Source: Magnetococcales bacterium (lineage in GTDB: Bacteria; Pseudomonadota; Magnetococcia; Magnetococcales; JADFWT01). From it: a stretch of 64,000 bases of DNA. The translations under genes were made by a program, and so were the position numbers. Numbering within the stretch: position 1 is the stretch's first letter; each line of letters begins with the position of its first letter. The stretch spans positions 27,752 to 91,751 of the forward strand of contig JADFWT010000001.1 in the NCBI GenBank assembly GCA_015233785.1, in the 5' to 3' direction. The notes beneath the pieces were generated by a model. The model searched no databases, was not told the DNA's origin, and saw only the letters and a program-made list of their open reading frames with translations. Of the stretch, positions 1 through 64,000 are shown one piece after another.

Positions 1-1634
1 GTCGACGCTGCGGGCTTCCAACTCCCCTGGCGGGTAGGCACCGTGGGGGATTTCGTCACGCGGGCTGGATCTGGAGCCGGTGGCAAGCTCTTCCACGAAA
101 CCGGCGGGCCGGGAGGCTGTTTAGGCATTGGTGCCACGCCGGGAACCGGAGAGATGGGGCCCGTCGTGGCCGTGGTGAGATCGGAAACCCCTTGAGGTGT
201 GGCCGCCATGGGCAGCGGTTGCCCCTTCTGCTGATCCAACGGCACAAAAATCGGCTGATTTTGGAAGCCCAGATAGGGCGCATAGGCCCGTGCATCCGGC
301 GCAACCCCACCGCTGTACTTGGGATGGTTCTGACGCATCAACACCTTAAAGACCGGATCGGCCAGGGAGAGACGCCCTTTGGCCTTCAGCAGTTGATACT
401 GGGCCAGAAGAATCCGATAACGCCCGTTGACCAACGCCTCCTGGGCGGTGAAGAGCTGGTCCTGCGCCCCCAATAGATCAATGGAGCTGCGGGTGCCGAC
501 TTGAAACTCACGATTCACCCCCTGCATCGCCTCACGGGCCGCCCGCTCAGAATAGGCCAGGGCGCTTTGGGCCGCCATGGCGCTTTGCAGATCCAACACC
601 GCCTGCTGCACCTCCCGCACCACCTGTTTGCGCAGCCGCTCCACGGTAGAGCGCTTCTCATCCCGCCCCCAAACCGCTTGCCGGACTTTTGACGCTGTAC
701 GGCCTCCTTGGTAAAGAGGTACCGACAACGAAAGCCCTACAGTGGCCGCATCACTGGGACTGGTGGAGCTGGAGGCGGTCCAGGTGCGACCAGCACTGGA
801 GCTGAGCGAGAGGGTCGGTAGATGACCCGCCTTCTGCACATCCACATTGGAGATAGCGCTCTCCAGACGCAGTTGCGCCGCATGCAGATCCGGGCGCTTT
901 AACCCCTTCTCAGGGGGCGACAGCATCACCTGTTGAATCAACCCCTTCGGTAGCGGCGGCAAGCTCAGATGAAGCGGCGGCGGGGCGCCCACCAGCTCCA
1001 GAAAGGCCGCCTCATGGATACGCACACTGTTTTCAGCATGGATCAGGGCGGCCCGTGTGGAGGCGAGTCGTGCTTCCGCCTGACGCATATCGGTTTGGGT
1101 CAACTCCCCCACTGTAAAACGGGTGCGGGTGGCGGCGGCGTGCTGCTCGGTAACCTGTAGATTTTTTCGCGCCCAATGGGCCATCTCACGGCTTTTCAGT
1201 AGATTATTAGTCTGCTGGGCCACTTGAAAAAAGACCGACTGAATGGCACTCATCAAATCTTGTTCCGCCGCCGTTGGCAACAGGTGAGAGGCGCTGAGTT
1301 TCTCGTAAACACCCATATCAAACAGCGTGTTGGAAAGTGACATCTTCACAGCTGTGGGTTGAGCGTCGCTATCTCCCCCGTCCCACTTGGAAGCCGTATA
1401 GCTGGCAGTAGAGTCCAGCGTGACGGTGGGCAGTAACCCGGCACGGGTCTGAATAATCCCCTCTTCGGCCCCTTTATAGCGTGCCCATGACTCACGCACC
1501 TGCTCATTATGGTTGAGAGCCATGTGCAACGCGCTAAAAAAACCCTGGTGAGGGCCGCTCAAGGCGGGTGTCGGCCACAAAAACAGCATGGCCAATAGAC
1601 ACCAAAAACGACGCAACCATTGTGGACTCATCAT
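1..1634 (-). CDS. TolC-family outer-membrane efflux / type I secretion protein (C-terminal end runs off the window)
   Basis: Manual minus-strand translation from ATGATG at 1634 stays open to position 1. It is absent from the ORF track because no stop lies in the window. The N-terminus is signal-like (MMSPQWLRRFWCLLAMLFLWPTPALS). Typical outer-membrane-efflux repeats follow (ALHMALNHNEQVRESWARYKGAEEGIIQTRAGLLPTVTLDSTASY ... GTRSSIDLLGAQDQLFTAQEALVNGRYRILLAQYQLLKAKGRL). The gene is divergent from an ABC/HlyD pair. Confidence 0.8.
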   Translation of the reverse strand, partial: MMSPQWLRRFWCLLAMLFLWPTPALSGPHQGFFSALHMALNHNEQVRESWARYKGAEEGIIQTRAGLLPTVTLDSTASYTASKWDGGDSDAQPTAVKMSLSNTLFDMGVYEKLSASHLLPTAAEQDLMSAIQSVFFQVAQQTNNLLKSREMAHWARKNLQVTEQHAAATRTRFTVGELTQTDMRQAEARLASTRAALIHAENSVRIHEAAFLELVGAPPPLHLSLPPLPKGLIQQVMLSPPEKGLKRPDLHAAQLRLESAISNVDVQKAGHLPTLSLSSSAGRTWTASSSTSPSDAATVGLSLSVPLYQGGRTASKVRQAVWGRDEKRSTVERLRKQVVREVQQAVLDLQSAMAAQSALAYSERAAREAMQGVNREFQVGTRSSIDLLGAQDQLFTAQEALVNGRYRILLAQYQLLKAKGRLSLADPVFKVLMRQNHPKYSGGVAPDARAYAPYLGFQNQPIFVPLDQQKGQPLPMAATPQGVSDLTTATTGPISPVPGVAPMPKQPPGPPVSWKSLPPAPDPARVTKSPTVPTRQGSWKPAAS

Positions 1635-2079
1635 GGCTTGGACCCATGGCACCGCTGGACCGGCGCACTTCTATTATCGACTTTGTATTTCAATATGTTG
1701 AGCAAACAATACGCCTTACTCAACCCCTATACGAGGTGCTGGACCCACCTCATATATCTCTTCATATCCCTTTCTATGGAAGCAAGTTACGGGCCGATTA
1801 TGTCAAATACCACCCCCGGCCCTGAACCCCCATCAAAGCATCGCGTTCCACTACTATAATGAGGATAAACATCTAATATAACGATGCCAATTAACCCACG
1901 ATTGTTCGTATAGCGCCCTTATCCACATCATATATTCGAAGATATATGGCTGCTTTTCGAATATCAGCAACAATTCGATTCATAAGATCGATCAATCAAC
2001 CGATAAAGTTGGATAACGCCGTGGATTCTTCGAACCATAGTGAGCGTATAACACCAACGGAGAGCGAGTCTTAACGGAT

Positions 2080-4503
2080 ATGCAATCGGGTCTCAAATGT
2101 TTGGCGCTGGTGGGTCGCCACCACGGCCTTGAGATTGGTGTCGAACGGCTTCGCCATGACTACCGCGTGGGGGAGTCCGACGAACCGGACCAGACGCTGA
2201 TGACACGCATGGCCAGTGAGCATGGCCTGAAGGCGCGTCTTGTGACGTTTACCTGGCCAAAGATCCAGACCTTGGGCAAGGCCTTTCCGGTGGTGGCCCC
2301 GCTCAACAACGGCCACTATGTGATTCTTACCGGCTTCAAGAGCGCCCCTGCCGACGGTCAGGGGGAACCCACCGTCATGGTGCTGAATCCCATGCATCCC
2401 GACCAGGGCGTACAGCAGGTGGGGCAGCACGCGTTCAGTAAGCTCTGGAGTGGTGCGCTTCTGCTTTTGAAGCGGGCCTATGAACTGACCGATCTGGAGC
2501 AGCCCTTCTCCAGCTCCTGGGTGCTGGGGGCCTATCTGCGCCAAAAGGGGCTGATGGCCATGCTGGTACTCATCGCCTTTGTGCTGAATCTGTTTGCAGT
2601 GGTTCCGGCGGTGTTTATGATCCTGGTGCTGGATAAGGTGGTCAACTATCAGGCCACCGACACCCTGTACGTGATCTCCATTGGCGTCATTATCGCCTAT
2701 ATTTTCAATGCCATACTTGGGTACCTGCGGGATTACACCATCCTGTTCACCACCAGCCGCCTGGAGGCGCGGCTCAATGTGGATGCCTTTAACCGCATGA
2801 TGAATCTCCCTCTGGAGTTTTTTCAAAAACGGGGCCTGAGCGGCGTCATCAAAACCATGCAGCAGACCTCTACCCTGCGGCAGGTGATCAGTGGTCGCTT
2901 TATCGGGGCTGCCCTGGACTCCACGGCACTGTTGATATTTGTACCGATTCTCTACTTTTACAGTCCGCTGCTATCGTTGATTGTCATCGGCTTTTCAGCG
3001 TTGATCTCCCTGAATGTAATTCTCACCGCCCGGATGCAGAAGAGCCGCTTGCGCCAAGCTATTGAGGCCGATAACCGCAAACAGTCCATCATGATGAACT
3101 CGGTGAGCGGCATCGAAACCATCAAGTCCCTGGCCATTGAACCGGAGCAAAAAAGAAGCTGGGAAGAGGCGGTATTTCAACACATCAGCGCCAACTTTCA
3201 ACTGGGCAAGATCAACGCCCTCTCCAGCCAGATCGGTTCGGCGCTCCAGTCGCTGATGACCGTGGCCGTGATCGTGGTGGGCGTTAACCTGGTCTTTGCC
3301 GGAGAGCTGAGCGCCGGCGTTATTATCGGCATCTCCATGCTGGCGGGTCGGGTCACCGGGCCGCTGGTGCAGTTGGTGACGCTGGAGACCGACCTGGAGA
3401 AGACCAACACCGCCATCCAATCACTGGGCTCCATCCTAAACACCAAAGGAGAGACCGGTCAGGGTCGGCTGACGGTGGAGTTTCTCGGCGGCGTACAGTT
3501 TCGCAACGTCACCCTGGCCTACCCGGATGGCACCATCGCTCTGGACAACCTCAGCTTCACTCTGAAACCGCGCCAGCACGTGGCCATTGTCGGGCGACAA
3601 GGGGCCGGAAAAACCAGCATCGCCCGCCTGCTGCAAAAGATGCTTCAAGTGCAGTCCGGCTCGGTCAATATTGATGCCCAGGATGTGCGCACCATGGATC
3701 CGAACAAGCTGCGCTACAACGTGGCCATGGTGAATGAAAGCACCATTTTGTTTGATGAAACCATCCGGGAGAACATCATCAAGCCTTTCCCGGAGGCGGA
3801 CATGGCCCGCGTAGAGTGGGCCGCCAAAACGGTGGGATTGCATGATGATGTGCTGGCCATGCCGCTCTGTTATGAGACGGTTCTAGTGGATGGCGGGGCC
3901 AATCTGCCGGAGGTGCAACGTAAAAAAATCGCCTTGGCCCGCGCCCTGATTCGCAACCCGAAAATTCTCATTCTGGATGAAATTTTCTCACGACTGGATG
4001 TGGATGGCGGTCTGGCGTTGAAGGCACGCCTTGAGAAGATCGGCAGTGGGCGCACATTGATTCTGCTCTCGGCCCACGTAGCACCCATTCTTAATACGCC
4101 GTTGATCATGGTGATGGAGAAGGGGCGCATCACCGAGTGGGGCAACCATGGGCAGTTGATGCAGCGTGGGCGACTCTACGCCGATCTCTACCATAAGGAG
4201 AGTATGCTCTGGGGTGGCATGCCAGCCACACAACCGGCCCAAAAACAGCGCAACAGGACTCAGCAACCGGCCCAGCCGCCACAGCAGGCCACAGCTCAAC
4301 CCCCTTCTGCCCCAAGCCGGAAGCGTGCGGCCCAACTTCAAACCGCAGAGGGCAACACCCAAGAGAAGAAGACCCAAGAGAAAGTGACCCAACAGAATCG
4401 ACTACAACAGGCCCTGAAGCATCTCCAGACCAAGCAGACGCCCAGTCAGGCCAGCCCGCCGCCGCCTCCAGGACGCCAGGAGCTCCAGCATGGCGACGCC
4501 TGA
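2080..4503 (+). CDS. Type I secretion ABC exporter (short C39-like N-terminal domain, 6-TM domain, NBD, Gln/Pro-rich tail)
   Basis: 807-aa ORF with an in-frame TGA at 2041-2043 upstream. The N-terminus resembles a C39 peptidase-like domain (QSGLKCLALVGRHHGLE ... NGHYVILTGF). Hydrophobic TM segments follow. NBD motifs are Walker A GRQGAGKTS, signature-like LPEVQRKKIALARAL, Walker B ILILDE and an H-loop LLSAH. The stop overlaps the next gene by 14 nt. Confidence 0.85.
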   Translation: MQSGLKCLALVGRHHGLEIGVERLRHDYRVGESDEPDQTLMTRMASEHGLKARLVTFTWPKIQTLGKAFPVVAPLNNGHYVILTGFKSAPADGQGEPTVMVLNPMHPDQGVQQVGQHAFSKLWSGALLLLKRAYELTDLEQPFSSSWVLGAYLRQKGLMAMLVLIAFVLNLFAVVPAVFMILVLDKVVNYQATDTLYVISIGVIIAYIFNAILGYLRDYTILFTTSRLEARLNVDAFNRMMNLPLEFFQKRGLSGVIKTMQQTSTLRQVISGRFIGAALDSTALLIFVPILYFYSPLLSLIVIGFSALISLNVILTARMQKSRLRQAIEADNRKQSIMMNSVSGIETIKSLAIEPEQKRSWEEAVFQHISANFQLGKINALSSQIGSALQSLMTVAVIVVGVNLVFAGELSAGVIIGISMLAGRVTGPLVQLVTLETDLEKTNTAIQSLGSILNTKGETGQGRLTVEFLGGVQFRNVTLAYPDGTIALDNLSFTLKPRQHVAIVGRQGAGKTSIARLLQKMLQVQSGSVNIDAQDVRTMDPNKLRYNVAMVNESTILFDETIRENIIKPFPEADMARVEWAAKTVGLHDDVLAMPLCYETVLVDGGANLPEVQRKKIALARALIRNPKILILDEIFSRLDVDGGLALKARLEKIGSGRTLILLSAHVAPILNTPLIMVMEKGRITEWGNHGQLMQRGRLYADLYHKESMLWGGMPATQPAQKQRNRTQQPAQPPQQATAQPPSAPSRKRAAQLQTAEGNTQEKKTQEKVTQQNRLQQALKHLQTKQTPSQASPPPPPGRQELQHGDA

Positions 4504-6373
4504 GACCAGACCACCTCAGACCCAAGAAGCTCAGGCCCGGCAGGCTCAGGCGTCAGCCCCCATCGTTGCCCAGCGACGATCAGCTCCCAATGCCGCCGGA
4601 CAGCCCTCACCACCCCCCCACCGAGAACATACGCTGGCCCCCGGTCAGTTTGTCTTCGAGGAGGGGGAGATCGGCGATTATGCCTATGTGCTGGTCTCCG
4701 GCTCGGTGGAGATCTGCAAGCTGGGCGGCAGCGAATACATTACCCTGAAAAAGCTGGAGCCGGGGGCGCTGTTTGGCGAAATGGCGCTTCTGGACAAGAC
4801 ACCACGCAGCGCATCGGCCCGCGTTACCACGGCCTCGGTGGTGCGCGAGATTGACGAGCAGGCTCTTAAATCTCACATCCGCCAATCCCCTGCGGTGGCT
4901 ATGGACATGATGCACCGTCTGGCCAGCTATGTTCGGGACTCCAACAAGAGCCTTGGCGGGTCACTCTTTAACGGCCGCAATGGAGATCAAAGCGCCCCCC
5001 TACCGCCCCCTTCCGACCTGGAAGAGAACAAACGGCACAAGAGCCAGGCTGAAAGAGAGCTTGAAGATCTGCTATTGGAGTTTCAATCCCCACGTGAGGC
5101 GCTGGAGAGACGACGCTACCCCATGGCACTGATCTACACCTTTGGGGCCATTCTCTTCATGATTCTCAGCTTTACCCTCTGGGCGTCGTTGTCGGTGATT
5201 GATACCACTGTCTCGGCCCGTGGACGGCTCACCACGACCGTACCCACCATTCCGGTACAGGCCACCGATCACGCCATGGTCAAGGAGATTCTGGTCCAAG
5301 AAGGGGTGCGGGTGGCCAAAGGGGAGCCGATGGTGATTCTGGACGAGACTTTTGCCGTGGCCGATCTGGCTCAGGCAGAGGTCGGCTTCCGGCAACTCAC
5401 CGCAAAAATCCAACGCCTCAGCGCCGAGATGAACCGTGAAAATTTGCAGAGCGCCGCCAACATCGACAGTGAGATTGAGCGCAAGGTGTTTCGCAATCGC
5501 TTGCAGGAGTATCACGCCCGCATTGCCGCCTTTGATCTTGATCTGGTCAATCTGGAGCAGCAGCTGACCACCAGCGAAAACAATGCCCGCCTTAACTGGG
5601 AGCAGCTCTCCATTCAGGCACAAATTGCCCAGGCGCGGCAGCAGCTCTTTGATGAGAAAGTGGGCTCTCAGCTGAATCTACTTCAGGCCCGCAACAGCTA
5701 TCTCAGCAGCCTGAAGAGTTACCACGCCCATCTGGATACCGCCCACCAACTCACCAGCCGGATGGAGAGCATCCGCGCCAATCGTATGGCCTTTATCAGC
5801 GACTGGTTCTCTCAGATTGGCCAGCAGCTCTCCGAATCGCTCAAACAGCGGGATGCTCAAAAAGAGGGACTGGTTAAACTGAATCGGCGCATGAAGAATA
5901 TTCGCATTCTGGCCCCTGCCGATGGGGTGGTGATGGCGCTGGAGAAGACTCTGTTTGTGGGGGCTATCGTCAGCAAGGGCAACACCATTCTCTCCTTGGT
6001 GCCGAGTAATGTCCCTCTTACAGCCGAGCTGGATATCGATCCCCGTGATATCGGCAATCTGATGATGGGGGCGAGTGTCTCCATCAAGCTGGACGCGTTG
6101 CCCTTCCAGAAGCATGGCGAAATGCGCGGCGAGGTCACCTTTATCTCCGAAGACACCGTGGCGGAATCCACCGATGGCACGCCGGGCACCTTCTATCGGG
6201 CCAGAGCCACCATCATAGAGAATAAACTGGAGAAGCTGCCGCCTAACTTCCGACTGGTGCCGGGCATGCTTTTTACCGGGGATATTCTGGCCGGAAGAAG
6301 GCGCTTGATCACCTACTTTATCTATCCGGTGGTGCGCACCATAAACACCAGCTTCACCGAGCCGGGGCAGTGA
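4490..6373 (+). CDS. HlyD-family type I secretion membrane fusion protein with N-terminal cyclic-nucleotide-binding domain
   Basis: 627-aa ORF. Residues ~50-165 look like a CAP/Crp-type cNMP-binding domain (FVFEEGEIGDYAYVLVSGSVEI ... FGEMALLDKTPRSASARV). A single TM follows (MALIYTFGAILFMILSFTLWASL). The remainder is a typical HlyD region (VSARGRLTT ... coiled coil ... lipoyl/beta-barrel part ending YFIYPV). Confidence 0.85.
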   Translation: MATPETRPPQTQEAQARQAQASAPIVAQRRSAPNAAGQPSPPPHREHTLAPGQFVFEEGEIGDYAYVLVSGSVEICKLGGSEYITLKKLEPGALFGEMALLDKTPRSASARVTTASVVREIDEQALKSHIRQSPAVAMDMMHRLASYVRDSNKSLGGSLFNGRNGDQSAPLPPPSDLEENKRHKSQAERELEDLLLEFQSPREALERRRYPMALIYTFGAILFMILSFTLWASLSVIDTTVSARGRLTTTVPTIPVQATDHAMVKEILVQEGVRVAKGEPMVILDETFAVADLAQAEVGFRQLTAKIQRLSAEMNRENLQSAANIDSEIERKVFRNRLQEYHARIAAFDLDLVNLEQQLTTSENNARLNWEQLSIQAQIAQARQQLFDEKVGSQLNLLQARNSYLSSLKSYHAHLDTAHQLTSRMESIRANRMAFISDWFSQIGQQLSESLKQRDAQKEGLVKLNRRMKNIRILAPADGVVMALEKTLFVGAIVSKGNTILSLVPSNVPLTAELDIDPRDIGNLMMGASVSIKLDALPFQKHGEMRGEVTFISEDTVAESTDGTPGTFYRARATIIENKLEKLPPNFRLVPGMLFTGDILAGRRRLITYFIYPVVRTINTSFTEPGQ

Positions 6374-6494
6374 TGCTTCGGTAACCAGATGGAGCCTCTT
6401 GGCTCCTGTCCCAGCGGACGACTTCCAATACCTGTCTCTCTCTCTTCTCCAGGGTTGGGGGTCGTCCGCAGGGTTCATCCAGAAGACCCCAGAC

Positions 6495-6523
6495 AAAAAA
6501 AGGCCTCACCCGAAGGCAAGACC
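6495..6523 (-). terminator. Rho-independent terminator downstream of the acidic-protein gene
   Basis: The minus-strand RNA reads GGUCUUGCC-UUCG-GGUGAGGCC. That is a 9-bp stem including G-U pairs with a UUCG tetraloop, followed by UUUUUUU. It sits 77 nt after the stop at 6600. Confidence 0.6.
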
Positions 6524-6599
6524 CTTTGATTTGAAGAGACGCCAGAATCCCCCCGCAGGCAAGACACCAGAAAGATATCGGCCATAGGCGAGACGTCTA

Positions 6600-7595
6600 T
6601 TATACCACTTCGGCATCCGCCCCCATATCTGGAGGCACACCAGCTCCTGCCATATCGGCCACATCCGGCCCGGTTGCTCCGCCGGGAGACTCCGGCATCG
6701 GCGCGGTATCGGTGGCGGTCTGATCCATGGCGTTGGTCATGGCATCGTCTCCCATATCGGGCATGGGCGGGGGAACCGTTCCAGTACCAGCTGAATCGGG
6801 GGTCTCTCCCATGGGTACATCGGTCGGGGGCGGAGCGCTGTCCGTCGTACTGGCCGTATCGGCACCGTAGCTGGGAATCATTCCAGTACCGGTTCCCGCC
6901 GTGTCAGCTGGCATGTAGCCATCTTCACCCGCTCCTCCCTCTGCTCCCGGTACCGGCGGGACATAGCCGCCGTCAGTGGGATCGTTGGGTTCGCCGCCGT
7001 AGGGACCGGTAGGGGGCGCGCCACCAGCGCCATCCTGTTGAGGAAGATAGTCGTCATTGGGATCGTCGCCAAACGTGCCCGTGGGAGGCGTCATGCCACC
7101 CGGTCCATAACCACCCCCTCCTCCACCATCCCCATCTTGTTGGGGAGGATAATCACCGTTTGGGCCATCACCAAAAGTGCCCGGAGGCGGCACGGTTCCG
7201 CCATAGGGCTCGGCGGCTTCACCTTCTTCATGGTGGCCGTGGTGGCCGTGGTCACCACCATCGTCGTCGTGGTCATCATCATCATCATCATCGTGGGGAG
7301 GAGGCTGATGACCATAACTGGCTGGATCCACATAGCCATCCACCATACCGGCCGAGTCCGCATAGCCAGTCGTACCGGCCGCTGGATCCACATAATCGGC
7401 CTCCATATCGGTAGCGGAGACGGGACTATTTGCAGCCTCACCGTAACTGTTGGGATCTACATAACCGGTGGGTCCTGTATCCGCCGCATCGGTGGGCATC
7501 GGGGCCATATTGCTATCCGTGCCTGGAACCGGGGCAGCTGCGGGATTGGTGGTTGCGGTGTCGGTGGCTGTCGCTGCCGTCGTGTCTTCTGCCAT
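6600..7595 (-). CDS. Hyper-acidic low-complexity (Asp/Gly/Pro/Thr/Tyr-rich) protein with poly-Asp/His tract; function unknown
   Basis: 331-aa ORF, the longest frame in this low-complexity region. A GGGAGG Shine-Dalgarno lies 8 nt upstream of the ATG. Internal repeats include GYVDP x3 and GTFGD(G/D)PN(G/D)DY(P/L)PQQDG x2. There is a DDDDDDDHDDDGGDHGHHGHH tract. Confidence 0.7.
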   Translation of the reverse strand: MAEDTTAATATDTATTNPAAAPVPGTDSNMAPMPTDAADTGPTGYVDPNSYGEAANSPVSATDMEADYVDPAAGTTGYADSAGMVDGYVDPASYGHQPPPHDDDDDDDHDDDGGDHGHHGHHEEGEAAEPYGGTVPPPGTFGDGPNGDYPPQQDGDGGGGGGYGPGGMTPPTGTFGDDPNDDYLPQQDGAGGAPPTGPYGGEPNDPTDGGYVPPVPGAEGGAGEDGYMPADTAGTGTGMIPSYGADTASTTDSAPPPTDVPMGETPDSAGTGTVPPPMPDMGDDAMTNAMDQTATDTAPMPESPGGATGPDVADMAGAGVPPDMGADAEVV

Positions 7596-7920
7596 GAGAA
7601 AGGCCTCCCACAGATCGAATAGGATAGAGTATGTTTATGAAATCAGATTCTTTCGTTGGCCGACACTCTTCTTGGGGAGTCCGTTCCAGCGGGTGCTGCG
7701 GTCATTCGTGAACGAATAAATGAGTGATACAGTTCGCATCACACCCCATTCACCAAACAATTGGACCAAATTGAGATTAATTAATCAATACAAATCGTTC
7801 ATCCCACAAGATTAAATACCCGATCCATATAACAGACAGATCGTTTTCCAACATCGGATATATCAATAACCGATAAGTGGTCAAACAACCTTCATCAGAT
7901 GATGGGGAATCATCTCTCGG

Positions 7921-7944
7921 GAAAAGCTGGCCAGGAAGGCCAGC
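7921..7944 (-). terminator. Candidate Rho-independent terminator after the hemerythrin-rhodanese pair
   Basis: The minus-strand RNA reads GCUGGCC-UUCCU-GGCCAGC followed by UUUUC. It sits about 67 nt downstream of the rhodanese stop. Confidence 0.45.
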
Positions 7945-8010
7945 CAAAATGTCAAAAAAAGCACCGCACGATCTCTTAACGCGTGCATTGAAGCATCAAG
8001 GGGACTTCAT

Positions 8011-8478
8011 TCAGCCGGTGGCGACCTGAGGTAGATCCTCCGGGGTCTCCAACGGATACGCCTGACGTTGCCACTCCACCACACCGCCAATCAGTTCGCA
8101 CGCCTGCAAGCCCCCATCCAGAAAGTGATCCAACGCTATGGCCGTACGCGGCCCTGAACGACAGATCAGTACGTAGCGCACCTCCGGGTCAAAGAGCGAA
8201 GGATCGAACTTGGCCAAAAAATCCTTGGAAAAAGCGCCGGTATCCTGCCGGTTGGCCAGATTATGCTCGCAAGGAAAACAGAGACTGGATGGAATCAACC
8301 CCTCTTGCTGCTCCACCTCGGTGCGCAGGTCCAGCGGCGTCATCTGGGTGAGACCGGCATCCATTAGCTGCTTGAGCTGCTTGACGGAGATCATCTCGTT
8401 GAAAAGAACCTTCTCCATGATCTCTTCAGGATTCTCTTGGGGCTGATTATCCATCATCAATACGCCATCTTTTTTCAA
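8011..8478 (-). CDS. Rhodanese-domain sulfurtransferase-like protein
   Basis: 155-aa ORF. It has a rhodanese active-site loop CRSGPR (VLICRSGPRTAIALDHF) and a C-terminal GGVVEWQRQAYP. The start codon is uncertain because several in-frame Met codons exist. Confidence 0.75.
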   Translation of the reverse strand: MKKDGVLMMDNQPQENPEEIMEKVLFNEMISVKQLKQLMDAGLTQMTPLDLRTEVEQQEGLIPSSLCFPCEHNLANRQDTGAFSKDFLAKFDPSLFDPEVRYVLICRSGPRTAIALDHFLDGGLQACELIGGVVEWQRQAYPLETPEDLPQVATG

Positions 8479-8526
8479 GTTGGGTTAAATCAACATCCAC
8501 CTGCAAACCGTGAAAATACGGATAGG

Positions 8527-8949
8527 CTAATCAACGCCCTTCTCCTGGAAAAAGGCCGAATACCTGACATCGTGATCGTTGATGTGCTCCAGTAACCACT
8601 TGGCGAGAAACGCCTTCACTTCGGTAAAACGACCCGCCTGCCGAGACTCAATCTGCTCCCGAAGCCGGTGCAGAGTATCAATCAGATCTGCATGCTGTTT
8701 AAGGTGCTCTTCCAACTGAGGATAATCGTACGCACGCATCAGCTCCTCTTCCGCCTTGAAGTGAATCTGCGTGTATTTGTCGAACCGCTTAAAGATGGAG
8801 TCCAGTTGGTCCCACTCATCCTCCTCCGCTTCACGCTCGGCAAAACGGTCAGAGAGCCTGTTGAACTCCTGGACATAGAATAGAAGCCGTTGATGATCTT
8901 TATTAAAACGCTCAACACCAACATCGGCAACAAACAGATTCGACATCAC
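8527..8949 (-). CDS. Bacteriohemerythrin (hemerythrin-like metal-binding protein)
   Basis: 140-aa ORF with the spaced His/Glu/Asp ligand pattern of hemerythrins (DHQRLL ... HFKAEEELM ... YPQLEEHLKQH ... WLLEHINDHDVRY). Confidence 0.85.
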   Translation of the reverse strand: MMSNLFVADVGVERFNKDHQRLLFYVQEFNRLSDRFAEREAEEDEWDQLDSIFKRFDKYTQIHFKAEEELMRAYDYPQLEEHLKQHADLIDTLHRLREQIESRQAGRFTEVKAFLAKWLLEHINDHDVRYSAFFQEKGVD

Positions 8950-9081
8950 TTCCTCTCACACTTGGCGGGGCATGGTTTGATCCCTCAAGATCAATTATAC
9001 GCCTGAACTATGCATAAAGGTAGTTATTGCACCGCCCAAGAGAGAAAATAGGGCCTTTTATCTCGTGATGCCTGCCAAACC

Positions 9082-9109
9082 TTGATCCCTTCCAGTATCT
9101 TAATAATTT
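9082..9109 (+). promoter_or_regulatory. Candidate sigma70-type promoter for the first TPR-GT41 array
   Basis: TTGATC (9082-9087), a 16-nt spacer, then TAATTT (9104-9109), about 24 nt upstream of the ATG at 9133. This is a sequence match only. Confidence 0.3.
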
Positions 9110-9132
9110 GTACCCAATGCTCACTGACCGCG

Positions 9133-11358
9133 ATGCCGCTCATGAATCCAATGGCCCCGAATCAAAACCAGCCCAATGCCCATCAGGCCCTCTCCATAGC
9201 AGATGCCCTGGCTCTGGCCATGCAGCACCACCAAAGTGGGAACCTCCCTCAGGCCGAAGCGCTTTATCGGCAGATTCTGGCCACGGACCCCCACCACCCG
9301 GATGCCCTCTATCTACTCGGCATCCTGGCCCAACAGGCAGGGCAACCCACTCAGGCGCTATCCACCCTCAAGCAACTAACCCGGCGCCAACCCAAGTTGG
9401 GACAGGCCTGGTGCGCTTTGGGCGGCGTCCAGAGGGATCTTGGCCAGCTTGCTCAGTCACTTAAAAGCTTGCGCAAGGCACTCTCCATAGCCCCACAGGA
9501 TGCAGAGAGCCGCATGAGCCTCGGCATCACGCTGGGGGCCATGCAACGACTGCCGGAAGCCAAAGCCGCCTTTGATCGCTGCCTGCAGATCGAACCCAAC
9601 CACGCCGAAGCCCACAACAATCTTGGGCTGATCCAACAGCAGCAGGGAGAAACGGAAAAGGCACTGGCCAGCTTTCAACGCGCCATTGAGTTGCAACCGG
9701 ATATGGTGGCGGCCATGAACAACCTGGGAAGCGTTCTACATGCCCAAGGCGCGCTCGAAGAGGCCCGACAGTGGCTGGAAAAAGCGTTGGCCATCCAGCC
9801 GGACCATGGAGATGCCCTGCGCAATACGGGTCATCTATTGCGGGACATGGGGCATGACGACGAGGCCCAGAGCCGATACCAACAAGCACTGGACCTCTAC
9901 CCCCAATGGCCGGAACCCCATGATGATCTGGGCCGACTGCACCAGAAGATGAAACGATTCGATCAGGCCATCGCCTGCTATCAGGAGGTTCTCTCCCGTC
10001 AGCCGGACCATACTGAAGCCCACCACAATCTCTCGGTACTCTTCACCCACTTGGGCCAGTTGGATCAAGCGCTGAATCATGCCCAACAGGCCGCCGAACA
10101 TAGCGGGCTGTTTCGGCGCTGGAAAAATCTGGTCAATCTGATGCTGCTGCACCCCGATACGGACCATCAGCCACTCTATGCGACCTGCCGTGAGGCAAGC
10201 CGACGGGCGGTGATCAAACCCAAACGCAAGGCGGCCCGCCCACCGTCCCCATCCGGCAGAGTGCGCATCGGCTATCTCTCCTCCGATTTTCGTGATCATC
10301 CGGTAGGACGCAACGTACTGCCGCTCATCACCCACCATGATCGGAACAGCTTTGAAATATTCTGCTACGCCGAACCCCGGCAACAAGATGACATCACCAG
10401 GCAGTTCAAGGAGCTGGCGGATCATTGGCGCCCTATCCAAAACCTGAGCGACCAGGAAGTAGCCCGGCAGATCACCAGCGATGGCATCCACATGATGATC
10501 TACCTGGGGGGCATGTTTGACGAAAACCGCTTCACCATCGCCGCCCTACGTCCGGCCCCGCTCCAGCTCAGCTTTCACGGCGGCTCAACCACCGGATTGG
10601 ATGCCATGGACTACTGGATTACCGACAGCACCCTGCACCCTCCCAATCAGAGCCGGGAACAGTTCTCCGAATCGTTGCTGCGTCTGCCGGTTTTCTACAA
10701 CTACCCGCCCCTGGCCGAGACCCCGGATGTGACCCCTCTTCCAGCTCTGGAGAGAGGCTTTATCACCTTTGCCTCCCTTAACAATCCCGACAAGATCAAC
10801 GATGCCGTGATGGCCGCCTGGGGGAAGATTCTCAGCCAGCTCCCCAAGGCCCGTCTGCTGCTTAAATATCGGGATCAACTGGCCATTCCCACGCTCAAAA
10901 TGAACCTCCTTGCCCGCTTCGAAGCCCAAGGCATCTCTCCAGACCGCCTCACGCTGCTCAGCGGCCACGAAGATCACGCCACCCATCTGGCCCACTACCA
11001 GCAGGCCGATATCGCGCTGGACACCTTCCCCTGTACCGGCGCCACCACCACCTTTCAGGCACTCTGGATGGGCGTGCCGGTGGTGACACTGCTTGGCGCG
11101 CGCTTTATCGGGCGCATGGCCGGGGATATCGTGGTGCATGCCGGCGTGACTGAACTGGCTGAGTTGGCCGTTGAGACTCCTGCGGAGTATGTATCTCGTG
11201 CTGTCGCGCTTGCGGAGGATCTGCCCCGATTGGCCGGACTGCGGCATCATCTCCGAGCCGCCCTCTGCGCCTCCCCCATCTGCGATGGTCCCACCTATGC
11301 CAGGCAGATGGAGCAGGCCCTGCATACCATCTGGAATCAACGGGAGAATCAGGCATGA
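9133..11358 (+). CDS. TPR repeat protein fused to GT41 (OGT/SPINDLY-like) glycosyltransferase domain, paralog 1
   Basis: The ORF is open from TTG 9082, but I prefer ATG 9133 (MPLMNPMAP) by alignment with paralog N-termini. TPR units carry AEAHNNLG-type motifs. C-terminal domain motifs RIGYLSSDFRDHPVGRNVLPL and DIALDTFPCTGATTTFQALWMGVPVVTLLG align by eye with human OGT ([39 protein letters not shown]). Confidence 0.85.
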   Translation: MPLMNPMAPNQNQPNAHQALSIADALALAMQHHQSGNLPQAEALYRQILATDPHHPDALYLLGILAQQAGQPTQALSTLKQLTRRQPKLGQAWCALGGVQRDLGQLAQSLKSLRKALSIAPQDAESRMSLGITLGAMQRLPEAKAAFDRCLQIEPNHAEAHNNLGLIQQQQGETEKALASFQRAIELQPDMVAAMNNLGSVLHAQGALEEARQWLEKALAIQPDHGDALRNTGHLLRDMGHDDEAQSRYQQALDLYPQWPEPHDDLGRLHQKMKRFDQAIACYQEVLSRQPDHTEAHHNLSVLFTHLGQLDQALNHAQQAAEHSGLFRRWKNLVNLMLLHPDTDHQPLYATCREASRRAVIKPKRKAARPPSPSGRVRIGYLSSDFRDHPVGRNVLPLITHHDRNSFEIFCYAEPRQQDDITRQFKELADHWRPIQNLSDQEVARQITSDGIHMMIYLGGMFDENRFTIAALRPAPLQLSFHGGSTTGLDAMDYWITDSTLHPPNQSREQFSESLLRLPVFYNYPPLAETPDVTPLPALERGFITFASLNNPDKINDAVMAAWGKILSQLPKARLLLKYRDQLAIPTLKMNLLARFEAQGISPDRLTLLSGHEDHATHLAHYQQADIALDTFPCTGATTTFQALWMGVPVVTLLGARFIGRMAGDIVVHAGVTELAELAVETPAEYVSRAVALAEDLPRLAGLRHHLRAALCASPICDGPTYARQMEQALHTIWNQRENQA

Positions 11359-13538
11359 ATCCGCAACAGCCCATCACCCTTGAGCAGGCGTTGCAATGGG
11401 CCATCGACCACCATCAGGCGGGACGCTTTCAGGAAGCGGAGTCGCTCTATCGTCAGATTTTAAATGCCGACCCCAACCAGCCGGATGCCCTGCATCTACT
11501 CGGTGTCATGGCCCATCAGGCGGGGCAGGCCCAGGATGCCGTGCCGATGATCCAAAAGGCTCTGGCCCTGCGCCCCAGGCAGGCGGAAATGCATAACAAT
11601 CTTGGCAACGCCCTCCGGGATCTCGGCCAGATTGAAGCCGCGATTCAAAGCTGTCGTCGAGCCATTGCCCTCAAAAGACGCTTCCCAGAGGCGTACAACA
11701 ATCTGGGTACCGCGCTCTTGCAGCAAGGGGCCTTTCAGCAAGCCGTAAAGCAATTTCGCAAGGCACTCTCCCAGCAGCCGAACTATGTCGCCGCTCACAA
11801 AAACCTCGGCGTTGCCTTGCGCTCCCTGGGCAACACGGACGCGGCCATCGCCAGCCTGCGCCGGGCATTAAACCTCAAGCCCCACGACCCGGAAATTCAT
11901 ATCAATCTCGGCGGACTGCTCACCGAAACGGCACGCTTCGATGAAGCCATAACACATCTGAATCGAGCCGCAGAACTGGCCCCGGATCACCCGGAGAATC
12001 TACACAATCTGGCCCTATACCATCAGAGACAAGGGTGCTTGGCAGAAGCCATCTCCCACTATCACAAGGTGCTGGCGCACCGCCCCAAGGATGCCGAAGC
12101 ACACTTTAATCTGGCCCAGGCTCTGGATAAAAATCGACAATTGGAAGAGGCCATTCAGAGCTACCGGAAGGCCCTCACCTTGGATCCTGGCCATCTGGGC
12201 AGCCATGATAACCTGGCCATTGTGCTGAGCCGAACCGGTATGCTGGATGAAGCCTTGATCCACGCCGAACAGGCCGCCGCCGGCGGGCAGCCCGCCATGA
12301 TTAAAAACTGGCTCAACCTGCAACTCGCCCATCCCGAGACCACATATGATGCACTGTTTAAAGCCTGCGTGAACTGGCGCGATGCGGCCGTGGATCCGGC
12401 CTGCAAACCCTTGATCCGTCAGATGCCCAAGGAGACTCCACCCCGGCTAAAAATAGGCTACCTCTCCTCTGATTTTCGTGACCATCCGGTGGGGCGTAAC
12501 GTCGCGCCGCTGCTGATGAACCACGATCACGACCGGTTTGAAATCACCCTCTACGCCGAACCTCCCAGAGAGGACCACTGGACCGAGCGATTCCAGAAGG
12601 CCGCTGACCGATGGCAAAATATTGCCGGTCTCAGCGACCTTCAGGTAGCCCGGCGTATCCGCAAAGACGGCATCCACATCATGGTCTATCTGGCCGGGCT
12701 ATTCGATACCAACCGCGTACAGGTGGCCGCCCACCGCCCAGCCCCCATTCAGGTGAGCTACCACAGCGGCACCACCACCGCCCTGGAGCAGATGGATTAC
12801 TGGTTCACAGATGAGGCTCTGCACCCGCCGGAGGCTACCTCGGAACAGTTCAGCGAGACCCTGTTCCGCCTGCCCTGTTTTTACGCCTATCCAGAGCCGG
12901 AGCAGGCCCCACCCATCGAACCGCTCCCAGCGCGCCAAAATGGCTACGTCACCTTTGCATCCCTGAATAATCTAAGTAAAATCAATAATAAGGTTATCCA
13001 ACTATGGGCCGCAATTCTGCATGGTGCAGCCGATGCCAGACTGATGCTTAAATATCGGGATCACTTGGATATTCCCTATCTTAAACAATGCATCATAGAG
13101 AGATTCCAGAAGCACGATATCGATACCGAACGGCTGATTCTGATCAGCGCTTTGGAGGACCACCCAAGCCATATGGCCCGCTACCATCAGGCCGACATCG
13201 CCTTGGATCCCTTCCCTTTTACCGGTGCCACCACCACGTTTCAGGCGCTCTGGATGGGGGTGCCGGTGATCACCTTACTGGGAAAGAACTTTATTGGACG
13301 CATGGCAGGGGATATTTTAATCCATACCGGACTGAAAGAACTGGCAACCGAAAGCAGCGACGCCTATTGTAAACAGGCTCTGGCGCTGGCCGGCGACCTG
13401 GATCGCCTGGAGAGGCTACGTCATACGCTGCGCGATCAACTGCTCGCCTCTCCCATATGTCATGAAAATCAATACGCCCAGAGTGTAGAAAGCAGTTACC
13501 AAACTATGTGGCGACAACGAATGAAAGCGAGAACCTGA
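11355..13538 (+). CDS. TPR-GT41 (OGT-like) glycosyltransferase, paralog 2
   Basis: 727-aa ORF with an ATGA start/stop overlap with paralog 1. Motifs: KIGYLSSDFRDHPVGRNVAPL and DIALDPFPFTGATTTFQALWMGVPVITLLG. Confidence 0.9.
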   Translation: MNPQQPITLEQALQWAIDHHQAGRFQEAESLYRQILNADPNQPDALHLLGVMAHQAGQAQDAVPMIQKALALRPRQAEMHNNLGNALRDLGQIEAAIQSCRRAIALKRRFPEAYNNLGTALLQQGAFQQAVKQFRKALSQQPNYVAAHKNLGVALRSLGNTDAAIASLRRALNLKPHDPEIHINLGGLLTETARFDEAITHLNRAAELAPDHPENLHNLALYHQRQGCLAEAISHYHKVLAHRPKDAEAHFNLAQALDKNRQLEEAIQSYRKALTLDPGHLGSHDNLAIVLSRTGMLDEALIHAEQAAAGGQPAMIKNWLNLQLAHPETTYDALFKACVNWRDAAVDPACKPLIRQMPKETPPRLKIGYLSSDFRDHPVGRNVAPLLMNHDHDRFEITLYAEPPREDHWTERFQKAADRWQNIAGLSDLQVARRIRKDGIHIMVYLAGLFDTNRVQVAAHRPAPIQVSYHSGTTTALEQMDYWFTDEALHPPEATSEQFSETLFRLPCFYAYPEPEQAPPIEPLPARQNGYVTFASLNNLSKINNKVIQLWAAILHGAADARLMLKYRDHLDIPYLKQCIIERFQKHDIDTERLILISALEDHPSHMARYHQADIALDPFPFTGATTTFQALWMGVPVITLLGKNFIGRMAGDILIHTGLKELATESSDAYCKQALALAGDLDRLERLRHTLRDQLLASPICHENQYAQSVESSYQTMWRQRMKART

Positions 13539-15652
13539 TGAGCGAAGAGGATTTTGTTGAGCGGGAAATGTCCGTTGAAAGTGCGTTGTCGATGGGCATC
13601 TCTTACCATCAGAAAGGCAACCTGCAAAAAGCGGAGTGGCTCTATCGGAAGATTCTTGAAAAGGTTCCCGACAATCCCGATGCCCTCCACTTTTTGGGCG
13701 TCATCGCCTATCAGGTTAAACAGCCGGATGTCGCCATTCCGCTGATTAAAAAAGCCATTAAAATACGCCCCAATCACGCCGAATCCCATAGCAACCTGGG
13801 GGCGGCACTGCGGGATGCCGGCCAACTGGATGCATCTATCGCCAGCTGTCGCAAGGCACTGGAACTGCGTGCTAATTTCCCTGAAGCCCAGAACAATCTC
13901 GGTGCTGCTCTACTGCGTCAGGATAAATTGAATCGGGCCAGCGCGGCCTTTCGAACCGCCATTGCCCAAAACCCGGAATACCATGCGCCGCATAAAAATC
14001 TGGCCAATATTCTGCACCGTCAGGGCCGCTCGACAGAGGCCGCACTGAGCCTGGAAAAAGCCATCAATCTGAGCCCTAACGACCACGAATCTTACTGCAA
14101 CATGGCCACCATTCTTTCCGAACTCGGCCAGTTTCAAGCGGCCGTTGATCACGCTCAAAAAGCACTGAATCTCGCACCAACCAACGTCAGCGCCCACAAC
14201 ACCATGGGCCTCATCCTCAAAAAAGTCGGCATTCTTGATGACGCCGAAATTGCGTTTCGGAACGCCATCAGCATTGCCGACGGAGCAGGAATCAGCCATA
14301 GCAACCTGGGTGAGATTCTGCTTTCTCAGGGCCACCAGAAAGAGGCGCTGGCCTCCCATAAACGCGCACTGGATATCAAATTACGTGTCAACAACGTTAA
14401 AAACTATCTTCGCGCTTTGCACTATCAAGAGGGCCTGAGCAACGAAAAGCTCTATCGAAAATGCCGCAAGTGGACCAATAAACTGGTAAAATCCGAAACC
14501 ATCACCCCCATGCCTCCACCGCTGATGAAGGATAGCCCCGAGCGGCTGCGCATCGGCTATCTCTCCTCCGATCTGCATAATCATCCCGTGGCGTTCAACA
14601 TGCTTCCGGTGATGGAGAATCACAACCATGACCAGTTTGAGATCTTTATCTACTACGACTCACCCATAAGTGACACCCCCGACTCATCCATGCATGGCAC
14701 GCTGACAGATAGTTTCCAGCAGTATGCCGACCACTGGCGAACAGTGGGAGCGATCAATGACCAACAGATAGCCGAGAAGATCCGCGCAGACCGAATTCAT
14801 ATCATGGTCTACCTGGCCAGTACGTTTGATAATAACCGATTGCTGGTCCCGGCCTACCGGCCCGCACCGATTCAAGTCAGCTATCATAACTGCTCCTCCT
14901 CCACCATCAACCAGATGGATTACTGGCTCACCGACAGCGTGATCCATCCCCCTCTGGATACCGAAGAGCTTTTCTCCGAGGATCTGGTGCGGATGCCCCA
15001 ATTCTACATCTATCCACCGCCCATCAACCTGCCCGACCCAGGGCCGTTACCCAGTAAGAAAAACGGTTACATCACCTTTGTCTCCCTCAACAATCCATCC
15101 AAAATCACCGGGCAGGTGGTGGAGACATGGGGCCGCATCCTCAAGGCGGTACCCGATGCGCGGTTATTGCTGAAATATCGCAACTTTTATAAAAGCAAGG
15201 CGGTGCTCAAGCGCCTGAAAGAACGCCTCGAAGGGATGGAGATAGATCCAGAACGGCTGGAGTATCGCACCGCCATGGACGACCATCCCGACCATCTTGC
15301 CAACTATCTGGATGCCGATATCGCCCTGGATCCCTTCCCATTTACCGGGGCCACCACCACCTTCCAGGCGCTCTGGATGGGGGTGCCGGTGGTCACATTA
15401 ATGGGCAAGCGCTTCATCAGCCGCATGGCCACCGACATCATCGTCCATGCCGGACTTGAAGAACCCCTTGGTGCTGATAACCTGGATGAATATGTTCGCA
15501 AAGCCGTCGCACTGGCAGAAAACCCCACCCGCTTAGCCGAGCTGAGATCCTCTCTTAGGGAACGCATTGCACAATCTCCACTTGTGGACGGTCCACGTTA
15601 TACCCGTAACTTGGAGAAGACCTATCTAGAACTCTGGGACAAACGGCGCTAA
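13538..15652 (+). CDS. TPR-GT41 (OGT-like) glycosyltransferase, paralog 3
   Basis: The ORF is open from 13508. ATG 13538 (MSEEDF) overlaps the upstream TGA by 1 nt, so I prefer it. Motifs: RIGYLSSDLHNHPVAFNMLPV and DIALDPFPFTGATTTFQALWMGVPVVTLMG. Confidence 0.85.
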   Translation: MSEEDFVEREMSVESALSMGISYHQKGNLQKAEWLYRKILEKVPDNPDALHFLGVIAYQVKQPDVAIPLIKKAIKIRPNHAESHSNLGAALRDAGQLDASIASCRKALELRANFPEAQNNLGAALLRQDKLNRASAAFRTAIAQNPEYHAPHKNLANILHRQGRSTEAALSLEKAINLSPNDHESYCNMATILSELGQFQAAVDHAQKALNLAPTNVSAHNTMGLILKKVGILDDAEIAFRNAISIADGAGISHSNLGEILLSQGHQKEALASHKRALDIKLRVNNVKNYLRALHYQEGLSNEKLYRKCRKWTNKLVKSETITPMPPPLMKDSPERLRIGYLSSDLHNHPVAFNMLPVMENHNHDQFEIFIYYDSPISDTPDSSMHGTLTDSFQQYADHWRTVGAINDQQIAEKIRADRIHIMVYLASTFDNNRLLVPAYRPAPIQVSYHNCSSSTINQMDYWLTDSVIHPPLDTEELFSEDLVRMPQFYIYPPPINLPDPGPLPSKKNGYITFVSLNNPSKITGQVVETWGRILKAVPDARLLLKYRNFYKSKAVLKRLKERLEGMEIDPERLEYRTAMDDHPDHLANYLDADIALDPFPFTGATTTFQALWMGVPVVTLMGKRFISRMATDIIVHAGLEEPLGADNLDEYVRKAVALAENPTRLAELRSSLRERIAQSPLVDGPRYTRNLEKTYLELWDKRR

Positions 15653-17731
15653 ATGAACCAGCCTCTCACCATCGAACAGGCCTTCTCTCTGGCTGTTCAG
15701 CATCACGAAGCCGGAGAACTGGAGACGGCAGTAGGGATCTATCAACAGATTCTGACCGCCTCTCCCGGACAGCCCGATACACTGAACAACCTCAGTATCG
15801 CCCTCAAGGATCTGGGCGATCCAGAGGGCGCCGTAGCCTCTGCTAAAGAGGCCATTGCCGCCCGACGCAACTACCCGGAAGCCCACAATAATCTCGGCAA
15901 CGCCCTGCGAGAGACCGGCCGCTTGAAAGAGGCCGCCATCAGCTATCGGACCGCCCTGAAACAGCGCTCCCGATATGCCGAAGCCCATAACAATCTCGGC
16001 ATCGTAGAGAAAAGCCTGGGACGCATGAAAGAGGCGGTGATCAGCTACCGGAAGGCGCTGGCCATTCAGCCCCGGTTTCCCGAAGCTCTAAACAACCTCG
16101 GCAACGCCCTCATCGCACTGGGCGAGGTGGAACAGGCCCAAGCCTGCTTTGAAAAAGCACTGATCCAAAAGCCCGACTACGCCGAAGCCCATAACAACTT
16201 CAGCAACATGCTGCGAGAAGCGGGCGACTTTAAAGCGGCCATCAAGCAGGCAGAGCAGGCTCTGACACTGAAACCTGACTACGCCGAAGCCCACAATAAT
16301 CTGGCCGCTGCCCACAGCCTCAACCAACGTACCGATCTGGCCCTACCCCACTTTGAGAAGGCCCTGACCCTCAATCCCCAGCACGCCGAATCCCACAGCA
16401 ACCTTGGCAACAGCCTGACCCGACTGGGATGTTTTGATCAGGCTATGCACCACTATCAGGCGGCACTCACCTGCGATGCCGATCTGGAACGGGTGAAGAA
16501 TCTTGTCAACACCATGCTCTATGTGCCCGACCTACCTCAAAAAACCATCTTTGAGGCCCACCAGCGCCACATCAACGCTGCACTTCCGACCGGTATCGCG
16601 CCGCTGCTGAAACCGGGCCGGTTGCCACGCTTGGCGAAAGGAAATCGGCTCAAAATAGGCTATCTCTCCTCGGACCTCAGGGATCATCCGGTGGGGCGAA
16701 ACGTCCTGCCGCTACTCACCCATCATGATCCGAAACAGGTGGAGATTACCGTCTATGCCCAGTGGGATGCAGATGATGAGATCGCTCGTAAATTTAAACA
16801 GGCGGTGCAACGCTGGCGGCCCATCCACGCGCTGAATGACCAACAGGCAGCACAGCGAATCCATAAGGATGGTATCCATATTCTGGTCTTTCTGGCCCCG
16901 CTGTTCGACACCAACCGACCTCTGATTGCTGCCTACCGCCCCGCCCCCATCCAGGTGAGCTTTCACAATGGGGCCACCACCGGACTCGATGCCATGGACT
17001 ACTGGATCACCGACAACGTGCTCCACCCGGAAGGCGCCGTGCAGGAGTCCTTTACCGAACAGCTCTTTCGACTGCCGGTGTTCTACAACTACCCCCCCAT
17101 TGAAGATGCGCCGGATCTGTCGCCTCTACCGCTGGAGCGTCAAGGCCACGTCACCTTCGGCTCTCTCAACAACCCCTCCAAGATCAACACACAAGTCATT
17201 GACCTATGGGCCGGAATTCTCAACAAGATTCCAGATTCCCGGTTGATTCTCAAGTACCAGGATGCCCTGCATGATCCCCCGGTCAAAGCGCGCATTCTGG
17301 AGCAATTCGAAGGGCTGGGTATCCATGGGGATCGCCTGGAGTTGATCTGCGAAAAAGATGGACTCTCCCAGCATCTGGCGCTCTATCAACGCGTGGACAT
17401 TGCACTGGATCCATTCCCATTTACCGGGGCCACCACCACCTTCCAGGCGCTCTGGATGGGGGTACCGGTCATCACGCTACTCGGTGAGAGCTTTATCCAA
17501 CGCATGGCGGCGGACATCATCATCCATAGCGGCCTGCAAGAGCTGGCTGCGGAGAATAAGGAACAGTACCAATCCCTGGCGGTGGAACTGGCCAATGCCC
17601 CCGCTCGACTGGCAACCCTGCGTCAGGAGCTGAGACAACGCCTGATGGACTCTCCCATCTGCGATGCGTCGCGCTATGCCGAACATGTTGAACGGGCCTA
17701 TCTTGAGATGTGGCAGCGCCTGGATGGTTAA
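15653..17731 (+). CDS. TPR-GT41 (OGT-like) glycosyltransferase, paralog 4
   Basis: 692-aa ORF whose ATG directly abuts the upstream TAA. It has six consecutive TPR units with (Y)(A/P)EAHNNLG, plus KIGYLSSDLRDHPVGRNVLPL and DIALDPFPFTGATTTFQALWMGVPVITLLG. Confidence 0.9.
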   Translation: MNQPLTIEQAFSLAVQHHEAGELETAVGIYQQILTASPGQPDTLNNLSIALKDLGDPEGAVASAKEAIAARRNYPEAHNNLGNALRETGRLKEAAISYRTALKQRSRYAEAHNNLGIVEKSLGRMKEAVISYRKALAIQPRFPEALNNLGNALIALGEVEQAQACFEKALIQKPDYAEAHNNFSNMLREAGDFKAAIKQAEQALTLKPDYAEAHNNLAAAHSLNQRTDLALPHFEKALTLNPQHAESHSNLGNSLTRLGCFDQAMHHYQAALTCDADLERVKNLVNTMLYVPDLPQKTIFEAHQRHINAALPTGIAPLLKPGRLPRLAKGNRLKIGYLSSDLRDHPVGRNVLPLLTHHDPKQVEITVYAQWDADDEIARKFKQAVQRWRPIHALNDQQAAQRIHKDGIHILVFLAPLFDTNRPLIAAYRPAPIQVSFHNGATTGLDAMDYWITDNVLHPEGAVQESFTEQLFRLPVFYNYPPIEDAPDLSPLPLERQGHVTFGSLNNPSKINTQVIDLWAGILNKIPDSRLILKYQDALHDPPVKARILEQFEGLGIHGDRLELICEKDGLSQHLALYQRVDIALDPFPFTGATTTFQALWMGVPVITLLGESFIQRMAADIIIHSGLQELAAENKEQYQSLAVELANAPARLATLRQELRQRLMDSPICDASRYAEHVERAYLEMWQRLDG
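15875..16411 (+). repeat. 102-nt periodic intragenic tandem repeat (six TPR units) inside paralog 4
   Basis: The block GCCGAAGCCCA(C/T)AA(C/T)AA(C/T)CT and its variants recur at 15875, 15977, 16079, 16181, 16283 and 16385. The spacing is exactly 102 nt, i.e. 34 codons. Confidence 0.9.
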
Positions 17732-17743
17732 CCGGACCACGGA

Positions 17744-19642
17744 TCAGGTGAGAAACTCACGCCAGAGCGGCTCCAGAGAGTCCCGATAGTTCTCCCAGGC
17801 CATCACCGAACTGCTGTAGATGGGCTTACGAACCTGACTGACGCTGGCTGTGGTCACCACCCGCTTGTTCTTATGAAACGCCATGCAGCGCGCATCCCAC
17901 CCCAGGTTGCAGTGCTCCAGAAGCAGGCGGGTCTCCCGCTCCTGATCCGCCACCAGCGCCTCGTAAGAGAGATCATAAATTCTGCCGGGCGCCACCCGAT
18001 GCCAATGCGCCATCAACGACTGATAGGCCCGGTAGTAACGCCCCAACTCGGAGAGGTGGTAGGCGTAGGGATGCGGCTCGCTGAACAGGGTCTTGAAGAT
18101 GGAAAAACAGGTGCCCATGGGATGGCGCACGCAGTGGATAATCTTCGCCTTGGGCAGCGCCGAGAGAATCCATCCTATATGCATATAATTATTGGGCATC
18201 TTATCAACAATATAGGGCGACTCAGGCGCACAGGCATGCAGTGCCTCCAGATAGCGCTGGCCCATGGTGCGAATCTGCTCGCCACTCAAGGCCCGGCTAT
18301 CCTGCCGCCAGCTCACCGGCGGACCAACTCGCCCTCCTGAGTTATGAGAAATCTCCCGCCAGAGCTTCTGCACCTCCAGCGGCATCTGTACCCGCTCTCC
18401 GGCGCCATACACCTGCGGGTGGCTGGAGAGTATCTGCTCAGCCAACGTGGTGCCGGAACGAGGCATGCCGAGAATAAAAATCGGTGCTTTATCCTCAACA
18501 CCGAACCTCTGCCAGCGAGCCAGGAAATCGGCATCCATCATCTCTTGGAGAAATCCAAAGCGCGCCTCGTCCTCCGTGACAAAGTAGCGATGACGCGTCC
18601 GCTCCATGCGATTGCCCGCCGCCAGATGATCAAAGGCGCGACGATGATCCCCAAGATCCTCATGCAGCTTGCCTAACGCAAAGGCTAGATTGGTGCGCTC
18701 AAAACGGCTGATGCCGCGCTTGGTGTAGAGCCGCTGCATCGCCTCGGTATAATGATTGGTCTCCCGCATCCGCCCGCAGGAGACCATGTGCCGATAGGCG
18801 ATGGCGCAAGAGGGATCGATGGTGACCGCCTGCTCAAAAGCTGTCCGTGCCTCCTCCAGACGCCCCAACCCTTTGAGTGTCACCCCAAGATTGTTGTAGG
18901 TGGCGGCTTGTTGCGGGTTCAGCTCCAGTGCCTGCCGATAGCACACCTCCGCCTCTTCCAGTCGCTCCAGCATCCGTAATGTATTGCCGAGATTACCCAG
19001 GGCATCCGGGTAGTTGGGACGTATCTTCAACGCTTGACGAAAATGGTCGTGGGCCTCCTGGAAGCGGTTTTTGGAGACCAAAAGATTGCCCAAATTATTA
19101 TGGGCAGCAGCCAGAGTGGGCTTGTGATGAATGGCGCGCTCAAAACTGCGCATCGCCTCTTGAATCTGACCGCGATCCTTATGGGTCAGCCCGAGATTGT
19201 TGTGGGCCTCCGCCAGATCGGGCTTAAGAACAATCGCCCGATGCAAGGCCACCCCCGCCGCCTCCAAACGCCCCTGAAGACGCAACAGATGGCCCAAATT
19301 GTTATAGGCCATGGGGTTGTTGGGCTGTAGCGCCAACGCCTTGCGGTAGCAGGCCATGGCACCGCTTCTATCTCCCAAATCAAAACGCGTGATGCCAAGA
19401 TTATTCAGCGCCGGAGCCATCTTCGGATTGGCGGCCAGGGCATATTCAATCAACCGCCTGGCATCCTGCATCCGGCCCTGCTGCCGAGCAATGAGACCCT
19501 GTCTGTGCAGCGCCTCGGCATAGTGGGCGTCCGCCGGTGAGATGGCCTCAAATCGGGCCAGCGCTTCATCCAATGCCCCCTGCTGATGCAGCGCCATTCC
19601 CTGCTGAAAAATCGCCTGAAAGTTGGACGCCTGGGCCACCAT
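17744..19642 (-). CDS. TPR repeat protein fused to a sulfotransferase domain (TPST/RaxST-like PAPS-binding motifs)
   Basis: The ORF is open to 19714. I prefer ATG 19642 (MVAQASNF), which has GGGGGAG about 7 nt upstream. N-terminal TPRs are followed by FILGMPRSGTTLAEQIL (5'-phosphosulfate-binding loop) and IIHCVRHPMGTCFS (3'-phosphate motif region). Confidence 0.85.
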   Translation of the reverse strand: MVAQASNFQAIFQQGMALHQQGALDEALARFEAISPADAHYAEALHRQGLIARQQGRMQDARRLIEYALAANPKMAPALNNLGITRFDLGDRSGAMACYRKALALQPNNPMAYNNLGHLLRLQGRLEAAGVALHRAIVLKPDLAEAHNNLGLTHKDRGQIQEAMRSFERAIHHKPTLAAAHNNLGNLLVSKNRFQEAHDHFRQALKIRPNYPDALGNLGNTLRMLERLEEAEVCYRQALELNPQQAATYNNLGVTLKGLGRLEEARTAFEQAVTIDPSCAIAYRHMVSCGRMRETNHYTEAMQRLYTKRGISRFERTNLAFALGKLHEDLGDHRRAFDHLAAGNRMERTRHRYFVTEDEARFGFLQEMMDADFLARWQRFGVEDKAPIFILGMPRSGTTLAEQILSSHPQVYGAGERVQMPLEVQKLWREISHNSGGRVGPPVSWRQDSRALSGEQIRTMGQRYLEALHACAPESPYIVDKMPNNYMHIGWILSALPKAKIIHCVRHPMGTCFSIFKTLFSEPHPYAYHLSELGRYYRAYQSLMAHWHRVAPGRIYDLSYEALVADQERETRLLLEHCNLGWDARCMAFHKNKRVVTTASVSQVRKPIYSSSVMAWENYRDSLEPLWREFLT

Positions 19643-19717
19643 GACACGCTCCCCCTGCTGAAGTGATCGAAAAAGAGATATTAACACGCATGACGACGCG
19701 GTTGAATGCGACAATTA

Positions 19718-22087
19718 TCAATTTGTCGTCAACGCCTTAAAAACCTTCTCCGCACCAGGTGGAATGCTGGTGAGATGCAGCTGCAACGTCCCCGCCTCTT
19801 CATCCTGGGCCATCACCTTGCCGTAGAGCTGATCGGAGATAGAGAGACCATCGGCATCAAACAGCTCCAGTTGCAAATTGGTCAGACGCCGCGCCTTGAG
19901 ACGGGTTGCAATCTCCAAGAGCTTACCGTCCATGGCGCTGATACGACCGGCATGACGCGCCTTATCACTCCGTTTGCCCTCCAGAACCGCCATCATCACC
20001 TCCGGGCCATTCTCCAGAAACTTTAACTCAGGAGGCCTCGGCTCCGGCAACTGAATGCCGTAAAGGCCTCGAATACCGCCAATCAGGTAGATGGGAACCG
20101 GCTCGGGAACCCCCTTTAAGGAGACCCGCCATTCATCATCGATGCGGGCCAGATTGTTGCACCCCTTCAGGGTGGTCTCAGAGATCAACACCTGCCCACC
20201 AATGGTTTGCGACTCCACCCGTGCCGCCAGATTGATGGTCGCCCCCACGACGCCGTACTTGGCCCGCAGATCCGAACCGATATTTCCAGCTACCACCGAT
20301 CCGCTGTTGATGCCAATCCCCATGGCCGCTTCGGGAAAGCCACGAGCACCGAACTTGGCATTCACCTCCGGCATCGCTTTCTGCATCTCCAGGGCGCAGG
20401 CCACCGCCCGCTGGGGATCATCCTCATGGGTAACCGGCGCGCCAAACAGCGCCAGAATGCCATCGCCAAGGAACTCAATGATGGTGCCGCTATATTTCAG
20501 GATGATCTCGGTCATGCGCTCCAGATAGATGTTGAGCATGGAGATCACCTCTTCCGGCGGCAAGCGCTCGCTAATGGCGGTGAAGCCCCGCAGGTCGGAC
20601 ATCATCACCGTCACCTCCTTCTGCTCACCCCCCAGACGCAACCCCTCGGGTCGATCCAGAATCGATGCCACCACCTCATCGGACATATAGCGCCCAAAGG
20701 TCTTGCGAATAAACAGGTTGGCCCGATTCAGCCCCTCATTGAGGTGCTTCTGCTCAAACAACATATGCTCCAACTCTTTGTTGAGCTGACCCTTCTCCTC
20801 CGTGGCCTGCTCGGCACTCTCCAAAGCCTTCTGCAACTCCTCTTGCGTGTGTTTGCGCTCCACCGCCACCTGCAACACAAACGCCAGTTGGTCGATCACC
20901 TCACGCGCCTCATCGGTGATCTGTATCGCCCCTTCCAGATGGAGAAAAAAGAGCGCAAAAACAGTATCACGCCCCGGTGAGAAGAGCGGAATCAACAGTC
21001 GTGCGCCATCCAGATCTTCGGGAAACTGCTCCTCATAGCCATGCTGGTGGTGCACCTTCCAACTACTGCGATCCTGAGAGAAGTAACGCATGAACTGGAG
21101 GGGGAGCATCACCACTTCGCCCGCATAGCCGCTCTCGGCACTCAGACGAAGCCCCTGACCATTGTCGCGAAGGGTGTAGAACTCCATGCCGGCGGCGGGA
21201 AGCATTCGGCGAGTAATCTCCAGAAGCGCTTCCACAATCTGGTCAAACTCCCGGTGGGCAACCATCGCCTCTTTAATATCCCGCAACATATCGTTGAGCG
21301 TGGTCAGCCGTCGCACATCGGTACTATCTGCCGCTTTCAGATAGAGCCCGCAATCCAATTTTTTCAGGCGGCTGAAAATCTCGGGGACCAGGTGACCGGG
21401 AATAATGGAGCCGTGCTGGGGGGCTATCATGCCGAGCTCCAGCTTCTCCAGCTTCAAAAGCCCATTGAGCAGCACCTCTCGGCTAGGCATGTAGTGCTCG
21501 TGAAATGGGCGCATCGCCTCAAAATAGTCGGCATCCCGAGCCACCAATGTCCAGTCGTCGGTAAAGCCGCCAAACAGATCGCTGGAGAATAGAATGCGAC
21601 TCTCCTCATCATAGGTGCAGAACGCCCCAGGAAAGTGCAAATAGGGGGTGAAGACAAATTTCAGCCGACGACTGCCAAGATCAAGATGCCAGCCGTGATC
21701 CTGCTCGATACACTTTAATGGCATTTTGAGATCATAATGCTTAAGCAGTACGTTGGCCCGCCAATGGCTGAGAAGATAGGCATCATCCCGCGTCACCATG
21801 GCGTCAATGGTGGGCATGATGGCTGTGATGTCGGGATCCTGATGCTGGCAGAGAAAATATCGAATATTACTGAATTCGGTAATCTTCTTGATCTTTTCCA
21901 GGGTGTGATCAAAGGTGAGCTTGGAGCCGGGATCAAACAGAACCGATTGATCGCCGTTCTCAATCAGATAGGCGTGGCACTGAAAAGGATCCCCAGGAAG
22001 ATAGTGGCCAACCCACCAGGTGCGATCTGCAATCTCAATGGGATGATCGGCGGAGGCGTATTGAATGTGATCTAAAGGGTCGCTCAT
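19718..22087 (-). CDS. Class III nucleotidyl cyclase with N-terminal metallo-beta-lactamase/flavodiiron-like domain and GAF-like linker (cyclase 1)
   Basis: The ORF is open to 22171, but I prefer ATG 22087 (MSDPLDHIQY). The N-terminus reads WWVGHYL...CHAYLIENGDQSVLFDPG...LCQHQDPDITA...HFPGAF...SSDLFGG...APQHGSII. The catalytic domain reads VTVMMSDLRGFT...IIEFLGDGILALFGAP...KYGVVGATINLAARVES. Confidence 0.85.
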   Translation of the reverse strand: MSDPLDHIQYASADHPIEIADRTWWVGHYLPGDPFQCHAYLIENGDQSVLFDPGSKLTFDHTLEKIKKITEFSNIRYFLCQHQDPDITAIMPTIDAMVTRDDAYLLSHWRANVLLKHYDLKMPLKCIEQDHGWHLDLGSRRLKFVFTPYLHFPGAFCTYDEESRILFSSDLFGGFTDDWTLVARDADYFEAMRPFHEHYMPSREVLLNGLLKLEKLELGMIAPQHGSIIPGHLVPEIFSRLKKLDCGLYLKAADSTDVRRLTTLNDMLRDIKEAMVAHREFDQIVEALLEITRRMLPAAGMEFYTLRDNGQGLRLSAESGYAGEVVMLPLQFMRYFSQDRSSWKVHHQHGYEEQFPEDLDGARLLIPLFSPGRDTVFALFFLHLEGAIQITDEAREVIDQLAFVLQVAVERKHTQEELQKALESAEQATEEKGQLNKELEHMLFEQKHLNEGLNRANLFIRKTFGRYMSDEVVASILDRPEGLRLGGEQKEVTVMMSDLRGFTAISERLPPEEVISMLNIYLERMTEIILKYSGTIIEFLGDGILALFGAPVTHEDDPQRAVACALEMQKAMPEVNAKFGARGFPEAAMGIGINSGSVVAGNIGSDLRAKYGVVGATINLAARVESQTIGGQVLISETTLKGCNNLARIDDEWRVSLKGVPEPVPIYLIGGIRGLYGIQLPEPRPPELKFLENGPEVMMAVLEGKRSDKARHAGRISAMDGKLLEIATRLKARRLTNLQLELFDADGLSISDQLYGKVMAQDEEAGTLQLHLTSIPPGAEKVFKALTTN

Positions 22088-22424
22088 GACTAACGAACAG
22101 CTCCTGATTGCACAGTAAAGCTCTACCGGCACGACCACACTTTGCGCCGACGGACTTGCCTCCCCCCACAATCTGGCTGCATCAATTCATACCATGAAGC
22201 GAAGCCTTCCCCTCTTTCGGCCCCAGCATAACTCCTGCATGATTATGAACCATTTATTATTATTGTCGGATCATACAGAACATGAGATAAAACGACCACT
22301 TTTTTGTGACGTACCTTCCGGTTTCATCCATTGCAGACCCTGATGGTTCAGGAGAGACTACCCTCTACTTTCAGTTATGGAGCGACCTCCTGACAACCAC
22401 CCTTCAAGTCATTGATCCTCTACC

Positions 22425-24653
22425 ATGGCAACGCCTCCCACTCCCACGACACTCATTGAGCTATTCCACCTGGGCGTAGAACACCACCATGCCGGACGAC
22501 TCCCAGAAGCGGAGACACTCTACCGGCAGATTCTGGAAGCCGACCCCTTGCAGGCCGAAGTGTGGCATCAAATAGGCCTGCTTGCCTACCAGTTGGGCCA
22601 GCCCCAACAAGCGACCCAACTGATCGGAGAAGCCCTGCGCCTGCGCCCCGACGATGCCGCCGCCCATTGCAACATGGGCAACGCCTTGGCCGACTGCGGC
22701 GCGTGGGATCAAGCCGTGGCACACTTGCACCAGGCAACCACCTTGCAGCCCGCCATGCCGGAAGCCCATCTCAATCTGGGCAACACACTGCGCAGGCGCG
22801 GCGGACCAGGGGATCTGGAGGCCTCCCTGGAGAGCTGTCAAGCGGCCATCCGGCTGCGTCCAGCCATGCCGGAAGCCCACCTGAACTGTGGCAATGCCTT
22901 GAAAGCGTTGGCGCGTTACGATCAAGCCGTCACAGCCTTTGGCAGAGCGATCCGGTTGGCCCCCGATTATGCCGATGCCTACAGCAATCTCGGCAGCACG
23001 CAACAAGCGTTAGGCCAATTGGATGAGGCCATTGCCAATCATCATCATGCCATCTCCCTAAATCCCAACCAGGGACTCTTTCATGGAAATCTTGGCCATG
23101 CATTGCGGGAGAAAGGGCTACTTGAACAAGCACTTAAAAGCTTCCGCACCGCCGCCACACTGAGCCCGGACCAGGCCAAAGTTCATGACGATCTTGGTCA
23201 AATTCTCTCGCAACTGGCATGCCCAGACCAGGCCCTGGCCTGCTTTGAGACCGCCCTGAAACTGGAGCCGGATAGCGCTCACCTCCTCCAGCAGATGGCC
23301 CTACAACTCAACGATATGGGGCGTACCGAAGAGGCGCTGACATCGCTCCAACAAGCAGTGGCATTGGCCCCAGACCGCCCTGAACTACACGCCTCCTTGA
23401 TCTTTACCAAAGACATGACGCCGGGTATTGAGATACAGGCTCAACAAACAGAGCGACAACGCTGGGTGAAGCGCTACTGCTCCAAGGTCCATGCCGGGAC
23501 GCACCACCCTAACAATCCTGACCCGGCACGGCGATTACGAGTCGGCTATGTCTCTGCCGATTTTCATCTCCACTCGGCAGCCTCTACCTTCGGGGCCTGC
23601 CTGCTGCACTACGATAGAGATCAATTCGAACTGTACGCGTACGCCAACAACCGCACACGCCCCGATCAACCGGATGATGCCGTCACCGAAAAGTTTCGGC
23701 GCTCGGTGGACCACTGGCGGGATATCGCCCATCTGGACGATGATGCCCTGGCCACTTTGGTTCGCCGAGACCGCATTGATATTCTGGTGGATCTCTCCGG
23801 TCACTCCACCGGCAACCGGCTGGAGCTCTTCGCCCGGCGTCCAGCCCCTATTCAATGCACAGGCTGGGGCTACATCCAGGGAACCGGCATGAAGACCATC
23901 GACTATCTGATTACAGATCCAGTGATTCTTCCTCCGATTCAGCGTCCAACAATTACGGAAGAGGTACTGGATCTACCTTGCGGCGTGCATCTGCAACCCC
24001 TTGGAAAATGGCCGGAACCTGCGCCCATTCCAGCCTTGAAGCGTGGCTTCATCACCTTTGGAACCTTCCACCGCACCGACAAGATCAACGCCAAAACACT
24101 CAAGCTCTGGGCCAAGGTTTTGGCAGCGGTTCCCCATTCGAGACTTCTGATCAAAATTCCCAAAAATAGCACCGATTTTTTTGGGGGCTATTATCGGCAG
24201 AGCTTCAAGAGTCACGGCGTTGATCCTCAACGTATTGAGCTTTTAGGGGCCACCTCTCAATTTGATCATCTGGCCTGCTTCAATAAGGTGGATATCGCCT
24301 TGGACCCCACGCCGCACTGTGGCGGCGTTACATCGCTGGAGGCACTTCGCATGGGAACGCCGGTAGCAACGCTCTGGTGCGAGACCATCGCAGGCCGGCT
24401 CTCCGCATCATTTAACGCCACCCTGAACTTGGCATCCTGGACCGCAGAGTCCGAGTCGCAATTCATTGAGATTGTTAAGATAAAATCATCCGATATTTCA
24501 AACCTATCCAAGCTAAACAGCAGCCTTCGAGAGCGCTTTGACCGCTCTATCCTGGGAGATCATAAGCTCTATATGCACCATCTGGAGGCACTCTACCGGC
24601 AGATCTGGCAACGATGGGTAGCCGACCATCTCCCCAGCCATGACGCAAGCTGA
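22425..24653 (+). CDS. TPR-GT41 (OGT-like) glycosyltransferase, paralog 5 (subfamily B)
   Basis: 742-aa ORF with variant motifs RVGYVSADFHLHSAASTFGACLL and DIALDPTPHCGGVTSLEALRMGTPVATL. Confidence 0.85.
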   Translation: MATPPTPTTLIELFHLGVEHHHAGRLPEAETLYRQILEADPLQAEVWHQIGLLAYQLGQPQQATQLIGEALRLRPDDAAAHCNMGNALADCGAWDQAVAHLHQATTLQPAMPEAHLNLGNTLRRRGGPGDLEASLESCQAAIRLRPAMPEAHLNCGNALKALARYDQAVTAFGRAIRLAPDYADAYSNLGSTQQALGQLDEAIANHHHAISLNPNQGLFHGNLGHALREKGLLEQALKSFRTAATLSPDQAKVHDDLGQILSQLACPDQALACFETALKLEPDSAHLLQQMALQLNDMGRTEEALTSLQQAVALAPDRPELHASLIFTKDMTPGIEIQAQQTERQRWVKRYCSKVHAGTHHPNNPDPARRLRVGYVSADFHLHSAASTFGACLLHYDRDQFELYAYANNRTRPDQPDDAVTEKFRRSVDHWRDIAHLDDDALATLVRRDRIDILVDLSGHSTGNRLELFARRPAPIQCTGWGYIQGTGMKTIDYLITDPVILPPIQRPTITEEVLDLPCGVHLQPLGKWPEPAPIPALKRGFITFGTFHRTDKINAKTLKLWAKVLAAVPHSRLLIKIPKNSTDFFGGYYRQSFKSHGVDPQRIELLGATSQFDHLACFNKVDIALDPTPHCGGVTSLEALRMGTPVATLWCETIAGRLSASFNATLNLASWTAESESQFIEIVKIKSSDISNLSKLNSSLRERFDRSILGDHKLYMHHLEALYRQIWQRWVADHLPSHDAS

Positions 24654-24762
24654 TCGTGGAATCATAAGGCCCATCTCTTTAAACGACTGAAAAGAACGCT
24701 TAGGATGAGTGCCTATCGAACCCATAGACCGTTCACCACCGCTGGAATCATCCGAGCCCACC

Positions 24763-26988
24763 ATGCCCACATCGCCCCACTTGCCTACCCCGGAAGAAGC
24801 ACTCCAACGCGCCATCGAACACCATGAAGCGGGGCATCTCACGGATGCAGAAGCGCTCTATCGCCAACTCCTGACCACGCACCCCCAACACGCCATGGCC
24901 TGGCATCGACTGGGACTGCTGGCGCTTCAGGTGGGACAGCCCCAGCAAGCCTCCCAGTTTATCGGCGAGTCCCTGCGCCTGGAGCCCAACGATGTCGCCG
25001 CCCTCTGCAACATGGGCCATGCCCTGGCCAGCTTCGGTGAATTCGACACCGCCATCACCCATCTACAACAGGCCACAGCCCTGCAACCAAACATGCCCGA
25101 GGCCCACCTTAATCTGGGTGAATTCCTACGTCTACGAGGAGCCGTTGGAGATTTGACGGCGTCGGAAGCCAGTTGCAGAGAGGCCATCCGCCTGCGTCCC
25201 AGCATGCCGGAGGCACACAATAATCTTGGCACGCTCCTCAAAGAGAGAAAACGTTACGGTGAGGCGGTCGAGGCCTTTGAAAAGGCGCTCCGCTTGGCCC
25301 CGAAATATGCCGACGCCCACACCAATCTCGGCACGACCTATGAGGCAATGGGACGTCTGGACGAGGCGATTGCCAGCCACAAGAAGGCCATTGACATCGC
25401 CCCTGAAAGCGGTCTGTATCACAGCAATCTAAGCCATGCTCTGATGACCAAAGGAGATCTGAAAGCCGCCAGAGAAAGCGGCGAGATGGCGGTTAAGCTA
25501 CACCCCGATTTGGCAAAGATTCACGCCAACCTTGGGCAGGCCCATATTCGTCTCGGCAGGCCCGATCAAGCGCTCATCTGCTTTCAAAAGGCTACCGAGC
25601 TTGAACCCAATCACGCCACTTATCTCAACCAGATCGGTGCCAATCTGGCCGATATGGGGCGCTGCACGGAAGCACTGGAGCCCTTAAGACGTGCATCCGC
25701 CATGGATCCCGGCAACCCGGAACTACATAATGCGCTGATCTTCTTTCTGGATATGACCCCTGGCGTCCAAACCGGTGATCATCAGCAAGAGCGACAGCGA
25801 TGGGTGGAACGCTTCCTGGCGGACACGGTTCCGTTTGGAAAGCACCATAACGATCCAGACCCACAACGCCCGCTTCGGGTGGGGTATCTCTCCTCCGATT
25901 TTCACAGCCACTCGGCAGCCTCCACTTTCGGAGCCTGTCTGCTGCACTACGATCGAACGCAATATGAGCTGTTCTGCTACGCCAACAATCAGCAGGGAGT
26001 CGGTAAGTGCGAAGATGAGGTGACCAATCGATTCCGTCAGTCGGTGGATCACTGGCGAGAAATCTCCCATCTGGACGATGAGGAAGTGACCCAAATGATT
26101 CGCTCGGATTGCATTGATATTCTGGTGGACCTATCCGGCCACACCACCGGCAACCGGCTTCGGGTCATGGCCCGACGTCCGGCCCCGATTCAATGCACCG
26201 GCTGGGGCTATAATCTCGGCACCGGGCTCTCCGCCATCGACTATCTGGTGATCGACCCGATCATGCTCCCCCCGGAAGAGCGCCCCCTTTTTGCCGAACA
26301 AGCGATGGATCTCCCCTGCGGTATCCATCTGCAACCGTTAACCGATTGGCCTGAACCAGCTCCGCTCCCGGCCCTGACCCATGGTACCATCACCTTCGGC
26401 TCGTTTAACCGCACCTGCAAAATCAACCCGGAGTTGCTGGCCTTATGGGGCCGACTGCTGGTCGCTGTTCCCGAATCGCGCATGCTCTTCAAAATCCCCA
26501 AACTGGAGACCGACTTCTACCTCAACTACTATCGTGAGGTGCTGGCTTCCCACGGCGTGGAGCCGCAACGGGTGGAGGTGCTGGGATCTACTTCACAATA
26601 TGAGCATCTGGCAGCCTTCAACCAGGTGGATATCGCCCTGGATCCCATCCCTCAAGGAGGCGGCATCACCTCGCTGGAAGCACTGCGTATGGGCGTGCCG
26701 GTCCTGACGTTGAAATACCCCACCATCACCGGGCGTCTGACCGCTTCGTTCTGCCATGCTTTGGATTTGGAGGATTGGGTCGCAGAGCGCCCGGAGGCCT
26801 GGATCGCCATCGCCCAAAAAAAAGCCCAAGATCTCGATGCTCTGGCTGCGCTTCGACGGGGACTTAGAGTGCGCTTTGACGACTCCATACTCGGCAATCA
26901 TGCCCTCTATATGCACCACCTGGAGCGACTCTATCGACAGATGTGGAAACGCTGGTCGGCTGGCCAATCAGAGCGTGCCCAGCTTTAA
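24763..26988 (+). CDS. TPR-GT41 (OGT-like) glycosyltransferase, paralog 6 (subfamily B)
   Basis: The ORF is open from GTG 24709. ATG 24763 (MPTSPHLPTPEEALQRAIEHHEAG) fits paralog N-termini better. Motifs: RVGYLSSDFHSHSAASTFGACLL and DIALDPIPQGGGITSLEALRMGVPVLTL. Confidence 0.8.
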   Translation: MPTSPHLPTPEEALQRAIEHHEAGHLTDAEALYRQLLTTHPQHAMAWHRLGLLALQVGQPQQASQFIGESLRLEPNDVAALCNMGHALASFGEFDTAITHLQQATALQPNMPEAHLNLGEFLRLRGAVGDLTASEASCREAIRLRPSMPEAHNNLGTLLKERKRYGEAVEAFEKALRLAPKYADAHTNLGTTYEAMGRLDEAIASHKKAIDIAPESGLYHSNLSHALMTKGDLKAARESGEMAVKLHPDLAKIHANLGQAHIRLGRPDQALICFQKATELEPNHATYLNQIGANLADMGRCTEALEPLRRASAMDPGNPELHNALIFFLDMTPGVQTGDHQQERQRWVERFLADTVPFGKHHNDPDPQRPLRVGYLSSDFHSHSAASTFGACLLHYDRTQYELFCYANNQQGVGKCEDEVTNRFRQSVDHWREISHLDDEEVTQMIRSDCIDILVDLSGHTTGNRLRVMARRPAPIQCTGWGYNLGTGLSAIDYLVIDPIMLPPEERPLFAEQAMDLPCGIHLQPLTDWPEPAPLPALTHGTITFGSFNRTCKINPELLALWGRLLVAVPESRMLFKIPKLETDFYLNYYREVLASHGVEPQRVEVLGSTSQYEHLAAFNQVDIALDPIPQGGGITSLEALRMGVPVLTLKYPTITGRLTASFCHALDLEDWVAERPEAWIAIAQKKAQDLDALAALRRGLRVRFDDSILGNHALYMHHLERLYRQMWKRWSAGQSERAQL

Positions 26989-28469
26989 ACGTCGTCCCCA
27001 AATATTCTATGCCGTTTGGTATTCTGACGCTCATACTGCTGGATATCAATACGCTTGGACATGTAATCCTGCCACACTTCACGACGACGACGTGCAATGT
27101 AACCCCTCTCCACGCCCTCCAAACGAATATTCTCCTTGGACCAGCGAATATCAAATCCGTCAAAATCGTCGTGAAACAGCTTCTCCTCCAGACATTGACG
27201 GTAGAGCGCCGTTCCAGGCAGAGGGTTGACAATGGAGAATGAGAGACGATCAAACCCATACTGGGTCGCCCGCTGAAAAGTGTGATCTATCTGCTCTTTG
27301 GTCTCACCAGGAAAACCCACCATAAAGACCCCCTCGGTAATCAATCCTGCCTTCTGGCACTTTTCCACAATCTTCTCAATACGATCCAAATTGACCCGCT
27401 TGGCCACCATGCGGTCCTGCACTTCCGCATTGGCACTCTCTACGGCAAGAAAAATCTTATTGAATCCCGCCTCCGCCATCAGTTCGATCATCTCATCGTC
27501 AAATGCGTTGACCTCCCCGCCACTGGGTACCTGGTAACGGAGGTCAGGCGTCTCCCGAATCACCCGCCGGAGCAACGTTTTGACCCGTTTGCGATGGATA
27601 AAAAAATTGTCGTCCCAAAAATGGATCTCGTCGGGATTGTAACGCGCCCGATTGTGGTGAATCTCGGCCATCACGTCGTCGATTTCACGCAGCCGATAGT
27701 GTCGCCGACTGGTCATGGGAGCCGTGCAGAAACCGCAGTTATGGGGACAGCCGCGAGAGGTGAGCATAATCATGAAGCGCTTCTCTCCTTCATGCACCTC
27801 ATAGTCGGCCAACCCGGCCTGCCAATACCGCTGAAGATCGACCTTGTCCCAGGCAGGCCAGGGTAGATCCTCCACCAAAGGGGGCTGGTAGTCCTCCACC
27901 TGATGAAAGCCTGCTGTGGTTTTGTAGATAAGCTGTCCGACCCTATCCAGAGGATGCCCGCCGTTGATCGCCCTGATCAGCCTTGGAAGCGCCAAATCAG
28001 ACTCGCCAAAGAGCAGATAGTCCACATGGGGATCAAGCACCATCTCCGGCATTCCAGAGGGGTGCTGCCCCCCCATCACCAGATGGGCTTCCGGGCATGT
28101 CTGTTTGGCCATCTTTGCCAATTTCAACACATCCTGAGCCCTGTTTGAAAAGGGACAACTGATCCCTATCATGTCAGGCTTATAGGCTTCCAGTTTGCGG
28201 CGGATGGCCGCATCGTCCAGGCCATAATAGATGGTACGACCCACCACACGCTCCTGCTGATACCCCTCAATCAAGGCATCAAGAATCTCCACCTGCACAT
28301 CAAGCAACTGAAGCTGCGCAGCCAGATAGGCTAATCCAAGAGGTGGAACAGCCAGCTTACGCTCCCTGGAACCCTCTTTGGTGAGGGTGATCTTGCCCGC
28401 TGGAGCGATAAGAAGCACCCGGCGGATCGGAGAACGTAAAGTAGGATAGAGTGCATGTGGAGTAGTCAT
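26985..28469 (-). CDS. B12-binding-domain radical SAM enzyme (class B radical SAM)
   Basis: 494-aa ORF. The N-terminus is a Rossmann-like B12-binding region (RVLLIAP...DMIGISCPFSN...HLVMGGQHPS). The radical SAM cluster motif is SRGCPHNCGFCTAP (CX3CX2C). Its stop overlaps the convergent paralog 6 stop by 4 nt. Confidence 0.85.
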   Translation of the reverse strand: MTTPHALYPTLRSPIRRVLLIAPAGKITLTKEGSRERKLAVPPLGLAYLAAQLQLLDVQVEILDALIEGYQQERVVGRTIYYGLDDAAIRRKLEAYKPDMIGISCPFSNRAQDVLKLAKMAKQTCPEAHLVMGGQHPSGMPEMVLDPHVDYLLFGESDLALPRLIRAINGGHPLDRVGQLIYKTTAGFHQVEDYQPPLVEDLPWPAWDKVDLQRYWQAGLADYEVHEGEKRFMIMLTSRGCPHNCGFCTAPMTSRRHYRLREIDDVMAEIHHNRARYNPDEIHFWDDNFFIHRKRVKTLLRRVIRETPDLRYQVPSGGEVNAFDDEMIELMAEAGFNKIFLAVESANAEVQDRMVAKRVNLDRIEKIVEKCQKAGLITEGVFMVGFPGETKEQIDHTFQRATQYGFDRLSFSIVNPLPGTALYRQCLEEKLFHDDFDGFDIRWSKENIRLEGVERGYIARRRREVWQDYMSKRIDIQQYERQNTKRHRIFGDDV

Positions 28470-28759
28470 AACGGGGTGGGACTATAGCATGGGCGGTGCC
28501 TACCATTCCATGCACGCCTTGCCAATTGACCCCACCGTACATTATGTGCCGTAAAAAGACGATAATGGTTCATCTTGATACAGAGTATTAATATGGTATC
28601 ATGATGCGGGTGCTTTTTAAGTTACATAGTGGTTCTGGGGGCTCTATCGAACAACCCCATGCTACACCATTTTTCGCATCGTAGTATTTATGAAATATCA
28701 AATTTTGACCACTCTCTATAAAGGATAAAACGTCCACACAGGGGGTCTGGAGAGCAGGT

Positions 28760-30388
28760 ATGCCAAATTTTGGCCCTATTACATCAAAAACCATTTTTGA
28801 ACATCTATGCGCCTTTCTGGATGGCCTTCCCACGCCATCCACCCTGCTTCTCAATTTTACAGATAAGCGGCGCGGCGGTCTTCTCCATCGTCGGCTATTC
28901 AATGGTAGTACGGCCCGCATTGAGTTCTCTCTGACCATCCTTACCGCCATTTTTGCACTTTCCTTTGGGATCATCCTCTACCTTCAGGGGATTAAAATTG
29001 AACAACTCAGCGCCATGCTATTTTCCCGTGGTCTTGAGAATCTTGGACAAGAGGCGCTGGCAAGAGCCAATTTTTTGAATCATGCCGCCTGGGTGCTGTT
29101 CTTATCGATCCCTGGCATTGGATTTATCGGCGGATTGAAGCGCAAATTGTTTACGTTGCGCCTTATGTATATTGTTGACGTGATGAAAAAGATCACCGAT
29201 GGCGATCACACGCAACGCATCCACATCAGCCCCGGCAATCAAAGCATTCTCTATACCCATATCGGTCGGATGATCAACACCCTGACCGACACCCTCAACA
29301 AAGAGGAAGCTGGACGGGAACAGGCCAATGCCAAACTGCTGAAATCCCTGGACCAAGAGCGGGCCACTACCCAACGCCTGGACAAGGCCAACCGCGTCAT
29401 TCGTCACACCTTCGGGCGCTATATGTCTCCAGATGTCATGGAGGCTATTCTGGATCGACCCGACGGCCTGAAGCTGGGCGGGAAAAAAATGACCGTTACC
29501 GTCATGATGACCGATCTGCGTGGCTTCACCTCCATCAGTGACCGCATGGATTCGGAACAACTGCTTTCCATGCTCAACATGTACCTGGAGGTGATGACCA
29601 AAATCATCCTGGACCATAAGGGCACGATCATCGAATTTCTGGGGGATGGCATTCTCATGCTGTTTGGGGCGCCTTTCAATCGCCCAGACGACCCCCAACG
29701 CGCCGTGCGTTGCGCGCTGAAAATGCAAAAATCCATGGAACAGGTCAACCGCAGAAACCGCAAACACGGCTTTCCCGAATTGGCCATGGGGGTGGGCATC
29801 ACTACTGGAGATGTGGTGGCCGGTAATATTGGTTCCAATATACGCAGCAAATATGGCGTGGTGGGTACAAGTATCAATTTGGCAGCCCGGATTGAGTCCC
29901 TCACGGTAGGAGGACAGATCCTGATCTCAATGAATACCTACCTCGCATGTGAAAATCTACTCCGCATTGGCCAGCAGTTCGACACCACCCCAAAGGGATT
30001 TAAAAAACCCATCGCCATCTATGAGGTGACCGGAATCGGCGGCACGTATGATCTCTATCTGGATGTCACAAAAAACGAGCATCTCGCCCCCGTTTCCCCA
30101 GCCAAGATGGTCAGGTTCAGCCTATTGAGGAACAAATACCCTGACGCCATCTGCCATGATGGCTGGCTCACCAGCCTGACCCTGCCCAATGCCGAAATCC
30201 GCACCATCACCATGCTGGATGAGCGCAGTGATATTCAGATACAGCTTTTTGACAATCGCGGGGTCTTTGTCAGCGATCAACTCTACGGAAAAGTCACAGC
30301 GGTGGATAGAAAGAAGAAGATCCTTGAGGTCACCTTCACCTCGGTTCACCCCGATGCACGCGCCTATATAGAGAGTGATCGTTTTTGA
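28760..30388 (+). CDS. Membrane-anchored HAMP-like class III nucleotidyl cyclase (cyclase 2)
   Basis: 542-aa ORF with GGAGAG 5 nt upstream of the ATG. There are two hydrophobic helices (FSLTILTAIFALSFGIILYL, AAWVLFLSIPGIGFIGGL) and a HAMP-like linker. The catalytic domain reads VTVMMTDLRGFT...IIEFLGDGILMLFGAP...KYGVVGTSINLAARIES. Confidence 0.85.
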   Translation: MPNFGPITSKTIFEHLCAFLDGLPTPSTLLLNFTDKRRGGLLHRRLFNGSTARIEFSLTILTAIFALSFGIILYLQGIKIEQLSAMLFSRGLENLGQEALARANFLNHAAWVLFLSIPGIGFIGGLKRKLFTLRLMYIVDVMKKITDGDHTQRIHISPGNQSILYTHIGRMINTLTDTLNKEEAGREQANAKLLKSLDQERATTQRLDKANRVIRHTFGRYMSPDVMEAILDRPDGLKLGGKKMTVTVMMTDLRGFTSISDRMDSEQLLSMLNMYLEVMTKIILDHKGTIIEFLGDGILMLFGAPFNRPDDPQRAVRCALKMQKSMEQVNRRNRKHGFPELAMGVGITTGDVVAGNIGSNIRSKYGVVGTSINLAARIESLTVGGQILISMNTYLACENLLRIGQQFDTTPKGFKKPIAIYEVTGIGGTYDLYLDVTKNEHLAPVSPAKMVRFSLLRNKYPDAICHDGWLTSLTLPNAEIRTITMLDERSDIQIQLFDNRGVFVSDQLYGKVTAVDRKKKILEVTFTSVHPDARAYIESDRF

Positions 30389-30452
30389 CCTTCCAGCAAC
30401 AGTATTCGTAGGTCCGGCACGTGATTTACACCCCCCACCGTAAGGAAGTACC

Positions 30453-32444
30453 GTGGATCCATCGCAACCGATGAGCCTAGCCGATGCCCTACAGTCAGGC
30501 ATCTCCCACCATCAAGCCGGTGATCTCCAACAGGCCGAATCCATCTACCGACAGATACTGGCTGCCGATCCCAATCAAGCCGATGCTTTGAACCTGCTTG
30601 GATTAATCGCCTTACAGGTGGAAGCCTTTGATCAGGCCATTCCTCTCATTGAAAGGGCCATTGAACTCCAACCCAATGAGGCCGAAGCCCACGGCAATCT
30701 CGGCAACGCCTACCGAGAGACCGGTCAATTGAACAAGGCCGTCGCCAGATATCAGAGGGCGCTGAAACTGAAGCCCGATTTTTCCGATGGTTACAATAAC
30801 TATGGCCTGGCCCTCCAGAAGATGGACCAACAGACCCAGGCCGAGGCGCAATTTCGCCGCGCCATCGCCCTGAACCCGAACAACCCAAAACTCCACAACA
30901 ATCTCGGCGTTACCTTGGCCGCCCAGAACCGTAACAATGAGGCGCAACAGAGCTACCGGGAAACCCTGCGCCTGGACCCTCAATTCGTCGGGACCTATAA
31001 CAATCTGTGCCTGCTTCTCCAGGATGCCGGCGAGCTGGATGAGGCGCTAAAGTGTGGCCGCAAGGCGATTGATCTTGCCCCGGAATACGCTGATGCCTAC
31101 GACAATGTGGGCAATGTACTCCGCAACCTTGGGCAACTCGACGAGGCGTTACAGAGCTATCGCAAGGGCCTGAAGATCGCCCCCAACCTAAACATCGCCC
31201 GCCACCTGATCAACACCATGCTCTATCATCCGGCCACCCGCCCGGAAGCACTCTTTCAGAACTGCCAATCTCAGATTCGCGCCGCTTTGCCGCCGCAAAT
31301 AAAACCATTGACCCATGACGCCAAAACGCTCTCCAACCACCAGACCGGCCCTCTACGTATCGGCTACCTCTCGGCGGATTTTCGCAATCATCCGGTGGGA
31401 CACAATGTGCTGCCACTCATCCGCCATCACGACCCCAACGCGGTAGAGCTTTTTCTATATGCAGAACCTACCTGGCGGGATGATGTGACCAAGCAGTTCG
31501 AGAAAGCTGCCCATCACTGGCGACCGACCCACGGACTGAACGATGCCCAACTGGCGGACATGATCCGCGCAGACGGCATCCAGGTCATGATCTATCTGGC
31601 CACGGGATTTGACCAGAACCGACCCGGTATCGCCGCCTATCGACCGGCTCCGGTACAGGTGAGTTTTCACAGCGGTGTCACCAGCGGTCTGCAAGAGATG
31701 GATTACTGGCTGACCGACGAGGTACTCCACCCCAAGGAGGCGACTCGGGAGCTGTTCACCGAGCAGCTCTTCCGGCTACCTATCTTCTACAACTATCCCA
31801 TCCCGGATCAGGCACCCCCAGTCGGACCGTTGCCGGCGGATCGGAACGGTCACATCACCTTTGCCTCCTTTAACGCAACCACCAAGCTCAACCCGGAGGT
31901 GATCGCCTGCTGGTCCAAAATTCTAACGGCACTACCCGATGCCCGGCTGATACTCAAGCACCACAACAAACTGGGCAACCCCTCGCTACGCAAACTGATT
32001 CTGACACGCTTTAAGAGCCATGGGATTGATTCAGAGAGCGTGCAACTAATCAGTGCCCATGAACCACTTCAGGATCATTTAGCACGTTACCACGAAGCCG
32101 ATATCGCCCTGGATCCATTCCCCTTCACCGGAGCCACCACAACCTTTCAGGCCCTCTGGATGGGGGTGCCGGTGATCACTCTGCTGGGGGAACGTTTTGT
32201 GGGTCGCATGGCCGGAGATATTATCTGCCACGCAGGCCTAAAGACGCCCCTGACCACTGACAATCAGGAAGGGTATGTTGAAAGGGCGCTTACACTGGCC
32301 GGAAAACGGGAAGAGCTACGGGAAATGCGTGCGACCATGCGACAACGCCTTATGGATTCGCCTCTATGCGATGGCCCCGGATATGCCCGGAACCTTGAAG
32401 CGGCCTATCGCACCATGTGGCAAGCTGCGGCGAAGCCCGAATAA
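30453..32444 (+). CDS. TPR-GT41 (OGT-like) glycosyltransferase, paralog 7
   Basis: 663-aa ORF with a GTG start preceded by AAGGAAG. Motifs: RIGYLSADFRNHPVGHNVLPL and DIALDPFPFTGATTTFQALWMGVPVITLLG. Confidence 0.85.
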   Translation: MDPSQPMSLADALQSGISHHQAGDLQQAESIYRQILAADPNQADALNLLGLIALQVEAFDQAIPLIERAIELQPNEAEAHGNLGNAYRETGQLNKAVARYQRALKLKPDFSDGYNNYGLALQKMDQQTQAEAQFRRAIALNPNNPKLHNNLGVTLAAQNRNNEAQQSYRETLRLDPQFVGTYNNLCLLLQDAGELDEALKCGRKAIDLAPEYADAYDNVGNVLRNLGQLDEALQSYRKGLKIAPNLNIARHLINTMLYHPATRPEALFQNCQSQIRAALPPQIKPLTHDAKTLSNHQTGPLRIGYLSADFRNHPVGHNVLPLIRHHDPNAVELFLYAEPTWRDDVTKQFEKAAHHWRPTHGLNDAQLADMIRADGIQVMIYLATGFDQNRPGIAAYRPAPVQVSFHSGVTSGLQEMDYWLTDEVLHPKEATRELFTEQLFRLPIFYNYPIPDQAPPVGPLPADRNGHITFASFNATTKLNPEVIACWSKILTALPDARLILKHHNKLGNPSLRKLILTRFKSHGIDSESVQLISAHEPLQDHLARYHEADIALDPFPFTGATTTFQALWMGVPVITLLGERFVGRMAGDIICHAGLKTPLTTDNQEGYVERALTLAGKREELREMRATMRQRLMDSPLCDGPGYARNLEAAYRTMWQAAAKPE

Positions 32445-32528
32445 CCCGCTCACCCAGGATGACTGAACGGCTCTCCATTCAGAGAAGATAAAGAGCACGT
32501 TCAAATCATCCAAGGGGAGCCGAGTGGC

Positions 32529-33158
32529 TTACTTCATAAAGAAGGAGGCCGCCTTCCAGAGCGAAAGCACAGCCAGAATAAGAAAGAAGATACCGCTGAC
32601 TCTGTGCAAGGTCTCTTCAGGAATCTTACTGAGGAGCTTGCTACCCGCCACAATGCCCAGTGCCGAGATGAAGATCAAGGCTACTGTACCACCAATCCAA
32701 ACAGAAACGGGGTCATAGCTACCAGAGAGTGCCGCAACGGCAATCTGGGTCTTGTCGCCAAACTCCGCCACAAAGATCAGAATGAAAGTGGTGATCAGAA
32801 CACTACGACCACTCTTCTCGGTGATCTCTTCGTCATCTTCCTCTTCATCATCGCCCCGCAACATCTGAATGCCGAACACGCCAAACAGAAGACCAACAGC
32901 AAGCGCCACCACCCACTCCGGCACCCAGGCCGCCACCGAAGCTCCAAAAGCCACAGCCAGGACATTGAGGATGATAAACGCCAGTGAAACCCCCGCCAGC
33001 ACAGGTAAACCGCGATGACGGGCCGCCAGTGTCATACAGACCAACTGGCTCTTGTCGCCAATCTCAGCCAAAGAGATCAACGCGAAGGTGGTCCCAATCA
33101 CAGAAACATTGGAGAGACCGCTTTGTGTACCAGAGAGAAAAAGATCAAGATCCATCAT
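32529..33158 (-). CDS. UPF0016 (TMEM165/GDT1-family) putative Mn2+/Ca2+ transporter
   Basis: There are two E-x-G-D-K-(S/T) motifs (LAEIGDKSQL, VAEFGDKTQIA) in a polytopic hydrophobic protein. The ORF is open to 33239. I prefer ATGATG at 33158 (MMDLDLF), because the upstream part overlaps the riboswitch expression platform and AAAGG lies just upstream. Confidence 0.85.
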   Translation of the reverse strand: MMDLDLFLSGTQSGLSNVSVIGTTFALISLAEIGDKSQLVCMTLAARHRGLPVLAGVSLAFIILNVLAVAFGASVAAWVPEWVVALAVGLLFGVFGIQMLRGDDEEEDDEEITEKSGRSVLITTFILIFVAEFGDKTQIAVAALSGSYDPVSVWIGGTVALIFISALGIVAGSKLLSKIPEETLHRVSGIFFLILAVLSLWKAASFFMK

Positions 33159-33240
33159 GAAACCTTTACAGAGGGCCGGGCTTAACAAACACGATAGGCG
33201 TAACCGCACGCCCAGCCCTCTTCGCTGAGACGCGATCACG

Positions 33241-33354
33241 CCTAAAGTCTTGCCAAGCCGTTCTTATTAAGAACGACCGCGCATGCCATGGTGGATTCAC
33301 CAAGTATGTTGACATGCGCCCACTGTAACGGTGAGGAGGCTACTCCCCTTAGGC
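33241..33354 (-). promoter_or_regulatory. yybP-ykoY family Mn2+ riboswitch
   Basis: The minus-strand RNA reads CCUAAGGGGAGUAGCCUCCUCACCG...GCGCAUGUCAACAUAC...hairpins...CGGCUUGGCAAGACUUUAGG. It contains the hallmark GGGGAGUAGC, UCAACAUAC and UUGGCAAGAC blocks. P1 pairing is between CCUAAG and CUUUAGG. It lies upstream of a UPF0016 transporter, a known gene context for this riboswitch class. Confidence 0.8.
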
Positions 33355-33361
33355 AAGAGAC

Positions 33362-33390
33362 AGGCTAAACCAGCTCAGCGGCGCTGTCAA
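33362..33390 (-). promoter_or_regulatory. Candidate sigma70 promoter driving the Mn2+ riboswitch/UPF0016 transcript
   Basis: On the minus strand: TTGACA (33390-33385), a 17-nt spacer, TAGCCT (33367-33362), then about 7 nt to the start of the riboswitch P1 helix. Confidence 0.5.
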
Positions 33391-33574
33391 CGACTATAAA
33401 TGATTCTCACTGAATATTCTGCACTGCCTGCCGGCATACCTTTCCTCACACACTCTGTTGACATACCCCCGATGTTGACGTGGTGACCCCTTAATCTGCT
33501 GATGGTTTACCCTATACATCCTCTATTTTCAGCACGTTTATGACATTTTGTCGATATTATTCAGCAACAATCCA

Positions 33575-34246
33575 TCACACTCTCTTCCCCACCCAGACCA
33601 CACGGCCAATAATCTCAGCCTTATCAATGCTATGCTCATCCAAAATAACATTCTCGATATTTCGATTGTCACTCTTGATCAGCATTCTGCCGCCGGGGAC
33701 TATCTGTAGACGTTTGACATAGAGCTTCATATCTAGCCGCATGACATATATTCGCCCATCAATAACCTCTTTTTCCCTTTGATTTACCAGCAAAACATCG
33801 CCATCCGTCAAAGTTGGCTCCATGGTGTCGCCTTCCACACGCACCAAAGAGAGACGCCCCAGAGGAAACCCTTCCTTCATCAGCCATTCACGTCGAAACG
33901 CCAAACAGCGCGCACTACGCTCTTCATAAACCTCCCCACCCAGCCCCGCAGAGGCTACCGGCGAATAGTAGGGAATGACCATGAACTCCTCGGAAATACG
34001 CGTACCATCGGGATCACTTACCACCGCTTCATGCGTATGACGCGGCTCTTCTCCGGTCAACAACCACTCCGGCCTAACCGCTAACGCTTTGGCCAGAATA
34101 AGAATATCGGCCAACTTTGGCGACCGCACACCGCGCTCATAATTCGACAATCTTCCCTGTGAACGCCATCCACACCGAGCTTCCACTACACCTTGTCGAA
34201 GACCCAATGACTTACGCGCTCGCTTCAGACGATCATGAAACCCCAT
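33575..34246 (-). CDS. HTH (XRE-type) + S24 peptidase repressor (LexA/CI-like)
   Basis: The N-terminal HTH reads LKRARKSLGLRQGVVEARCGWRSQGRLSNYERGVRSP. The C-terminal S24 domain reads VRVEGDTMEPTLTDGDVLLV...YVKRL. The ORF is open to 34261; I prefer ATG 34246 (MGFHDRL). Confidence 0.8.
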   Translation of the reverse strand: MGFHDRLKRARKSLGLRQGVVEARCGWRSQGRLSNYERGVRSPKLADILILAKALAVRPEWLLTGEEPRHTHEAVVSDPDGTRISEEFMVIPYYSPVASAGLGGEVYEERSARCLAFRREWLMKEGFPLGRLSLVRVEGDTMEPTLTDGDVLLVNQREKEVIDGRIYVMRLDMKLYVKRLQIVPGGRMLIKSDNRNIENVILDEHSIDKAEIIGRVVWVGKRV

Positions 34247-34703
34247 ACGCACCCCCCACACAATACATTACTCGCCATATCGTCTATTAATACGACAATA
34301 TGATTAATGACACAATCATCAAACGGATGCATACCTGCCTAGATATACAAATTCCTGCCTTTTTTCGCTTCTGAATAGGGTTTTTAGAATACCTACTATA
34401 GCCAAGATCGGGTATTCTTATGCGAGGTCTCGACTATGGATACTCAAGATTTGAGCGCATGTCAGCCTCCCATTAGGTGAATTGGGGTAGTGCTTCAGAA
34501 TTTTAGCATATATAGATTATCAAAATTTTAACTATAGAGGATTTTCAATAATTTACGGGATTTTCAGACATATGTGATACGCCTATTACGTACCCACTCT
34601 ATACAGCTAAACTGGAGGACCTTCGCGATCATCACCATGACGGTCTCCATCAAATGCAACCAGTTGCTGCACCGCTTTCTTTGGGAACGATTGGCAGCGC
34701 CCG

Positions 34704-37052
34704 ATGTCAGAAATGAACGCCACTCTGTTGAGGAGTACCCTCATGCATGACGAAAACAGACAGGAAACCGGGCGCCAGGTCACTCTGAAAGAGGCACTGG
34801 AGATGGCGGTTCAACACCATCGTGCCGGTGAGTTGAACCAGGCGGAAACGCTCTATCGCCAAATTCTGAATGCCGACCCCAGGCAGGCTGATGCACTCCA
34901 CCTTCTCGGTGTGATCGCCCATCAGGCGGAACAGCTTGATCAGGCCGAACGACTGATGAAGCAAGCCCTGGAGTCACAACCGGACATGATCGGCGTCAAC
35001 GGCAATCTCGGCGGTGTCTATTGGGATCGAGGGCTGCTGGATGCGGCCATCCGCTGCTACGAAGCCGAACTATGCCTCCAGCCGAATGATATGGGCATGC
35101 TCAACAATTTAGCTGTGGCCCTCACCCAACAGGAGCGCGCTGAAGAGGCCCTGGTACATATTGAACACGCCTTGAAGATCGAGCCCGATAATTTCAGCGC
35201 CCACATCAACCACGGAAAAGCTCTCAAGGCGGTCGGCGACTATTCCGCCGCTGAACTGGCCTTCCTTGAAGGGGCGAAGATCCAGACCGAATCGGCCGAA
35301 CTCTACAATAACTTAGGCCAACTTTTTCAAGAGCAGAGCATCCTGGACCGGGCGCTGGAGTGCTATCAAAAAGCACTGGACCTCGATGATGGCGATCATC
35401 CCGATCCACATAACAATCTGGGTACGGTTCTGGTGGCTATGGGACGCCCGGAAGAGGCGGTGGCGCATTACCAACACGCCTTGGATATGCGCCCCAACGA
35501 CGTCATGATTCTGCGCAATATCGGCCACGCCTTTCGCGATACAGGCAATATGGAAGAAGCCATCTCCAGCTATCGGGCCGCTCTGGAGCGCCACCCCGGC
35601 AATGCGGATATTCACAACGATCTGGGCGCTATCTATGTCGAGATGGGACGCTATGATGACGCTGAACCCCTCTATCGGGCAGGATTAATGCTCAACCCCC
35701 GCCACACGGACATGATGAGCAATCTGGGACTGCTGATGGTGGAGTTGGGACGCACAGGAGAGGCGGTGGCCTGCTACCAAAAGGCGCTGACACACAACCC
35801 CACGCCGCACGTAGTAAAAAGCTTGCTGGGATCACTTCTCTACCTGCCGGACATGAATCCCATTGTGCTGTTCGATGCCTTCCGGCGTCATATGGCGCAC
35901 ACGCTTCCGGAGCAGAGCCCGCTCACCCCCAATCCTGAGCCACACCCCAAACGACTACGCATTGGCTACCTCTCCAGCGACCTGTGCGACCACCCTGTGG
36001 GGCACAACGTAGGACCGCTCATGGAACACCACGACGCTGAACGCTTTGAAGTGTTCTGCTACGCGGAAACCACCAGAGAAGATGCCATTTCGGCCCGTTT
36101 TCAGGAACATTGCCACCACTGGCTGGAGATAGGCCACCTCAACGACCGACAGATCGCCGAACGCATTCACAGCGACGGCATCCATATCATGGTCTACCTT
36201 GCAGGGCTGTTTGACAACAATCGTCTCCTCGTGGCGGCTCACCGCCCGGCCCCGGTTCAGGTCAGCTTCCACAGCGGTGCAACCACCACACTACAGCAGA
36301 TGGATTACTGGCTTACCGATGGTGTGCTACACCCTGAGGAGGCAACCCTGGAGCGCTTTTCAGAGCGCCTCTTTCGACTGCCTATGTTCTACAACTATCC
36401 TATCCCGGACCATGCTCCCCCCATCTCGCCACTACCTGCCGATGAGAAGGGACACATTGGCTTTATCTCACTCAACAACCCCTCCAAAGTGAATGATGCA
36501 GTGGTGGATCTGTGGTCTTCCATTCTGCGCAGAATCCCCGATGCCACCCTGACGTTGAAATATCGCAATCGCTATGAAACCACATCACTTAGAGCTCGGC
36601 TGGGCAAAGCATTCAAACAGCGCGGCATCGATACCCGACGCATACTCTTTCTCAGCGCCTTAGACCAACTGGATGAACATCTGGCACTCTATGATCAGGC
36701 TGATATTGCCTTGGACCCCTTTCCATTCAGTGGGGCAACCACCACCTTCCAGGCCCTCTGGATGGGCGTACCGGTGATCTCGTTGCTTGGTGATAATTTT
36801 TGCGGACGAATGGCAGCGGATATTCTGGTGCACACCGGCCTTGAAGAGCTGACGGCTAAAGATAAATCCTCCTATATCAATCTGGCAGTAACATTGGCCA
36901 ATGACCGAAACAGACTACGCAAACTGCGTGCAAGCATACGGAAGCAGGTCATGGCATCACCGATCTGTGATGGGAAAGGATATGCTCAGAGTATGGAGAA
37001 AGCTTATGAAGAGATGTGGAAGAAACGAATACTTGGGCAGGTTCCGGAGTAG
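34704..37052 (+). CDS. TPR-GT41 (OGT-like) glycosyltransferase, paralog 8
   Basis: 782-aa ORF, the longest TPR array in the set. Motifs: RIGYLSSDLCDHPVGHNVGPL and DIALDPFPFSGATTTFQALWMGVPVISLLG. Confidence 0.9.
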   Translation: MSEMNATLLRSTLMHDENRQETGRQVTLKEALEMAVQHHRAGELNQAETLYRQILNADPRQADALHLLGVIAHQAEQLDQAERLMKQALESQPDMIGVNGNLGGVYWDRGLLDAAIRCYEAELCLQPNDMGMLNNLAVALTQQERAEEALVHIEHALKIEPDNFSAHINHGKALKAVGDYSAAELAFLEGAKIQTESAELYNNLGQLFQEQSILDRALECYQKALDLDDGDHPDPHNNLGTVLVAMGRPEEAVAHYQHALDMRPNDVMILRNIGHAFRDTGNMEEAISSYRAALERHPGNADIHNDLGAIYVEMGRYDDAEPLYRAGLMLNPRHTDMMSNLGLLMVELGRTGEAVACYQKALTHNPTPHVVKSLLGSLLYLPDMNPIVLFDAFRRHMAHTLPEQSPLTPNPEPHPKRLRIGYLSSDLCDHPVGHNVGPLMEHHDAERFEVFCYAETTREDAISARFQEHCHHWLEIGHLNDRQIAERIHSDGIHIMVYLAGLFDNNRLLVAAHRPAPVQVSFHSGATTTLQQMDYWLTDGVLHPEEATLERFSERLFRLPMFYNYPIPDHAPPISPLPADEKGHIGFISLNNPSKVNDAVVDLWSSILRRIPDATLTLKYRNRYETTSLRARLGKAFKQRGIDTRRILFLSALDQLDEHLALYDQADIALDPFPFSGATTTFQALWMGVPVISLLGDNFCGRMAADILVHTGLEELTAKDKSSYINLAVTLANDRNRLRKLRASIRKQVMASPICDGKGYAQSMEKAYEEMWKKRILGQVPE

Positions 37053-37074
37053 GCAATGGAGGAAAAACAAACAA

Positions 37075-39195
37075 TCAGGTAAAGTCCCGCATTTTCTCTT
37101 CCACACGCTGTGGTACCGATGTGAAGTAGACCGTCAAAACCCCCTCACAGACGTCTAAAACTTTACCAAAAAGCTGATCGGAGACCTGTTCGCCACGCTT
37201 GTTGAACAGCTCCACCTTCAGGTTGGTCATACGATCCACATTAAGGGGCGTCGTGATTTCAGTGAGCGGATAGTTAATGGCCGTAATACGACCATCATAA
37301 ATTTCTTCAGCCGCATACTTCCCATCCATGATCATCAGCCGCACCTGATGAGCATAGTGGAGAGGATGCACAACAATCTGGTCCATCTCGGGAAGACGGA
37401 TCTGATAGACCCCCTCGATACCACCCACCTGGAAAACTGAAATCGGCTTGGAAACCCCCTTGGGAGCCACGCGCCACTCGTCATCAATACGCAGAATAGG
37501 GCCACAAGCATTACGGGTGCTCTCAGAGATCAAGATCTGTCCGCCCACGGTCAGAGACTCAATGCGTGCCGTCAGGTTGATGGCATTGCCCACCACGCCA
37601 TACTTACTGCGTTTATCGGAGCCGATGTTGCCGGCAATCACCAGGCCGGTGTTAATCCCTCCGCCCATCACCATTTGCGGATAACCCAGTTCACGATTTT
37701 TCTCGTTTACCTTGGGCATCGCCAACTGCATGGCCAACGCGCAGGCCACCGCCCGCTGAGCATCATCCTCCCTGGGAATCGGAGCACCAAACAGCACCAG
37801 TATACCATCACCCAAAAACTCAATGATGGTGCCGTTGTACTGATGGATAATCTCGGTCATCGCCTCCAGATAGAGGTTCAGCATGGTAATAACATCTTCC
37901 GGAGCCATGCGTTCACTAACCGCCGTAAAGCCGCGCAGGTCGGTCATCATCACCGTCACCTCACGCTGCTCGCCCCCCAACTCCAATCCATCCGGGGTGT
38001 CCAGAATGGTCTTGACCACCTCGTCGGACATATAGCGACCAAAGGTCTTTCGGATAAAGTGGTTGGCGCGGTCCAGCTTTTCGTTGGCCTCTTTCTCATC
38101 CGCCAACGCCTTGCGTACCCGATCATCCATCTCATGACGCTGGATAATCACCGACAGAATCGAGGCGATGGATCTTAGAAAATCTTCATTCTCCTGAGAG
38201 AGCTGCTGACCCACATTCAAGTAGAGATTCATCACACCCAATACCCGCTCATCCGCCAAAATGGGAATGCAGCAGTGTCGGTGGGGAGTCTCCATCTCCA
38301 GGGATTTGATATCATGCCGTGGGTCGTCAAAGTCGGCGTGAATAATCTCACGTTCCAGAGCAGCCCGACCACAGATGCAGCGTCCAAACGGCACCCGGCC
38401 GCAGGTATCAAACAGATGCCGTACATCTTCCGAATAGGCACGCAGCACCAGATCTCCTGTATCTGGATCGGTAATAAATATCGCCCCTTTAGGCTGAACC
38501 TGAAGCCAAGGTAGATAAAAAAGCATGATCAATACTTGGTCCAACTGATCCTGGAGCGGAACCGGCTCCATAGCGGAGTGGAGAAGCATCTGGATCAGTT
38601 GAGAGCCATCCATGGACTGGGTAAGCTCTTTTTCGGTTTTACTCCGCTGAATCATTTCCGCCAGGGTGCCGGCGGCTGTACTGAGAAACACCTCCTCATC
38701 AGAATCGCGCACATGACCCTCAGGAAGATAGAGCGTCAAAACCCCTTGAAGCTCCATATCTTTGGAGAGAATCGGCACACAATAGTGACCATGCGGATGA
38801 ATGCCTTCCACCTGAGTTTCATGGGAATCGTGAGACGATACAAACACCAACTCCTTGAGCTCCGCCGCTTTTCCGCAGAGACATTTTCCCACTGGTATCT
38901 CGGAGCAGGTTTTCACCATATCCGGCAGAAAGTTACGGTGTGCGGTCAGAGTGAGGTTGTTACGTTTCTTATCAAAAAGAAAAATGGCCGCTCGATCATC
39001 CATCAGGGACCAAGAAACACTGAGAATGATGCCCAATGCAATTTCAAACTGCTCCTGAAGAGAGGCGTGGGCTTCAATGCTGGTCTTGAGAAGGGCATTA
39101 ATAGCACGCTGCGACTCATGGTCACGCATCTTGCGCGCCTCTCGCTTTTTTGCCGCAGATCCAGGCCAATTAATTAGATTCATGGAAAATCCCAT
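37075..39195 (-). CDS. GAF-GAF class III nucleotidyl cyclase (cyclase 3)
   Basis: 706-aa ORF. It has two GAF-like domains, each with a C-x7-C-x-C-G-(K/R)-A-A motif and a His/Cys cluster. The catalytic domain reads VTVMMTDLRGFT...IIEFLGDGILVLFGAP...KYGVVGNAINLTARIES. Confidence 0.85.
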   Translation of the reverse strand: MGFSMNLINWPGSAAKKREARKMRDHESQRAINALLKTSIEAHASLQEQFEIALGIILSVSWSLMDDRAAIFLFDKKRNNLTLTAHRNFLPDMVKTCSEIPVGKCLCGKAAELKELVFVSSHDSHETQVEGIHPHGHYCVPILSKDMELQGVLTLYLPEGHVRDSDEEVFLSTAAGTLAEMIQRSKTEKELTQSMDGSQLIQMLLHSAMEPVPLQDQLDQVLIMLFYLPWLQVQPKGAIFITDPDTGDLVLRAYSEDVRHLFDTCGRVPFGRCICGRAALEREIIHADFDDPRHDIKSLEMETPHRHCCIPILADERVLGVMNLYLNVGQQLSQENEDFLRSIASILSVIIQRHEMDDRVRKALADEKEANEKLDRANHFIRKTFGRYMSDEVVKTILDTPDGLELGGEQREVTVMMTDLRGFTAVSERMAPEDVITMLNLYLEAMTEIIHQYNGTIIEFLGDGILVLFGAPIPREDDAQRAVACALAMQLAMPKVNEKNRELGYPQMVMGGGINTGLVIAGNIGSDKRSKYGVVGNAINLTARIESLTVGGQILISESTRNACGPILRIDDEWRVAPKGVSKPISVFQVGGIEGVYQIRLPEMDQIVVHPLHYAHQVRLMIMDGKYAAEEIYDGRITAINYPLTEITTPLNVDRMTNLKVELFNKRGEQVSDQLFGKVLDVCEGVLTVYFTSVPQRVEEKMRDFT

Positions 39196-39601
39196 CCCTC
39201 ACGTCAATCCAGGGTACATCACAGATCAATCCTTACGTAAATTATGGAGGTAAATGGGAAAGAAGACAATTTAAACTCTTCTTCACATAGATCACGAAGT
39301 TTTGATCGGAAAATTATGTCATTATATTAACAAATATGCTCATACGCTGAATTTATATGTGGTTATTTTGCCAACACTTCACAATCGAACCTTCTTCAAG
39401 ACACCATCAATACTGTAAAATACTTTTACAATACATCCCTCTATGCCTCTCCAAAACAGAGGATAATATGTGTATCATACATGCTCGACATAAGTGACGC
39501 CCCCACAGGCTACCAGTCAACCATATAAACTATGCATACGGACCCTTATTGGTCGTACGATAGCGATCCCTGTACGCCACCCTTTGCTGGAAAGAGGCAG
39601 A

Positions 39602-41599
39602 ATGAAACGTCAAACTCCCCGCCAGAGGCAGAATCAACACACTCTGAATCAGACACTCTCCATAGCCATCCAACATCACCAACAAGGGCATCTGGATCAG
39701 GCTGAACCGCTCTACCGGGAGATATTGCGCGGAGTTCCCGACCAGCCCAATGCAACGCATCTGCTAGGTGTTATCTCCATTCAACGCGGTCGCCCGGCCG
39801 AGGCGATCCCGCTCATCCGTAAAGCCCTGAGAAGCCAACCCAACAACACCGATATGTTATGCCATCTGGCCAGCGCCTTCATGGACAACAGCAATCTGGA
39901 TCAAGCAGAACAAAATTTTCGCAAAGCCCTACAATTCCAGCCCAACCTGGCCTTGGCCCACAATAATCTCAGTCTAGTCTTGCACCGCAAAGGACAGCTC
40001 CAGGCTTCCGAAGCCAGTGGCCGACGTGCCGTTGAGCTGGACCCCGATATTGCCGAAGCCCACAACAATCTTGGAATCGCCCTTAAAGATCAAAACAAGT
40101 TGGACGAGGCGGAGCATCACCTCAAGCGGGCACTGGAACTCAACCCAAATTTTCTGGAAGCCTACAACAATTTGGCCGATCTCTTCAGAAAACGCGGGCT
40201 CCTGCAACAATCGGTGGAGTCCTACCAAAAAGCCCTGGAGATCAATCCCAATCACGCGGACACACATAACAATCTTGGCGTGGCCTATCTTGATCAGGGA
40301 CGTTTGGAGCTTGCACGGGCCTGCTATGAAAAATCCCTCTCTATTGCCCAAGACACGCGCATGGTTCGTAATCTTCTGAATGTTCTGCTTTATGATGCCT
40401 CTCTTTCCCCACGAAAGCTGTATGAACTCTATCGACAACATATCAACGCCTGCCGTCCAGCAGAGGCCGCTGCACTCCTATCCGCCAAAGCCCGCGCCAA
40501 ACGCCCAGCCACCAAACGGCTCAGAGTCGGTTACCTCTCCGGCGATTTTCGCAACCACCCAGTGGCCCGTAATATCCTCCCCCTGTTGAACCACCATGAC
40601 CCAGAGGCTGTGGAGCTGTTTTGCTACAGTAACGCCCCCGAACGGGATGAGATGACCAAACAGATCAAAAAGGCCGCCCACCACTGGCGATCCGTCCACG
40701 AAATGACCGACTTTCAGACCGCACGGCGCATCCAGCGCGATCGAATTCAGGTAATGGTCTATCTGGCCGGATCCTTTGATAATAATCCATTTCTGGTGCC
40801 TATCTACAGACCGGCCCCGGTGCAGGTGAGCTTTCACAACGGCACCACCACCGCCTTGGATGAGATGGACTACTGGATGACCGATTCGGTCCTTCATCCC
40901 GAAGAGGACTTCGTTGAGCCGTTCAGCGAAACACTATATCGGCTACCGGTATTCTATAACTATCCCATACCCGATGAGCTGCCGCCCCCCTCATCTTCCC
41001 CTTTTGAGACAAACGGCTTCATCACCTTCGCATCCCTCAGTAACCCCTCGAAAATCAATGATGCCGTCATTGATCTATGGGCAGAGATCATGCGCCTGGT
41101 CCCCGACGCTCGCCTGATGCTTAAATACCGTAACCGCTACGCCGATCCCGGACTCTGCACCCAATTGAGAGAGGCGTTCAAGCACCGCCATGTGGACGCC
41201 CATCGACTACAATTTCTCACCTCCTGGGATAGTGACCAGGAACATATAAAGAGCTATTTCCAAGCCGATATCGCCCTGGACCCCTTCCCATTCAGTGGCG
41301 CCACCACTACCTTTCAGGCGCTCAGCATGGGGGTGCCCGTCGTCACACTGCGAGGTCGCAATTTCATCGGACGCATGGGGACCGATATTCTGGTACATGC
41401 CGGTTTTTCGTCATGGGCTGCACAGGATCATCCAAGCTATGTCAAGCAAGCCGTAGCACTGGCAGAAAACACCAACCAGCTTCGGACCCTTCGTCAAACA
41501 CTTCGACAAAGACTCATAGAGTCGCCAATCTGCGATGCTCGACAGTACGCCCAAAACGTGGAGAACGGATATCGACGGATGTGGGAATCCTCAATATGA
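39602..41599 (+). CDS. TPR-GT41 (OGT-like) glycosyltransferase, paralog 9
   Basis: The ORF is open from 39494. ATG 39602 (MKRQTPRQRQ..LSIAIQHHQQGHL) matches paralog N-termini. Motifs: RVGYLSGDFRNHPVARNILPL and DIALDPFPFSGATTTFQALSMGVPVVTLRG. Confidence 0.8.
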   Translation: MKRQTPRQRQNQHTLNQTLSIAIQHHQQGHLDQAEPLYREILRGVPDQPNATHLLGVISIQRGRPAEAIPLIRKALRSQPNNTDMLCHLASAFMDNSNLDQAEQNFRKALQFQPNLALAHNNLSLVLHRKGQLQASEASGRRAVELDPDIAEAHNNLGIALKDQNKLDEAEHHLKRALELNPNFLEAYNNLADLFRKRGLLQQSVESYQKALEINPNHADTHNNLGVAYLDQGRLELARACYEKSLSIAQDTRMVRNLLNVLLYDASLSPRKLYELYRQHINACRPAEAAALLSAKARAKRPATKRLRVGYLSGDFRNHPVARNILPLLNHHDPEAVELFCYSNAPERDEMTKQIKKAAHHWRSVHEMTDFQTARRIQRDRIQVMVYLAGSFDNNPFLVPIYRPAPVQVSFHNGTTTALDEMDYWMTDSVLHPEEDFVEPFSETLYRLPVFYNYPIPDELPPPSSSPFETNGFITFASLSNPSKINDAVIDLWAEIMRLVPDARLMLKYRNRYADPGLCTQLREAFKHRHVDAHRLQFLTSWDSDQEHIKSYFQADIALDPFPFSGATTTFQALSMGVPVVTLRGRNFIGRMGTDILVHAGFSSWAAQDHPSYVKQAVALAENTNQLRTLRQTLRQRLIESPICDARQYAQNVENGYRRMWESSI

Positions 41600-41846
41600 A
41601 CAATATGCGTAAATTGTCCATTTTTTTCCCCTTTTAGTTAAAAACTGTTCTATACTAGGCACCATTCATCCAAGAAATTCCGTCCGACGGCTACGTTACG
41701 GTGCGATTTGTTTCACGCGGTCTATTCTCGTTTCCAGATTCGTACCTTCTTTACGGCTGCCCTGCGATGTGGTGTAATGGGGATAGATCTTGATTTATCT
41801 GGATCGTCGGACCTGCCCTATCAGAAGATGATTCTCTTGCCGGAGT

Positions 41847-42038
41847 GTGTGCATGATTTTTTCTACGGCGTTTCTGTTTGGTGACGAAGCTGGGTTCATC
41901 CTGGCTGTTTTGGTTGCTCTGGCTATGGTGCTTGGAGCTCTGAAACTCTTTTCCAGCCAAGAGCCGGCCCGAGTTCCGGTTCCGGTTCGTCGCCGCTCTT
42001 CCATGCCTCGTCGCAGGCGCCATCACGACTGGGGATAG
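41847..42038 (+). CDS. Possible small membrane protein (one TM helix plus Arg-rich tail)
   Basis: 63-aa ORF reading MCMIFSTAFLFGDEAGFILAVLVALAMVLGALKLF...RRRSSMPRRRRHHDWG, with GGAG 7 nt upstream. It lies in an unusually long (514 nt) convergent intergenic gap. No homology was recognised. Confidence 0.25.
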   Translation: MCMIFSTAFLFGDEAGFILAVLVALAMVLGALKLFSSQEPARVPVPVRRRSSMPRRRRHHDWG

Positions 42039-42113
42039 GCTGCGAGTTTTCTGCTCTGCCTTTCTATTTGGTATCATGCCGTCATGTACGGTAGCGACAG
42101 CGCCTGGATCCAA

Positions 42114-44294
42114 TCATTTTACTGGGTTATTGATATGATTTTGGACCGCTCGGGCACGCCCTGTTCCAAATGAGGTCGGCTCCTCTCCCCTGCACCAGCG
42201 TCGCCAGGCTATGCGAAGCGCCGTCTCAAACTCAGCAGTGTGCAGGCGGGGGTTCATCAGGTTAGAGGCCTGCATCATTGGCCGGAGGCGCTTTCGATAC
42301 GCGCTCAGCCGCTCTGGGTCCTGGGCCAATGCGACAGCAATCCTGACATACTCTGCGCCATCTCTCGCCGCCAGCTCAGGGGCGCCAATGCGGCTTAAAT
42401 GGCTGTAGGTGTAGCGCCCATAGAGGGTCTCTCCAATTAACGTTACCGTCGGGATCCCCATCCAGAGCGACTCCGCCGACGTGCGCCCCCCCACAAACGG
42501 CAGGGTATCAAGCGCCAAATCTACCCGCTGATAGAGCGCCAAATGTTCCGTCTCCGCCACCAATCCAAGAATCTCCAATCGGGCCGTATCCACACCATAT
42601 TCAGCCAGCCGTGTTTGCAGGCGTTGTTGAATCTCCGGAAGATCGAGGAATTTCCCCTTGAGCAGCAACCGAGCCGTGGGAAGCGCTGTCAGAATCTCCG
42701 CCCATAGATGCAGCAGTCTATCGGAGAGCTTGGCTGGATTGGTAAAGACCCCCAGCGTGACACATCCAGCCTGCTCCGAAGGGGGCGCACCAATGGCAGG
42801 AGCCTGATCAAAGCCGGTCACCTGAAAACCGCCCTCCAACTCAATGATTTTTTCGGTAGCATGGGCCTGCATGGCCCCGTCACGATTGAGCCAACGATCT
42901 CCAATCGCGTAGTCCATGGCGCTGAGTCCGCTGGTCATGCCCTGGCACTGAAAGGCAATCTGAATCGGTGCCGGCTTACGAGCAAATACCGGCAACCGGT
43001 TATCGGCCCAGTGGCCCATGGGGTCGATCAAAATATCAATCTCGTCCGCCACGATGCGGGCAGCAATCTCATCATCCGAGAGGGTATGCACAAAGGTCCA
43101 GTGGTCCACCAAGCCCCGAAGCCGCTCTGTTACCGCATCCGGCCGAGGCACATGGGCGTATATATAGATCTCTACCTGACGGGCATCATGCGCTGCCAAT
43201 ACCGGCTCCAACGAGTAGACCAAAACATGCCGGGCTAAATTGGGCGACAGATAGCCAATCTTTAAACGTCGTTCCGGGTCGGGATCGTTGGCGTGTCGGC
43301 TTGGCCAGTACGAACGGTGCGGAGCCTCAAAGATGGCCCCGGTGTGGCGAGCCTGAGCCAGCACCGCCTCGCCATTAAACTGGGACATGAACGGCATGGA
43401 GACCAGAAGGTTGCTCAACGTAGCACGATGCTCCGGCTGAATGGCCAACACCTGCCGGTAACAGGCTGCCGCTTCACTCATGCGCGCCTGATGTTTCAAA
43501 ACGCCTCCCAGATTGCCCAGCCGGTCGGCGTGGCCGGGCTGGAGCGCCAACGACGCCCGCAAGGCCTGCTCCGCCTCCACCATGCGCCCCTGATCCTCCA
43601 ACACACGCCCCAGATTTGCCAGCGCATCCACATGGTTTGGATTCAGGGCCAAAGCCTCCCCATAGGCCGCCTCCGAGGCCGGCCAAGCCCCCTGCTCATG
43701 AAGCGCCAAGCCGAGGTTGTTCCACACATCGGGCTGCTGTGGGTCACGGGCCAATGTGTATCGATACAGCGTAATGGCCTCCTCCAGCTCGCCAAGCTCC
43801 TGGAGAGCCAGACTAAGATTGGCCATCGCTTTGGGGTGGTCAGGATGGTAGGTCAGACTCTGCCGATAACTGACGACAGCCTGCTGCAACGCCCCGGATG
43901 CGTGCTGAGCGGTTCCAAGATGCGCCCAAAGTTCACCATCTTCCGGAACAGCACACAGAGCTCCCTGAAAATGGGAGACCGCCTCATCCCAATCCCCACG
44001 CCCCTGGGCTATAAATCCAGCAAGCAGCAAAGCATCCGGCTGCTGGGGATCCCTGGCCAATAGATGAACGATCACCCTGGCGGCCTCCTCCAAACGGCCA
44101 AGCTGATAGTCAGCCCGAGCCAGATGAATGGTCGCCCCAAGATGATTAGGCACCACCTGCAACACCTGTTGATACCCCGCCACAGCCTCTTCCAGACGCC
44201 CAGCCATATGGTGGCCAAGGCTATCCTGAAAATGTTGCTCTGCGGTGCGTTCATGCTCTGGATGAGATGGGGTCATTGCGCCTGTTTCTGCCAT
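42114..44294 (-). CDS. TPR-GT41 (OGT-like) glycosyltransferase, paralog 10 (subfamily C, only minus-strand copy)
   Basis: 726-aa ORF with divergent motifs KIGYLSPNLARHVLVYSLEPV and DLALDTLPFVGGRTSAESLWMGIPTVTLIG. Confidence 0.85.
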   Translation of the reverse strand: MAETGAMTPSHPEHERTAEQHFQDSLGHHMAGRLEEAVAGYQQVLQVVPNHLGATIHLARADYQLGRLEEAARVIVHLLARDPQQPDALLLAGFIAQGRGDWDEAVSHFQGALCAVPEDGELWAHLGTAQHASGALQQAVVSYRQSLTYHPDHPKAMANLSLALQELGELEEAITLYRYTLARDPQQPDVWNNLGLALHEQGAWPASEAAYGEALALNPNHVDALANLGRVLEDQGRMVEAEQALRASLALQPGHADRLGNLGGVLKHQARMSEAAACYRQVLAIQPEHRATLSNLLVSMPFMSQFNGEAVLAQARHTGAIFEAPHRSYWPSRHANDPDPERRLKIGYLSPNLARHVLVYSLEPVLAAHDARQVEIYIYAHVPRPDAVTERLRGLVDHWTFVHTLSDDEIAARIVADEIDILIDPMGHWADNRLPVFARKPAPIQIAFQCQGMTSGLSAMDYAIGDRWLNRDGAMQAHATEKIIELEGGFQVTGFDQAPAIGAPPSEQAGCVTLGVFTNPAKLSDRLLHLWAEILTALPTARLLLKGKFLDLPEIQQRLQTRLAEYGVDTARLEILGLVAETEHLALYQRVDLALDTLPFVGGRTSAESLWMGIPTVTLIGETLYGRYTYSHLSRIGAPELAARDGAEYVRIAVALAQDPERLSAYRKRLRPMMQASNLMNPRLHTAEFETALRIAWRRWCRGEEPTSFGTGRARAVQNHINNPVK

Positions 44295-44481
44295 CCCAAT
44301 GATTTATCCACCAAGGGATGATCCTGCTGATAATGTGCGATATCCTGTTTTATATGGACGACTGGCCTCTCCAGCAGCCTAAGGGTACCATCTGAACGAC
44401 GCAACGCCGAAGCGGGATTTGGATCCATCGGCAACGAACCGAACCACAGACACTCCCCTCCTGCATGAGGAGACCCGCTCA

Positions 44482-45354
44482 ATGGCACAGATCGCACCCC
44501 GACTGCTCGACGGCAACCATCTGGCACTCAAAGCCTGTCGTCACGGCCTGATGGCCTATAATAAAAACGACGCCTTTGTCGGGCGGGCGCTGGATCTCTA
44601 CGGCGAGTGGTGCGAAGCGGAGATGGCACTTCTCGGCCAGATTCTACAACCCGGTCAAACCGTGCTTGATATCGGCGCCAATATCGGTACCCATACGCTA
44701 TTTTTCTCCCAACAGGTGACCGGGAAGGAGCAGATAGGCGTCGTACACGCCTTTGAGCCGCAACGATTGGCCTACCAAATGCTGTGCGCCAATCTGGCTA
44801 TCAATGAACGTCTCAACGTCTTCACCCATCAGGTTGCGGTGGGAGATGCCCCAGGAGAGACCCTGATACCCGCCATACATCCCCGTGAGAAAATCAACTT
44901 TTCGGGACTACCGGCCATCGGATATGAACAGGGCGAGACCGTCTCGGTGGTCACCATTGATGGCCTTAACCTGCCAGCCTGTCATCTTATCAAGATTGAT
45001 GTGGAAGGGATGGAGAGTCGCGTTCTTAACGGGGCACGAGAGACCATTGGCCGCTACCGTCCGGTAATCTACACCGAGAACAACACCGAGGAACGCGCAG
45101 CCGAAACCATCGCCACCATGACGTCACTGAACTACCGCTGCTGGTGGCACATCGAAGGCTATTATAACCCGAACAATCACTTCAACAATGAGGAGAATAT
45201 CTTCCAAAAATATGCGCCGGAAGCCAATATGCTCTGCTTTCACCAGGATCTGACAATCAACGTCGATGACTCTTTTCCACCGGTTACCGGGGTGGATGAC
45301 AACTATCTCAAGGCATTGGATCGACGGATGGAGGCACTCAACCCATCGCCATGA
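44482..45354 (+). CDS. FkbM-family SAM-dependent methyltransferase
   Basis: Motifs VLDIGANIGTHTLFFSQ, VHAFEPQ and IKIDVEGME. The ORF is open from 44419; I prefer ATG 44482, which has GAGGAG upstream. Confidence 0.75.
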   Translation: MAQIAPRLLDGNHLALKACRHGLMAYNKNDAFVGRALDLYGEWCEAEMALLGQILQPGQTVLDIGANIGTHTLFFSQQVTGKEQIGVVHAFEPQRLAYQMLCANLAINERLNVFTHQVAVGDAPGETLIPAIHPREKINFSGLPAIGYEQGETVSVVTIDGLNLPACHLIKIDVEGMESRVLNGARETIGRYRPVIYTENNTEERAAETIATMTSLNYRCWWHIEGYYNPNNHFNNEENIFQKYAPEANMLCFHQDLTINVDDSFPPVTGVDDNYLKALDRRMEALNPSP

Positions 45355-45381
45355 GCGATCCAAAGATGACGCCGACTACGA

Positions 45382-48018
45382 TCACTCCGGCGCAACCGCA
45401 TGAAGACGCTTCTCCAGCAGCGCAGGAAACTGCCCAGCCGGGACGGGGGGGCTGAACAGATAACCTTGTAGCTCATTGCACGCCAACTGCTTGAGGAAAG
45501 CCAACTGCTCAGCACTCTCTACCCCCTCGGCGATCACCTCCAACTGGAGCGTGTGGGCCATGGAGATAATGGCAGACACAATGGCGGCATCGTTGGGATC
45601 ATCGGAGAGATCCTTAATGAAAGACCGATCAATCTTCAAAAACTGAATGGGAAATTTTTTCAGCGATCCCAGGGAAGAGTAACCGGTGCCAAAATCATCC
45701 ACCGATATGTAGAGCCCCATGGCCCGCAACAGTTCCATGGTCTCAATGGCTCTGTCCACATCTTCCATGACCATGCTTTCGGTAATTTCCAGCTCCAGAT
45801 ACTCCGGCGGCAGGCCGGTATCTTCCAGAGTTTCCGCCACCAGCCTCACCAGATCATCACTCTCTTGAAACTGGCGCGGCGAGATATTGACCGCTACCCG
45901 GAGCGGCGCTATCCCATCATTCATCCACTGCATGGTCTGAACACAGGCTGTCTTGAGAACCCACCGCCCCATGGGAATCACCAAGCCGCTCTCTTCGGCC
46001 AGCGGAATAAAGGCCCCAGGAGAGATGATGGCGCCATCGGGCTGCACCCAACGCACCAATGCCTCCATGCCGGTCATCCGCCCGCTCTCCAAATCTACTT
46101 TGGGCTGGTAGTAGAGACGGAGCTGATCTTCATCAATGGCGGCCCGCAGCGCCTTCTCCATCTCAAGCCGGGCAACAACACGGGCATTCATTTCAGGGGT
46201 GTAAAAACGGAATGTGGAGCGGCCCGCCTCCTTGGCCTGATACATGGCACTGTCAGCATTTTTGAGAAGATCTTCCAGATTGTCACCATCCTGAGGATAG
46301 ACGGTGACCCCAATACTGCCGGAAACAACCCCCTCACCCGCCTTGAGTCGATACGGTTTGCCCACCTCCTCCAAAATACGACGCGCCACAAACTCCACAT
46401 AACAGACATGGGTCATCTCCGGCAGAATGACGGTAAACTCATCGCCGCCCAATCGTGCCACGGTGTCGTATTTTCTCAGACAGATCTGGATGCGCCGCGC
46501 CGCCTCCTGAAGCAGCTCATCCCCCGCCTCGTGGCCCATGGTATCATTGATCTGTTTGAAACGATCAAGATCGATAAACATCACCACCACCTCCCGCTTG
46601 GAACGGGAGGCGAACTCAATAGCCTGAGCCAGCCGATCCTTAAACAATACACGGTTCGGCAGTTGGGTCAGTTCGTCAAATTCTGCCTGAAATTTAAGCT
46701 GTTGCTCTAACCCTTTACGCTTGATCAATCCCGCAACCGTCGCCCCAACAGCCCCCAGAAATTCGGCCTCTCCTTCCTGAATCTCATAACCTGAAGGGAG
46801 TTGAAGGTGGATCACGCCTACCGGCTGCTTCTCCACCAAAATCGGTAAGCAGTAGTGCGCTTCCGGGTCCGACCGGTGACGAACAGACTCAAGCAGAATC
46901 TCCTCTGACGCCGTATAGAGCGGCCTCGCCTCCCTCATGGCACGCCGGGCAAGCGTCCAACCGGGCTCCATATGGGCACTCTGTTTGAGCTGTGCATCGC
47001 TAAATCCACAATAGGCCGCCAACTCAAGCTCACGCGCCCCCTGCGGTTGGAGAAAGATGGCTCCACGGGGCAGCATGCCTAACCACGGCACCCCGAAAAT
47101 CTCCTCCAAAATACCCTCTAAAAGCTCTGGAAGCGGCATGGGGTCCAAAGATTTTTCCAGCATGCGGCTGATCGCCAGGCGGGCCTGATAATCATGGCGG
47201 GTGCGCCTCTCCGCCGCTTCACGGCTCTCCACCTCCTTCCGAAGCTGATCCACCATCTGATGCAGCCTGAGATGGCTGTCGATGATGCCCATATTCTGGG
47301 TGATGCGACAGAAAAGCTCCTCTTCCTTATAGGGCTTGGCCAGAAAATCGTTGGCACCGGCTTTGATAAACTTTGCCGCCAAGTTGCCGCCATCGTGAGA
47401 TGAGATACCGATGACCGCCAACTCATCTCGGGGGGAACGGCTGCGAATCCTCTTGGTCAGCTCCGCACCGTCCATGTCCGGCATATTGTAGTCGGTAACC
47501 ACCAGGCGAATATCAGGGCTGCTCGACAGGATCTCCAGCGCCTCGCCCGGCCCCTTTGCCTCAAGCACCGGAAAACGATAACGCTCCAGCAACCTACGAA
47601 TCTTGATGCGCGAACTGCTGGAGTCATCTACCACCAAAATGGGATGGGCATGATTTTTCTGTAGGCGATCAATAAAAAACAGCACCGTATCAATAACACC
47701 GATATTGTCTTTTAGAAAATAGTCCAGCACCCCACGAGAGAGCATCTTCTTTTGAAGTTGAAGATCAAAATTTCCGGTTAGCACCACACAGGGAATCTGT
47801 TTGGGAAGAAACAGATCGACAATCTCACCCTCCAAGGCATCCGGCAGGTTGAGGTCCAATACCGCCAGAAAAAAGGGCGCGGCTCCTTCCCGCTCAATCA
47901 CCTGTTCCGCTTCCGCCTTGGTGCGTGCCCAGATGATCTCAAAGGAGAGCTTCCGTTCAAATCGCTGCTTAAGAAGCGACCCGAAGCTCTTGGAGTCTTC
48001 CACCAGGATAATTTTCAT
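45382..48018 (-). CDS. REC-REC-GAF-GGDEF-EAL c-di-GMP turnover protein
   Basis: There are two receiver domains (MKIILVEDS...LDLNLPD; ILVVDDSSSS...TDYNMPDMDG...LAKP) and a GAF-like segment. The GGDEF domain reads RLGGDEFTVIL. The EAL domain reads EALVRW...ELEITES...DDFGTGYSSL...LKID. The ORF is open to 48075; I prefer ATG 48018. Confidence 0.9.
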   Translation of the reverse strand: MKIILVEDSKSFGSLLKQRFERKLSFEIIWARTKAEAEQVIEREGAAPFFLAVLDLNLPDALEGEIVDLFLPKQIPCVVLTGNFDLQLQKKMLSRGVLDYFLKDNIGVIDTVLFFIDRLQKNHAHPILVVDDSSSSRIKIRRLLERYRFPVLEAKGPGEALEILSSSPDIRLVVTDYNMPDMDGAELTKRIRSRSPRDELAVIGISSHDGGNLAAKFIKAGANDFLAKPYKEEELFCRITQNMGIIDSHLRLHQMVDQLRKEVESREAAERRTRHDYQARLAISRMLEKSLDPMPLPELLEGILEEIFGVPWLGMLPRGAIFLQPQGARELELAAYCGFSDAQLKQSAHMEPGWTLARRAMREARPLYTASEEILLESVRHRSDPEAHYCLPILVEKQPVGVIHLQLPSGYEIQEGEAEFLGAVGATVAGLIKRKGLEQQLKFQAEFDELTQLPNRVLFKDRLAQAIEFASRSKREVVVMFIDLDRFKQINDTMGHEAGDELLQEAARRIQICLRKYDTVARLGGDEFTVILPEMTHVCYVEFVARRILEEVGKPYRLKAGEGVVSGSIGVTVYPQDGDNLEDLLKNADSAMYQAKEAGRSTFRFYTPEMNARVVARLEMEKALRAAIDEDQLRLYYQPKVDLESGRMTGMEALVRWVQPDGAIISPGAFIPLAEESGLVIPMGRWVLKTACVQTMQWMNDGIAPLRVAVNISPRQFQESDDLVRLVAETLEDTGLPPEYLELEITESMVMEDVDRAIETMELLRAMGLYISVDDFGTGYSSLGSLKKFPIQFLKIDRSFIKDLSDDPNDAAIVSAIISMAHTLQLEVIAEGVESAEQLAFLKQLACNELQGYLFSPPVPAGQFPALLEKRLHAVAPE

Positions 48019-48373
48019 GCACCCCCGATCCCCCACAATTGCTCCCCATAGCCCATTTAGAGTTGCACGCCGCACCCGACAAATTGCTGATTACCGATTG
48101 CTTTAATGGGGCTGTTAACAATTTCTTATCAATTTTTACACTACCATAACATTGATCAAAGATGGGAACGATTCTCGATCATGGTCAATAATGGGCAATA
48201 ATTGGTAAATTCCAGCCCCGAATCCGCCCTTTTCACCTCTCTTCCGTTCCATTTGGAATGGCAACCACCGCGCCAATCGCGTAGCATGTGGATCATTATT
48301 ACCGGAGGGTAGCCATGACAGAGGCCATCATTCATTCCGTTGGCTTCATTCTATTAAACGAGGGGGAACCCCA

Positions 48374-48808
48374 ATGAGTGATCCAGTGAAGCGGGCAACG
48401 CTGCTTCTGGTTGATGATCTTCCGGCCAACATCAAAATCCTGCTGACCGCACTGCGGGATGAGTTTGAAATTCTAGTGGCTACCAGTGGCCCATTAGCTC
48501 TAAAAACCGTGGCCAACAAACCGGTGGATCTTATCGTCCTGGATATCGTAATGCCGGAGATGGATGGCTATGAGGTGTGTCGCCAACTCAAGGATAATGA
48601 AGCCACCAGCAACATCCCGGTGATATTTCTCACCGGCGGTGATGCCGACTCCGATGAGCGTGAGGGGTTGGCGCTGGGCGCTGTGGATTATGTCACCAAG
48701 CCGGTCAACCCACAGCTTCTAAAACGTCGCATTGAGTCGCAGTTAACCATCCGTGAACTGATGCTGAGAGTGACTGAACTGGAACAGGCGCTGGCAGAAA
48801 AGTCTTAA
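48374..48808 (+). CDS. Single-domain CheY-like response regulator receiver
   Basis: 144-aa ORF with LLLVDDLP, LIVLDIVMPEMDG, PVIFLTG and DYVTKP motifs. Confidence 0.9.
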   Translation: MSDPVKRATLLLVDDLPANIKILLTALRDEFEILVATSGPLALKTVANKPVDLIVLDIVMPEMDGYEVCRQLKDNEATSNIPVIFLTGGDADSDEREGLALGAVDYVTKPVNPQLLKRRIESQLTIRELMLRVTELEQALAEKS

Positions 48809-48845
48809 CTGCGGTTTAATTAACCGCCGTGTACATTGAACTACC

Positions 48846-50237
48846 ATGGATAGAGACCCTATGAAACGTCGCACGCCCCTCGCACGCCCTGGAATCCTGC
48901 TGGCCGTCATGCTGCTGGCCACCCCACTCACCACGGCCCAGGCCGATTGGAAAGAGAAACTGCAAGGTGCCGTGGACGCCACCATGGAGGTTGGCGGAAA
49001 AGCGCTGGATGCCTCCAAAGAGATCGGTGGCAAGGCCCTGGACAGCTCCATGGAGATGGGCGGAAAAGCGCTGGATGCAACCCGTGAGATGAGCCATAAA
49101 GCGCTCGATAAGACCCGCCAGACCCAAGAGGAACTCTCCCGTGGCGTCACCGACCTAAGCCGTTCACCAGAAGATGAAAACGCCCACTTTCAAGAGGTGT
49201 GGAACAGCTCCCTGGGCAAGCTGGAACAAGCTCTGGAGCAGTTCGATAAGATTGAATCTGCCCCTGAATCCAGCTGGTTCGGCACCGACAAAAAATCTGC
49301 ACGGACCGACTTCGAGGAGATCCTGAACGATCTCATCCAGATCCTGGATGACGAACGTATTGGATCCCTGCGTCAGGAGATCCATCAAAGAGAGAGCCGC
49401 ATCAAGGAGCTTCAAGACGACATCCGCCGCTACAAAGAGCAAAAAATTGCCGCTCCCGTGAGCCATATGGTGGAGACCACACGCGGCCAATATGAACAAA
49501 AAATCAAACAGAGTCGCCAAGCCATCACCGAAGAACGCCACGAGATCAATGGCATTAAACGGCGCATGCTGGTGGCCCTTGAGCAGATCGGCGTCCACCT
49601 CACCAAAGATCAACTCTCGGTGCTGCTGGCACGGGTGGACTCCAACGACATCATCCAGATGTCTGCGGTGTTCAACGTGCTCAAGGATATGACCTCCCAG
49701 TTGATGCAGTTGACCGCAGATTCCGGCGAAGATCTCACCGCTGCCCGGCGCTACTACGGCATGCATCTTATGCTGCTGGAGACAGTGGTATTCATGCAGA
49801 CCAAATATATGGACCAAATCGCCACCATCTACATCCCCGGCATCGACCGCATCGGCGATGAAACCCGCAAGCTCAACGCCGACACCCGACGACAGCTCCA
49901 CGCCGAAACCGACGCCAACCGTAAGCGACTCTACCAGCAGAATCTCCACTCCCAGAAGGTAACGCTGAAAGCCACCAAACTCTATTTGAACAACCTCAAG
50001 TCCCAACGCAATAAAGTGGACAAGGCCCGCCAACAGGCGATGAAAAACCGTGCTCTGGCCCGCAACACCTACCGAACCGTGCGAATCAGCGCTGAATTTC
50101 TCACCCTGTTTAAAGCAAGCCAGGAGAGCTTTAAGGCCATCATCAATCTTCAGGTGCCTGAGATTGTGCCGTTCGAAAATCTGGAGGTTCAAAAGAAGTA
50201 TGAGGAGCTATCCTCACGATTGGGAAGCGGCTCCTAA
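48846..50237 (+). CDS. Secreted/periplasmic coiled-coil protein of unknown function
   Basis: 463-aa ORF. It has a signal peptide (MKRRTPLARPGILLAVMLLATPLTTAQA) and four 11-aa GGKALD repeats. The rest is a long, heptad-like charged helical region. A second possible start is at 48861. Confidence 0.7.
   Translation: MDRDPMKRRTPLARPGILLAVMLLATPLTTAQADWKEKLQGAVDATMEVGGKALDASKEIGGKALDSSMEMGGKALDATREMSHKALDKTRQTQEELSRGVTDLSRSPEDENAHFQEVWNSSLGKLEQALEQFDKIESAPESSWFGTDKKSARTDFEEILNDLIQILDDERIGSLRQEIHQRESRIKELQDDIRRYKEQKIAAPVSHMVETTRGQYEQKIKQSRQAITEERHEINGIKRRMLVALEQIGVHLTKDQLSVLLARVDSNDIIQMSAVFNVLKDMTSQLMQLTADSGEDLTAARRYYGMHLMLLETVVFMQTKYMDQIATIYIPGIDRIGDETRKLNADTRRQLHAETDANRKRLYQQNLHSQKVTLKATKLYLNNLKSQRNKVDKARQQAMKNRALARNTYRTVRISAEFLTLFKASQESFKAIINLQVPEIVPFENLEVQKKYEELSSRLGSGS
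48984..49115 (+). repeat. Four tandem 33-nt (11-codon) repeats inside the secreted coiled-coil gene
   Basis: The units start at 48984, 49017, 49050 and 49083. They encode MEVGGKALDAS, KEIGGKALDSS, MEMGGKALDAT and REMSHKALDKT. Units 1 and 3 share the block GGCGGAAAAGCGCTGGATGC. Confidence 0.85.
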
Positions 50238-50261
50238 TCCAGCAACGACAGCCCTAACATT

Positions 50262-52163
50262 ATGAGATCCAATTCTTCTACAGCTTCTCAAGAGCCGACG
50301 GTTGATCAAACCGTTCAACGCGCCCTTACGCATCATCAGGCCGGAGAGCTGGCCGAAGCGGAGCAGCTCTATCGTCAGGTACTGAGTGCCGACCCCAAAC
50401 ATGCAGACGCCCTGCATCTGCTCGGCGTCATCGCCCAACAGGTGGGCCACCCCGAACAGGCGGTGGAGTTGATCCAAAAGGCGCTGCGCCACAATCCCCA
50501 GCAGGCCGAAGCCCACAGCAATCTCGGTAACGCCCTGTATGATCTGGGGCGTTTGAAAGAGGCGGCCCGCGCCTTTCGCAGGGCCATTATCCTACAGCCG
50601 GAATTTGCCAACGCCCACAGCAACCTCGGCAATGCCCTCCTGGGACTCAATCGTCCTGGAGAGGCCATGGCGTGCTGTCAAACGGCCCTGAAACTGGACC
50701 CCGCCTTTGCCGATGCCGAAAACACGCTGGGCAACGCTCACAAAGCGCTGGGAGAGCTGGACAAGGCCGCCCATCACTATCAACGCGCCATGGAGCTGGC
50801 CCCCCAACACCCGCTGGCCTCCTTTAATCTGGGCGGGGTGCTTCTCGATCAGGGACATCTTGAAGGCGCACTCTCCTGCTATCGAGACCGTCTGGCCATT
50901 CAATTTGACTTTCGCATGGCCCGCAGCTATCTCAACGCCTTGCTGTTTCAACCCCAGCTCGACCATGAGACGCTGTTTACCGAGCAGACGCGCCTGATCT
51001 CCCAGGCCATTGCCCTCCAACCGCCCTGCCCAGCCCCTTCCAAGCCAGTCAAGCCTCTTCCAGACTCGACCAACACGCCCCGTTTGAGAATCGGCTATCT
51101 CTCCTCCGACCTCTACGATCACCCGGTAGGCCGTAATGTACTGCCCCTTCTGGCGCACCACGATCACAGCCGTTTTGAAATTTTCTGTTATGCAGAACAC
51201 CCGCGCAGTGATCGCTTTAACGATGCACTCCGCCAATCTGCGGACCATTGGCGGGAGACGGCTGGATACTCCGATGGCGAGGTGGCCAATCAGATCCGGC
51301 AGGATAATGTGCAGATCATGGTCTACCTGGGAGGCTGCTTCAACGACAACCGCATTCTGGTTGCCAACTACCGTCCAGCCCCGGTGCAGATCAGCTTTCA
51401 CGGCGGGGCCAGTACCGGCCTTGAGAACATGGACTACTGGTTAAGCGACAGTGCCATCCATCCTCCATCAGATACCCGCGAGCAGTTCACAGAGACACTG
51501 CATCGACTCCCGGTATTCTACAACTATCCAGCACCTCGGGATGCCCCTCCCATCTCGCCGCTGCCCGCCGAGCGAAACGGCATGATCACCTTTGGCTCCC
51601 TCAACAATCCTGCCAAAATCAATGACGAAGTGATCGCCCTATGGTCGGAGATCCTGCATCAGGTTTCCGATGCAAAAATGCTGCTGAAGTTTCGCAATAT
51701 TTACGATAATCCATCGGTTCGGCAGCGTATGCTGGATGCCTTCGCTGCCCATGACATTCCCGAACAGCGCTTGATGTTCCATAGCGCCCTTGAGCAGCAG
51801 AACCAGCACCTGACGCGTTATCATGTGATCGATATCGCCCTGGACCCGTTCCCCTTCACCGGTGCCACCACCACCTTCCAGGCCCTCTGGATGGGCGTGC
51901 CGGTGGTCACACTGCTCGGGGATCGATTCATCAGCCGTATGGCCGGGGATATTCTTATCCATGGCGGATTTGAATCATGGGCCGTTAGTTCCAAAGAGAC
52001 ATATCGGGAGCGTGCGGTGGCGTTGGCGTCCGACTGGAAACGTCTGGCGGCGCTTCGCACCCAGATTCGCCAGCAACTGGCCGACTCCCCCATCTGTCAG
52101 GGGGCACCCTACGCCGCCTCCGTGGAAACCACTTTTGAAGCCCTCTGGAAGCAACGGAATTGA
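50262..52163 (+). CDS. TPR-GT41 (OGT-like) glycosyltransferase, paralog 11
   Basis: 633-aa ORF. Motifs: RIGYLSSDLYDHPVGRNVLPL and DIALDPFPFTGATTTFQALWMGVPVVTLLG. Confidence 0.9.
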   Translation: MRSNSSTASQEPTVDQTVQRALTHHQAGELAEAEQLYRQVLSADPKHADALHLLGVIAQQVGHPEQAVELIQKALRHNPQQAEAHSNLGNALYDLGRLKEAARAFRRAIILQPEFANAHSNLGNALLGLNRPGEAMACCQTALKLDPAFADAENTLGNAHKALGELDKAAHHYQRAMELAPQHPLASFNLGGVLLDQGHLEGALSCYRDRLAIQFDFRMARSYLNALLFQPQLDHETLFTEQTRLISQAIALQPPCPAPSKPVKPLPDSTNTPRLRIGYLSSDLYDHPVGRNVLPLLAHHDHSRFEIFCYAEHPRSDRFNDALRQSADHWRETAGYSDGEVANQIRQDNVQIMVYLGGCFNDNRILVANYRPAPVQISFHGGASTGLENMDYWLSDSAIHPPSDTREQFTETLHRLPVFYNYPAPRDAPPISPLPAERNGMITFGSLNNPAKINDEVIALWSEILHQVSDAKMLLKFRNIYDNPSVRQRMLDAFAAHDIPEQRLMFHSALEQQNQHLTRYHVIDIALDPFPFTGATTTFQALWMGVPVVTLLGDRFISRMAGDILIHGGFESWAVSSKETYRERAVALASDWKRLAALRTQIRQQLADSPICQGAPYAASVETTFEALWKQRN

Positions 52164-52167
52164 CCGG

Positions 52168-53904
52168 ATGACACCTATCGAAGAGCAGCCCCCGGAGAGA
52201 GAACAGCTCACCCTTGGTGAGGCCTATAATCAAGCTGTCGAACAGTTTAATGCGGGTCGCTTAAACGAGGTAGAACGGATCGGTTCCATCATCCTGCAGG
52301 CTGTTCCCACTCACCTTGAAACCATCAATCTCCTTGGTGTCACGGCCCAGACTCTTCAGCAACATGATCAGGCCGTTGCACAGTTCAGGCATGGGCTTGA
52401 GCTTAATGACCAGGTGGCTACGTTGCACTTTAATCTCGGCATTTCGCTCCAGGCCTTGGGGGCCACGCAGGCGGCCATGTCGGCCTTGCAATCTGCAGTT
52501 GCACTGGAACCGGACAATCCTCAATACAAGGAAACACTGCGCCGCCTCCAGGAGGCCCCCTCATCCGTACCTATACCTGATCAGGCCGACTCGGCAGCCA
52601 TTCAGAGAGGGCTTGATCTGCATCATGCCGGGCAGCTTGATGAGGCATCCGCCTGCTTTCAGGAGATTCTAAGACAGCACCCTGACCACGCCCCGGCTCT
52701 GAACAATCTCGGCAACGTACTCAGTCAGGCCAACCAACTCGAAGAAGCCGTGGCCCATTATCAAAAAGCCATTGCCATCCAACCCGATTCCCCGCATACG
52801 CACTTCAATTTGGGCAATGCCCTCTCCGGCATGAATCGACTGGAAGAGGCGGTGGCCAGCTATCAGCGAGCGATTACCCTTGATGGGCAGCTTGCAGAGT
52901 ACCACTACAATCTTGGCATAGTTGAAGAGAAACGCCACAACACACTGGAAGCGCTCACCTGTTATCAGACCGCCCTCCGCATCAAACCGGACTTTGCAGA
53001 GGCTAGAAAAGCGTATGAAACCTTTCTGAAGCAACAGGTTCCAAACTGGCACTTTGCCATGATGAACGATCTGCCGCGAAATGATGCCTACGAAGCGGCC
53101 ATCAAAGCAGCCGTCACCCCGGACTCAACGGTGTTGGATATTGGAACAGGTGGCGGCTTATTAGCCATGATGGCTGCCAAACATGGAGCCAAAAAGGTCT
53201 ATACCGTAGAGGTCGTCCCAATCATTGCCCAACTTGCCAGAGAGATTATCCAAAAAAATGGCTATGAAGAGGTGATTACGGTTCTCAACAAGGAGTCAAC
53301 TCTTCTTAAGATCGGGCAGGATCTTCCCCAGCGGGCCGACATTTTGGTCACGGAGACCTTTGATGTGGGACTGATTGGCGAACGGGCGATCTCATTCATC
53401 CAACACGCCCATGAACATCTGCTTAAAGAGAACGCCACCATCATTCCACAGCGCGCCGTGGTCTATGGCGCACTACTTGAAAGCGATTCGCTATACAAGA
53501 TGGGAAAAGTTGAGACGGTCTCCGGATTTGATCTCTCTCCGTTCAATATCTGCACAACGCCCTATATGCAACTACCCCTGAAAGACTACGCCCACCACTT
53601 TCTTTCAGACCGTTTTGAAATATTTGATTTTGATTTTGCCAATGGTGAGATCCAAGAAGAGCACAAGATGCTCTCCATCACGCCGACGCAATCAGGAACT
53701 TGCCACGCGGTTGCCTTCTGGTTTCGTCTTTTTTTGGACCAAAACCAACACTACGACACCTCCACCCAGCACAACCCGGACAACCATTGGCAACAGGCCA
53801 TTCACATCGTGGATGACCCCAGATCCGTACAGCCTGGTGAGCCGGTATCGTTGATAACCAGCCACGATAGAAAAACCATTCATTTGGCGCTGGATCAATC
53901 GTAG
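52168..53904 (+). CDS. TPR repeat protein fused to a protein arginine N-methyltransferase (PRMT)-like class I methyltransferase domain
   Basis: The ORF is open from 51862, but that extension overlaps paralog 11. I prefer ATG 52168 (MTPIEEQPPE), 4 nt after the upstream stop. After the TPRs come WHFAMMNDLPRNDAYEAAI, motif I VLDIGTGGGLL, VYTVE, a double-E-loop-like TETFDVGLIGE and a THW-loop-like NHWQQA. Confidence 0.8.
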   Translation: MTPIEEQPPEREQLTLGEAYNQAVEQFNAGRLNEVERIGSIILQAVPTHLETINLLGVTAQTLQQHDQAVAQFRHGLELNDQVATLHFNLGISLQALGATQAAMSALQSAVALEPDNPQYKETLRRLQEAPSSVPIPDQADSAAIQRGLDLHHAGQLDEASACFQEILRQHPDHAPALNNLGNVLSQANQLEEAVAHYQKAIAIQPDSPHTHFNLGNALSGMNRLEEAVASYQRAITLDGQLAEYHYNLGIVEEKRHNTLEALTCYQTALRIKPDFAEARKAYETFLKQQVPNWHFAMMNDLPRNDAYEAAIKAAVTPDSTVLDIGTGGGLLAMMAAKHGAKKVYTVEVVPIIAQLAREIIQKNGYEEVITVLNKESTLLKIGQDLPQRADILVTETFDVGLIGERAISFIQHAHEHLLKENATIIPQRAVVYGALLESDSLYKMGKVETVSGFDLSPFNICTTPYMQLPLKDYAHHFLSDRFEIFDFDFANGEIQEEHKMLSITPTQSGTCHAVAFWFRLFLDQNQHYDTSTQHNPDNHWQQAIHIVDDPRSVQPGEPVSLITSHDRKTIHLALDQS

Positions 53905-54097
53905 GATAGATGATGCAGTCAATGAAGATGTAGCATCCCGCTATTCTCCAGCTACCTGGTTTACATGCAAAACAACAAGCCACTTTTTTGCTGCCCTACC
54001 ATAAACTACATATAAAACTAGATAAACTAAAAGACCATTTGACACCTACTTAATAAGTCCGCATAGTTAAGGTGAAATGAGTCGGTTATTCCCTTAA

Positions 54098-54412
54098 ATG
54101 ATCTGGAAAACCCTGTTAAACCGATGCACAAAGGATATGCCGCTGATGAAAATGTATGAGAAGAATGACCCCTACAAAGTGTTTGTAAAAACGGGTGAAT
54201 CGGTGCGGGTCTGCACCTGTGGTCTTAGCAAGGATCCGCCTTTTTGCGACGACGCTCATGAGGGCAAATCAGAAAAAATACCACTGGTAAATACAGCAGA
54301 GGCCGATACCAACTTGTTTGTGTGCGGATGCGGAAACAGTAAGGATATGCCCTGGTGTGATGGTGCCCATAAATCATGCCCTGAGAATGAGTATTTCAAA
54401 GAGCGCTACTGA
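54098..54412 (+). CDS. CDGSH-type iron-sulfur domain protein (two CDGSH motifs)
   Basis: The first motif is CTCGLSKDPPFCDDAH (Gly to Asp variant). The second, CGCGNSKDMPWCDGAH, is canonical. The start codon is uncertain because several Met codons lie near the N-terminus. Confidence 0.8.
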   Translation: MIWKTLLNRCTKDMPLMKMYEKNDPYKVFVKTGESVRVCTCGLSKDPPFCDDAHEGKSEKIPLVNTAEADTNLFVCGCGNSKDMPWCDGAHKSCPENEYFKERY

Positions 54413-54545
54413 GTTGCATTAAGCGATCCAGGAGAGAGTATCCGGCGGGGCTGCCCCCCGGCCCCGCCACACTATTCATCCTGTTGACAAAGCCCTGCAC
54501 CATTGATGTTCCAGCCCTCATAGACGCCATTAAAGAGTCATTTTC

Positions 54546-56837
54546 ATGAACCTCAACCAGGCATTGACGCTGGCGCTTCAGCACCACCAACAGGGCGACC
54601 TCGGCCAGGCAGAATCCATCTACCGGGAGATCCTGCACATCCGCCCCGATCAACCCGACGCGCTTGCCCTGCTAGGCGGACTCCTCCAGCAAACCAATCA
54701 TATCCAAGAAGCCCATCAAGTTCTGCAACGAGCTGTTGAGACCCACCCCACCCATGTGCCGGCTAACAACAATCTCGGTAACCTCTACCTTAATCAGGGC
54801 CACCTGGAACCGGCTATAGCCTGCTTTCAGAAGGCCCTTGAACAAGCCCCTGAAGTGGCTGAACTGCATAATAATCTTGGCAATGCCTTGAGCAAAAACA
54901 ACGCGCACCATAAAGCATTGCTGCATTTTCAACGCGCTATCCAGCTCCAGCCAGAGTACGCGGCACCCCATAACAATCTTGGACGTACACTTCTGGATAT
55001 GAATCGCCTGCAAGAGGCCATACACCACTTGCAGAAGGCCTTGAATCTGCAACCGGATTCTGCCTCGGCCCATGCCAACATGGGGTGCGCCCAACGCGAA
55101 GCCGGAGAACGGGATCAGGCCATGCACCACTTTCAACACGCCTGCGCTCTTGAACCCAACCATGAAGAACACCTGGTCAACTTGGCAGCGGCCCAGAGCG
55201 ACATGGGTGCGTATACCGGCGCCGAAGAGAGTCTGGCCAAAGCCCTGACCATCAACCCAGAGTGTGCCACTGCCCATGCTAACCTTTGCGATCTGATGTT
55301 AAAAAAAGGGGCGGTAGAACTGGCTAAGAACCATGGCCGTGAAGCATTGCGCCTTACCCCGAATGTGGCCAGCGTGCATGGTCATTGGGGACGCGTTCAG
55401 CTCAATCTTGGACATCTTCAACAGGCCGTGGAGAGTTTTCAAAGAGAACAATCCCTCTCCGGCGGCCAATCAGGGCAGCTCAATCTGGGCGTGGCCCTAC
55501 GCGATCAGGGGCATATCGAGCAGGCAGCCGAATGCTTCCATAAGCATTTGGCCCACCATCCACAAGACCTGAACGGCATGCGCGGTGTACTCACCGCCAG
55601 CCTCTATCAACCCGGCCTCCCTCCAGAGCAACCGTTAAAGCTCGCCCTGCAACAGATGCAGAGCCTCCGCCCCAGCAACCCACTTGAGCCCGCACCACCC
55701 GCAGCGCCATCCCATGGGGAGAGACTGCGTATCGGCTACCTCTCCTCAGACCTGTTCAATCACCCGGTGGGCCGAAATATTCTGCCCATTATTAAGCATC
55801 ACGACCACGCCGCTTTCGAAATATTTCTCTATTCCGAGAGCGAGATAGATGATGAACTCTCCAGGCAGCTCAAGGCATCGTCCCACCACTGGATTGCGAC
55901 CCGCAGGCTCACCGATAGAGAGCTGGCCAAACAGATTCAGTCCGATGGCATCCATGTGATGATCTATCTTGCAGCGTGGTTCAACAACAATCGATTTACC
56001 GTCGCCTTCCACAGGCCCGCGCCACTACAGGTCAGCTTCTATAATGGAGCGACTACCGGTCTGAATGAGATGGATGTCTGGCTGACCGACTCCTTTCTGC
56101 ACCCCCCAGAAGAGACTCAAGAGCAATTCTGTGAACAGTTGGCGCGGCTTCCTGTTTTCTACGCCTACTCACCCCCTAAGAACTTTCCAACCATCGAGCC
56201 GCCCCCTTCCATACGCAACGGTTTCATCACCTTTGTCTCCTTTAACAATCCAGCCAAGCTCAACACCGAGGTCATTGACCTATGGGCTCGAATTCTTCAA
56301 AGACTACCAGAGGCCAGACTCATGCTGAAATATGGCCATCTTATGGAAGATCCTGGCGTTCGAAAGCGACTGCTTGATGGCTTTTTCAAGCACGGTATTG
56401 AAGCCGACAAAATCGAACTCTCCCCAGGAAGCAAAGGGCTCAACAACCGTGACCTCGCCGAGCATCTGTCTCACTACGGTAGAGGGGATATCGCTCTTGA
56501 TCCCTTTCCGTTTAACGGGGCCACTACGACCTATCAGGCCCTCGCTATGGGGGTGCCGGTCATCTCGCTGTTGGGACAACACTTCATCTCCCGCATGGGG
56601 AGCAGTCTTCTACACCACATGGGCCTTCCGGAACTGATCGCAGTGAGCAAGGACGACTATGTTGAGAAGGCTGTTTCGCTGGCCAATGACCCACATAAGC
56701 TGACCGCATGGAGAAACAGACTCCGCACACAACTGGCAGAATCTCCTCTCTGTGACGGGAAAAGCCATGCCCGCCATGTGGAGGATGTCCTGCTTGATCT
56801 TTGGGCTCATCAACAAGAAATCACCTCCACCCATTAA
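54546..56837 (+). CDS. TPR-GT41 (OGT-like) glycosyltransferase, paralog 12
   Basis: 763-aa ORF. Motifs: RIGYLSSDLFNHPVGRNILPI and DIALDPFPFNGATTTYQALAMGVPVISLLG. Confidence 0.9.
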   Translation: MNLNQALTLALQHHQQGDLGQAESIYREILHIRPDQPDALALLGGLLQQTNHIQEAHQVLQRAVETHPTHVPANNNLGNLYLNQGHLEPAIACFQKALEQAPEVAELHNNLGNALSKNNAHHKALLHFQRAIQLQPEYAAPHNNLGRTLLDMNRLQEAIHHLQKALNLQPDSASAHANMGCAQREAGERDQAMHHFQHACALEPNHEEHLVNLAAAQSDMGAYTGAEESLAKALTINPECATAHANLCDLMLKKGAVELAKNHGREALRLTPNVASVHGHWGRVQLNLGHLQQAVESFQREQSLSGGQSGQLNLGVALRDQGHIEQAAECFHKHLAHHPQDLNGMRGVLTASLYQPGLPPEQPLKLALQQMQSLRPSNPLEPAPPAAPSHGERLRIGYLSSDLFNHPVGRNILPIIKHHDHAAFEIFLYSESEIDDELSRQLKASSHHWIATRRLTDRELAKQIQSDGIHVMIYLAAWFNNNRFTVAFHRPAPLQVSFYNGATTGLNEMDVWLTDSFLHPPEETQEQFCEQLARLPVFYAYSPPKNFPTIEPPPSIRNGFITFVSFNNPAKLNTEVIDLWARILQRLPEARLMLKYGHLMEDPGVRKRLLDGFFKHGIEADKIELSPGSKGLNNRDLAEHLSHYGRGDIALDPFPFNGATTTYQALAMGVPVISLLGQHFISRMGSSLLHHMGLPELIAVSKDDYVEKAVSLANDPHKLTAWRNRLRTQLAESPLCDGKSHARHVEDVLLDLWAHQQEITSTH

Positions 56838-56909
56838 GGCACCACCCCTCAGATCCTCAGGCTATGGTATCCTCATCCTGCATCCAATTACTCCAACGCC
56901 ACCCGAGCC

Positions 56910-58982
56910 ATGAACCAACAACGTCTATCGATCCCGGAAGCGATCCAACACGCCTGCCAACGCCACCAGAGTGGTGAATTGGAGGCTGCCGAACAGATCT
57001 ATCGTGATATTCTCAAGGCAGACCCGCACAATGCCGATGCCCTGCACCTGCTGGGCGTGCTGGTGCAGCAAAAAGGGGATCCTGCACAGGCTCTGGGCTG
57101 GATTCGGCAGGCTATCGCCGTCATGCCCAACCAACCGGCCTTTCATATCAACCTTGGCGAGGTGTTTCGAGCCATGGGAGAGCCTCAAGAGGCGATTCCA
57201 TGCTATGAAGCGGCCCTGAAGCTGGATGACAATATGGCTCAGGCCCACTTCAACATGGCCCACGCCCTCCAGCAACTCAACCAAGCCGAACAGGCCATCA
57301 CCAGCTTCCATCAGGCGCTGGCACTGGACCCCACCCTGCTGGGGGCCTGGAACGATCTGGGCAATCTTCATAAACGCAGGGGATCACTCAAAGAGGCCAT
57401 TACCTGCTACCAAAAGGTGTTGGAGCAGCACCCGGACCACTTGGAGACACTCTATAACCTGGCCAACACCCTGAGTGCCGCCGGAGAGTTGGATGAAGCG
57501 GCTAGGCTCTTCACGCGGGCGATTGCCCTGAAACCGGGGTTTTTCCAGGCCCAGTGCAACCTTGGCCACACTCTGCGGGAAATGGGCCGACTGGATGAGG
57601 CGGCAGAGGGGTTGGAACAGGCTCTGACCACACGCCCTGATGATCCACGCATTCTTAATAATCTGGGTAATGCGCGTCTGGCGCTGGGAGAGCTGGATCA
57701 AGCCGTCACATGCTACAACAAGGCGCTGACGCTGGGGCGTGACTTCAATATGATGAAGAACCTCATCAGCGCCATGCTCTACCATCCAGGCACCCGCAAC
57801 GATACCCTGTTCGAAACCTGTCGCAGCCAGATGCGCGCTTGCCAACCCACCATGCAGATGGCCACCCTATCGCCCCCCAAGGGGCCTATTCATGGTAGAA
57901 TGCGCATCGGCTACCTCTCCTCCGACTTTCGCGGCCACCCGGTGGCAGACAATATTCTGCCGCTCCTGCAACACCACGACCCGCAACAGGTGGAGATCTT
58001 CGCCTATGTGGAGACCGCCCAAAGCGATGCGGTTACCAAAGAGCTGCGTCGCCATGTACACCACTGGCGCCCCACCGATGGCCTTAGCGATGAACAGGCC
58101 GCGGAGATGATCCGCCAGGATGGCATTCATGTCATGGTCTATCTGGCTGGGCTGTTCGATACCAATCGACTGATGATCGCCAGCCATCGCCCGGCTCCGG
58201 TGCAGGTGAGCTTTCACAACGGCTGCACCACCGCCATGGATCAGATGGACTTCTGGATCAGTGACGCCCTGCTCCATCCACCACAGGCTACCCAGGAGCG
58301 CTTTTCCGAGACGCTCTGTCGACTGCCGGTCTTCTACACCTTTCCGCCTCCCAAGGAGACCCCGGATGTGGGGCCGTTGCCAGTGGATAATAATGGCTTC
58401 ATCACCTTCATTTCACTCAATAATCCTGCAAAAATTACCGCGCCTACCGTACATCTTTGGTCGGAAATTCTCACCGCGCTGCCCGACGCCCGTCTGATTC
58501 TTAAATACCGTAACCATCTGGAGAATGAATCTCTACGACAGCGGCTGTTCAACCAATTCTCAGAGCGCGACATACACCCCGAGCGGCTGGAGATGATCAG
58601 CGCCCGAGACCGACACCAACACCATCTATCCCTCTACAACCGAGCCGATATTGCCCTGGATCCGTTCCCTTTTACCGGAGCCACCACCACCTTTCAGGCC
58701 CTCTGGATGGGGGTGCCGGTCATCTCCTTGTTGGGGGACCGCTTTATCAGCCGCATGGCGGGGGATATCCTCTTTCATGCTGGTCTTGCCGAGCTGCTGG
58801 CCGACACGCCGGAACGCTATGCAGAAAACGCCGCCGCGCTTGCCGGAAACACAACCCGGTTGCGAACACTGCGAGCCGGACTCCGAGACCAACTCAAGGC
58901 ATCGCCGCTGCTGGATGGTGCCACCTATGCCCGCCATATGGAGCAGGCCTACCGCATGATGTGGAACCATCAAAGTGGCTGA
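56910..58982 (+). CDS. TPR-GT41 (OGT-like) glycosyltransferase, paralog 13
   Basis: 690-aa ORF. Motifs: RIGYLSSDFRGHPVADNILPL and DIALDPFPFTGATTTFQALWMGVPVISLLG. Confidence 0.9.
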   Translation: MNQQRLSIPEAIQHACQRHQSGELEAAEQIYRDILKADPHNADALHLLGVLVQQKGDPAQALGWIRQAIAVMPNQPAFHINLGEVFRAMGEPQEAIPCYEAALKLDDNMAQAHFNMAHALQQLNQAEQAITSFHQALALDPTLLGAWNDLGNLHKRRGSLKEAITCYQKVLEQHPDHLETLYNLANTLSAAGELDEAARLFTRAIALKPGFFQAQCNLGHTLREMGRLDEAAEGLEQALTTRPDDPRILNNLGNARLALGELDQAVTCYNKALTLGRDFNMMKNLISAMLYHPGTRNDTLFETCRSQMRACQPTMQMATLSPPKGPIHGRMRIGYLSSDFRGHPVADNILPLLQHHDPQQVEIFAYVETAQSDAVTKELRRHVHHWRPTDGLSDEQAAEMIRQDGIHVMVYLAGLFDTNRLMIASHRPAPVQVSFHNGCTTAMDQMDFWISDALLHPPQATQERFSETLCRLPVFYTFPPPKETPDVGPLPVDNNGFITFISLNNPAKITAPTVHLWSEILTALPDARLILKYRNHLENESLRQRLFNQFSERDIHPERLEMISARDRHQHHLSLYNRADIALDPFPFTGATTTFQALWMGVPVISLLGDRFISRMAGDILFHAGLAELLADTPERYAENAAALAGNTTRLRTLRAGLRDQLKASPLLDGATYARHMEQAYRMMWNHQSG

Positions 58983-60723
58983 ACAGACCCTCACCCTGCC
59001 GGAGGCCCTGGCCCTGGCACAGCAACACCATAACGCCGGAGAACTACCCCAGGCCGAGCAGATCTATCGGCAGATACTTCAGGCAGAGCCCAACCAGCCC
59101 GATGCACTGCACCTTCTCGGTCTGCTGGCCCAGCAGGTGGAACAGTTTGAACTGGCCATCCCGCTGATTCGTCGGTCACTGGAGATCAACCCCCATAACG
59201 CCGATGCCCACTGCAACCTTGGCAACGCCTTTCGAGCCGTGGGAGACCTTGCCGAAGCCGTTGCCAGTTGCCGAAGCGCCATCGCTCTGGAACCACAGAT
59301 GGCCGAGGCGCATAATAATCTTGGAAACGCCCTGCGGGATTTGGGGGATCTGGACGGTGCGCTGGAGAGCTTCAGTACAGCTTGCCAATGCCAGTCAAAG
59401 GCTGGTTGCGGCGACTTCAATATGGTGAAAAATCTCATCAGTGCCCTACTCTATCAGCCCGATCTCAGCCATCAGGCGCTGTTCGACAGATGCGCTGGAG
59501 AGATGGCCGCCTGTCGTCCGCCCCATGCTCGGCACAGCCTCTCCAAAATTGACAATGAATGCCGCTCAATACCCGCTAAATCGCCTCCTGAACAGGACGA
59601 TTCGGCAGGCAAAATACGCATTGGCTATCTCTCCTCCGATTTTTACAACCACCCGGTGGGTCAAAACATCCGACCCCTACTGGCCCATCATGACCACAGC
59701 CGGTTTGAGATATTCTGCTACGCCGAGCGCCCCCAAGGAGATGAGATCACCGAAGAGCTGCGCCGCCATAGTGACCATTGGCGGGACACCCACTTAATGA
59801 ACGACGCTCAAACAGCCAACCAGATCCGCCAGGACGGCATTCAGATTATGGTCTATCTGGCCGGTTTTTTTGATGCCAACCGACTGATGGTGGCCACCTA
59901 TCGCCCGGCTCCGGTTCAGGTGAGCTTTCACAACCTCACCAGTACCACCCTTCCCGAGATGGACTACTGGCTTACCGATGAGCTGCTTCACCCTACGGAA
60001 GACACCTATGAATTATTCTCGGAGCAGCTCTGCCGCCTGCCCAATTTCTACATCTATCCAACCCTGGACCAAGCCCCATCGGTTGGGCCTCTTCCAGCGC
60101 TGAAAAACGGCTTTATCACCTTTGCATCGTTTAATAATCCCACCAAGATTAACAACGCGGTCATCCGACTTTGGTCGCATATTCTCAAGGCGGTTCCAGG
60201 TTCCCGGCTACTGCTGAAATACCGAAACCATCTCGCCAACAGCGCCCTTCAGGAGCGGTTGATCCAGGGATTTACCCGGCATGACATTCCCGCACACCGC
60301 CTGGAGCTAATCAGCGCCCGTGACCAGCACCGTGCCCACTTGGACCACTACAACCGCGCCGATATCGCCCTGGATCCGTTCCCATTCACTGGGGCCACCA
60401 CCACCTTTCAGGCCCTCTGGATGGGGGTGCCGGTGGTGACGCTCAAAGGGGAACGTTTTATTCATCGCATGGCAGCAGATATCGTCACCCATGGCGGTTT
60501 TCCTGAACTGGCTGTGGACTCCCACCTGGATTATCTGGCAAAGGCAGTGCAGATGACTAACAATTGGCAACAATTGCAGATAATCAGAGCAGAACTTCGA
60601 GAGAAGATCTCAGCATCGCCTTTGTGCGATGGTCTTCAATATGCAAAAAATATTGAGGCTCTCTATGCCACCATGAAGCATAAAAAAGCACCTCCAGATC
60701 CCCCCACCAACACCACCACATGA
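58975..60723 (+). CDS. TPR-GT41 (OGT-like) glycosyltransferase, paralog 14 (shortest TPR array)
   Basis: 582-aa ORF with a GTG start overlapping the upstream stop by 8 nt. The N-terminus (AEQTLTLPEALALAQQHHNAGEL) aligns with the other paralogs. Motifs: RIGYLSSDFYNHPVGQNIRPL and DIALDPFPFTGATTTFQALWMGVPVVTLKG. Confidence 0.85.
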   Translation: MAEQTLTLPEALALAQQHHNAGELPQAEQIYRQILQAEPNQPDALHLLGLLAQQVEQFELAIPLIRRSLEINPHNADAHCNLGNAFRAVGDLAEAVASCRSAIALEPQMAEAHNNLGNALRDLGDLDGALESFSTACQCQSKAGCGDFNMVKNLISALLYQPDLSHQALFDRCAGEMAACRPPHARHSLSKIDNECRSIPAKSPPEQDDSAGKIRIGYLSSDFYNHPVGQNIRPLLAHHDHSRFEIFCYAERPQGDEITEELRRHSDHWRDTHLMNDAQTANQIRQDGIQIMVYLAGFFDANRLMVATYRPAPVQVSFHNLTSTTLPEMDYWLTDELLHPTEDTYELFSEQLCRLPNFYIYPTLDQAPSVGPLPALKNGFITFASFNNPTKINNAVIRLWSHILKAVPGSRLLLKYRNHLANSALQERLIQGFTRHDIPAHRLELISARDQHRAHLDHYNRADIALDPFPFTGATTTFQALWMGVPVVTLKGERFIHRMAADIVTHGGFPELAVDSHLDYLAKAVQMTNNWQQLQIIRAELREKISASPLCDGLQYAKNIEALYATMKHKKAPPDPPTNTTT

Positions 60724-60754
60724 CGTTCTGCATAAGACAATCTGCATTCGAATC

Positions 60755-62629
60755 ATGGATCAACCCACAAGCAATCACGGTGAAATGATTAACAGCACGC
60801 CACCAAACAATCCCCAAACCATGACCCTGGAAGAGGCCCTCAACCACGCTCTGGGTCTGCATAATGCCGGGAACCTCGCCGAGGCCGAACAGATCTACCG
60901 GCAGGTTTTGGCGGTGGAGCCAAACCACGCCATCGCCCTGCACCTGCTGAGCGTCATCGCGCTCCAAGCCGGACGGCCCGACCTTGCAGAACCCCTGATG
61001 CATCAAGCCCTGGCCTCCAACCCAGACTTGGCAGAGACCCATATCAATCTGGCCGACCTGCTGCACCAGCGTGGAGAGCACAAAGCCTCCGTGAACCACT
61101 GCCGACGCGCCATCGAACTAAATCCGCAGTTACCGGAAGGACATAACAACCTGGGCAACGTGCTGCGCACCCTGGGACAGCTTAATGAATCCGTCGACGC
61201 ATGCCGGCAGGCCATCAGGTTGCAACCCGACTTCAACAAGGCCTATCACAATCTCGGCAACGCCCTACGGGATCTGGGATCCATGCATGAGGCCATGACC
61301 AACTACCGCAAAGCTCTGGATCTTGGACCTATATCGCTAAACATCGTTAAGAGCTATCTAAGCGGGCTGCTCTACCTGACGGACGTTACGCCGGATGAAC
61401 TGTTCGACACCATTCGCCGGGAGATGGCCCCGCTGATCGCCGAAGCCTCCCCTCTATATCAAGATCAACCCCCGTCAAAGAGCAGAGCCACTCCACCACT
61501 GCGTATCGGCTATCTCTCATCAGACATGAACAATCACCCGGTGGGTCGCAATGTGCTGCCGCTTCTGCTGCACCACAATCCCGAAGCTTTTGAGGTCTAC
61601 GCCTACTCCGATGCCCCCTTTCACGACCCAATCAGTGCCCGGATTAAAGAAGCGGTGCATGGCTGGCGAGAGACGCGGTCACTCTCGGATCGACAGGTGG
61701 CAGAGTTGATTCATCAAGACGGCATCCAGGTGATGATCTATCTGGCCGGACTGTTCGACGGCAACCGCGATACCGTAGCGGCCCATCGTCCGGCCCCTAT
61801 TCAGGTGAGCTTTCACAGTGGAACCACAAGCGGCCTGGAGACCATGGACTACTGGCTGACCGATCGCGTTATCCATCCACCAGATGAGACCCAGGAACGA
61901 TTCTCCGAGCAGCTCTACCGACTTCCGGTATTCTACAACTATCCCCCGCTGGAGCCCGCCCCGGAGATCAACCCACCGCCGATGGAGAAGAACGGCTTCA
62001 TCACCTTCGCCTCCTTTAACAATCCCACCAAGATTAACGGTAAGGTGATGGATCTGTGGGCACGGATTCTTAAAGCCCTCCCGGATGCCCGATTGATGAT
62101 CAAATATAAATACGTGCTGGGTGATCCGCAGATGCAGGAACGCATGGTGCACCAGTTCGAACGGCGGGGCGTGGTAGCCGGCAGGCTAACGCTGATTGGC
62201 GTACAGGAGAATCTCATCGACCATCTGGCCTACTACCACCAAGCCGATATCGCCCTGGATCCCTTTCCGTTTACCGGTGCCACCACCACCTTTCAGGCCC
62301 TCTGGATGGGCGTGCCGGTGGTGACGCTGATGGGAGATCGCTTCATCGGACGCATGGCCGGAGATATTGTGATCCACGCCGGGTTGGAGGAACTGGCCGC
62401 CCCATCCCCCGATCACTACGTCGCAGCCGCCTTGAAGCTGGCCGATGATCCCGTCCATCTACGCCACCTGAGAGAGACATTGAGAGAGCGACTTAAATCT
62501 TCACGCCTCTGTGACGGCGCATCCTATGCCCGCTCTGTAGAACACGCCTATCAGAGCATGTGGAAGAAGCAAGAGACCGATCACCCTCATCTCTCCCACA
62601 CTCAACCGCCCCCCTCTACCCTTGCCTAA
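60755..62629 (+). CDS. TPR-GT41 (OGT-like) glycosyltransferase, paralog 15
   Basis: 624-aa ORF. Motifs: RIGYLSSDMNNHPVGRNVLPL and DIALDPFPFTGATTTFQALWMGVPVVTLMG. Confidence 0.9.
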   Translation: MDQPTSNHGEMINSTPPNNPQTMTLEEALNHALGLHNAGNLAEAEQIYRQVLAVEPNHAIALHLLSVIALQAGRPDLAEPLMHQALASNPDLAETHINLADLLHQRGEHKASVNHCRRAIELNPQLPEGHNNLGNVLRTLGQLNESVDACRQAIRLQPDFNKAYHNLGNALRDLGSMHEAMTNYRKALDLGPISLNIVKSYLSGLLYLTDVTPDELFDTIRREMAPLIAEASPLYQDQPPSKSRATPPLRIGYLSSDMNNHPVGRNVLPLLLHHNPEAFEVYAYSDAPFHDPISARIKEAVHGWRETRSLSDRQVAELIHQDGIQVMIYLAGLFDGNRDTVAAHRPAPIQVSFHSGTTSGLETMDYWLTDRVIHPPDETQERFSEQLYRLPVFYNYPPLEPAPEINPPPMEKNGFITFASFNNPTKINGKVMDLWARILKALPDARLMIKYKYVLGDPQMQERMVHQFERRGVVAGRLTLIGVQENLIDHLAYYHQADIALDPFPFTGATTTFQALWMGVPVVTLMGDRFIGRMAGDIVIHAGLEELAAPSPDHYVAAALKLADDPVHLRHLRETLRERLKSSRLCDGASYARSVEHAYQSMWKKQETDHPHLSHTQPPPSTLA

Positions 62630-62699
62630 CCCAGAGTTCAACCTGTATGGATAAGGTCACCCAGAGTCGTTCAATCACCCAGCAGGAGCTATTCGCCCC

Positions 62700-64000
62700 A
62701 TGGATTTCGAAGACCCTTTTATGGATACGACGGATCCATTTGATGCGGGCCATCTACCCTTTGAGAACCCTGCTGCCGCCTCCGACCCGACTCATGCAGA
62801 GGGTGCCGATCCCATATTGGCGGTTCTTAACGACACCTTTGGCTACGATGCCTTTCGCGGCTTTCAGAGGCAGGTGATCGATCATGTCATCGCCGGGCAG
62901 GACGCCCTGGTGCTGATGCCAACCGGCGGCGGAAAGTCGCTCTGCTTTCAGATTCCGGCGCTGATTCGAAGGGGAATCGGTATCGTGGTATCCCCCCTCA
63001 TCGCGCTGATGCAGGATCAAGTGAACGCCCTGCTGCTCAATGGCGTACGGGCAGCCTTTATCAACTCGACCCAGGAAGGGTTTGAGAGCGCCGAGGTGAT
63101 GCGCCAAGCCCGAAATGGCGAACTGGACCTGCTCTACATGGCCCCCGAGCGACTCACCATGCCCGGCACACTGGATTTTCTCTCCAGCCTTCCGGTGGCC
63201 CTGTTTGCCATTGATGAGGCCCACTGCGTCTCCCAATGGGGCCACGATTTTCGGCCAGACTATCTGGGACTGTCGGTGTTGGCGGATCGCTTTCCCGGCA
63301 CTCCGCGTCTGGCGCTTACCGCCACCGCCGATGCCCCCACCCGTACCGAGATCATCCAACGGCTGCGCATGGACCAGGCAGAGATCTACGTGGCCGGATT
63401 CGACCGTCCCAATATTCGCTACCGGGTGATGCCCAAAGATAGACCCAAAGAGCAGTTGGAGCGCTTTCTCTCCGCTGAACATGAAGGAGACGCAGGCATC
63501 GTCTACTGCCTCTCCCGGCGCAAGGTGGAGGATACCGCCGATTGGCTCCAGGCCCGTGGATACAACGCCCTGCCCTACCACGCCGGACTCCCCCACGCCA
63601 TGCGCCAGAGCCATCAGGACCGCTTTCTGCGTGAAGAGGGCGTGATCATCGTCGCCACCATCGCCTTCGGCATGGGGATCGATAAGCCGGACGTACGCTT
63701 TGTGGCACATCTTGACCTGCCGAAAAACCTGGAAGCCTACTATCAGGAGACCGGACGCGCCGGACGGGATGGACACCCCTCAACCGCCTTCATGACCTAC
63801 GGCTATGAAGATGTGATCATGCTACGACGCTGGCTGGTGGAATCCAACGCAGAAGAGCGCATCAAACGAATTGAAAACCAAAAGCTGGACGCCATCCTCG
63901 GCTTTTGCGAAACCACCTCCTGCCGTCGTCAGGCGCTACTCAACTACTTTGGCGAAGAGCACCACGACCGCTGCGAAAACTGTGATGCCTGCCTGGAGCC
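62700..64000 (+). CDS. recQ: ATP-dependent DNA helicase RecQ (C-terminal part beyond the window)
   Basis: Manual translation from ATG 62700 stays open to the window end. It is not in the track because there is no stop in the window. Motifs: [70 protein letters not shown], and a Zn-binding [12 protein letters not shown]...CENCDAC. An in-frame TAA at 62652-62654 bounds the N-terminus. Confidence 0.9.

Follow-up and report, generated by a model that had tools for sequence, protein, structure and literature searches.

Three Cya2-type nucleotidyl cyclases with different sensor domains in a Magnetococcales bacterium

From our analysis of a 64,000-nucleotide stretch of a contig from a magnetotactic-type Magnetococcales bacterium (hereafter the window), three neighbouring genes, named here A (19718..22171, minus strand), B (28760..30388, plus strand) and C (37075..39195, minus strand), almost certainly belong to the Cya2-type family of nucleotidyl cyclases. 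The proteins are best read as paralogous versions of one output module, a Cya2-type class III (Lys-Thr/IIIb-related) nucleotidyl cyclase, each coupled to a different sensor. The module comprises a coiled coil whose end is formed by the cyclase transducer element (CTE; …FGRYMS…), a catalytic core containing a pair of metal-binding Asp, the base-specifying Glu and Gly, the transition-state Asn/Arg and the phosphate-binding Arg/Lys, and a C-terminal beta-barrel of ~120 residues homologous to the extension of Cya2. The coiled coil and CTE would relay the state of each sensor to the geometry of a dimer, and the enzymes would probably convert GTP to 3',5'-cGMP and pyrophosphate. Taken as a whole, we regard this explanation as probable.

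Catalytic module and base-specifying residues

The Pfam cyclase domain PF00211 was found in A, B and C (E 2e-26 to 4e-27), and their catalytic modules are mutually 60-67% identical. The CTE and catalytic core occupy residues 488-694 of A (20090..20710, minus strand), 214-420 of B (29399..30019, plus strand; from sequence alignment and an AlphaFold model) and 381-587 of C (37435..38055, minus strand). The original prediction proposed Glu at the first specificity position of all three proteins, and its codons are exactly where they had been placed, as GAG at 20476-20474 on the minus strand (E566 of A), GAA at 29633-29635 on the plus strand (E292 of B) and GAG at 37821-37819 on the minus strand (E459 of C). 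It also held that Asp is replaced by Gly in KYGVVG; formal alignments put this Gly (G640 of A, 20254-20252; G366 of B, 29855-29857; G533 of C, 37599-37597) on Gly562 of Synechocystis Cya2 and the Glu on Glu488, and with phmmer and MAFFT neither position shifted onto a Lys/Asp equivalent. When B was compared with PDB chains by phmmer, its IIEFLGDG paired with TIDEFMGDG of Cya2 and its KYGVVG with KYGVVG, while the Glu column holds the adenine-specifying Lys in CyaC (GTVDKFVGD) and P. aeruginosa CyaB (GTIDKFVGD) and the Gly column holds Thr in both (SDFTAIG and MDYTIIG).

Cya2 (sll0646) of Synechocystis sp. PCC 6803 (PDB 2W01; chimera 6FHT), a guanylate cyclase established by biochemistry, is to our knowledge the only bacterial producer of cGMP whose structure has been solved. 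Its output module, running from the CTE (FGRY) through to the C-terminus, is the one seen in A, B and C. The three proteins are 46-51% identical to Cya2 over 229 ungapped residues (410-638; 49.8% for A and 50.7% for C), which at ~50% is not orthologue level, and the catalytic core is gap-free against Cya2 (MAFFT, Cya2 residues 410-756). Every residue of the Cya2 active-site table (D448, R450, E488, D492, G562, N569, R573, K608) is identical in A (D526, R528, E566, D570, K638-Y639-G640, N647, R651, K686), B (D252, R254, E292, D296, K364-Y365-G366, N373, R377, K412) and C (D419, R421, E459, D463, K531-Y532-G533, N540, R544, K579), as are CTE Arg416 of Cya2 and the K-Y before the Gly. The MAFFT alignment thus shows both metal-binding Asp and the transition-state Asn/Arg to be intact, in agreement with the earlier reading. 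The best PDB sequence matches of B were 6fht (the Cya2 E488K chimera, 2.4e-56) and Cya2 itself (2w01, 2.4e-48), the nearest adenylate cyclase, CyaB, being far weaker (4e-30). These two structures were also the best Foldseek matches of the AlphaFold model (pLDDT 92.3, pTM 0.88; all structure predictions were of monomers), at an rmsd of 1.0-2.6 A, with 1.0-2.1 A for 2w01. The next-best solved relatives, the class IIIb adenylate cyclases CyaC of Spirulina and CyaB (E 9e-23 and 4e-30; Foldseek rmsd 1.5-2.1 A), have the same fold and catalytic machinery but carry Lys and Thr in place of Glu and Gly and lack the Cya2-type C-terminal domain.

With the catalytic residues complete in all three proteins and conserved across the clade, it is very improbable that these cyclase-homology domains have lost catalysis and serve in regulation only; degenerate bacterial cyclase domains such as AdvA do exist (PMC13060281), although nothing specific to the trio points to such a state. 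The three Glu/Gly pairs represent inheritance by paralogy, neither a product of chance nor three independent events, because the modules are paralogous and Glu/Gly is standard in the clade.

The Glu of Cya2 forms a hydrogen bond with guanine, and the Gly probably adds steric selectivity. The enzyme prefers GTP, and mutagenesis implicates the Glu-Gly pair, which the original prediction had correctly named for it (PMC6005667). A single E488K exchange makes Cya2 an adenylate cyclase, the cross-activity of each variant being minor (PMC5995499). In a mycobacterial adenylate cyclase, changing the Lys and Asp to guanylate-cyclase-conserved residues raises guanylate and lowers adenylate activity (PMC4215837). 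The reading of the trio as guanylate rather than adenylate cyclases, put forward at the outset, is well supported by homology, since identity to Cya2 (the closest match), all specificity and catalytic residues, and the C-terminal extension are held in common. Judging from sequence, A, B and C would likely prefer GTP over ATP in vitro.

It is rather unlikely that the proteins are adenylate or dual-specificity cyclases despite Glu/Gly, making mainly cAMP in the cell. Their annotation is merely generic (adenylate/guanylate cyclase), and two residues do not always suffice to predict class III specificity, as in mycobacterial Asn/Asp and Gln/Asn enzymes. The GTP preference of Cya2 stems, according to a review, from faster turnover and not tighter binding (PMC4284465), which leaves room for some residual use of ATP and makes the ATP/GTP ratio inside the cell relevant. 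However, the adenine-specifying Lys is missing in the trio and nearly the whole clade, the supporting residues are all as in Cya2, and Cya2 itself follows the residue, taking GTP with Glu and ATP with Lys (PMC5995499).

PADLOC PycC models also match the catalytic domains (best E 2e-23, 81 bits), as pyrimidine (cCMP/cUMP) cyclases of a Pycsar-type anti-phage system would. We consider this assignment highly implausible: the PycC matches are generic class III cross-matches well below those to Cya2 (168-194 bits), neighbouring effector genes of the cNMP-binding transmembrane or TIR type are absent, and the trio are large sensor-coupled signalling enzymes with the guanine-type Glu/Gly.

The C-terminal extension

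Following the catalytic core, each protein ends in a Cya2-type extension, predicted to be a PilZ-like beta-barrel (residues 695-817 of A, 19721..20089, minus strand; 421-542 of B, 30020..30385, plus strand; 588-706 of C, 37078..37434, minus strand). Removal of the 118-aa extension of Cya2 nearly abolishes activity (PMC5995499), and the barrels of the trio may have a similar activating role. In hhalign, the extension of Cya2 (residues about 620-745) is matched by the C-terminal domains of all three proteins (98.8%, E 6e-17, 117 columns), at an identity of just 17-22%. The model of this domain from B (pLDDT 86.7) has six strands and a C-terminal helix, and its 14 best Foldseek PDB matches were all PilZ domains or PilZ-containing proteins (E 8e-4 to 1e-2, TM 0.5-0.6). 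The comparison with PilZ domains covered Alg44, YcgR, BcsA, MapZ and a PA-type single-domain PilZ. The model suggests a PilZ-like beta-barrel devoid of c-di-GMP-binding motifs; RxxxR and (D/N)xSxxG are absent from the family consensus. With the cut-off relaxed to E 10, Pfam PilZ still matched none of the three proteins, the domain of B matched no Pfam family, and profile similarity to canonical PilZ was not found, while Cya2's own extension has a faint Pfam PilZ match (E 0.21). PilZ and the Cya2-type C-terminal domain are distinct, because one relative (P0096) carries a genuine PilZ domain downstream of its Cya2-type domain.

Three different sensor inputs

The input of Cya2 is a periplasmic CHASE2 domain with a transmembrane region, whereas the trio have an ODP and GAF-like region, a small membrane anchor, or two GAF domains. 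The A reading frame encodes 817 aa from a TTG at 22171, although the true start is likely the ATG at 22087, giving 789 aa. Its layout is an ODP diiron sensor, a GAF-like region, a coiled coil with the CTE, the Glu/Gly cyclase and the PilZ-like C-terminal domain. The ODP-type sensor domain, of metallo-beta-lactamase fold (residues 63-254; 21410..21985, minus strand), spans the whole PF19583 profile (E 1.1e-59) and matches solved ODPs in the PDB (6qrq, 6e-24; 6qnm/6r9n, 7e-22), with which its HQDPD motif, …H(F/S)PG… His, SxD Asp and PQHG His agree. The sensor of A had been described as diiron-like/GAF; the diiron part stands, but the GAF part was not confirmed, the linker domain (~residues 309-439; 20855..21247, minus strand) matching GAF_3 weakly (E 1.3e-3; profile positions 2-129 of 129) with 19.6 bits against a cut-off of 27. 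This combination of an ODP and a weak GAF-like region is the most unusual point of the trio, and in its nearest relatives the sensor module is joined to a GGDEF diguanylate cyclase in place of a nucleotidyl cyclase. The ODP of Treponema denticola chemotaxis (PDB 6QNM/6R9N, 6QRQ) resembles the N-terminal domain of A over its full length with aligned metal-ligand motifs, but it stands alone and acts on a chemoreceptor, whereas that of A is fused to the cyclase through the GAF-like region. ODP has been described as an oxygen sensor (PMC7666581). Cyclase A would probably sense O2, iron or redox state, because it combines an oxygen-binding diiron (ODP) domain with a GAF-like domain.

Cyclase B (542 aa) matches at 100% identity a protein deposited from a Magnetococcales MAG (P0001) and annotated as 'adenylate/guanylate cyclase domain-containing protein'. 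It consists of a membrane anchor, helical linker, CTE, Glu/Gly cyclase and PilZ-like C-terminal domain. The predicted transmembrane region (28928..29137, plus strand; Kyte-Doolittle) contains one clear helix at residues 57-75 (2.18) and a probable second at 107-126 (about 1.55), separated by a loop of ~30 residues, and would form a small membrane-anchored input. Of the TM-HAMP architecture originally assigned to B, the transmembrane part is borne out, but HAMP was not confirmed at the family threshold, the segment after the helices being HAMP-like by eye only and giving no Pfam match to HAMP.

Cyclase C (706 aa) consists of two GAF domains, the CTE, the Glu/Gly cyclase and the PilZ-like C-terminal domain. 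Its GAF-GAF sensor was recovered in Pfam (residues 67-184 and 237-352; 38140..38997, minus strand; GAF_2 4.5e-25, GAF 7.9e-19, GAF_3 2e-13). Each GAF domain carries an unusual Cys-rich G-x-C-(L/I)-C-G loop with a His/Cys cluster downstream, a motif seen again in other family members, and C would receive its input through these two Cys/His-rich domains. An NKFDE-type cNMP-binding motif was not visible by eye in either.

Genomic neighbourhood and breadth of the family

The window also encodes a cNMP-binding domain fused to an HlyD-family type I secretion adaptor (4490..6373, plus strand; PF00027 4.4e-20, HlyD; TIGR01843 2.9e-79), which adjoins a C39-peptidase ABC exporter (2080-4503) and is possibly a cyclic-nucleotide receptor. 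A separate claim, compatible with the Cya2-type explanation, is that of a dedicated local cGMP circuit in which the trio feeds this adaptor and exporter, which lie upstream, and perhaps the TPR-glycosyltransferase genes around it as well. The presence of a cNMP-binding domain on a secretion adaptor in the same window, and of three cyclase paralogues within 20 kb amid about 15 TPR-GT41 genes, speaks for such a circuit. However, six unrelated genes and ~13 kb separate the adaptor from the nearest cyclase, their orientations differ, and the phosphate-binding cassette of the adaptor, FGEMALLDKTPRSASA (…PRSASA), being of the RSA type, does not distinguish cGMP from cAMP. Two relatives of the cyclases have entirely different surroundings, with neither TPR-GT41 nor cNMP-HlyD genes, and cNMP domains occur on bacteriocin-type exporters more generally, a combination for which NCBIfam has dedicated models (matches to TIGR03896 and TIGR03794). 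A cGMP phosphodiesterase was not identified within the window. The coherent cGMP circuit originally envisaged thus reduces to loose proximity, and we consider it unlikely.

The Cya2-type output module extends well beyond this genome. Glu/Gly occurs in 104 of the 120 best homologues, the Glu and Gly columns are each at least 90% conserved (118-sequence alignment), and the Cya2-type C-terminal domain is present in over 1300 sequence clusters. Among 83 long proteins with this domain, the first specificity position is nearly always Glu and never Lys, with Gly, Ala, Ser or Thr at the second. The closest relatives are REC-cyclase proteins (P0002-P0120) of Magnetococcales, Desulfobacterales (Desulfonema), Ca. 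Magnetomorum and others, which are 44-53% identical over at least 90% of the CTE/cyclase/C-terminal module and mostly Glu/Gly; they mostly take response-regulator receiver input and are annotated generically and uncharacterised. In essence, the Magnetococcales trio adds new members to a family that is already known and widespread, and the view that bacterial cGMP signalling is rare holds for characterised systems but not for the genes, with thousands of clade members in public data.

Base-specifying residues and catalytic core

Three ORFs of the window encode a nucleotidyl cyclase domain of class III (PF00211, E 2e-26 to 4e-27), namely cyclase A (19718-22171, minus strand, 817 aa from a TTG), cyclase B (28760-30388, plus strand, 542 aa) and cyclase C (37075-39195, minus strand, 706 aa). 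A protein deposited from a Magnetococcales MAG matches cyclase B at 100% identity and is labelled only 'adenylate/guanylate cyclase domain-containing protein'. The first 28 codons of cyclase A after the TTG at 22171 (22087-22171, minus strand) look non-native, and the homology to oxygen-binding diiron proteins (ODPs) begins downstream of the ATG at 22087; judged by this, the ATG is more likely to be the true start than the TTG. The first base-specifying position is Glu in all three proteins (A E566, GAG at 20476-20474; B E292, GAA at 29633-29635; C E459, GAG at 37821-37819) and aligns with E488 of Cya2, the guanylate cyclase of Synechocystis sp. PCC 6803; the codon coordinates of the original prediction, which had been made by eye, are right in each ORF. 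The second position is the Gly of a KYGVVG motif (A 20254-20252, B 29855-29857, C 37599-37597), equivalent to G562 of Cya2, and the Lys-Tyr preceding this Gly completes an identical KYG (residues 638-640, 364-366 and 531-533, respectively). 'Supporting' residues were reportedly described by Rauch et al. in 2008. When cyclase B was aligned to PDB chains with phmmer, IIEFLGDG lay opposite TIDEFMGDG of Cya2 and opposite GTVDKFVGD and GTIDKFVGD of the adenylate cyclases CyaC (Spirulina) and CyaB (P. aeruginosa), which places the Glu at the adenine-specifying Lys site of adenylate cyclases; KYGVVG lay opposite KYGVVG of Cya2 and opposite Thr in CyaC and CyaB. The earlier assignment of the specificity positions thus holds both in phmmer against PDB chains and in MAFFT against Cya2.

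Full-length Cya2 was absent from the homologue search, where the listed matches were at most 325 aa, and Cya2 410-756 was rebuilt by joining the PDB alignment to a database fragment of 100% identity (P0270, residues 490-756), which supplied the C-terminal extension. The three cyclases aligned to Cya2 without gaps across 410-638 in MAFFT (identity 49.8% for A, 45.9% for B and 50.7% for C) and were identical to it at D448, R450, E488, D492, G562, N569, R573 and K608, which make up the published Cya2 active-site table (PMC6005667). The catalytic set is therefore complete, with two metal Asp, the transition-state Asn and Arg, and the phosphate-binding Arg (R450) and Lys (K608). This contradicts a catalytically dead domain and agrees with the earlier statement that the metal-binding Asp and transition-state residues (equivalents of D448, D492, N569 and R573) are intact. 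The likeness extends into the cyclase transducer element (CTE; described in PMC5995499), where Arg416 of Cya2 is identical in the MAFFT alignment and the FGRY motif reads (I/V)R(K/H)TFGRYMS opposite VRNTFGRYLT. The best PDB matches were 6fht, a phytochrome-Cya2 E488K chimera (2.4e-56), and Cya2 itself (2w01, 2.4e-48), the nearest adenylate cyclase among the PDB matches being CyaB (4.3e-30). Similarly, a monomeric AlphaFold model of residues 200-542 of cyclase B (pLDDT 92.3, pTM 0.88) returned 6fht and 2w01 as its best Foldseek matches at an rmsd of 1.0-2.6 Å (1.0-2.1 Å for 2w01). No bacterial guanylate cyclase other than Cya2 has, to our knowledge, had its structure solved.

Both the Glu/Gly signature and what it denotes had already been described for Cya2. 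Cya2 was shown biochemically to be a guanylate cyclase whose GTP preference is ascribed to the Glu-Gly pair (PMC6005667), and its E488K variant is an adenylate cyclase, both variants having only minor turnover of the other nucleotide (PMC5995499). Together with the match to Cya2, this biochemistry of the Glu and of E488K makes the prediction that Glu/Gly on a Cya2-like scaffold denotes guanylate cyclases as strong as homology allows. A serious alternative is that A, B and C are adenylate or dual-specificity cyclases in spite of their Glu/Gly; a review ascribes the selectivity of Cya2 to faster GTP turnover and not to preferential affinity (PMC4284465), and the E488K result speaks against this alternative. 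We consider such specificity quite unlikely. The guanylate reading of the original prediction, rather than an adenylate one, accordingly stands at its core as a prediction from homology to Cya2, and the circuit drawn around it is unsupported. Pyrimidine cyclases of the Pycsar PycC type were rejected, the matches to the PycC model being generic (at most 81 bits) and no effector (TM or TIR) adjoining any of the three genes.

The catalytic modules of A, B and C are paralogues of 60-67% identity, and the shared Glu/Gly, judged on these sequences, is beyond chance yet not three independent cases. Glu/Gly was found in 104 of the 120 best homologues, making it the usual state of the clade, and both specificity columns were at least 90% conserved in an alignment of 118 sequences; among Cya2-centred matches it occurred in 75 of 120, the remainder being mainly fragments without one motif. 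The clade is large, with many Magnetococcales and Desulfobacterota proteins, and the input of most homologues is a receiver domain. No specific NCBIfam family was found for A, B or C. Guanylate cyclases have reportedly been predicted in several proteobacterial classes by Ryu et al. in 2015.

Sensor modules

Cya2 carries a CHASE2 sensor and a transmembrane region, whereas domain searches found CHASE2 in none of the three cyclases, whose sensors are ODP/GAF-like (A), a membrane anchor (B) and GAF-GAF (C). They are members of the Cya2 family, not strict orthologues of the CHASE2-TM-cyclase type. The N-terminus of cyclase A matched ODP (PF19583) at 1.1e-59 over the entire profile (1-194 of 194) and PDB chains of ODPs at 6e-24 and 7e-22; its HQDPD, H(F)PG, SSD and PQHG motifs line up with those of solved ODPs. 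This domain of cyclase A belongs to the ODP family and carries its predicted diiron ligand set. PMC7666581 describes ODP as sensing oxygen in the chemotaxis of Treponema. The region following it resembled GAF below the cut-off (E 1.3e-3), so that of the 'diiron-like/GAF' sensor predicted originally the diiron part is borne out and the GAF part is sub-threshold. The nearest relatives of the ODP-GAF-like module (44-53% identity over residues 11-489) come from a Magnetococcales MAG, Aestuariirhabdus and Halopseudomonas (genome contig loci L003, L004 3897-5684 and L005 5896-7779) and carry a GGDEF diguanylate cyclase output (GGEEF), not a class III cyclase. One sensor is thus seen with two second-messenger outputs. 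Among representative genomes and metagenome contigs no further ODP-cyclase fusion was found, the matches being just ODP-GAF-GGDEF or cyclase-only, which is weak evidence because the search was pattern-limited. A modest addition of this work is an apparent exchange of output for the ODP-GAF module, from GGDEF to a cGMP-type cyclase.

In cyclase B one transmembrane helix is clear and a second is probable, and there is no Pfam match to HAMP; of the predicted 'TM-HAMP' sensor, only the membrane part is retained. Its counterpart in another Magnetococcales MAG (P0119, 542 aa, 47% identical; locus L001, 9147-11629) is preceded at a distance of 8 bp by an HDOD/HD-domain gene, which is a possible partner of P0119 and has no equivalent in the window. 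Domain search found the two GAF domains expected in cyclase C (38140-38997, minus strand). Both the unusual Cys loop of these domains, C-x6-G-x-C-(L/I/M)-C-G, and the His/Cys cluster after it (HPHGHYC, HRHCC) were noted, and the loop also occurs in other Cya2-type cyclases (P0282, P0333, P0368 and P0404). These residues suggest that the GAF domains of C may be a metal- or redox-sensing subtype.

A C-terminal barrel accompanying Glu-type cyclases

All three proteins run about 120 residues beyond the catalytic core, the segments being 29-37% identical to each other, and Pfam searches up to E 10 placed them in no family (the sole match was to Nop, for C only, below cutoff at 22.6 against 25.4 bits). 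PMC5995499 describes the C-terminal extension of Cya2 as 118 residues, 'structurally uncharacterized', whose removal brings activity near the detection limit. A profile of the window-type C-terminal domain matched this extension in hhalign (98.8% probability, E 6e-17, 117 columns), and therefore the entire module from CTE to C-terminus is Cya2-like. A stimulating role of the extension is established for Cya2 only and is predicted, by analogy, for A, B and C. Modelled alone as a monomer, the domain forms a six-stranded barrel and then a helix (pLDDT 86.7), and the 14 best PDB matches of the model were PilZ domains or PilZ-containing proteins (4xrn, Alg44, YcgR, BcsA and others; E about 1e-3, TM 0.5-0.6). 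The domain consensus lacks both motifs for c-di-GMP binding, RxxxR and (D/N)xSxxG, Pfam PilZ (PF07238) matched the Cya2 extension at E 0.21 only and A, B and C not at all up to E 10, and hhalign found no similarity to one canonical PilZ sequence. A metagenomic protein of Glu/Ala type (P0096, 537 aa) has a Cya2-type barrel (310-430) and, immediately after it, a separate, canonical PilZ domain (436-522; RRSSR, DFSQDG). On these grounds, we call the modelled fold PilZ-like and do not assign the domain to the PilZ family. The tandem in P0096 could possibly be a direct link of c-di-GMP sensing to a Glu-type cyclase. No paper tying the Cya2 extension to PilZ was found in the literature searched.

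With the C-terminal profile as query, a word-indexed search for homologues yielded chiefly fragments, and an exhaustive search of 1.84 billion representative proteins was more informative, finding the barrel in 1312 clusters (578 at E ≤1e-10), essentially always at the extreme C-terminus. Of the 83 matches that are 400 aa or longer, about 72 have Glu at the first specificity position and none has Lys, and the second is Gly, Ala, Ser or Thr; the barrel thus co-occurs with Glu-type cyclases. It seems also to exist as a small stand-alone protein encoded by candidate genes (P0144, 131 aa, on a contig of 58,953 bp; P0136, 128 aa; P0145, 145 aa; some 30 other short matches): of the 43 barrel matches shorter than 200 aa, 30 start with Met and some are on long contigs. 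Two modest additions are made here: the Cya2 extension is conserved in A, B and C with a predicted PilZ-like fold, and it co-occurs with Glu-type active sites. With its PilZ-like fold, and tracking the Glu-type site across more than 1000 clusters, the barrel offers a functional hypothesis and a marker by which guanylate cyclases could be annotated. The optogenetic tools PagC and PaaC depend on the Cya2 C-terminal extension for activity.

Genomic surroundings and implications

The original prediction had joined the cyclases and a cNMP-binding secretion component into a cGMP circuit. Domain searches confirmed a cNMP-binding domain fused to the N-terminus of an HlyD-type adaptor (4490-6373, plus strand), adjoined upstream by a C39-peptidase ABC exporter (2080-4503, plus strand). 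The pair (2080-6373, plus strand) gave below-cutoff NCBIfam matches to bacteriocin/NHLP-type secretion models (TIGR03794, TIGR03896), which suggest a putative cyclic-nucleotide-gated peptide export system. The adaptor is 13 kb and six unrelated genes away from the nearest cyclase, its binding cassette (PRSASA) does not discriminate between cGMP and cAMP, and the neighbourhoods of two cyclase relatives (L001, L002) have nothing in common with the window; with the neighbours of the two relatives so different, there is no sign of a conserved functional link. No cyclic-nucleotide phosphodiesterase was found within the window, and no paper tying Magnetococcales to cGMP in the literature searched. 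A local cGMP circuit of the cyclases and the HlyD adaptor is possible and unsupported.

Around the cyclases extends a very large array (9082-62629) of some 15 paralogues, each with N-terminal TPR repeats and then a GT41 glycosyltransferase domain (O-GlcNAc-transferase/SPY-like, PF13844), located at 9082-11358, 11355-13538, 13508-15652, 15653-17731, 22425-24653, 24709-26988, 30453-32444, 34704-37052, 39494-41599, 42114-44294 (minus strand), 50262-52163, 54546-56837, 56910-58982, 58975-60723 and 60755-62629. Among them are a TPR-sulfotransferase gene (17744-19714, minus strand), a B12-radical SAM gene (26985-28469, minus strand), an FkbM methyltransferase gene (44419-45354) and a TPR-arginine-methyltransferase-like gene (51862-53904). 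From its gene content, the array resembles a large island for the glycosylation or modification of proteins, and our guess at its targets would be glycoproteins of the flagella or sheath in magnetotactic cocci. At 6 kb from cyclase C is the gene of a receiver-GAF-GGDEF-EAL c-di-GMP protein (45382-48075, minus strand), so that the island has c-di-GMP enzymes as well as predicted cGMP enzymes. Three ORFs had no Pfam match up to E 1 (6600-7595, minus strand, 331 aa; 48846-50237, plus strand, 463 aa; 62754-63776, minus strand, 340 aa).

The output module of Cya2 (CTE, Glu/Gly core and PilZ-like barrel) is a portable cassette with many sensor types, common in Magnetococcales and sulfate-reducing Desulfobacterota. 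Bacterial cGMP signalling is studied in very few organisms, and labels such as 'adenylate/guanylate cyclase' would mask what is probably a source of cGMP in magnetotactic bacteria. Cyclase A, with its ODP link, is a candidate in which to study how gas or iron may control a cyclase. We hold it doubtful, taken jointly, that cyclase A is the first wiring of an ODP (O2/iron) sensor to cGMP and that the barrel is a dedicated allosteric module of guanylate cyclases. If true, the barrel might, for example, have a nucleotide as ligand or be linked to c-di-GMP signalling and not be a passive stabiliser, and this microaerophilic magnetotactic bacterium would have an O2/redox-to-cGMP pathway through cyclase A.

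What the first reader, a model, noticed from the sequence alone, without database searches (positions are those of the whole stretch)
52168..53904. Bacterial TPR-PRMT: a protein arginine methyltransferase-like enzyme with the eukaryotic catalytic signatures
The C-terminal half carries, in order, the PRMT pre-motif (H.AMMND..RNDAY..AI, compare H..ML.D..R...Y), motif I VLDIGTGGGLL and post-I VYTVE. It has a double-E loop with the same E-to-E spacing as PRMT1 (TETFDVGLIGE versus SEWMGYCLFYE). It also has a THW-loop equivalent (NHWQQA versus THWKQT). N-terminal TPRs fused to a PRMT core are known from eukaryotic PRMT9. Arginine methylation by PRMT-type enzymes is poorly documented in bacteria. The gene starts 4 nt after GT41 paralog 11, so the two are probably co-transcribed.
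Basis: partly seen in the sequence, partly recalled or inferred. Interest (0 to 1): 0.6.

Follow-up and report, generated by a model that had tools for sequence, protein, structure and literature searches.

The report
Bacterial TPR-fused PRMT7/9-type arginine methyltransferase
This gene from a magnetotactic-type bacterium (Magnetococcales) encodes seven TPR protein-binding repeats fused to a complete methyltransferase of the family that methylates arginine in eukaryotic proteins, and it belongs to a large, uncharacterised bacterial family whose real substrate is untested.

Summary
ORF 52168-53904 (+, 578 aa) starts 4 nt after the stop of the 11th of 15 TPR-GT41 paralogs in the window. It encodes 7 TPRs followed by a complete PRMT catalytic module.

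The closest solved structures by sequence are PRMT7 and PRMT9, with domain E-values of 1e-31 to 3e-39. PRMT1 is weaker at about 5e-24. A high-confidence model (pLDDT 93.6) superposes best on bovine PRMT9, across both the TPRs and the catalytic domain.

This protein is not an isolated eukaryote-like oddity. At least 204 bacterial species in about 9 phyla carry relatives, and all 80 examined keep the catalytic residues.

One clade, without Pfam-detectable TPRs and mostly actinomycete, always sits next to an SznF homologue. It therefore corresponds to SznE-type methyltransferases, which act on free L-arginine. The window protein lies outside that clade. Instead it recurs beside TPR-GT41 and TPR-sulfotransferase genes in about 9 of roughly 90 loci.

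Most likely it is a cytoplasmic arginine-guanidino N-methyltransferase whose TPRs recruit a protein substrate. That substrate class is inferred, not shown. I rate it a new variant of a known kind, of moderate interest.

The parts
52168..53904 (+). Complete ORF, 578 aa plus stop: TPR-PRMT (NCBI MBF0587535.1)
52213..52554 (+). TPR block 1 (residues 16-129): three TPRs plus a capping helix, followed by a low-confidence linker at residues 130-138
   Evidence: AF2 secondary structure; Pfam TPR hits
52582..53037 (+). TPR block 2 (residues 139-290): four TPRs plus a capping helix that runs directly into the catalytic domain. It aligns without gaps to the TPRs and junction of PRMT9.
53047..53448 (+). 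Rossmann-fold SAM-binding domain (residues 294-427)
53047..53103 (+). PRMT pre-motif WHFAMMNDLPRNDAYEAAI. W294, H295, M298 and R304 are invariant in 80/80 bacterial homologues.
53131..53163 (+). Motif I VLDIGTGGGLL (G326/G328/G330 invariant)
53197..53211 (+). Post-I VYTVE (E348 invariant)
53350..53382 (+). Double-E loop TETFDVGLIGE (E396 and E405 invariant in 80/80). It matches PRMT9 TETVDAGLFGE at 8 of 11 positions.
53449..53892 (+). C-terminal beta-barrel domain (Pfam PRMT_C, residues 428-564). It includes a short helical insert (helices 440-446 and 457-462) where PRMTs carry the dimerisation arm.
53782..53799 (+). THW-loop equivalent NHWQQA (W541 invariant in 80/80; H540 in 47/80)
50262..52163 (+). 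Upstream TPR-GT41 paralog (11th of 15 in the window). Its stop lies 4 nt before the PRMT start, so it is a probable operon partner.
48374..50237 (+). Possible upstream members of the same transcription unit: a response regulator (48374-48808) and a 463-aa protein with no Pfam match (48846-50237). Gene gaps are 37, 24 and 4 nt. There is no + strand terminator-like site before 53904, and a promoter-like site lies at 48115-48142.
   Evidence: consensus scans only; site counts are not above shuffles

Best explanation
The gene encodes a soluble cytoplasmic, SAM-dependent arginine-guanidino N-methyltransferase of the PRMT7/PRMT9 lineage.

Shown by computation: the Rossmann domain binds SAM through motif I (G326/G328/G330) and E348. 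The double-E loop (E396, E405) and the THW loop (H540-W541) form the canonical PRMT arginine pocket. The C-terminal beta-barrel completes the PRMT fold.

Inferred: the seven N-terminal TPRs act as the substrate- or partner-recruiting module, as the three TPRs of PRMT9 do for SF3B2 and the TPR domain of FlmG does for flagellins. The enzyme would then methylate arginine in one or a few specific proteins rather than free arginine.

It is probably co-transcribed with the upstream TPR-GT41. It belongs to a genomic set of TPR-adaptor enzymes in this window (15 TPR-GT41, one TPR-sulfotransferase, this TPR-PRMT). Product type (MMA, SDMA or ADMA) and substrate identity are unknown.
For: Enzyme class:
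- phmmer against PDB gives TbPRMT7 3e-39, mouse PRMT7 N-module 2e-34 and PRMT9 N-module 1e-31 to 7.5e-36, against PRMT1 at about 5e-24.
- Pfam PRMT_C scores above its gathering cut-off.
- The AF2 model has pLDDT 93.6 and pTM 0.74. Its best Foldseek PDB hits are bovine PRMT9 8rbk (E 7e-27, 435 aligned columns covering TPRs plus catalytic module), mouse PRMT7 and TbPRMT7 (TM 0.76 normalised to the target).
- The catalytic residues align column for column with PRMT1/7/9 and are invariant in 80/80 bacterial homologues. This indicates conservation of catalytic function across the family.

Protein substrate:
- The TPR-to-catalytic junction is collinear with PRMT9, with the same 19-residue offset from the 'DF' that ends the last TPR to the W of WHF.
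- PRMT9's TPRs are required to bind and methylate SF3B2 (PMC13639276).
- The TPR domain of bacterial FlmG binds its flagellin substrates (PMC7591256).

Not SznE-type:
- There is no SznF-like gene in the window (tblastn, E<=1).
- SznF-like genes flank 14/80 homologues, and those 14 form one NJ clade that excludes the window protein.
- The window carries that clade's signature residue at only 1 of 11 positions.

Context:
- The start is 4 nt after the GT41 stop.
- TPR-PRMT genes lie beside TPR-GT41 and/or TPR-sulfotransferase genes in the window, L006, L009, L039, L042, L052, L074, L081 and L089.
Against: - No experiment exists for any TPR-fused bacterial member.
- The only bacterial relatives linkable to a known activity, the SznF-adjacent clade, correspond to enzymes that act on free L-arginine (PMC11705231). 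A small-molecule substrate is therefore a live option for the family.
- Most TPR-PRMT homologues have no conserved neighbour. Context gives no substrate, and the GT41/sulfotransferase association holds in only about 9 of roughly 90 loci. It may simply reflect genomes rich in TPR-enzyme paralogs.
- No candidate substrate was identified in the window; Pfam scans of the larger ORFs found no flagellin domain, and RGG-rich proteins were not searched for.
- TPR sequence similarity to PRMT9 is weak, adding about 13 bits over two repeats (searches compared). The shared architecture could be convergent.
- The substrates of the neighbouring TPR-GT41 and TPR-sulfotransferase enzymes are also unknown.
Confidence: 0.55

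Rival explanations
1. It is a small-molecule enzyme. Like SznE/StzE, it would N-methylate free L-arginine or another free guanidino compound, feeding a metabolite pathway. The TPRs would only mediate assembly with partner enzymes.
For: The family contains a coherent clade whose members are always adjacent to full-length SznF homologues (PDB 6m9r E 2.8e-88; 14/80 loci). SznE/StzE makes N-omega-methyl-L-arginine for SznF (PMC11705231). The window protein is about 42% identical to these proteins in the catalytic domain and has the same catalytic residues. The window also holds a radical-SAM/B12 enzyme and an FkbM methyltransferase.
Against: The window has no SznF-like gene, and the Pfam scans of its larger ORFs found no ATP-grasp domain. 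The protein lies outside the SznF-linked clade and carries its signature at only 1 of 11 positions, lacking for example the Cys inside the double-E loop that is fixed in 14/14 of that clade. The one member of that clade whose gene call was checked has no Pfam-detectable TPRs, whereas this protein has seven. TPR fusion is characteristic of protein-directed enzymes such as PRMT9, OGT and FlmG (PMC13639276, PMC7591256).
Confidence: 0.22
2. It is a recent horizontal acquisition of a eukaryotic PRMT9 or PRMT7 fragment, possibly with no native bacterial role.
For: The best solved-structure matches are eukaryotic PRMT7/9, and the TPR-plus-catalytic architecture mirrors PRMT9.
Against: The nearest relatives are bacterial at 40-55% identity, in at least 204 species across about 9 phyla. 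Identity to eukaryotic PRMT7/9 is only 27-32% in the structural alignments. The bacterial sequences are themselves deeply divergent, and the catalytic residues are conserved in 80/80. GC content around the gene (0.528) is within the range of the window. The protein has a single module, not the tandem modules of animal PRMT7/9.
Confidence: 0.03
3. It is a methyltransferase for a different acceptor, as the database names of some homologues suggest: ribosomal protein L11 lysine/N-terminus (PrmA) or 16S rRNA G966 (RsmD).
For: Several homologues are named '50S ribosomal protein L11 methyltransferase' or 'RsmD' in public records. Pfam PrmA hits residues 312-395 at E 8e-10.
Against: The PrmA match covers only the generic Rossmann core. 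NCBIfam PrmA equivalog models score about 30 bits against cut-offs of 183-269. The PRMT-specific double-E and THW loops and the PRMT_C beta-barrel are all present. PDB matches are exclusively PRMTs at E<1e-14 for the catalytic domain.
Confidence: 0.04
4. It is a catalytically silent scaffold (pseudo-enzyme) that uses the TPRs and a dead PRMT fold only for binding.
For: Degenerate PRMT modules exist in the family: the C-terminal modules of PRMT7/9, and the N-terminal modules of two-module proteins P0126 and P0131, which have lost the double-E glutamates.
Against: Every SAM-binding and catalytic residue examined is intact in this protein.
Confidence: 0.03

Closest known systems
PRMT9 (human 6pdm/7rbq; bovine 8rbk)
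   Same: N-terminal TPRs run directly into a PRMT catalytic module, with the same 19-residue spacing from the end of the last TPR to WHF. The double-E loops are nearly identical (TETFDVGLIGE versus TETVDAGLFGE). PRMT9 is the best Foldseek hit, with 435 aligned columns spanning TPRs and catalytic module. PRMT9's TPRs are needed for substrate binding (PMC13639276).
   Different: PRMT9 has three TPRs and two tandem PRMT modules, the second degenerate. This protein has seven TPRs in two blocks and a single module. PRMT9 carries TCW in its THW loop and this protein NHW, although some bacterial relatives have TCW or SCW. PRMT9 has an insertion after the 'HLL' motif that is absent here. Identity is about 27-31%. 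PRMT9 is eukaryotic and methylates the spliceosomal protein SF3B2, which bacteria lack.
PRMT7 (Trypanosoma brucei single-module enzyme 4m36/4m38; mouse 4c4a)
   Same: TbPRMT7 gives the highest-scoring sequence match for a single domain (138 bits, E 3e-39). It is also a single-module enzyme, with TM 0.76 normalised to the target. The pre-motif is the same (HYAMMNDEERN versus HFAMMNDLPRN).
   Different: PRMT7 has no TPRs. TbPRMT7 has MQW in its THW loop. [quoted passage not shown]
SznE/StzE, the free L-arginine N-omega-methyltransferase of streptozotocin biosynthesis
   Same: It is a bacterial arginine-guanidino methyltransferase. The SznF-adjacent clade of this same family (for example Actinomadura P0073) is about 42% identical to the window's catalytic domain and has identical catalytic residues (PMC11705231).
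   Different: No Pfam-detectable TPRs in the member checked (P0073). It is always next to an SznF homologue, in a cluster that in Actinomadura also holds ATP-grasp and MFS genes. It carries clade-specific residues that the window lacks, including Cys in the double-E loop. I could not obtain the SznE sequence itself, so the link rests on synteny with SznF homologues.
TPR-adaptor protein-modifying enzymes: OGT/GT41 and Caulobacter FlmG
   Same: The design logic is the same: an N-terminal TPR array that recognises the protein substrate, fused to a C-terminal catalytic domain, soluble and cytoplasmic (PMC7591256). The window's TPRs match OGT TPRs strongly, and the gene sits among 15 TPR-GT41 paralogs.
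   Different: The catalytic domain is a methyltransferase, not a glycosyltransferase. There is no homology outside the TPRs.
PrmA (ribosomal protein L11 methyltransferase)
   Same: It is a class I Rossmann SAM methyltransferase, and it is the source of the names given to several homologues.
   Different: The match is to the generic core only and falls far below the NCBIfam cut-offs. PrmA lacks the double-E and THW loops and the PRMT beta-barrel.

Membership tests
PRMT family (protein arginine N-methyltransferases) | Class I seven-beta-strand SAM-binding domain with motif I (GxGxG) and a post-I acidic residue | tested here: met
   VLDIGTGGGLL (322-332) and E348 align with PRMT1/7/9 and are invariant in 80/80 homologues. 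The Rossmann strands and helices appear in the model.
PRMT family (protein arginine N-methyltransferases) | Double-E loop: two glutamates separated by eight residues | tested here: met
   E396 and E405 align to the PRMT1 SEWMGYCLFYE glutamates and are invariant in 80/80. [quoted passage not shown]
PRMT family (protein arginine N-methyltransferases) | THW loop | tested here: met
   N539-H540-W541 aligns to THW of PRMT1, DHW of PRMT7 and TCW of PRMT9. W541 is invariant in 80/80 and H540 is present in 47/80.
PRMT family (protein arginine N-methyltransferases) | C-terminal beta-barrel domain | tested here: met
   Pfam PF22528 PRMT_C covers residues 428-564 at 36.9 bits, above the cut-off of 27. 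The model shows beta strands from 419 to 575, and the Foldseek hits are PRMTs.
PRMT family (protein arginine N-methyltransferases) | Dimer or pseudo-dimer formed through a dimerisation arm | not testable with these tools
   A short helical insert (440-446 and 457-462) sits where the arm lies. Oligomeric state cannot be determined here.
PRMT family (protein arginine N-methyltransferases) | Methylates arginine residues within proteins | not testable with these tools
   This needs an enzyme assay or methyl-arginine proteomics.
PRMT9 subfamily | N-terminal TPRs contiguous with the catalytic module | tested here: met
   There are seven TPRs. The junction is collinear with PRMT9, and Foldseek aligns 435 columns to 8rbk.
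PRMT9 subfamily | Two tandem PRMT modules in one chain | tested here: not met
   There is a single module, and the protein ends at residue 578 after one beta-barrel. No second PRMT-like sequence exists in the window.
PRMT9 subfamily | Orthology: groups specifically with eukaryotic PRMT9 in a tree | tested here: inconclusive
   In the NJ tree with 100 bootstraps, the bacterial proteins, PRMT7 and PRMT9 separate from PRMT1, but all deep nodes have support below 60.
SznE/StzE-type free-arginine N-methyltransferases | Gene adjacent to an SznF (HDO-cupin) homologue in a biosynthetic cluster | tested here: not met
   tblastn of an SznF homologue against the window finds nothing at E<=1. In contrast, 14/80 family loci have one.
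SznE/StzE-type free-arginine N-methyltransferases | Membership of the SznF-linked clade and possession of its signature residues | tested here: not met
   The protein lies outside the 14-member clade and shares only 1 of 11 clade-specific residues.
PrmA (L11 methyltransferase) | Scores above the NCBIfam equivalog cut-offs | tested here: not met
   TIGR00406 scores 30.6 bits against a cut-off of 183. NF001785 and NF001790 score about 31 bits against 188 and 269.

The most novel reading that the evidence does not exclude
This is a genuine bacterial protein-arginine methyltransferase. It would be one arm of a TPR-adaptor post-translational modification toolkit, in which O-glycosylation by TPR-GT41, sulfation by TPR-sulfotransferase and arginine methylation by TPR-PRMT act on shared cytoplasmic protein substrates. 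The bacterial TPR-PRMT lineage would also share a fused TPR-catalytic ancestor with eukaryotic PRMT9/PRMT7. The PRMT9 architecture would then predate, or have been exchanged with, eukaryotes.
Probability: 0.25. Interest if true: 0.75.

Novelty: new variant of a known kind. Interest (0 to 1): 0.5.

Why it matters
PRMTs are treated as eukaryotic enzymes; reviews describe arginine methylation as found in all eukaryotic systems (PMC13639276). I found no paper in the searchable library describing a bacterial TPR-PRMT.

If this enzyme methylates proteins, it would identify a dedicated writer of protein arginine methylation in bacteria, present in hundreds of species. It would also be a simple single-module relative of PRMT7/9. 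That would make it a tractable model for how TPRs programme PRMT substrate choice, and a handle on the origin of the PRMT7/9 lineage.

If it methylates free arginine instead, it would extend SznE-type chemistry well beyond actinomycete natural-product clusters.

Either way, the public annotations are uninformative or wrong. This protein is labelled 'tetratricopeptide repeat protein', and homologues are labelled 'L11 methyltransferase' or 'RsmD'.

Tried and rejected
- Literature: five searches for bacterial PRMT, PRMT evolution or TPR-PRMT returned nothing on this family. The only relevant items were a mention of predicted, uncharacterised Legionella PRMTs and Rv1988. Key papers were not held: Ng 2019, Hadjikyriacou 2015 and 2017, Yang 2015. 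Statements about SznE therefore rest on the review PMC11705231 and on PMC12637814.
- Exact-protein contig look-up failed. The organism was obtained from the cluster look-up instead.
- No similar DNA in plasmids.
- The metagenome scan for close relatives gave only three loci at 38-40% identity. Synteny in close relatives could not be tested.
- A search for a universally conserved neighbour gene across 80 loci found none. Conserved neighbours exist only inside the actinomycete clade.
- NJ phylogeny with PRMT7, PRMT9 and PRMT1: deep nodes are unresolved, so the direction or existence of inter-domain transfer cannot be called. No maximum-likelihood program was available.
- TPR-region comparison: similarity to in-genome GT41 TPRs (41% over 135 aa) is about the same as to the TPRs of TPR-PRMT homologues (42% over 125 aa, one repeat out of register). 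It cannot show whether the TPRs were recently swapped in from a neighbouring paralog.
- Promoter and terminator scans are not above shuffled expectation.
- Clade-specific residue analysis separates the window protein from the SznE-type clade, but it does not by itself indicate a protein substrate. Eukaryotic PRMTs match neither state consistently.
- Considered and rejected: PrmA or RsmD identity, a pseudo-enzyme and recent eukaryotic HGT.
Full report
**What is there**

The finding's coordinates hold one ORF on the + strand. It runs from ATG 52168 to TAG 53902-53904 and encodes 578 aa. An exact-sequence look-up identifies it as NCBI MBF0587535.1 from a Magnetococcales bacterium MAG (contig 93,268 bp). 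It is annotated only as 'tetratricopeptide repeat protein', with the same start as used here.

The upstream ORF 50262-52163 ends in TGA, followed by CCGG and then the ATG. The 4-nt gap is therefore real. That upstream ORF has a Glyco_transf_41 C-terminal domain (E 4.8e-43). BLAST of that domain against the window's large ORFs finds 15 paralogs: 12 at 50-58% identity (counting the query itself) and 3 at 32-35%. The methyltransferase domain has no paralog in the window.

**Is it a PRMT?**

Pfam finds five TPRs, a generic PrmA-type Rossmann match (residues 312-395) and PRMT_C (PF22528, residues 428-564, 36.9 bits against a gathering cut-off of 27).

Against all PDB sequences, every match to the catalytic half is a PRMT:

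| Target | Result |
|---|---|
| T. brucei PRMT7 | 138 bits, E 3e-39 |
| Mouse PRMT7 N-module | 122.6 bits, E 2e-34 |
| Human and bovine PRMT9 N-module | 112-114 bits, E about 1e-31 |
| PRMT9, with the last TPRs included | 127 bits, E 7.5e-36 |
| Yeast and human PRMT1 | about 88 bits, E about 5e-24 |

The NCBIfam PrmA equivalog models score about 30 bits against cut-offs of 183-269. The 'L11 methyltransferase' and 'RsmD' names on some homologues are therefore not supported.

| Motif | Window | Comparison |
|---|---|---|
| Pre-motif | WHFAMMNDLPRNDAYEAAI (294-312) | WHFIMLNDTKRNTIYNAAI (PRMT9) |
| Motif I | VLDIGTGGGLL (322-332) | |
| Post-I | VYTVE (344-348) | |
| Double-E loop | TETFDVGLIGE (395-405) | TETVDAGLFGE (PRMT9), SEWMGYCLFYE (PRMT1) |
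| THW loop | NHWQQA (539-544) | THWKQT (PRMT1), DHWMQC (PRMT7), TCWEQA (PRMT9) |

An AlphaFold2 model built on a 48-sequence alignment has mean pLDDT 93.6 and pTM 0.74. It shows:
- three TPRs plus a capping helix (residues 16-129);
- a short disordered linker;
- four TPRs plus a capping helix (139-290);
- a Rossmann domain (294-427);
- a beta-barrel extending to residue 575.

Foldseek against the PDB ranks bovine PRMT9 (8rbk, with SAH) first. The E-value is 7e-27 with 435 aligned columns, covering TPRs plus the catalytic module. Mouse PRMT7, TbPRMT7 (TM 0.76 normalised to the target), C. elegans PRMT7 and human PRMT9 follow. Type I PRMTs come after those.

The observation and the 'PRMT-like, PRMT9-like architecture' reading are confirmed.

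**It belongs to a large bacterial family**

A search with the catalytic domain found 448 proteins at E<=1e-5. The best is 55% identical. They fall into two main architectures: TPR plus PRMT (about 420-500 aa) and stand-alone (about 309-375 aa). Some JGI records already carry automatic names such as 'type II protein arginine methyltransferase' or 'PRMT7'.

The phyla and groups represented include:
- Cyanobacteria (Pseudanabaena, Phormidium);
- Actinomycetota (Actinomadura, Spirillospora and others);
- Alpha-, Beta- and Gammaproteobacteria;
- Bacteroidota;
- Bdellovibrionota;
- Desulfobacterota;
- Acidobacteriota.

A profile of 19 catalytic domains, searched against 1.84 billion cluster representatives, gave 22,493 hits at E<=1e-3 and 4,069 at E<=1e-30. 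The best 150 are mostly bacterial-looking. They also include an animal-like PRMT7 (P0188), animal-like PRMT9s (P0193, P0211, P0246), and two-module proteins of unidentified origin with one degenerate module (P0126, P0131).

In 80 of 80 bacterial homologues the following residues are invariant: W294, H295, M298, R304, G326/G328/G330, E348, E396, E405, W518 and W541. This argues for conserved catalysis.

The GC content around the gene (0.528) is within the window's range. Identity to eukaryotic PRMT7/9 is only 27-32% in the structural alignments. A recent acquisition from a eukaryote is therefore not indicated.

An NJ tree with 100 bootstraps separates the bacterial proteins, PRMT7 and PRMT9 from PRMT1. 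The deep branching order is unresolved, with supports below 60. The window protein pairs with a Paracoccaceae MAG protein that also has a long TPR region (L003, support 61).

**A characterised bacterial relative acts on free arginine**

The stand-alone Actinomadura homologue P0073 lies in an operon with this gene order: Rieske, PRMT-like, Haem_oxygenas_2, unknown, ATP-grasp, MFS. The gene immediately downstream is a full-length homologue of SznF (PDB 6m9r, E 2.8e-88, residues 13-467 of 476).

SznF acts on N-omega-methyl-L-arginine, which is made by the arginine-guanidino methyltransferase SznE/StzE in streptozotocin biosynthesis (PMC11705231). SznE has also been used as a probe for N-methylarginine-derived antibiotics (PMC12637814).

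SznF-like ORFs flank the PRMT-like gene in 14 of the 80 genome loci. Those 14 form exactly one clade of the NJ tree. The 11 core actinomycete sequences have bootstrap 100, and all 14 together have 30.

It also creates a concrete rival for the substrate. The window protein differs from that clade in four ways:
- it lies outside the clade;
- the window has no SznF-like sequence (tblastn, E<=1);
- it has seven TPRs, whereas P0073, the one member of that clade whose gene call was checked, has no Pfam-detectable TPRs;
- it carries the clade's state at only 1 of 11 clade-specific positions, and lacks the Cys in the double-E loop that is fixed in 14/14 of that clade.

**Context**

Upstream genes on the same strand are a response regulator (48374-48808), a 463-aa protein with no Pfam hit (48846-50237) and the GT41 paralog. 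The gaps between them are 37, 24 and 4 nt. No + strand terminator-like site precedes 53904. Promoter-like sites lie at 48115 and 54039. However, these consensus scans are not enriched over shuffled sequence. Co-transcription is therefore plausible but untested.

Besides the 15 TPR-GT41 genes, the window contains:
- a TPR-sulfotransferase (17744-19714, - strand);
- an FkbM methyltransferase;
- a radical-SAM/B12 protein;
- three adenylate/guanylate cyclases;
- a GGDEF-EAL response regulator;
- a C39-ABC exporter with a cNMP-binding HlyD partner;
- a CDGSH protein.

No universally conserved neighbour of the PRMT gene exists across loci. Several close homologues are 'loners' in unrelated contexts.

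The combination with other TPR-fused enzymes does recur, in about 9 of roughly 90 loci:
- L006 (Thiotrichaceae) has GT41, TPR-sulfotransferase and TPR-PRMT side by side.
- L081 (P0005) lies among two TPR-GT41 genes, a TPR-sulfotransferase and more TPR proteins.
- L089 (P0007) lies among four TPR-sulfotransferases.
- L039, L042, L052 and L074 have GT41 genes within 8 kb, and L009 has a sulfotransferase.

This is suggestive. It may also simply reflect genomes that have expanded TPR-enzyme families.

**Mechanism proposed**

Shown by computation: a complete PRMT active site and fold, and a TPR array contiguous with it as in PRMT9.

Inferred: the TPRs select a protein substrate or partner. Two precedents support this. 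PRMT9's TPRs are essential for binding and methylating SF3B2 (PMC13639276). The TPR domain of the bacterial flagellin glycosyltransferase FlmG is necessary and sufficient for binding its flagellin substrates (PMC7591256).

I put about 0.9 on 'arginine-guanidino N-methyltransferase of the PRMT7/9 lineage'. I put about 0.55 on the full statement including a protein substrate. The free-arginine or small-molecule rival gets about 0.2. Product type (MMA, SDMA or ADMA) cannot be predicted from these data.

**Comparison and novelty**

The protein works like, and by every testable criterion is, a member of the PRMT family. Within the family it resembles PRMT9 in architecture, but it fails the tandem-module criterion. 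It resembles TbPRMT7 in being a single module. It fails both tests for the SznE type.

The shared TPR-to-catalytic spacing is a 19-residue offset from the 'DF' ending the last TPR to the W of WHF, in both proteins. This spacing and the 435-column superposition are compatible with a common fused ancestor. However, the TPRs themselves add only about 13 bits of similarity (searches compared). A minimal linker could arise convergently, and the tree is unresolved.

I found no description of bacterial TPR-PRMTs in the searchable literature. The only related items were predicted, uncharacterised Legionella PRMTs. That library is incomplete, and databases already hold hundreds of such sequences.

I therefore rate it a new variant of a known kind. 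Interest is moderate (0.5). The enzyme is readily testable and relevant to the origin of PRMT7/9 and to bacterial protein methylation. But the enzyme class is not surprising once the databases are consulted, and the key claim, a protein substrate, is unproven.

Noticed in passing
window 17744-19714 (- strand): This is a 656-aa protein with five or more TPRs fused to a sulfotransferase domain (Sulfotransfer_3, E 1.6e-50). Similar TPR-sulfotransferases sit beside TPR-PRMT homologues in L006, L009, L081 and L089 (four copies in L089). Their substrate is unknown.
   Followed up: partly
window 9082-62629: There are fifteen TPR-GT41 (OGT-like) paralogs in 64 kb. Twelve (counting the query 50262-52163) are at least 50% identical in the catalytic domain, and three are at 32-35% (22425, 24709, 42114-). 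This is an unusually dense paralog array with unknown acceptor substrates.
   Followed up: partly
L082 5047-13125 (Actinomadura verrucosospora CP053892.1) and 13 other loci: A conserved streptozotocin-like cluster has this gene order: HDO, Rieske, PRMT-like (SznE-type), SznF homologue (E 2.8e-88 to 6m9r), unknown, ATP-grasp, MFS. It occurs in Actinomadura, Spirillospora, Actinoallomurus, Actinokineospora, Sphaerisporangium and one Pyrinomonadaceae MAG. It probably makes an N-nitroso or N-N bonded metabolite.
   Followed up: partly
P0126 (679 aa), P0131 (744 aa), P0220 (727 aa): These proteins from metagenome assemblies (origin not identified) have two tandem PRMT modules. In P0126 and P0131 the N-terminal module has lost the double-E glutamates and the C-terminal module is intact. 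This is the reverse order of animal PRMT7/9, which suggests independent tandem duplications.
   Followed up: no
L086-L088 6001-9197: Stand-alone 310-aa PRMT-like genes (P0032, in three MAGs) are followed after 2 nt by a 753-aa double Peptidase_U32 protein. This possible functional link was not explored.
   Followed up: no
window 2080-6373: A C39-peptidase ABC exporter (807 aa) is followed by a HlyD-type membrane-fusion protein carrying an N-terminal cyclic-nucleotide-binding domain. This looks like a cNMP-regulated type I or bacteriocin-type secretion pair. It lies near three adenylate/guanylate cyclase genes (19718-22171-, 28760-30388+, 37075-39195-).
   Followed up: no
window 46547-46639 (- strand): ARAGORN calls a 93-nt tRNA-Trp (CCA) inside the coding sequence of the GGDEF-EAL response regulator (45382-48075, - strand). 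It is probably a false positive.
   Followed up: no
window 54098-54412: This small protein has two CDGSH iron-sulfur motifs (zf-CDGSH, E 4.7e-17). It lies in the AT-rich gap between the PRMT gene and the next GT41 paralog, with the best promoter-like match of the region just upstream (54039-54067).
   Followed up: no
The window's own protein (P0121) is in the protein collection but did not appear among the hits of the search for homologous proteins. The genome scan's pattern (G[TSA]G[STA]GLL...) also cannot match the window's GTGGGLL. Closer relatives may therefore have been missed.
   Followed up: no
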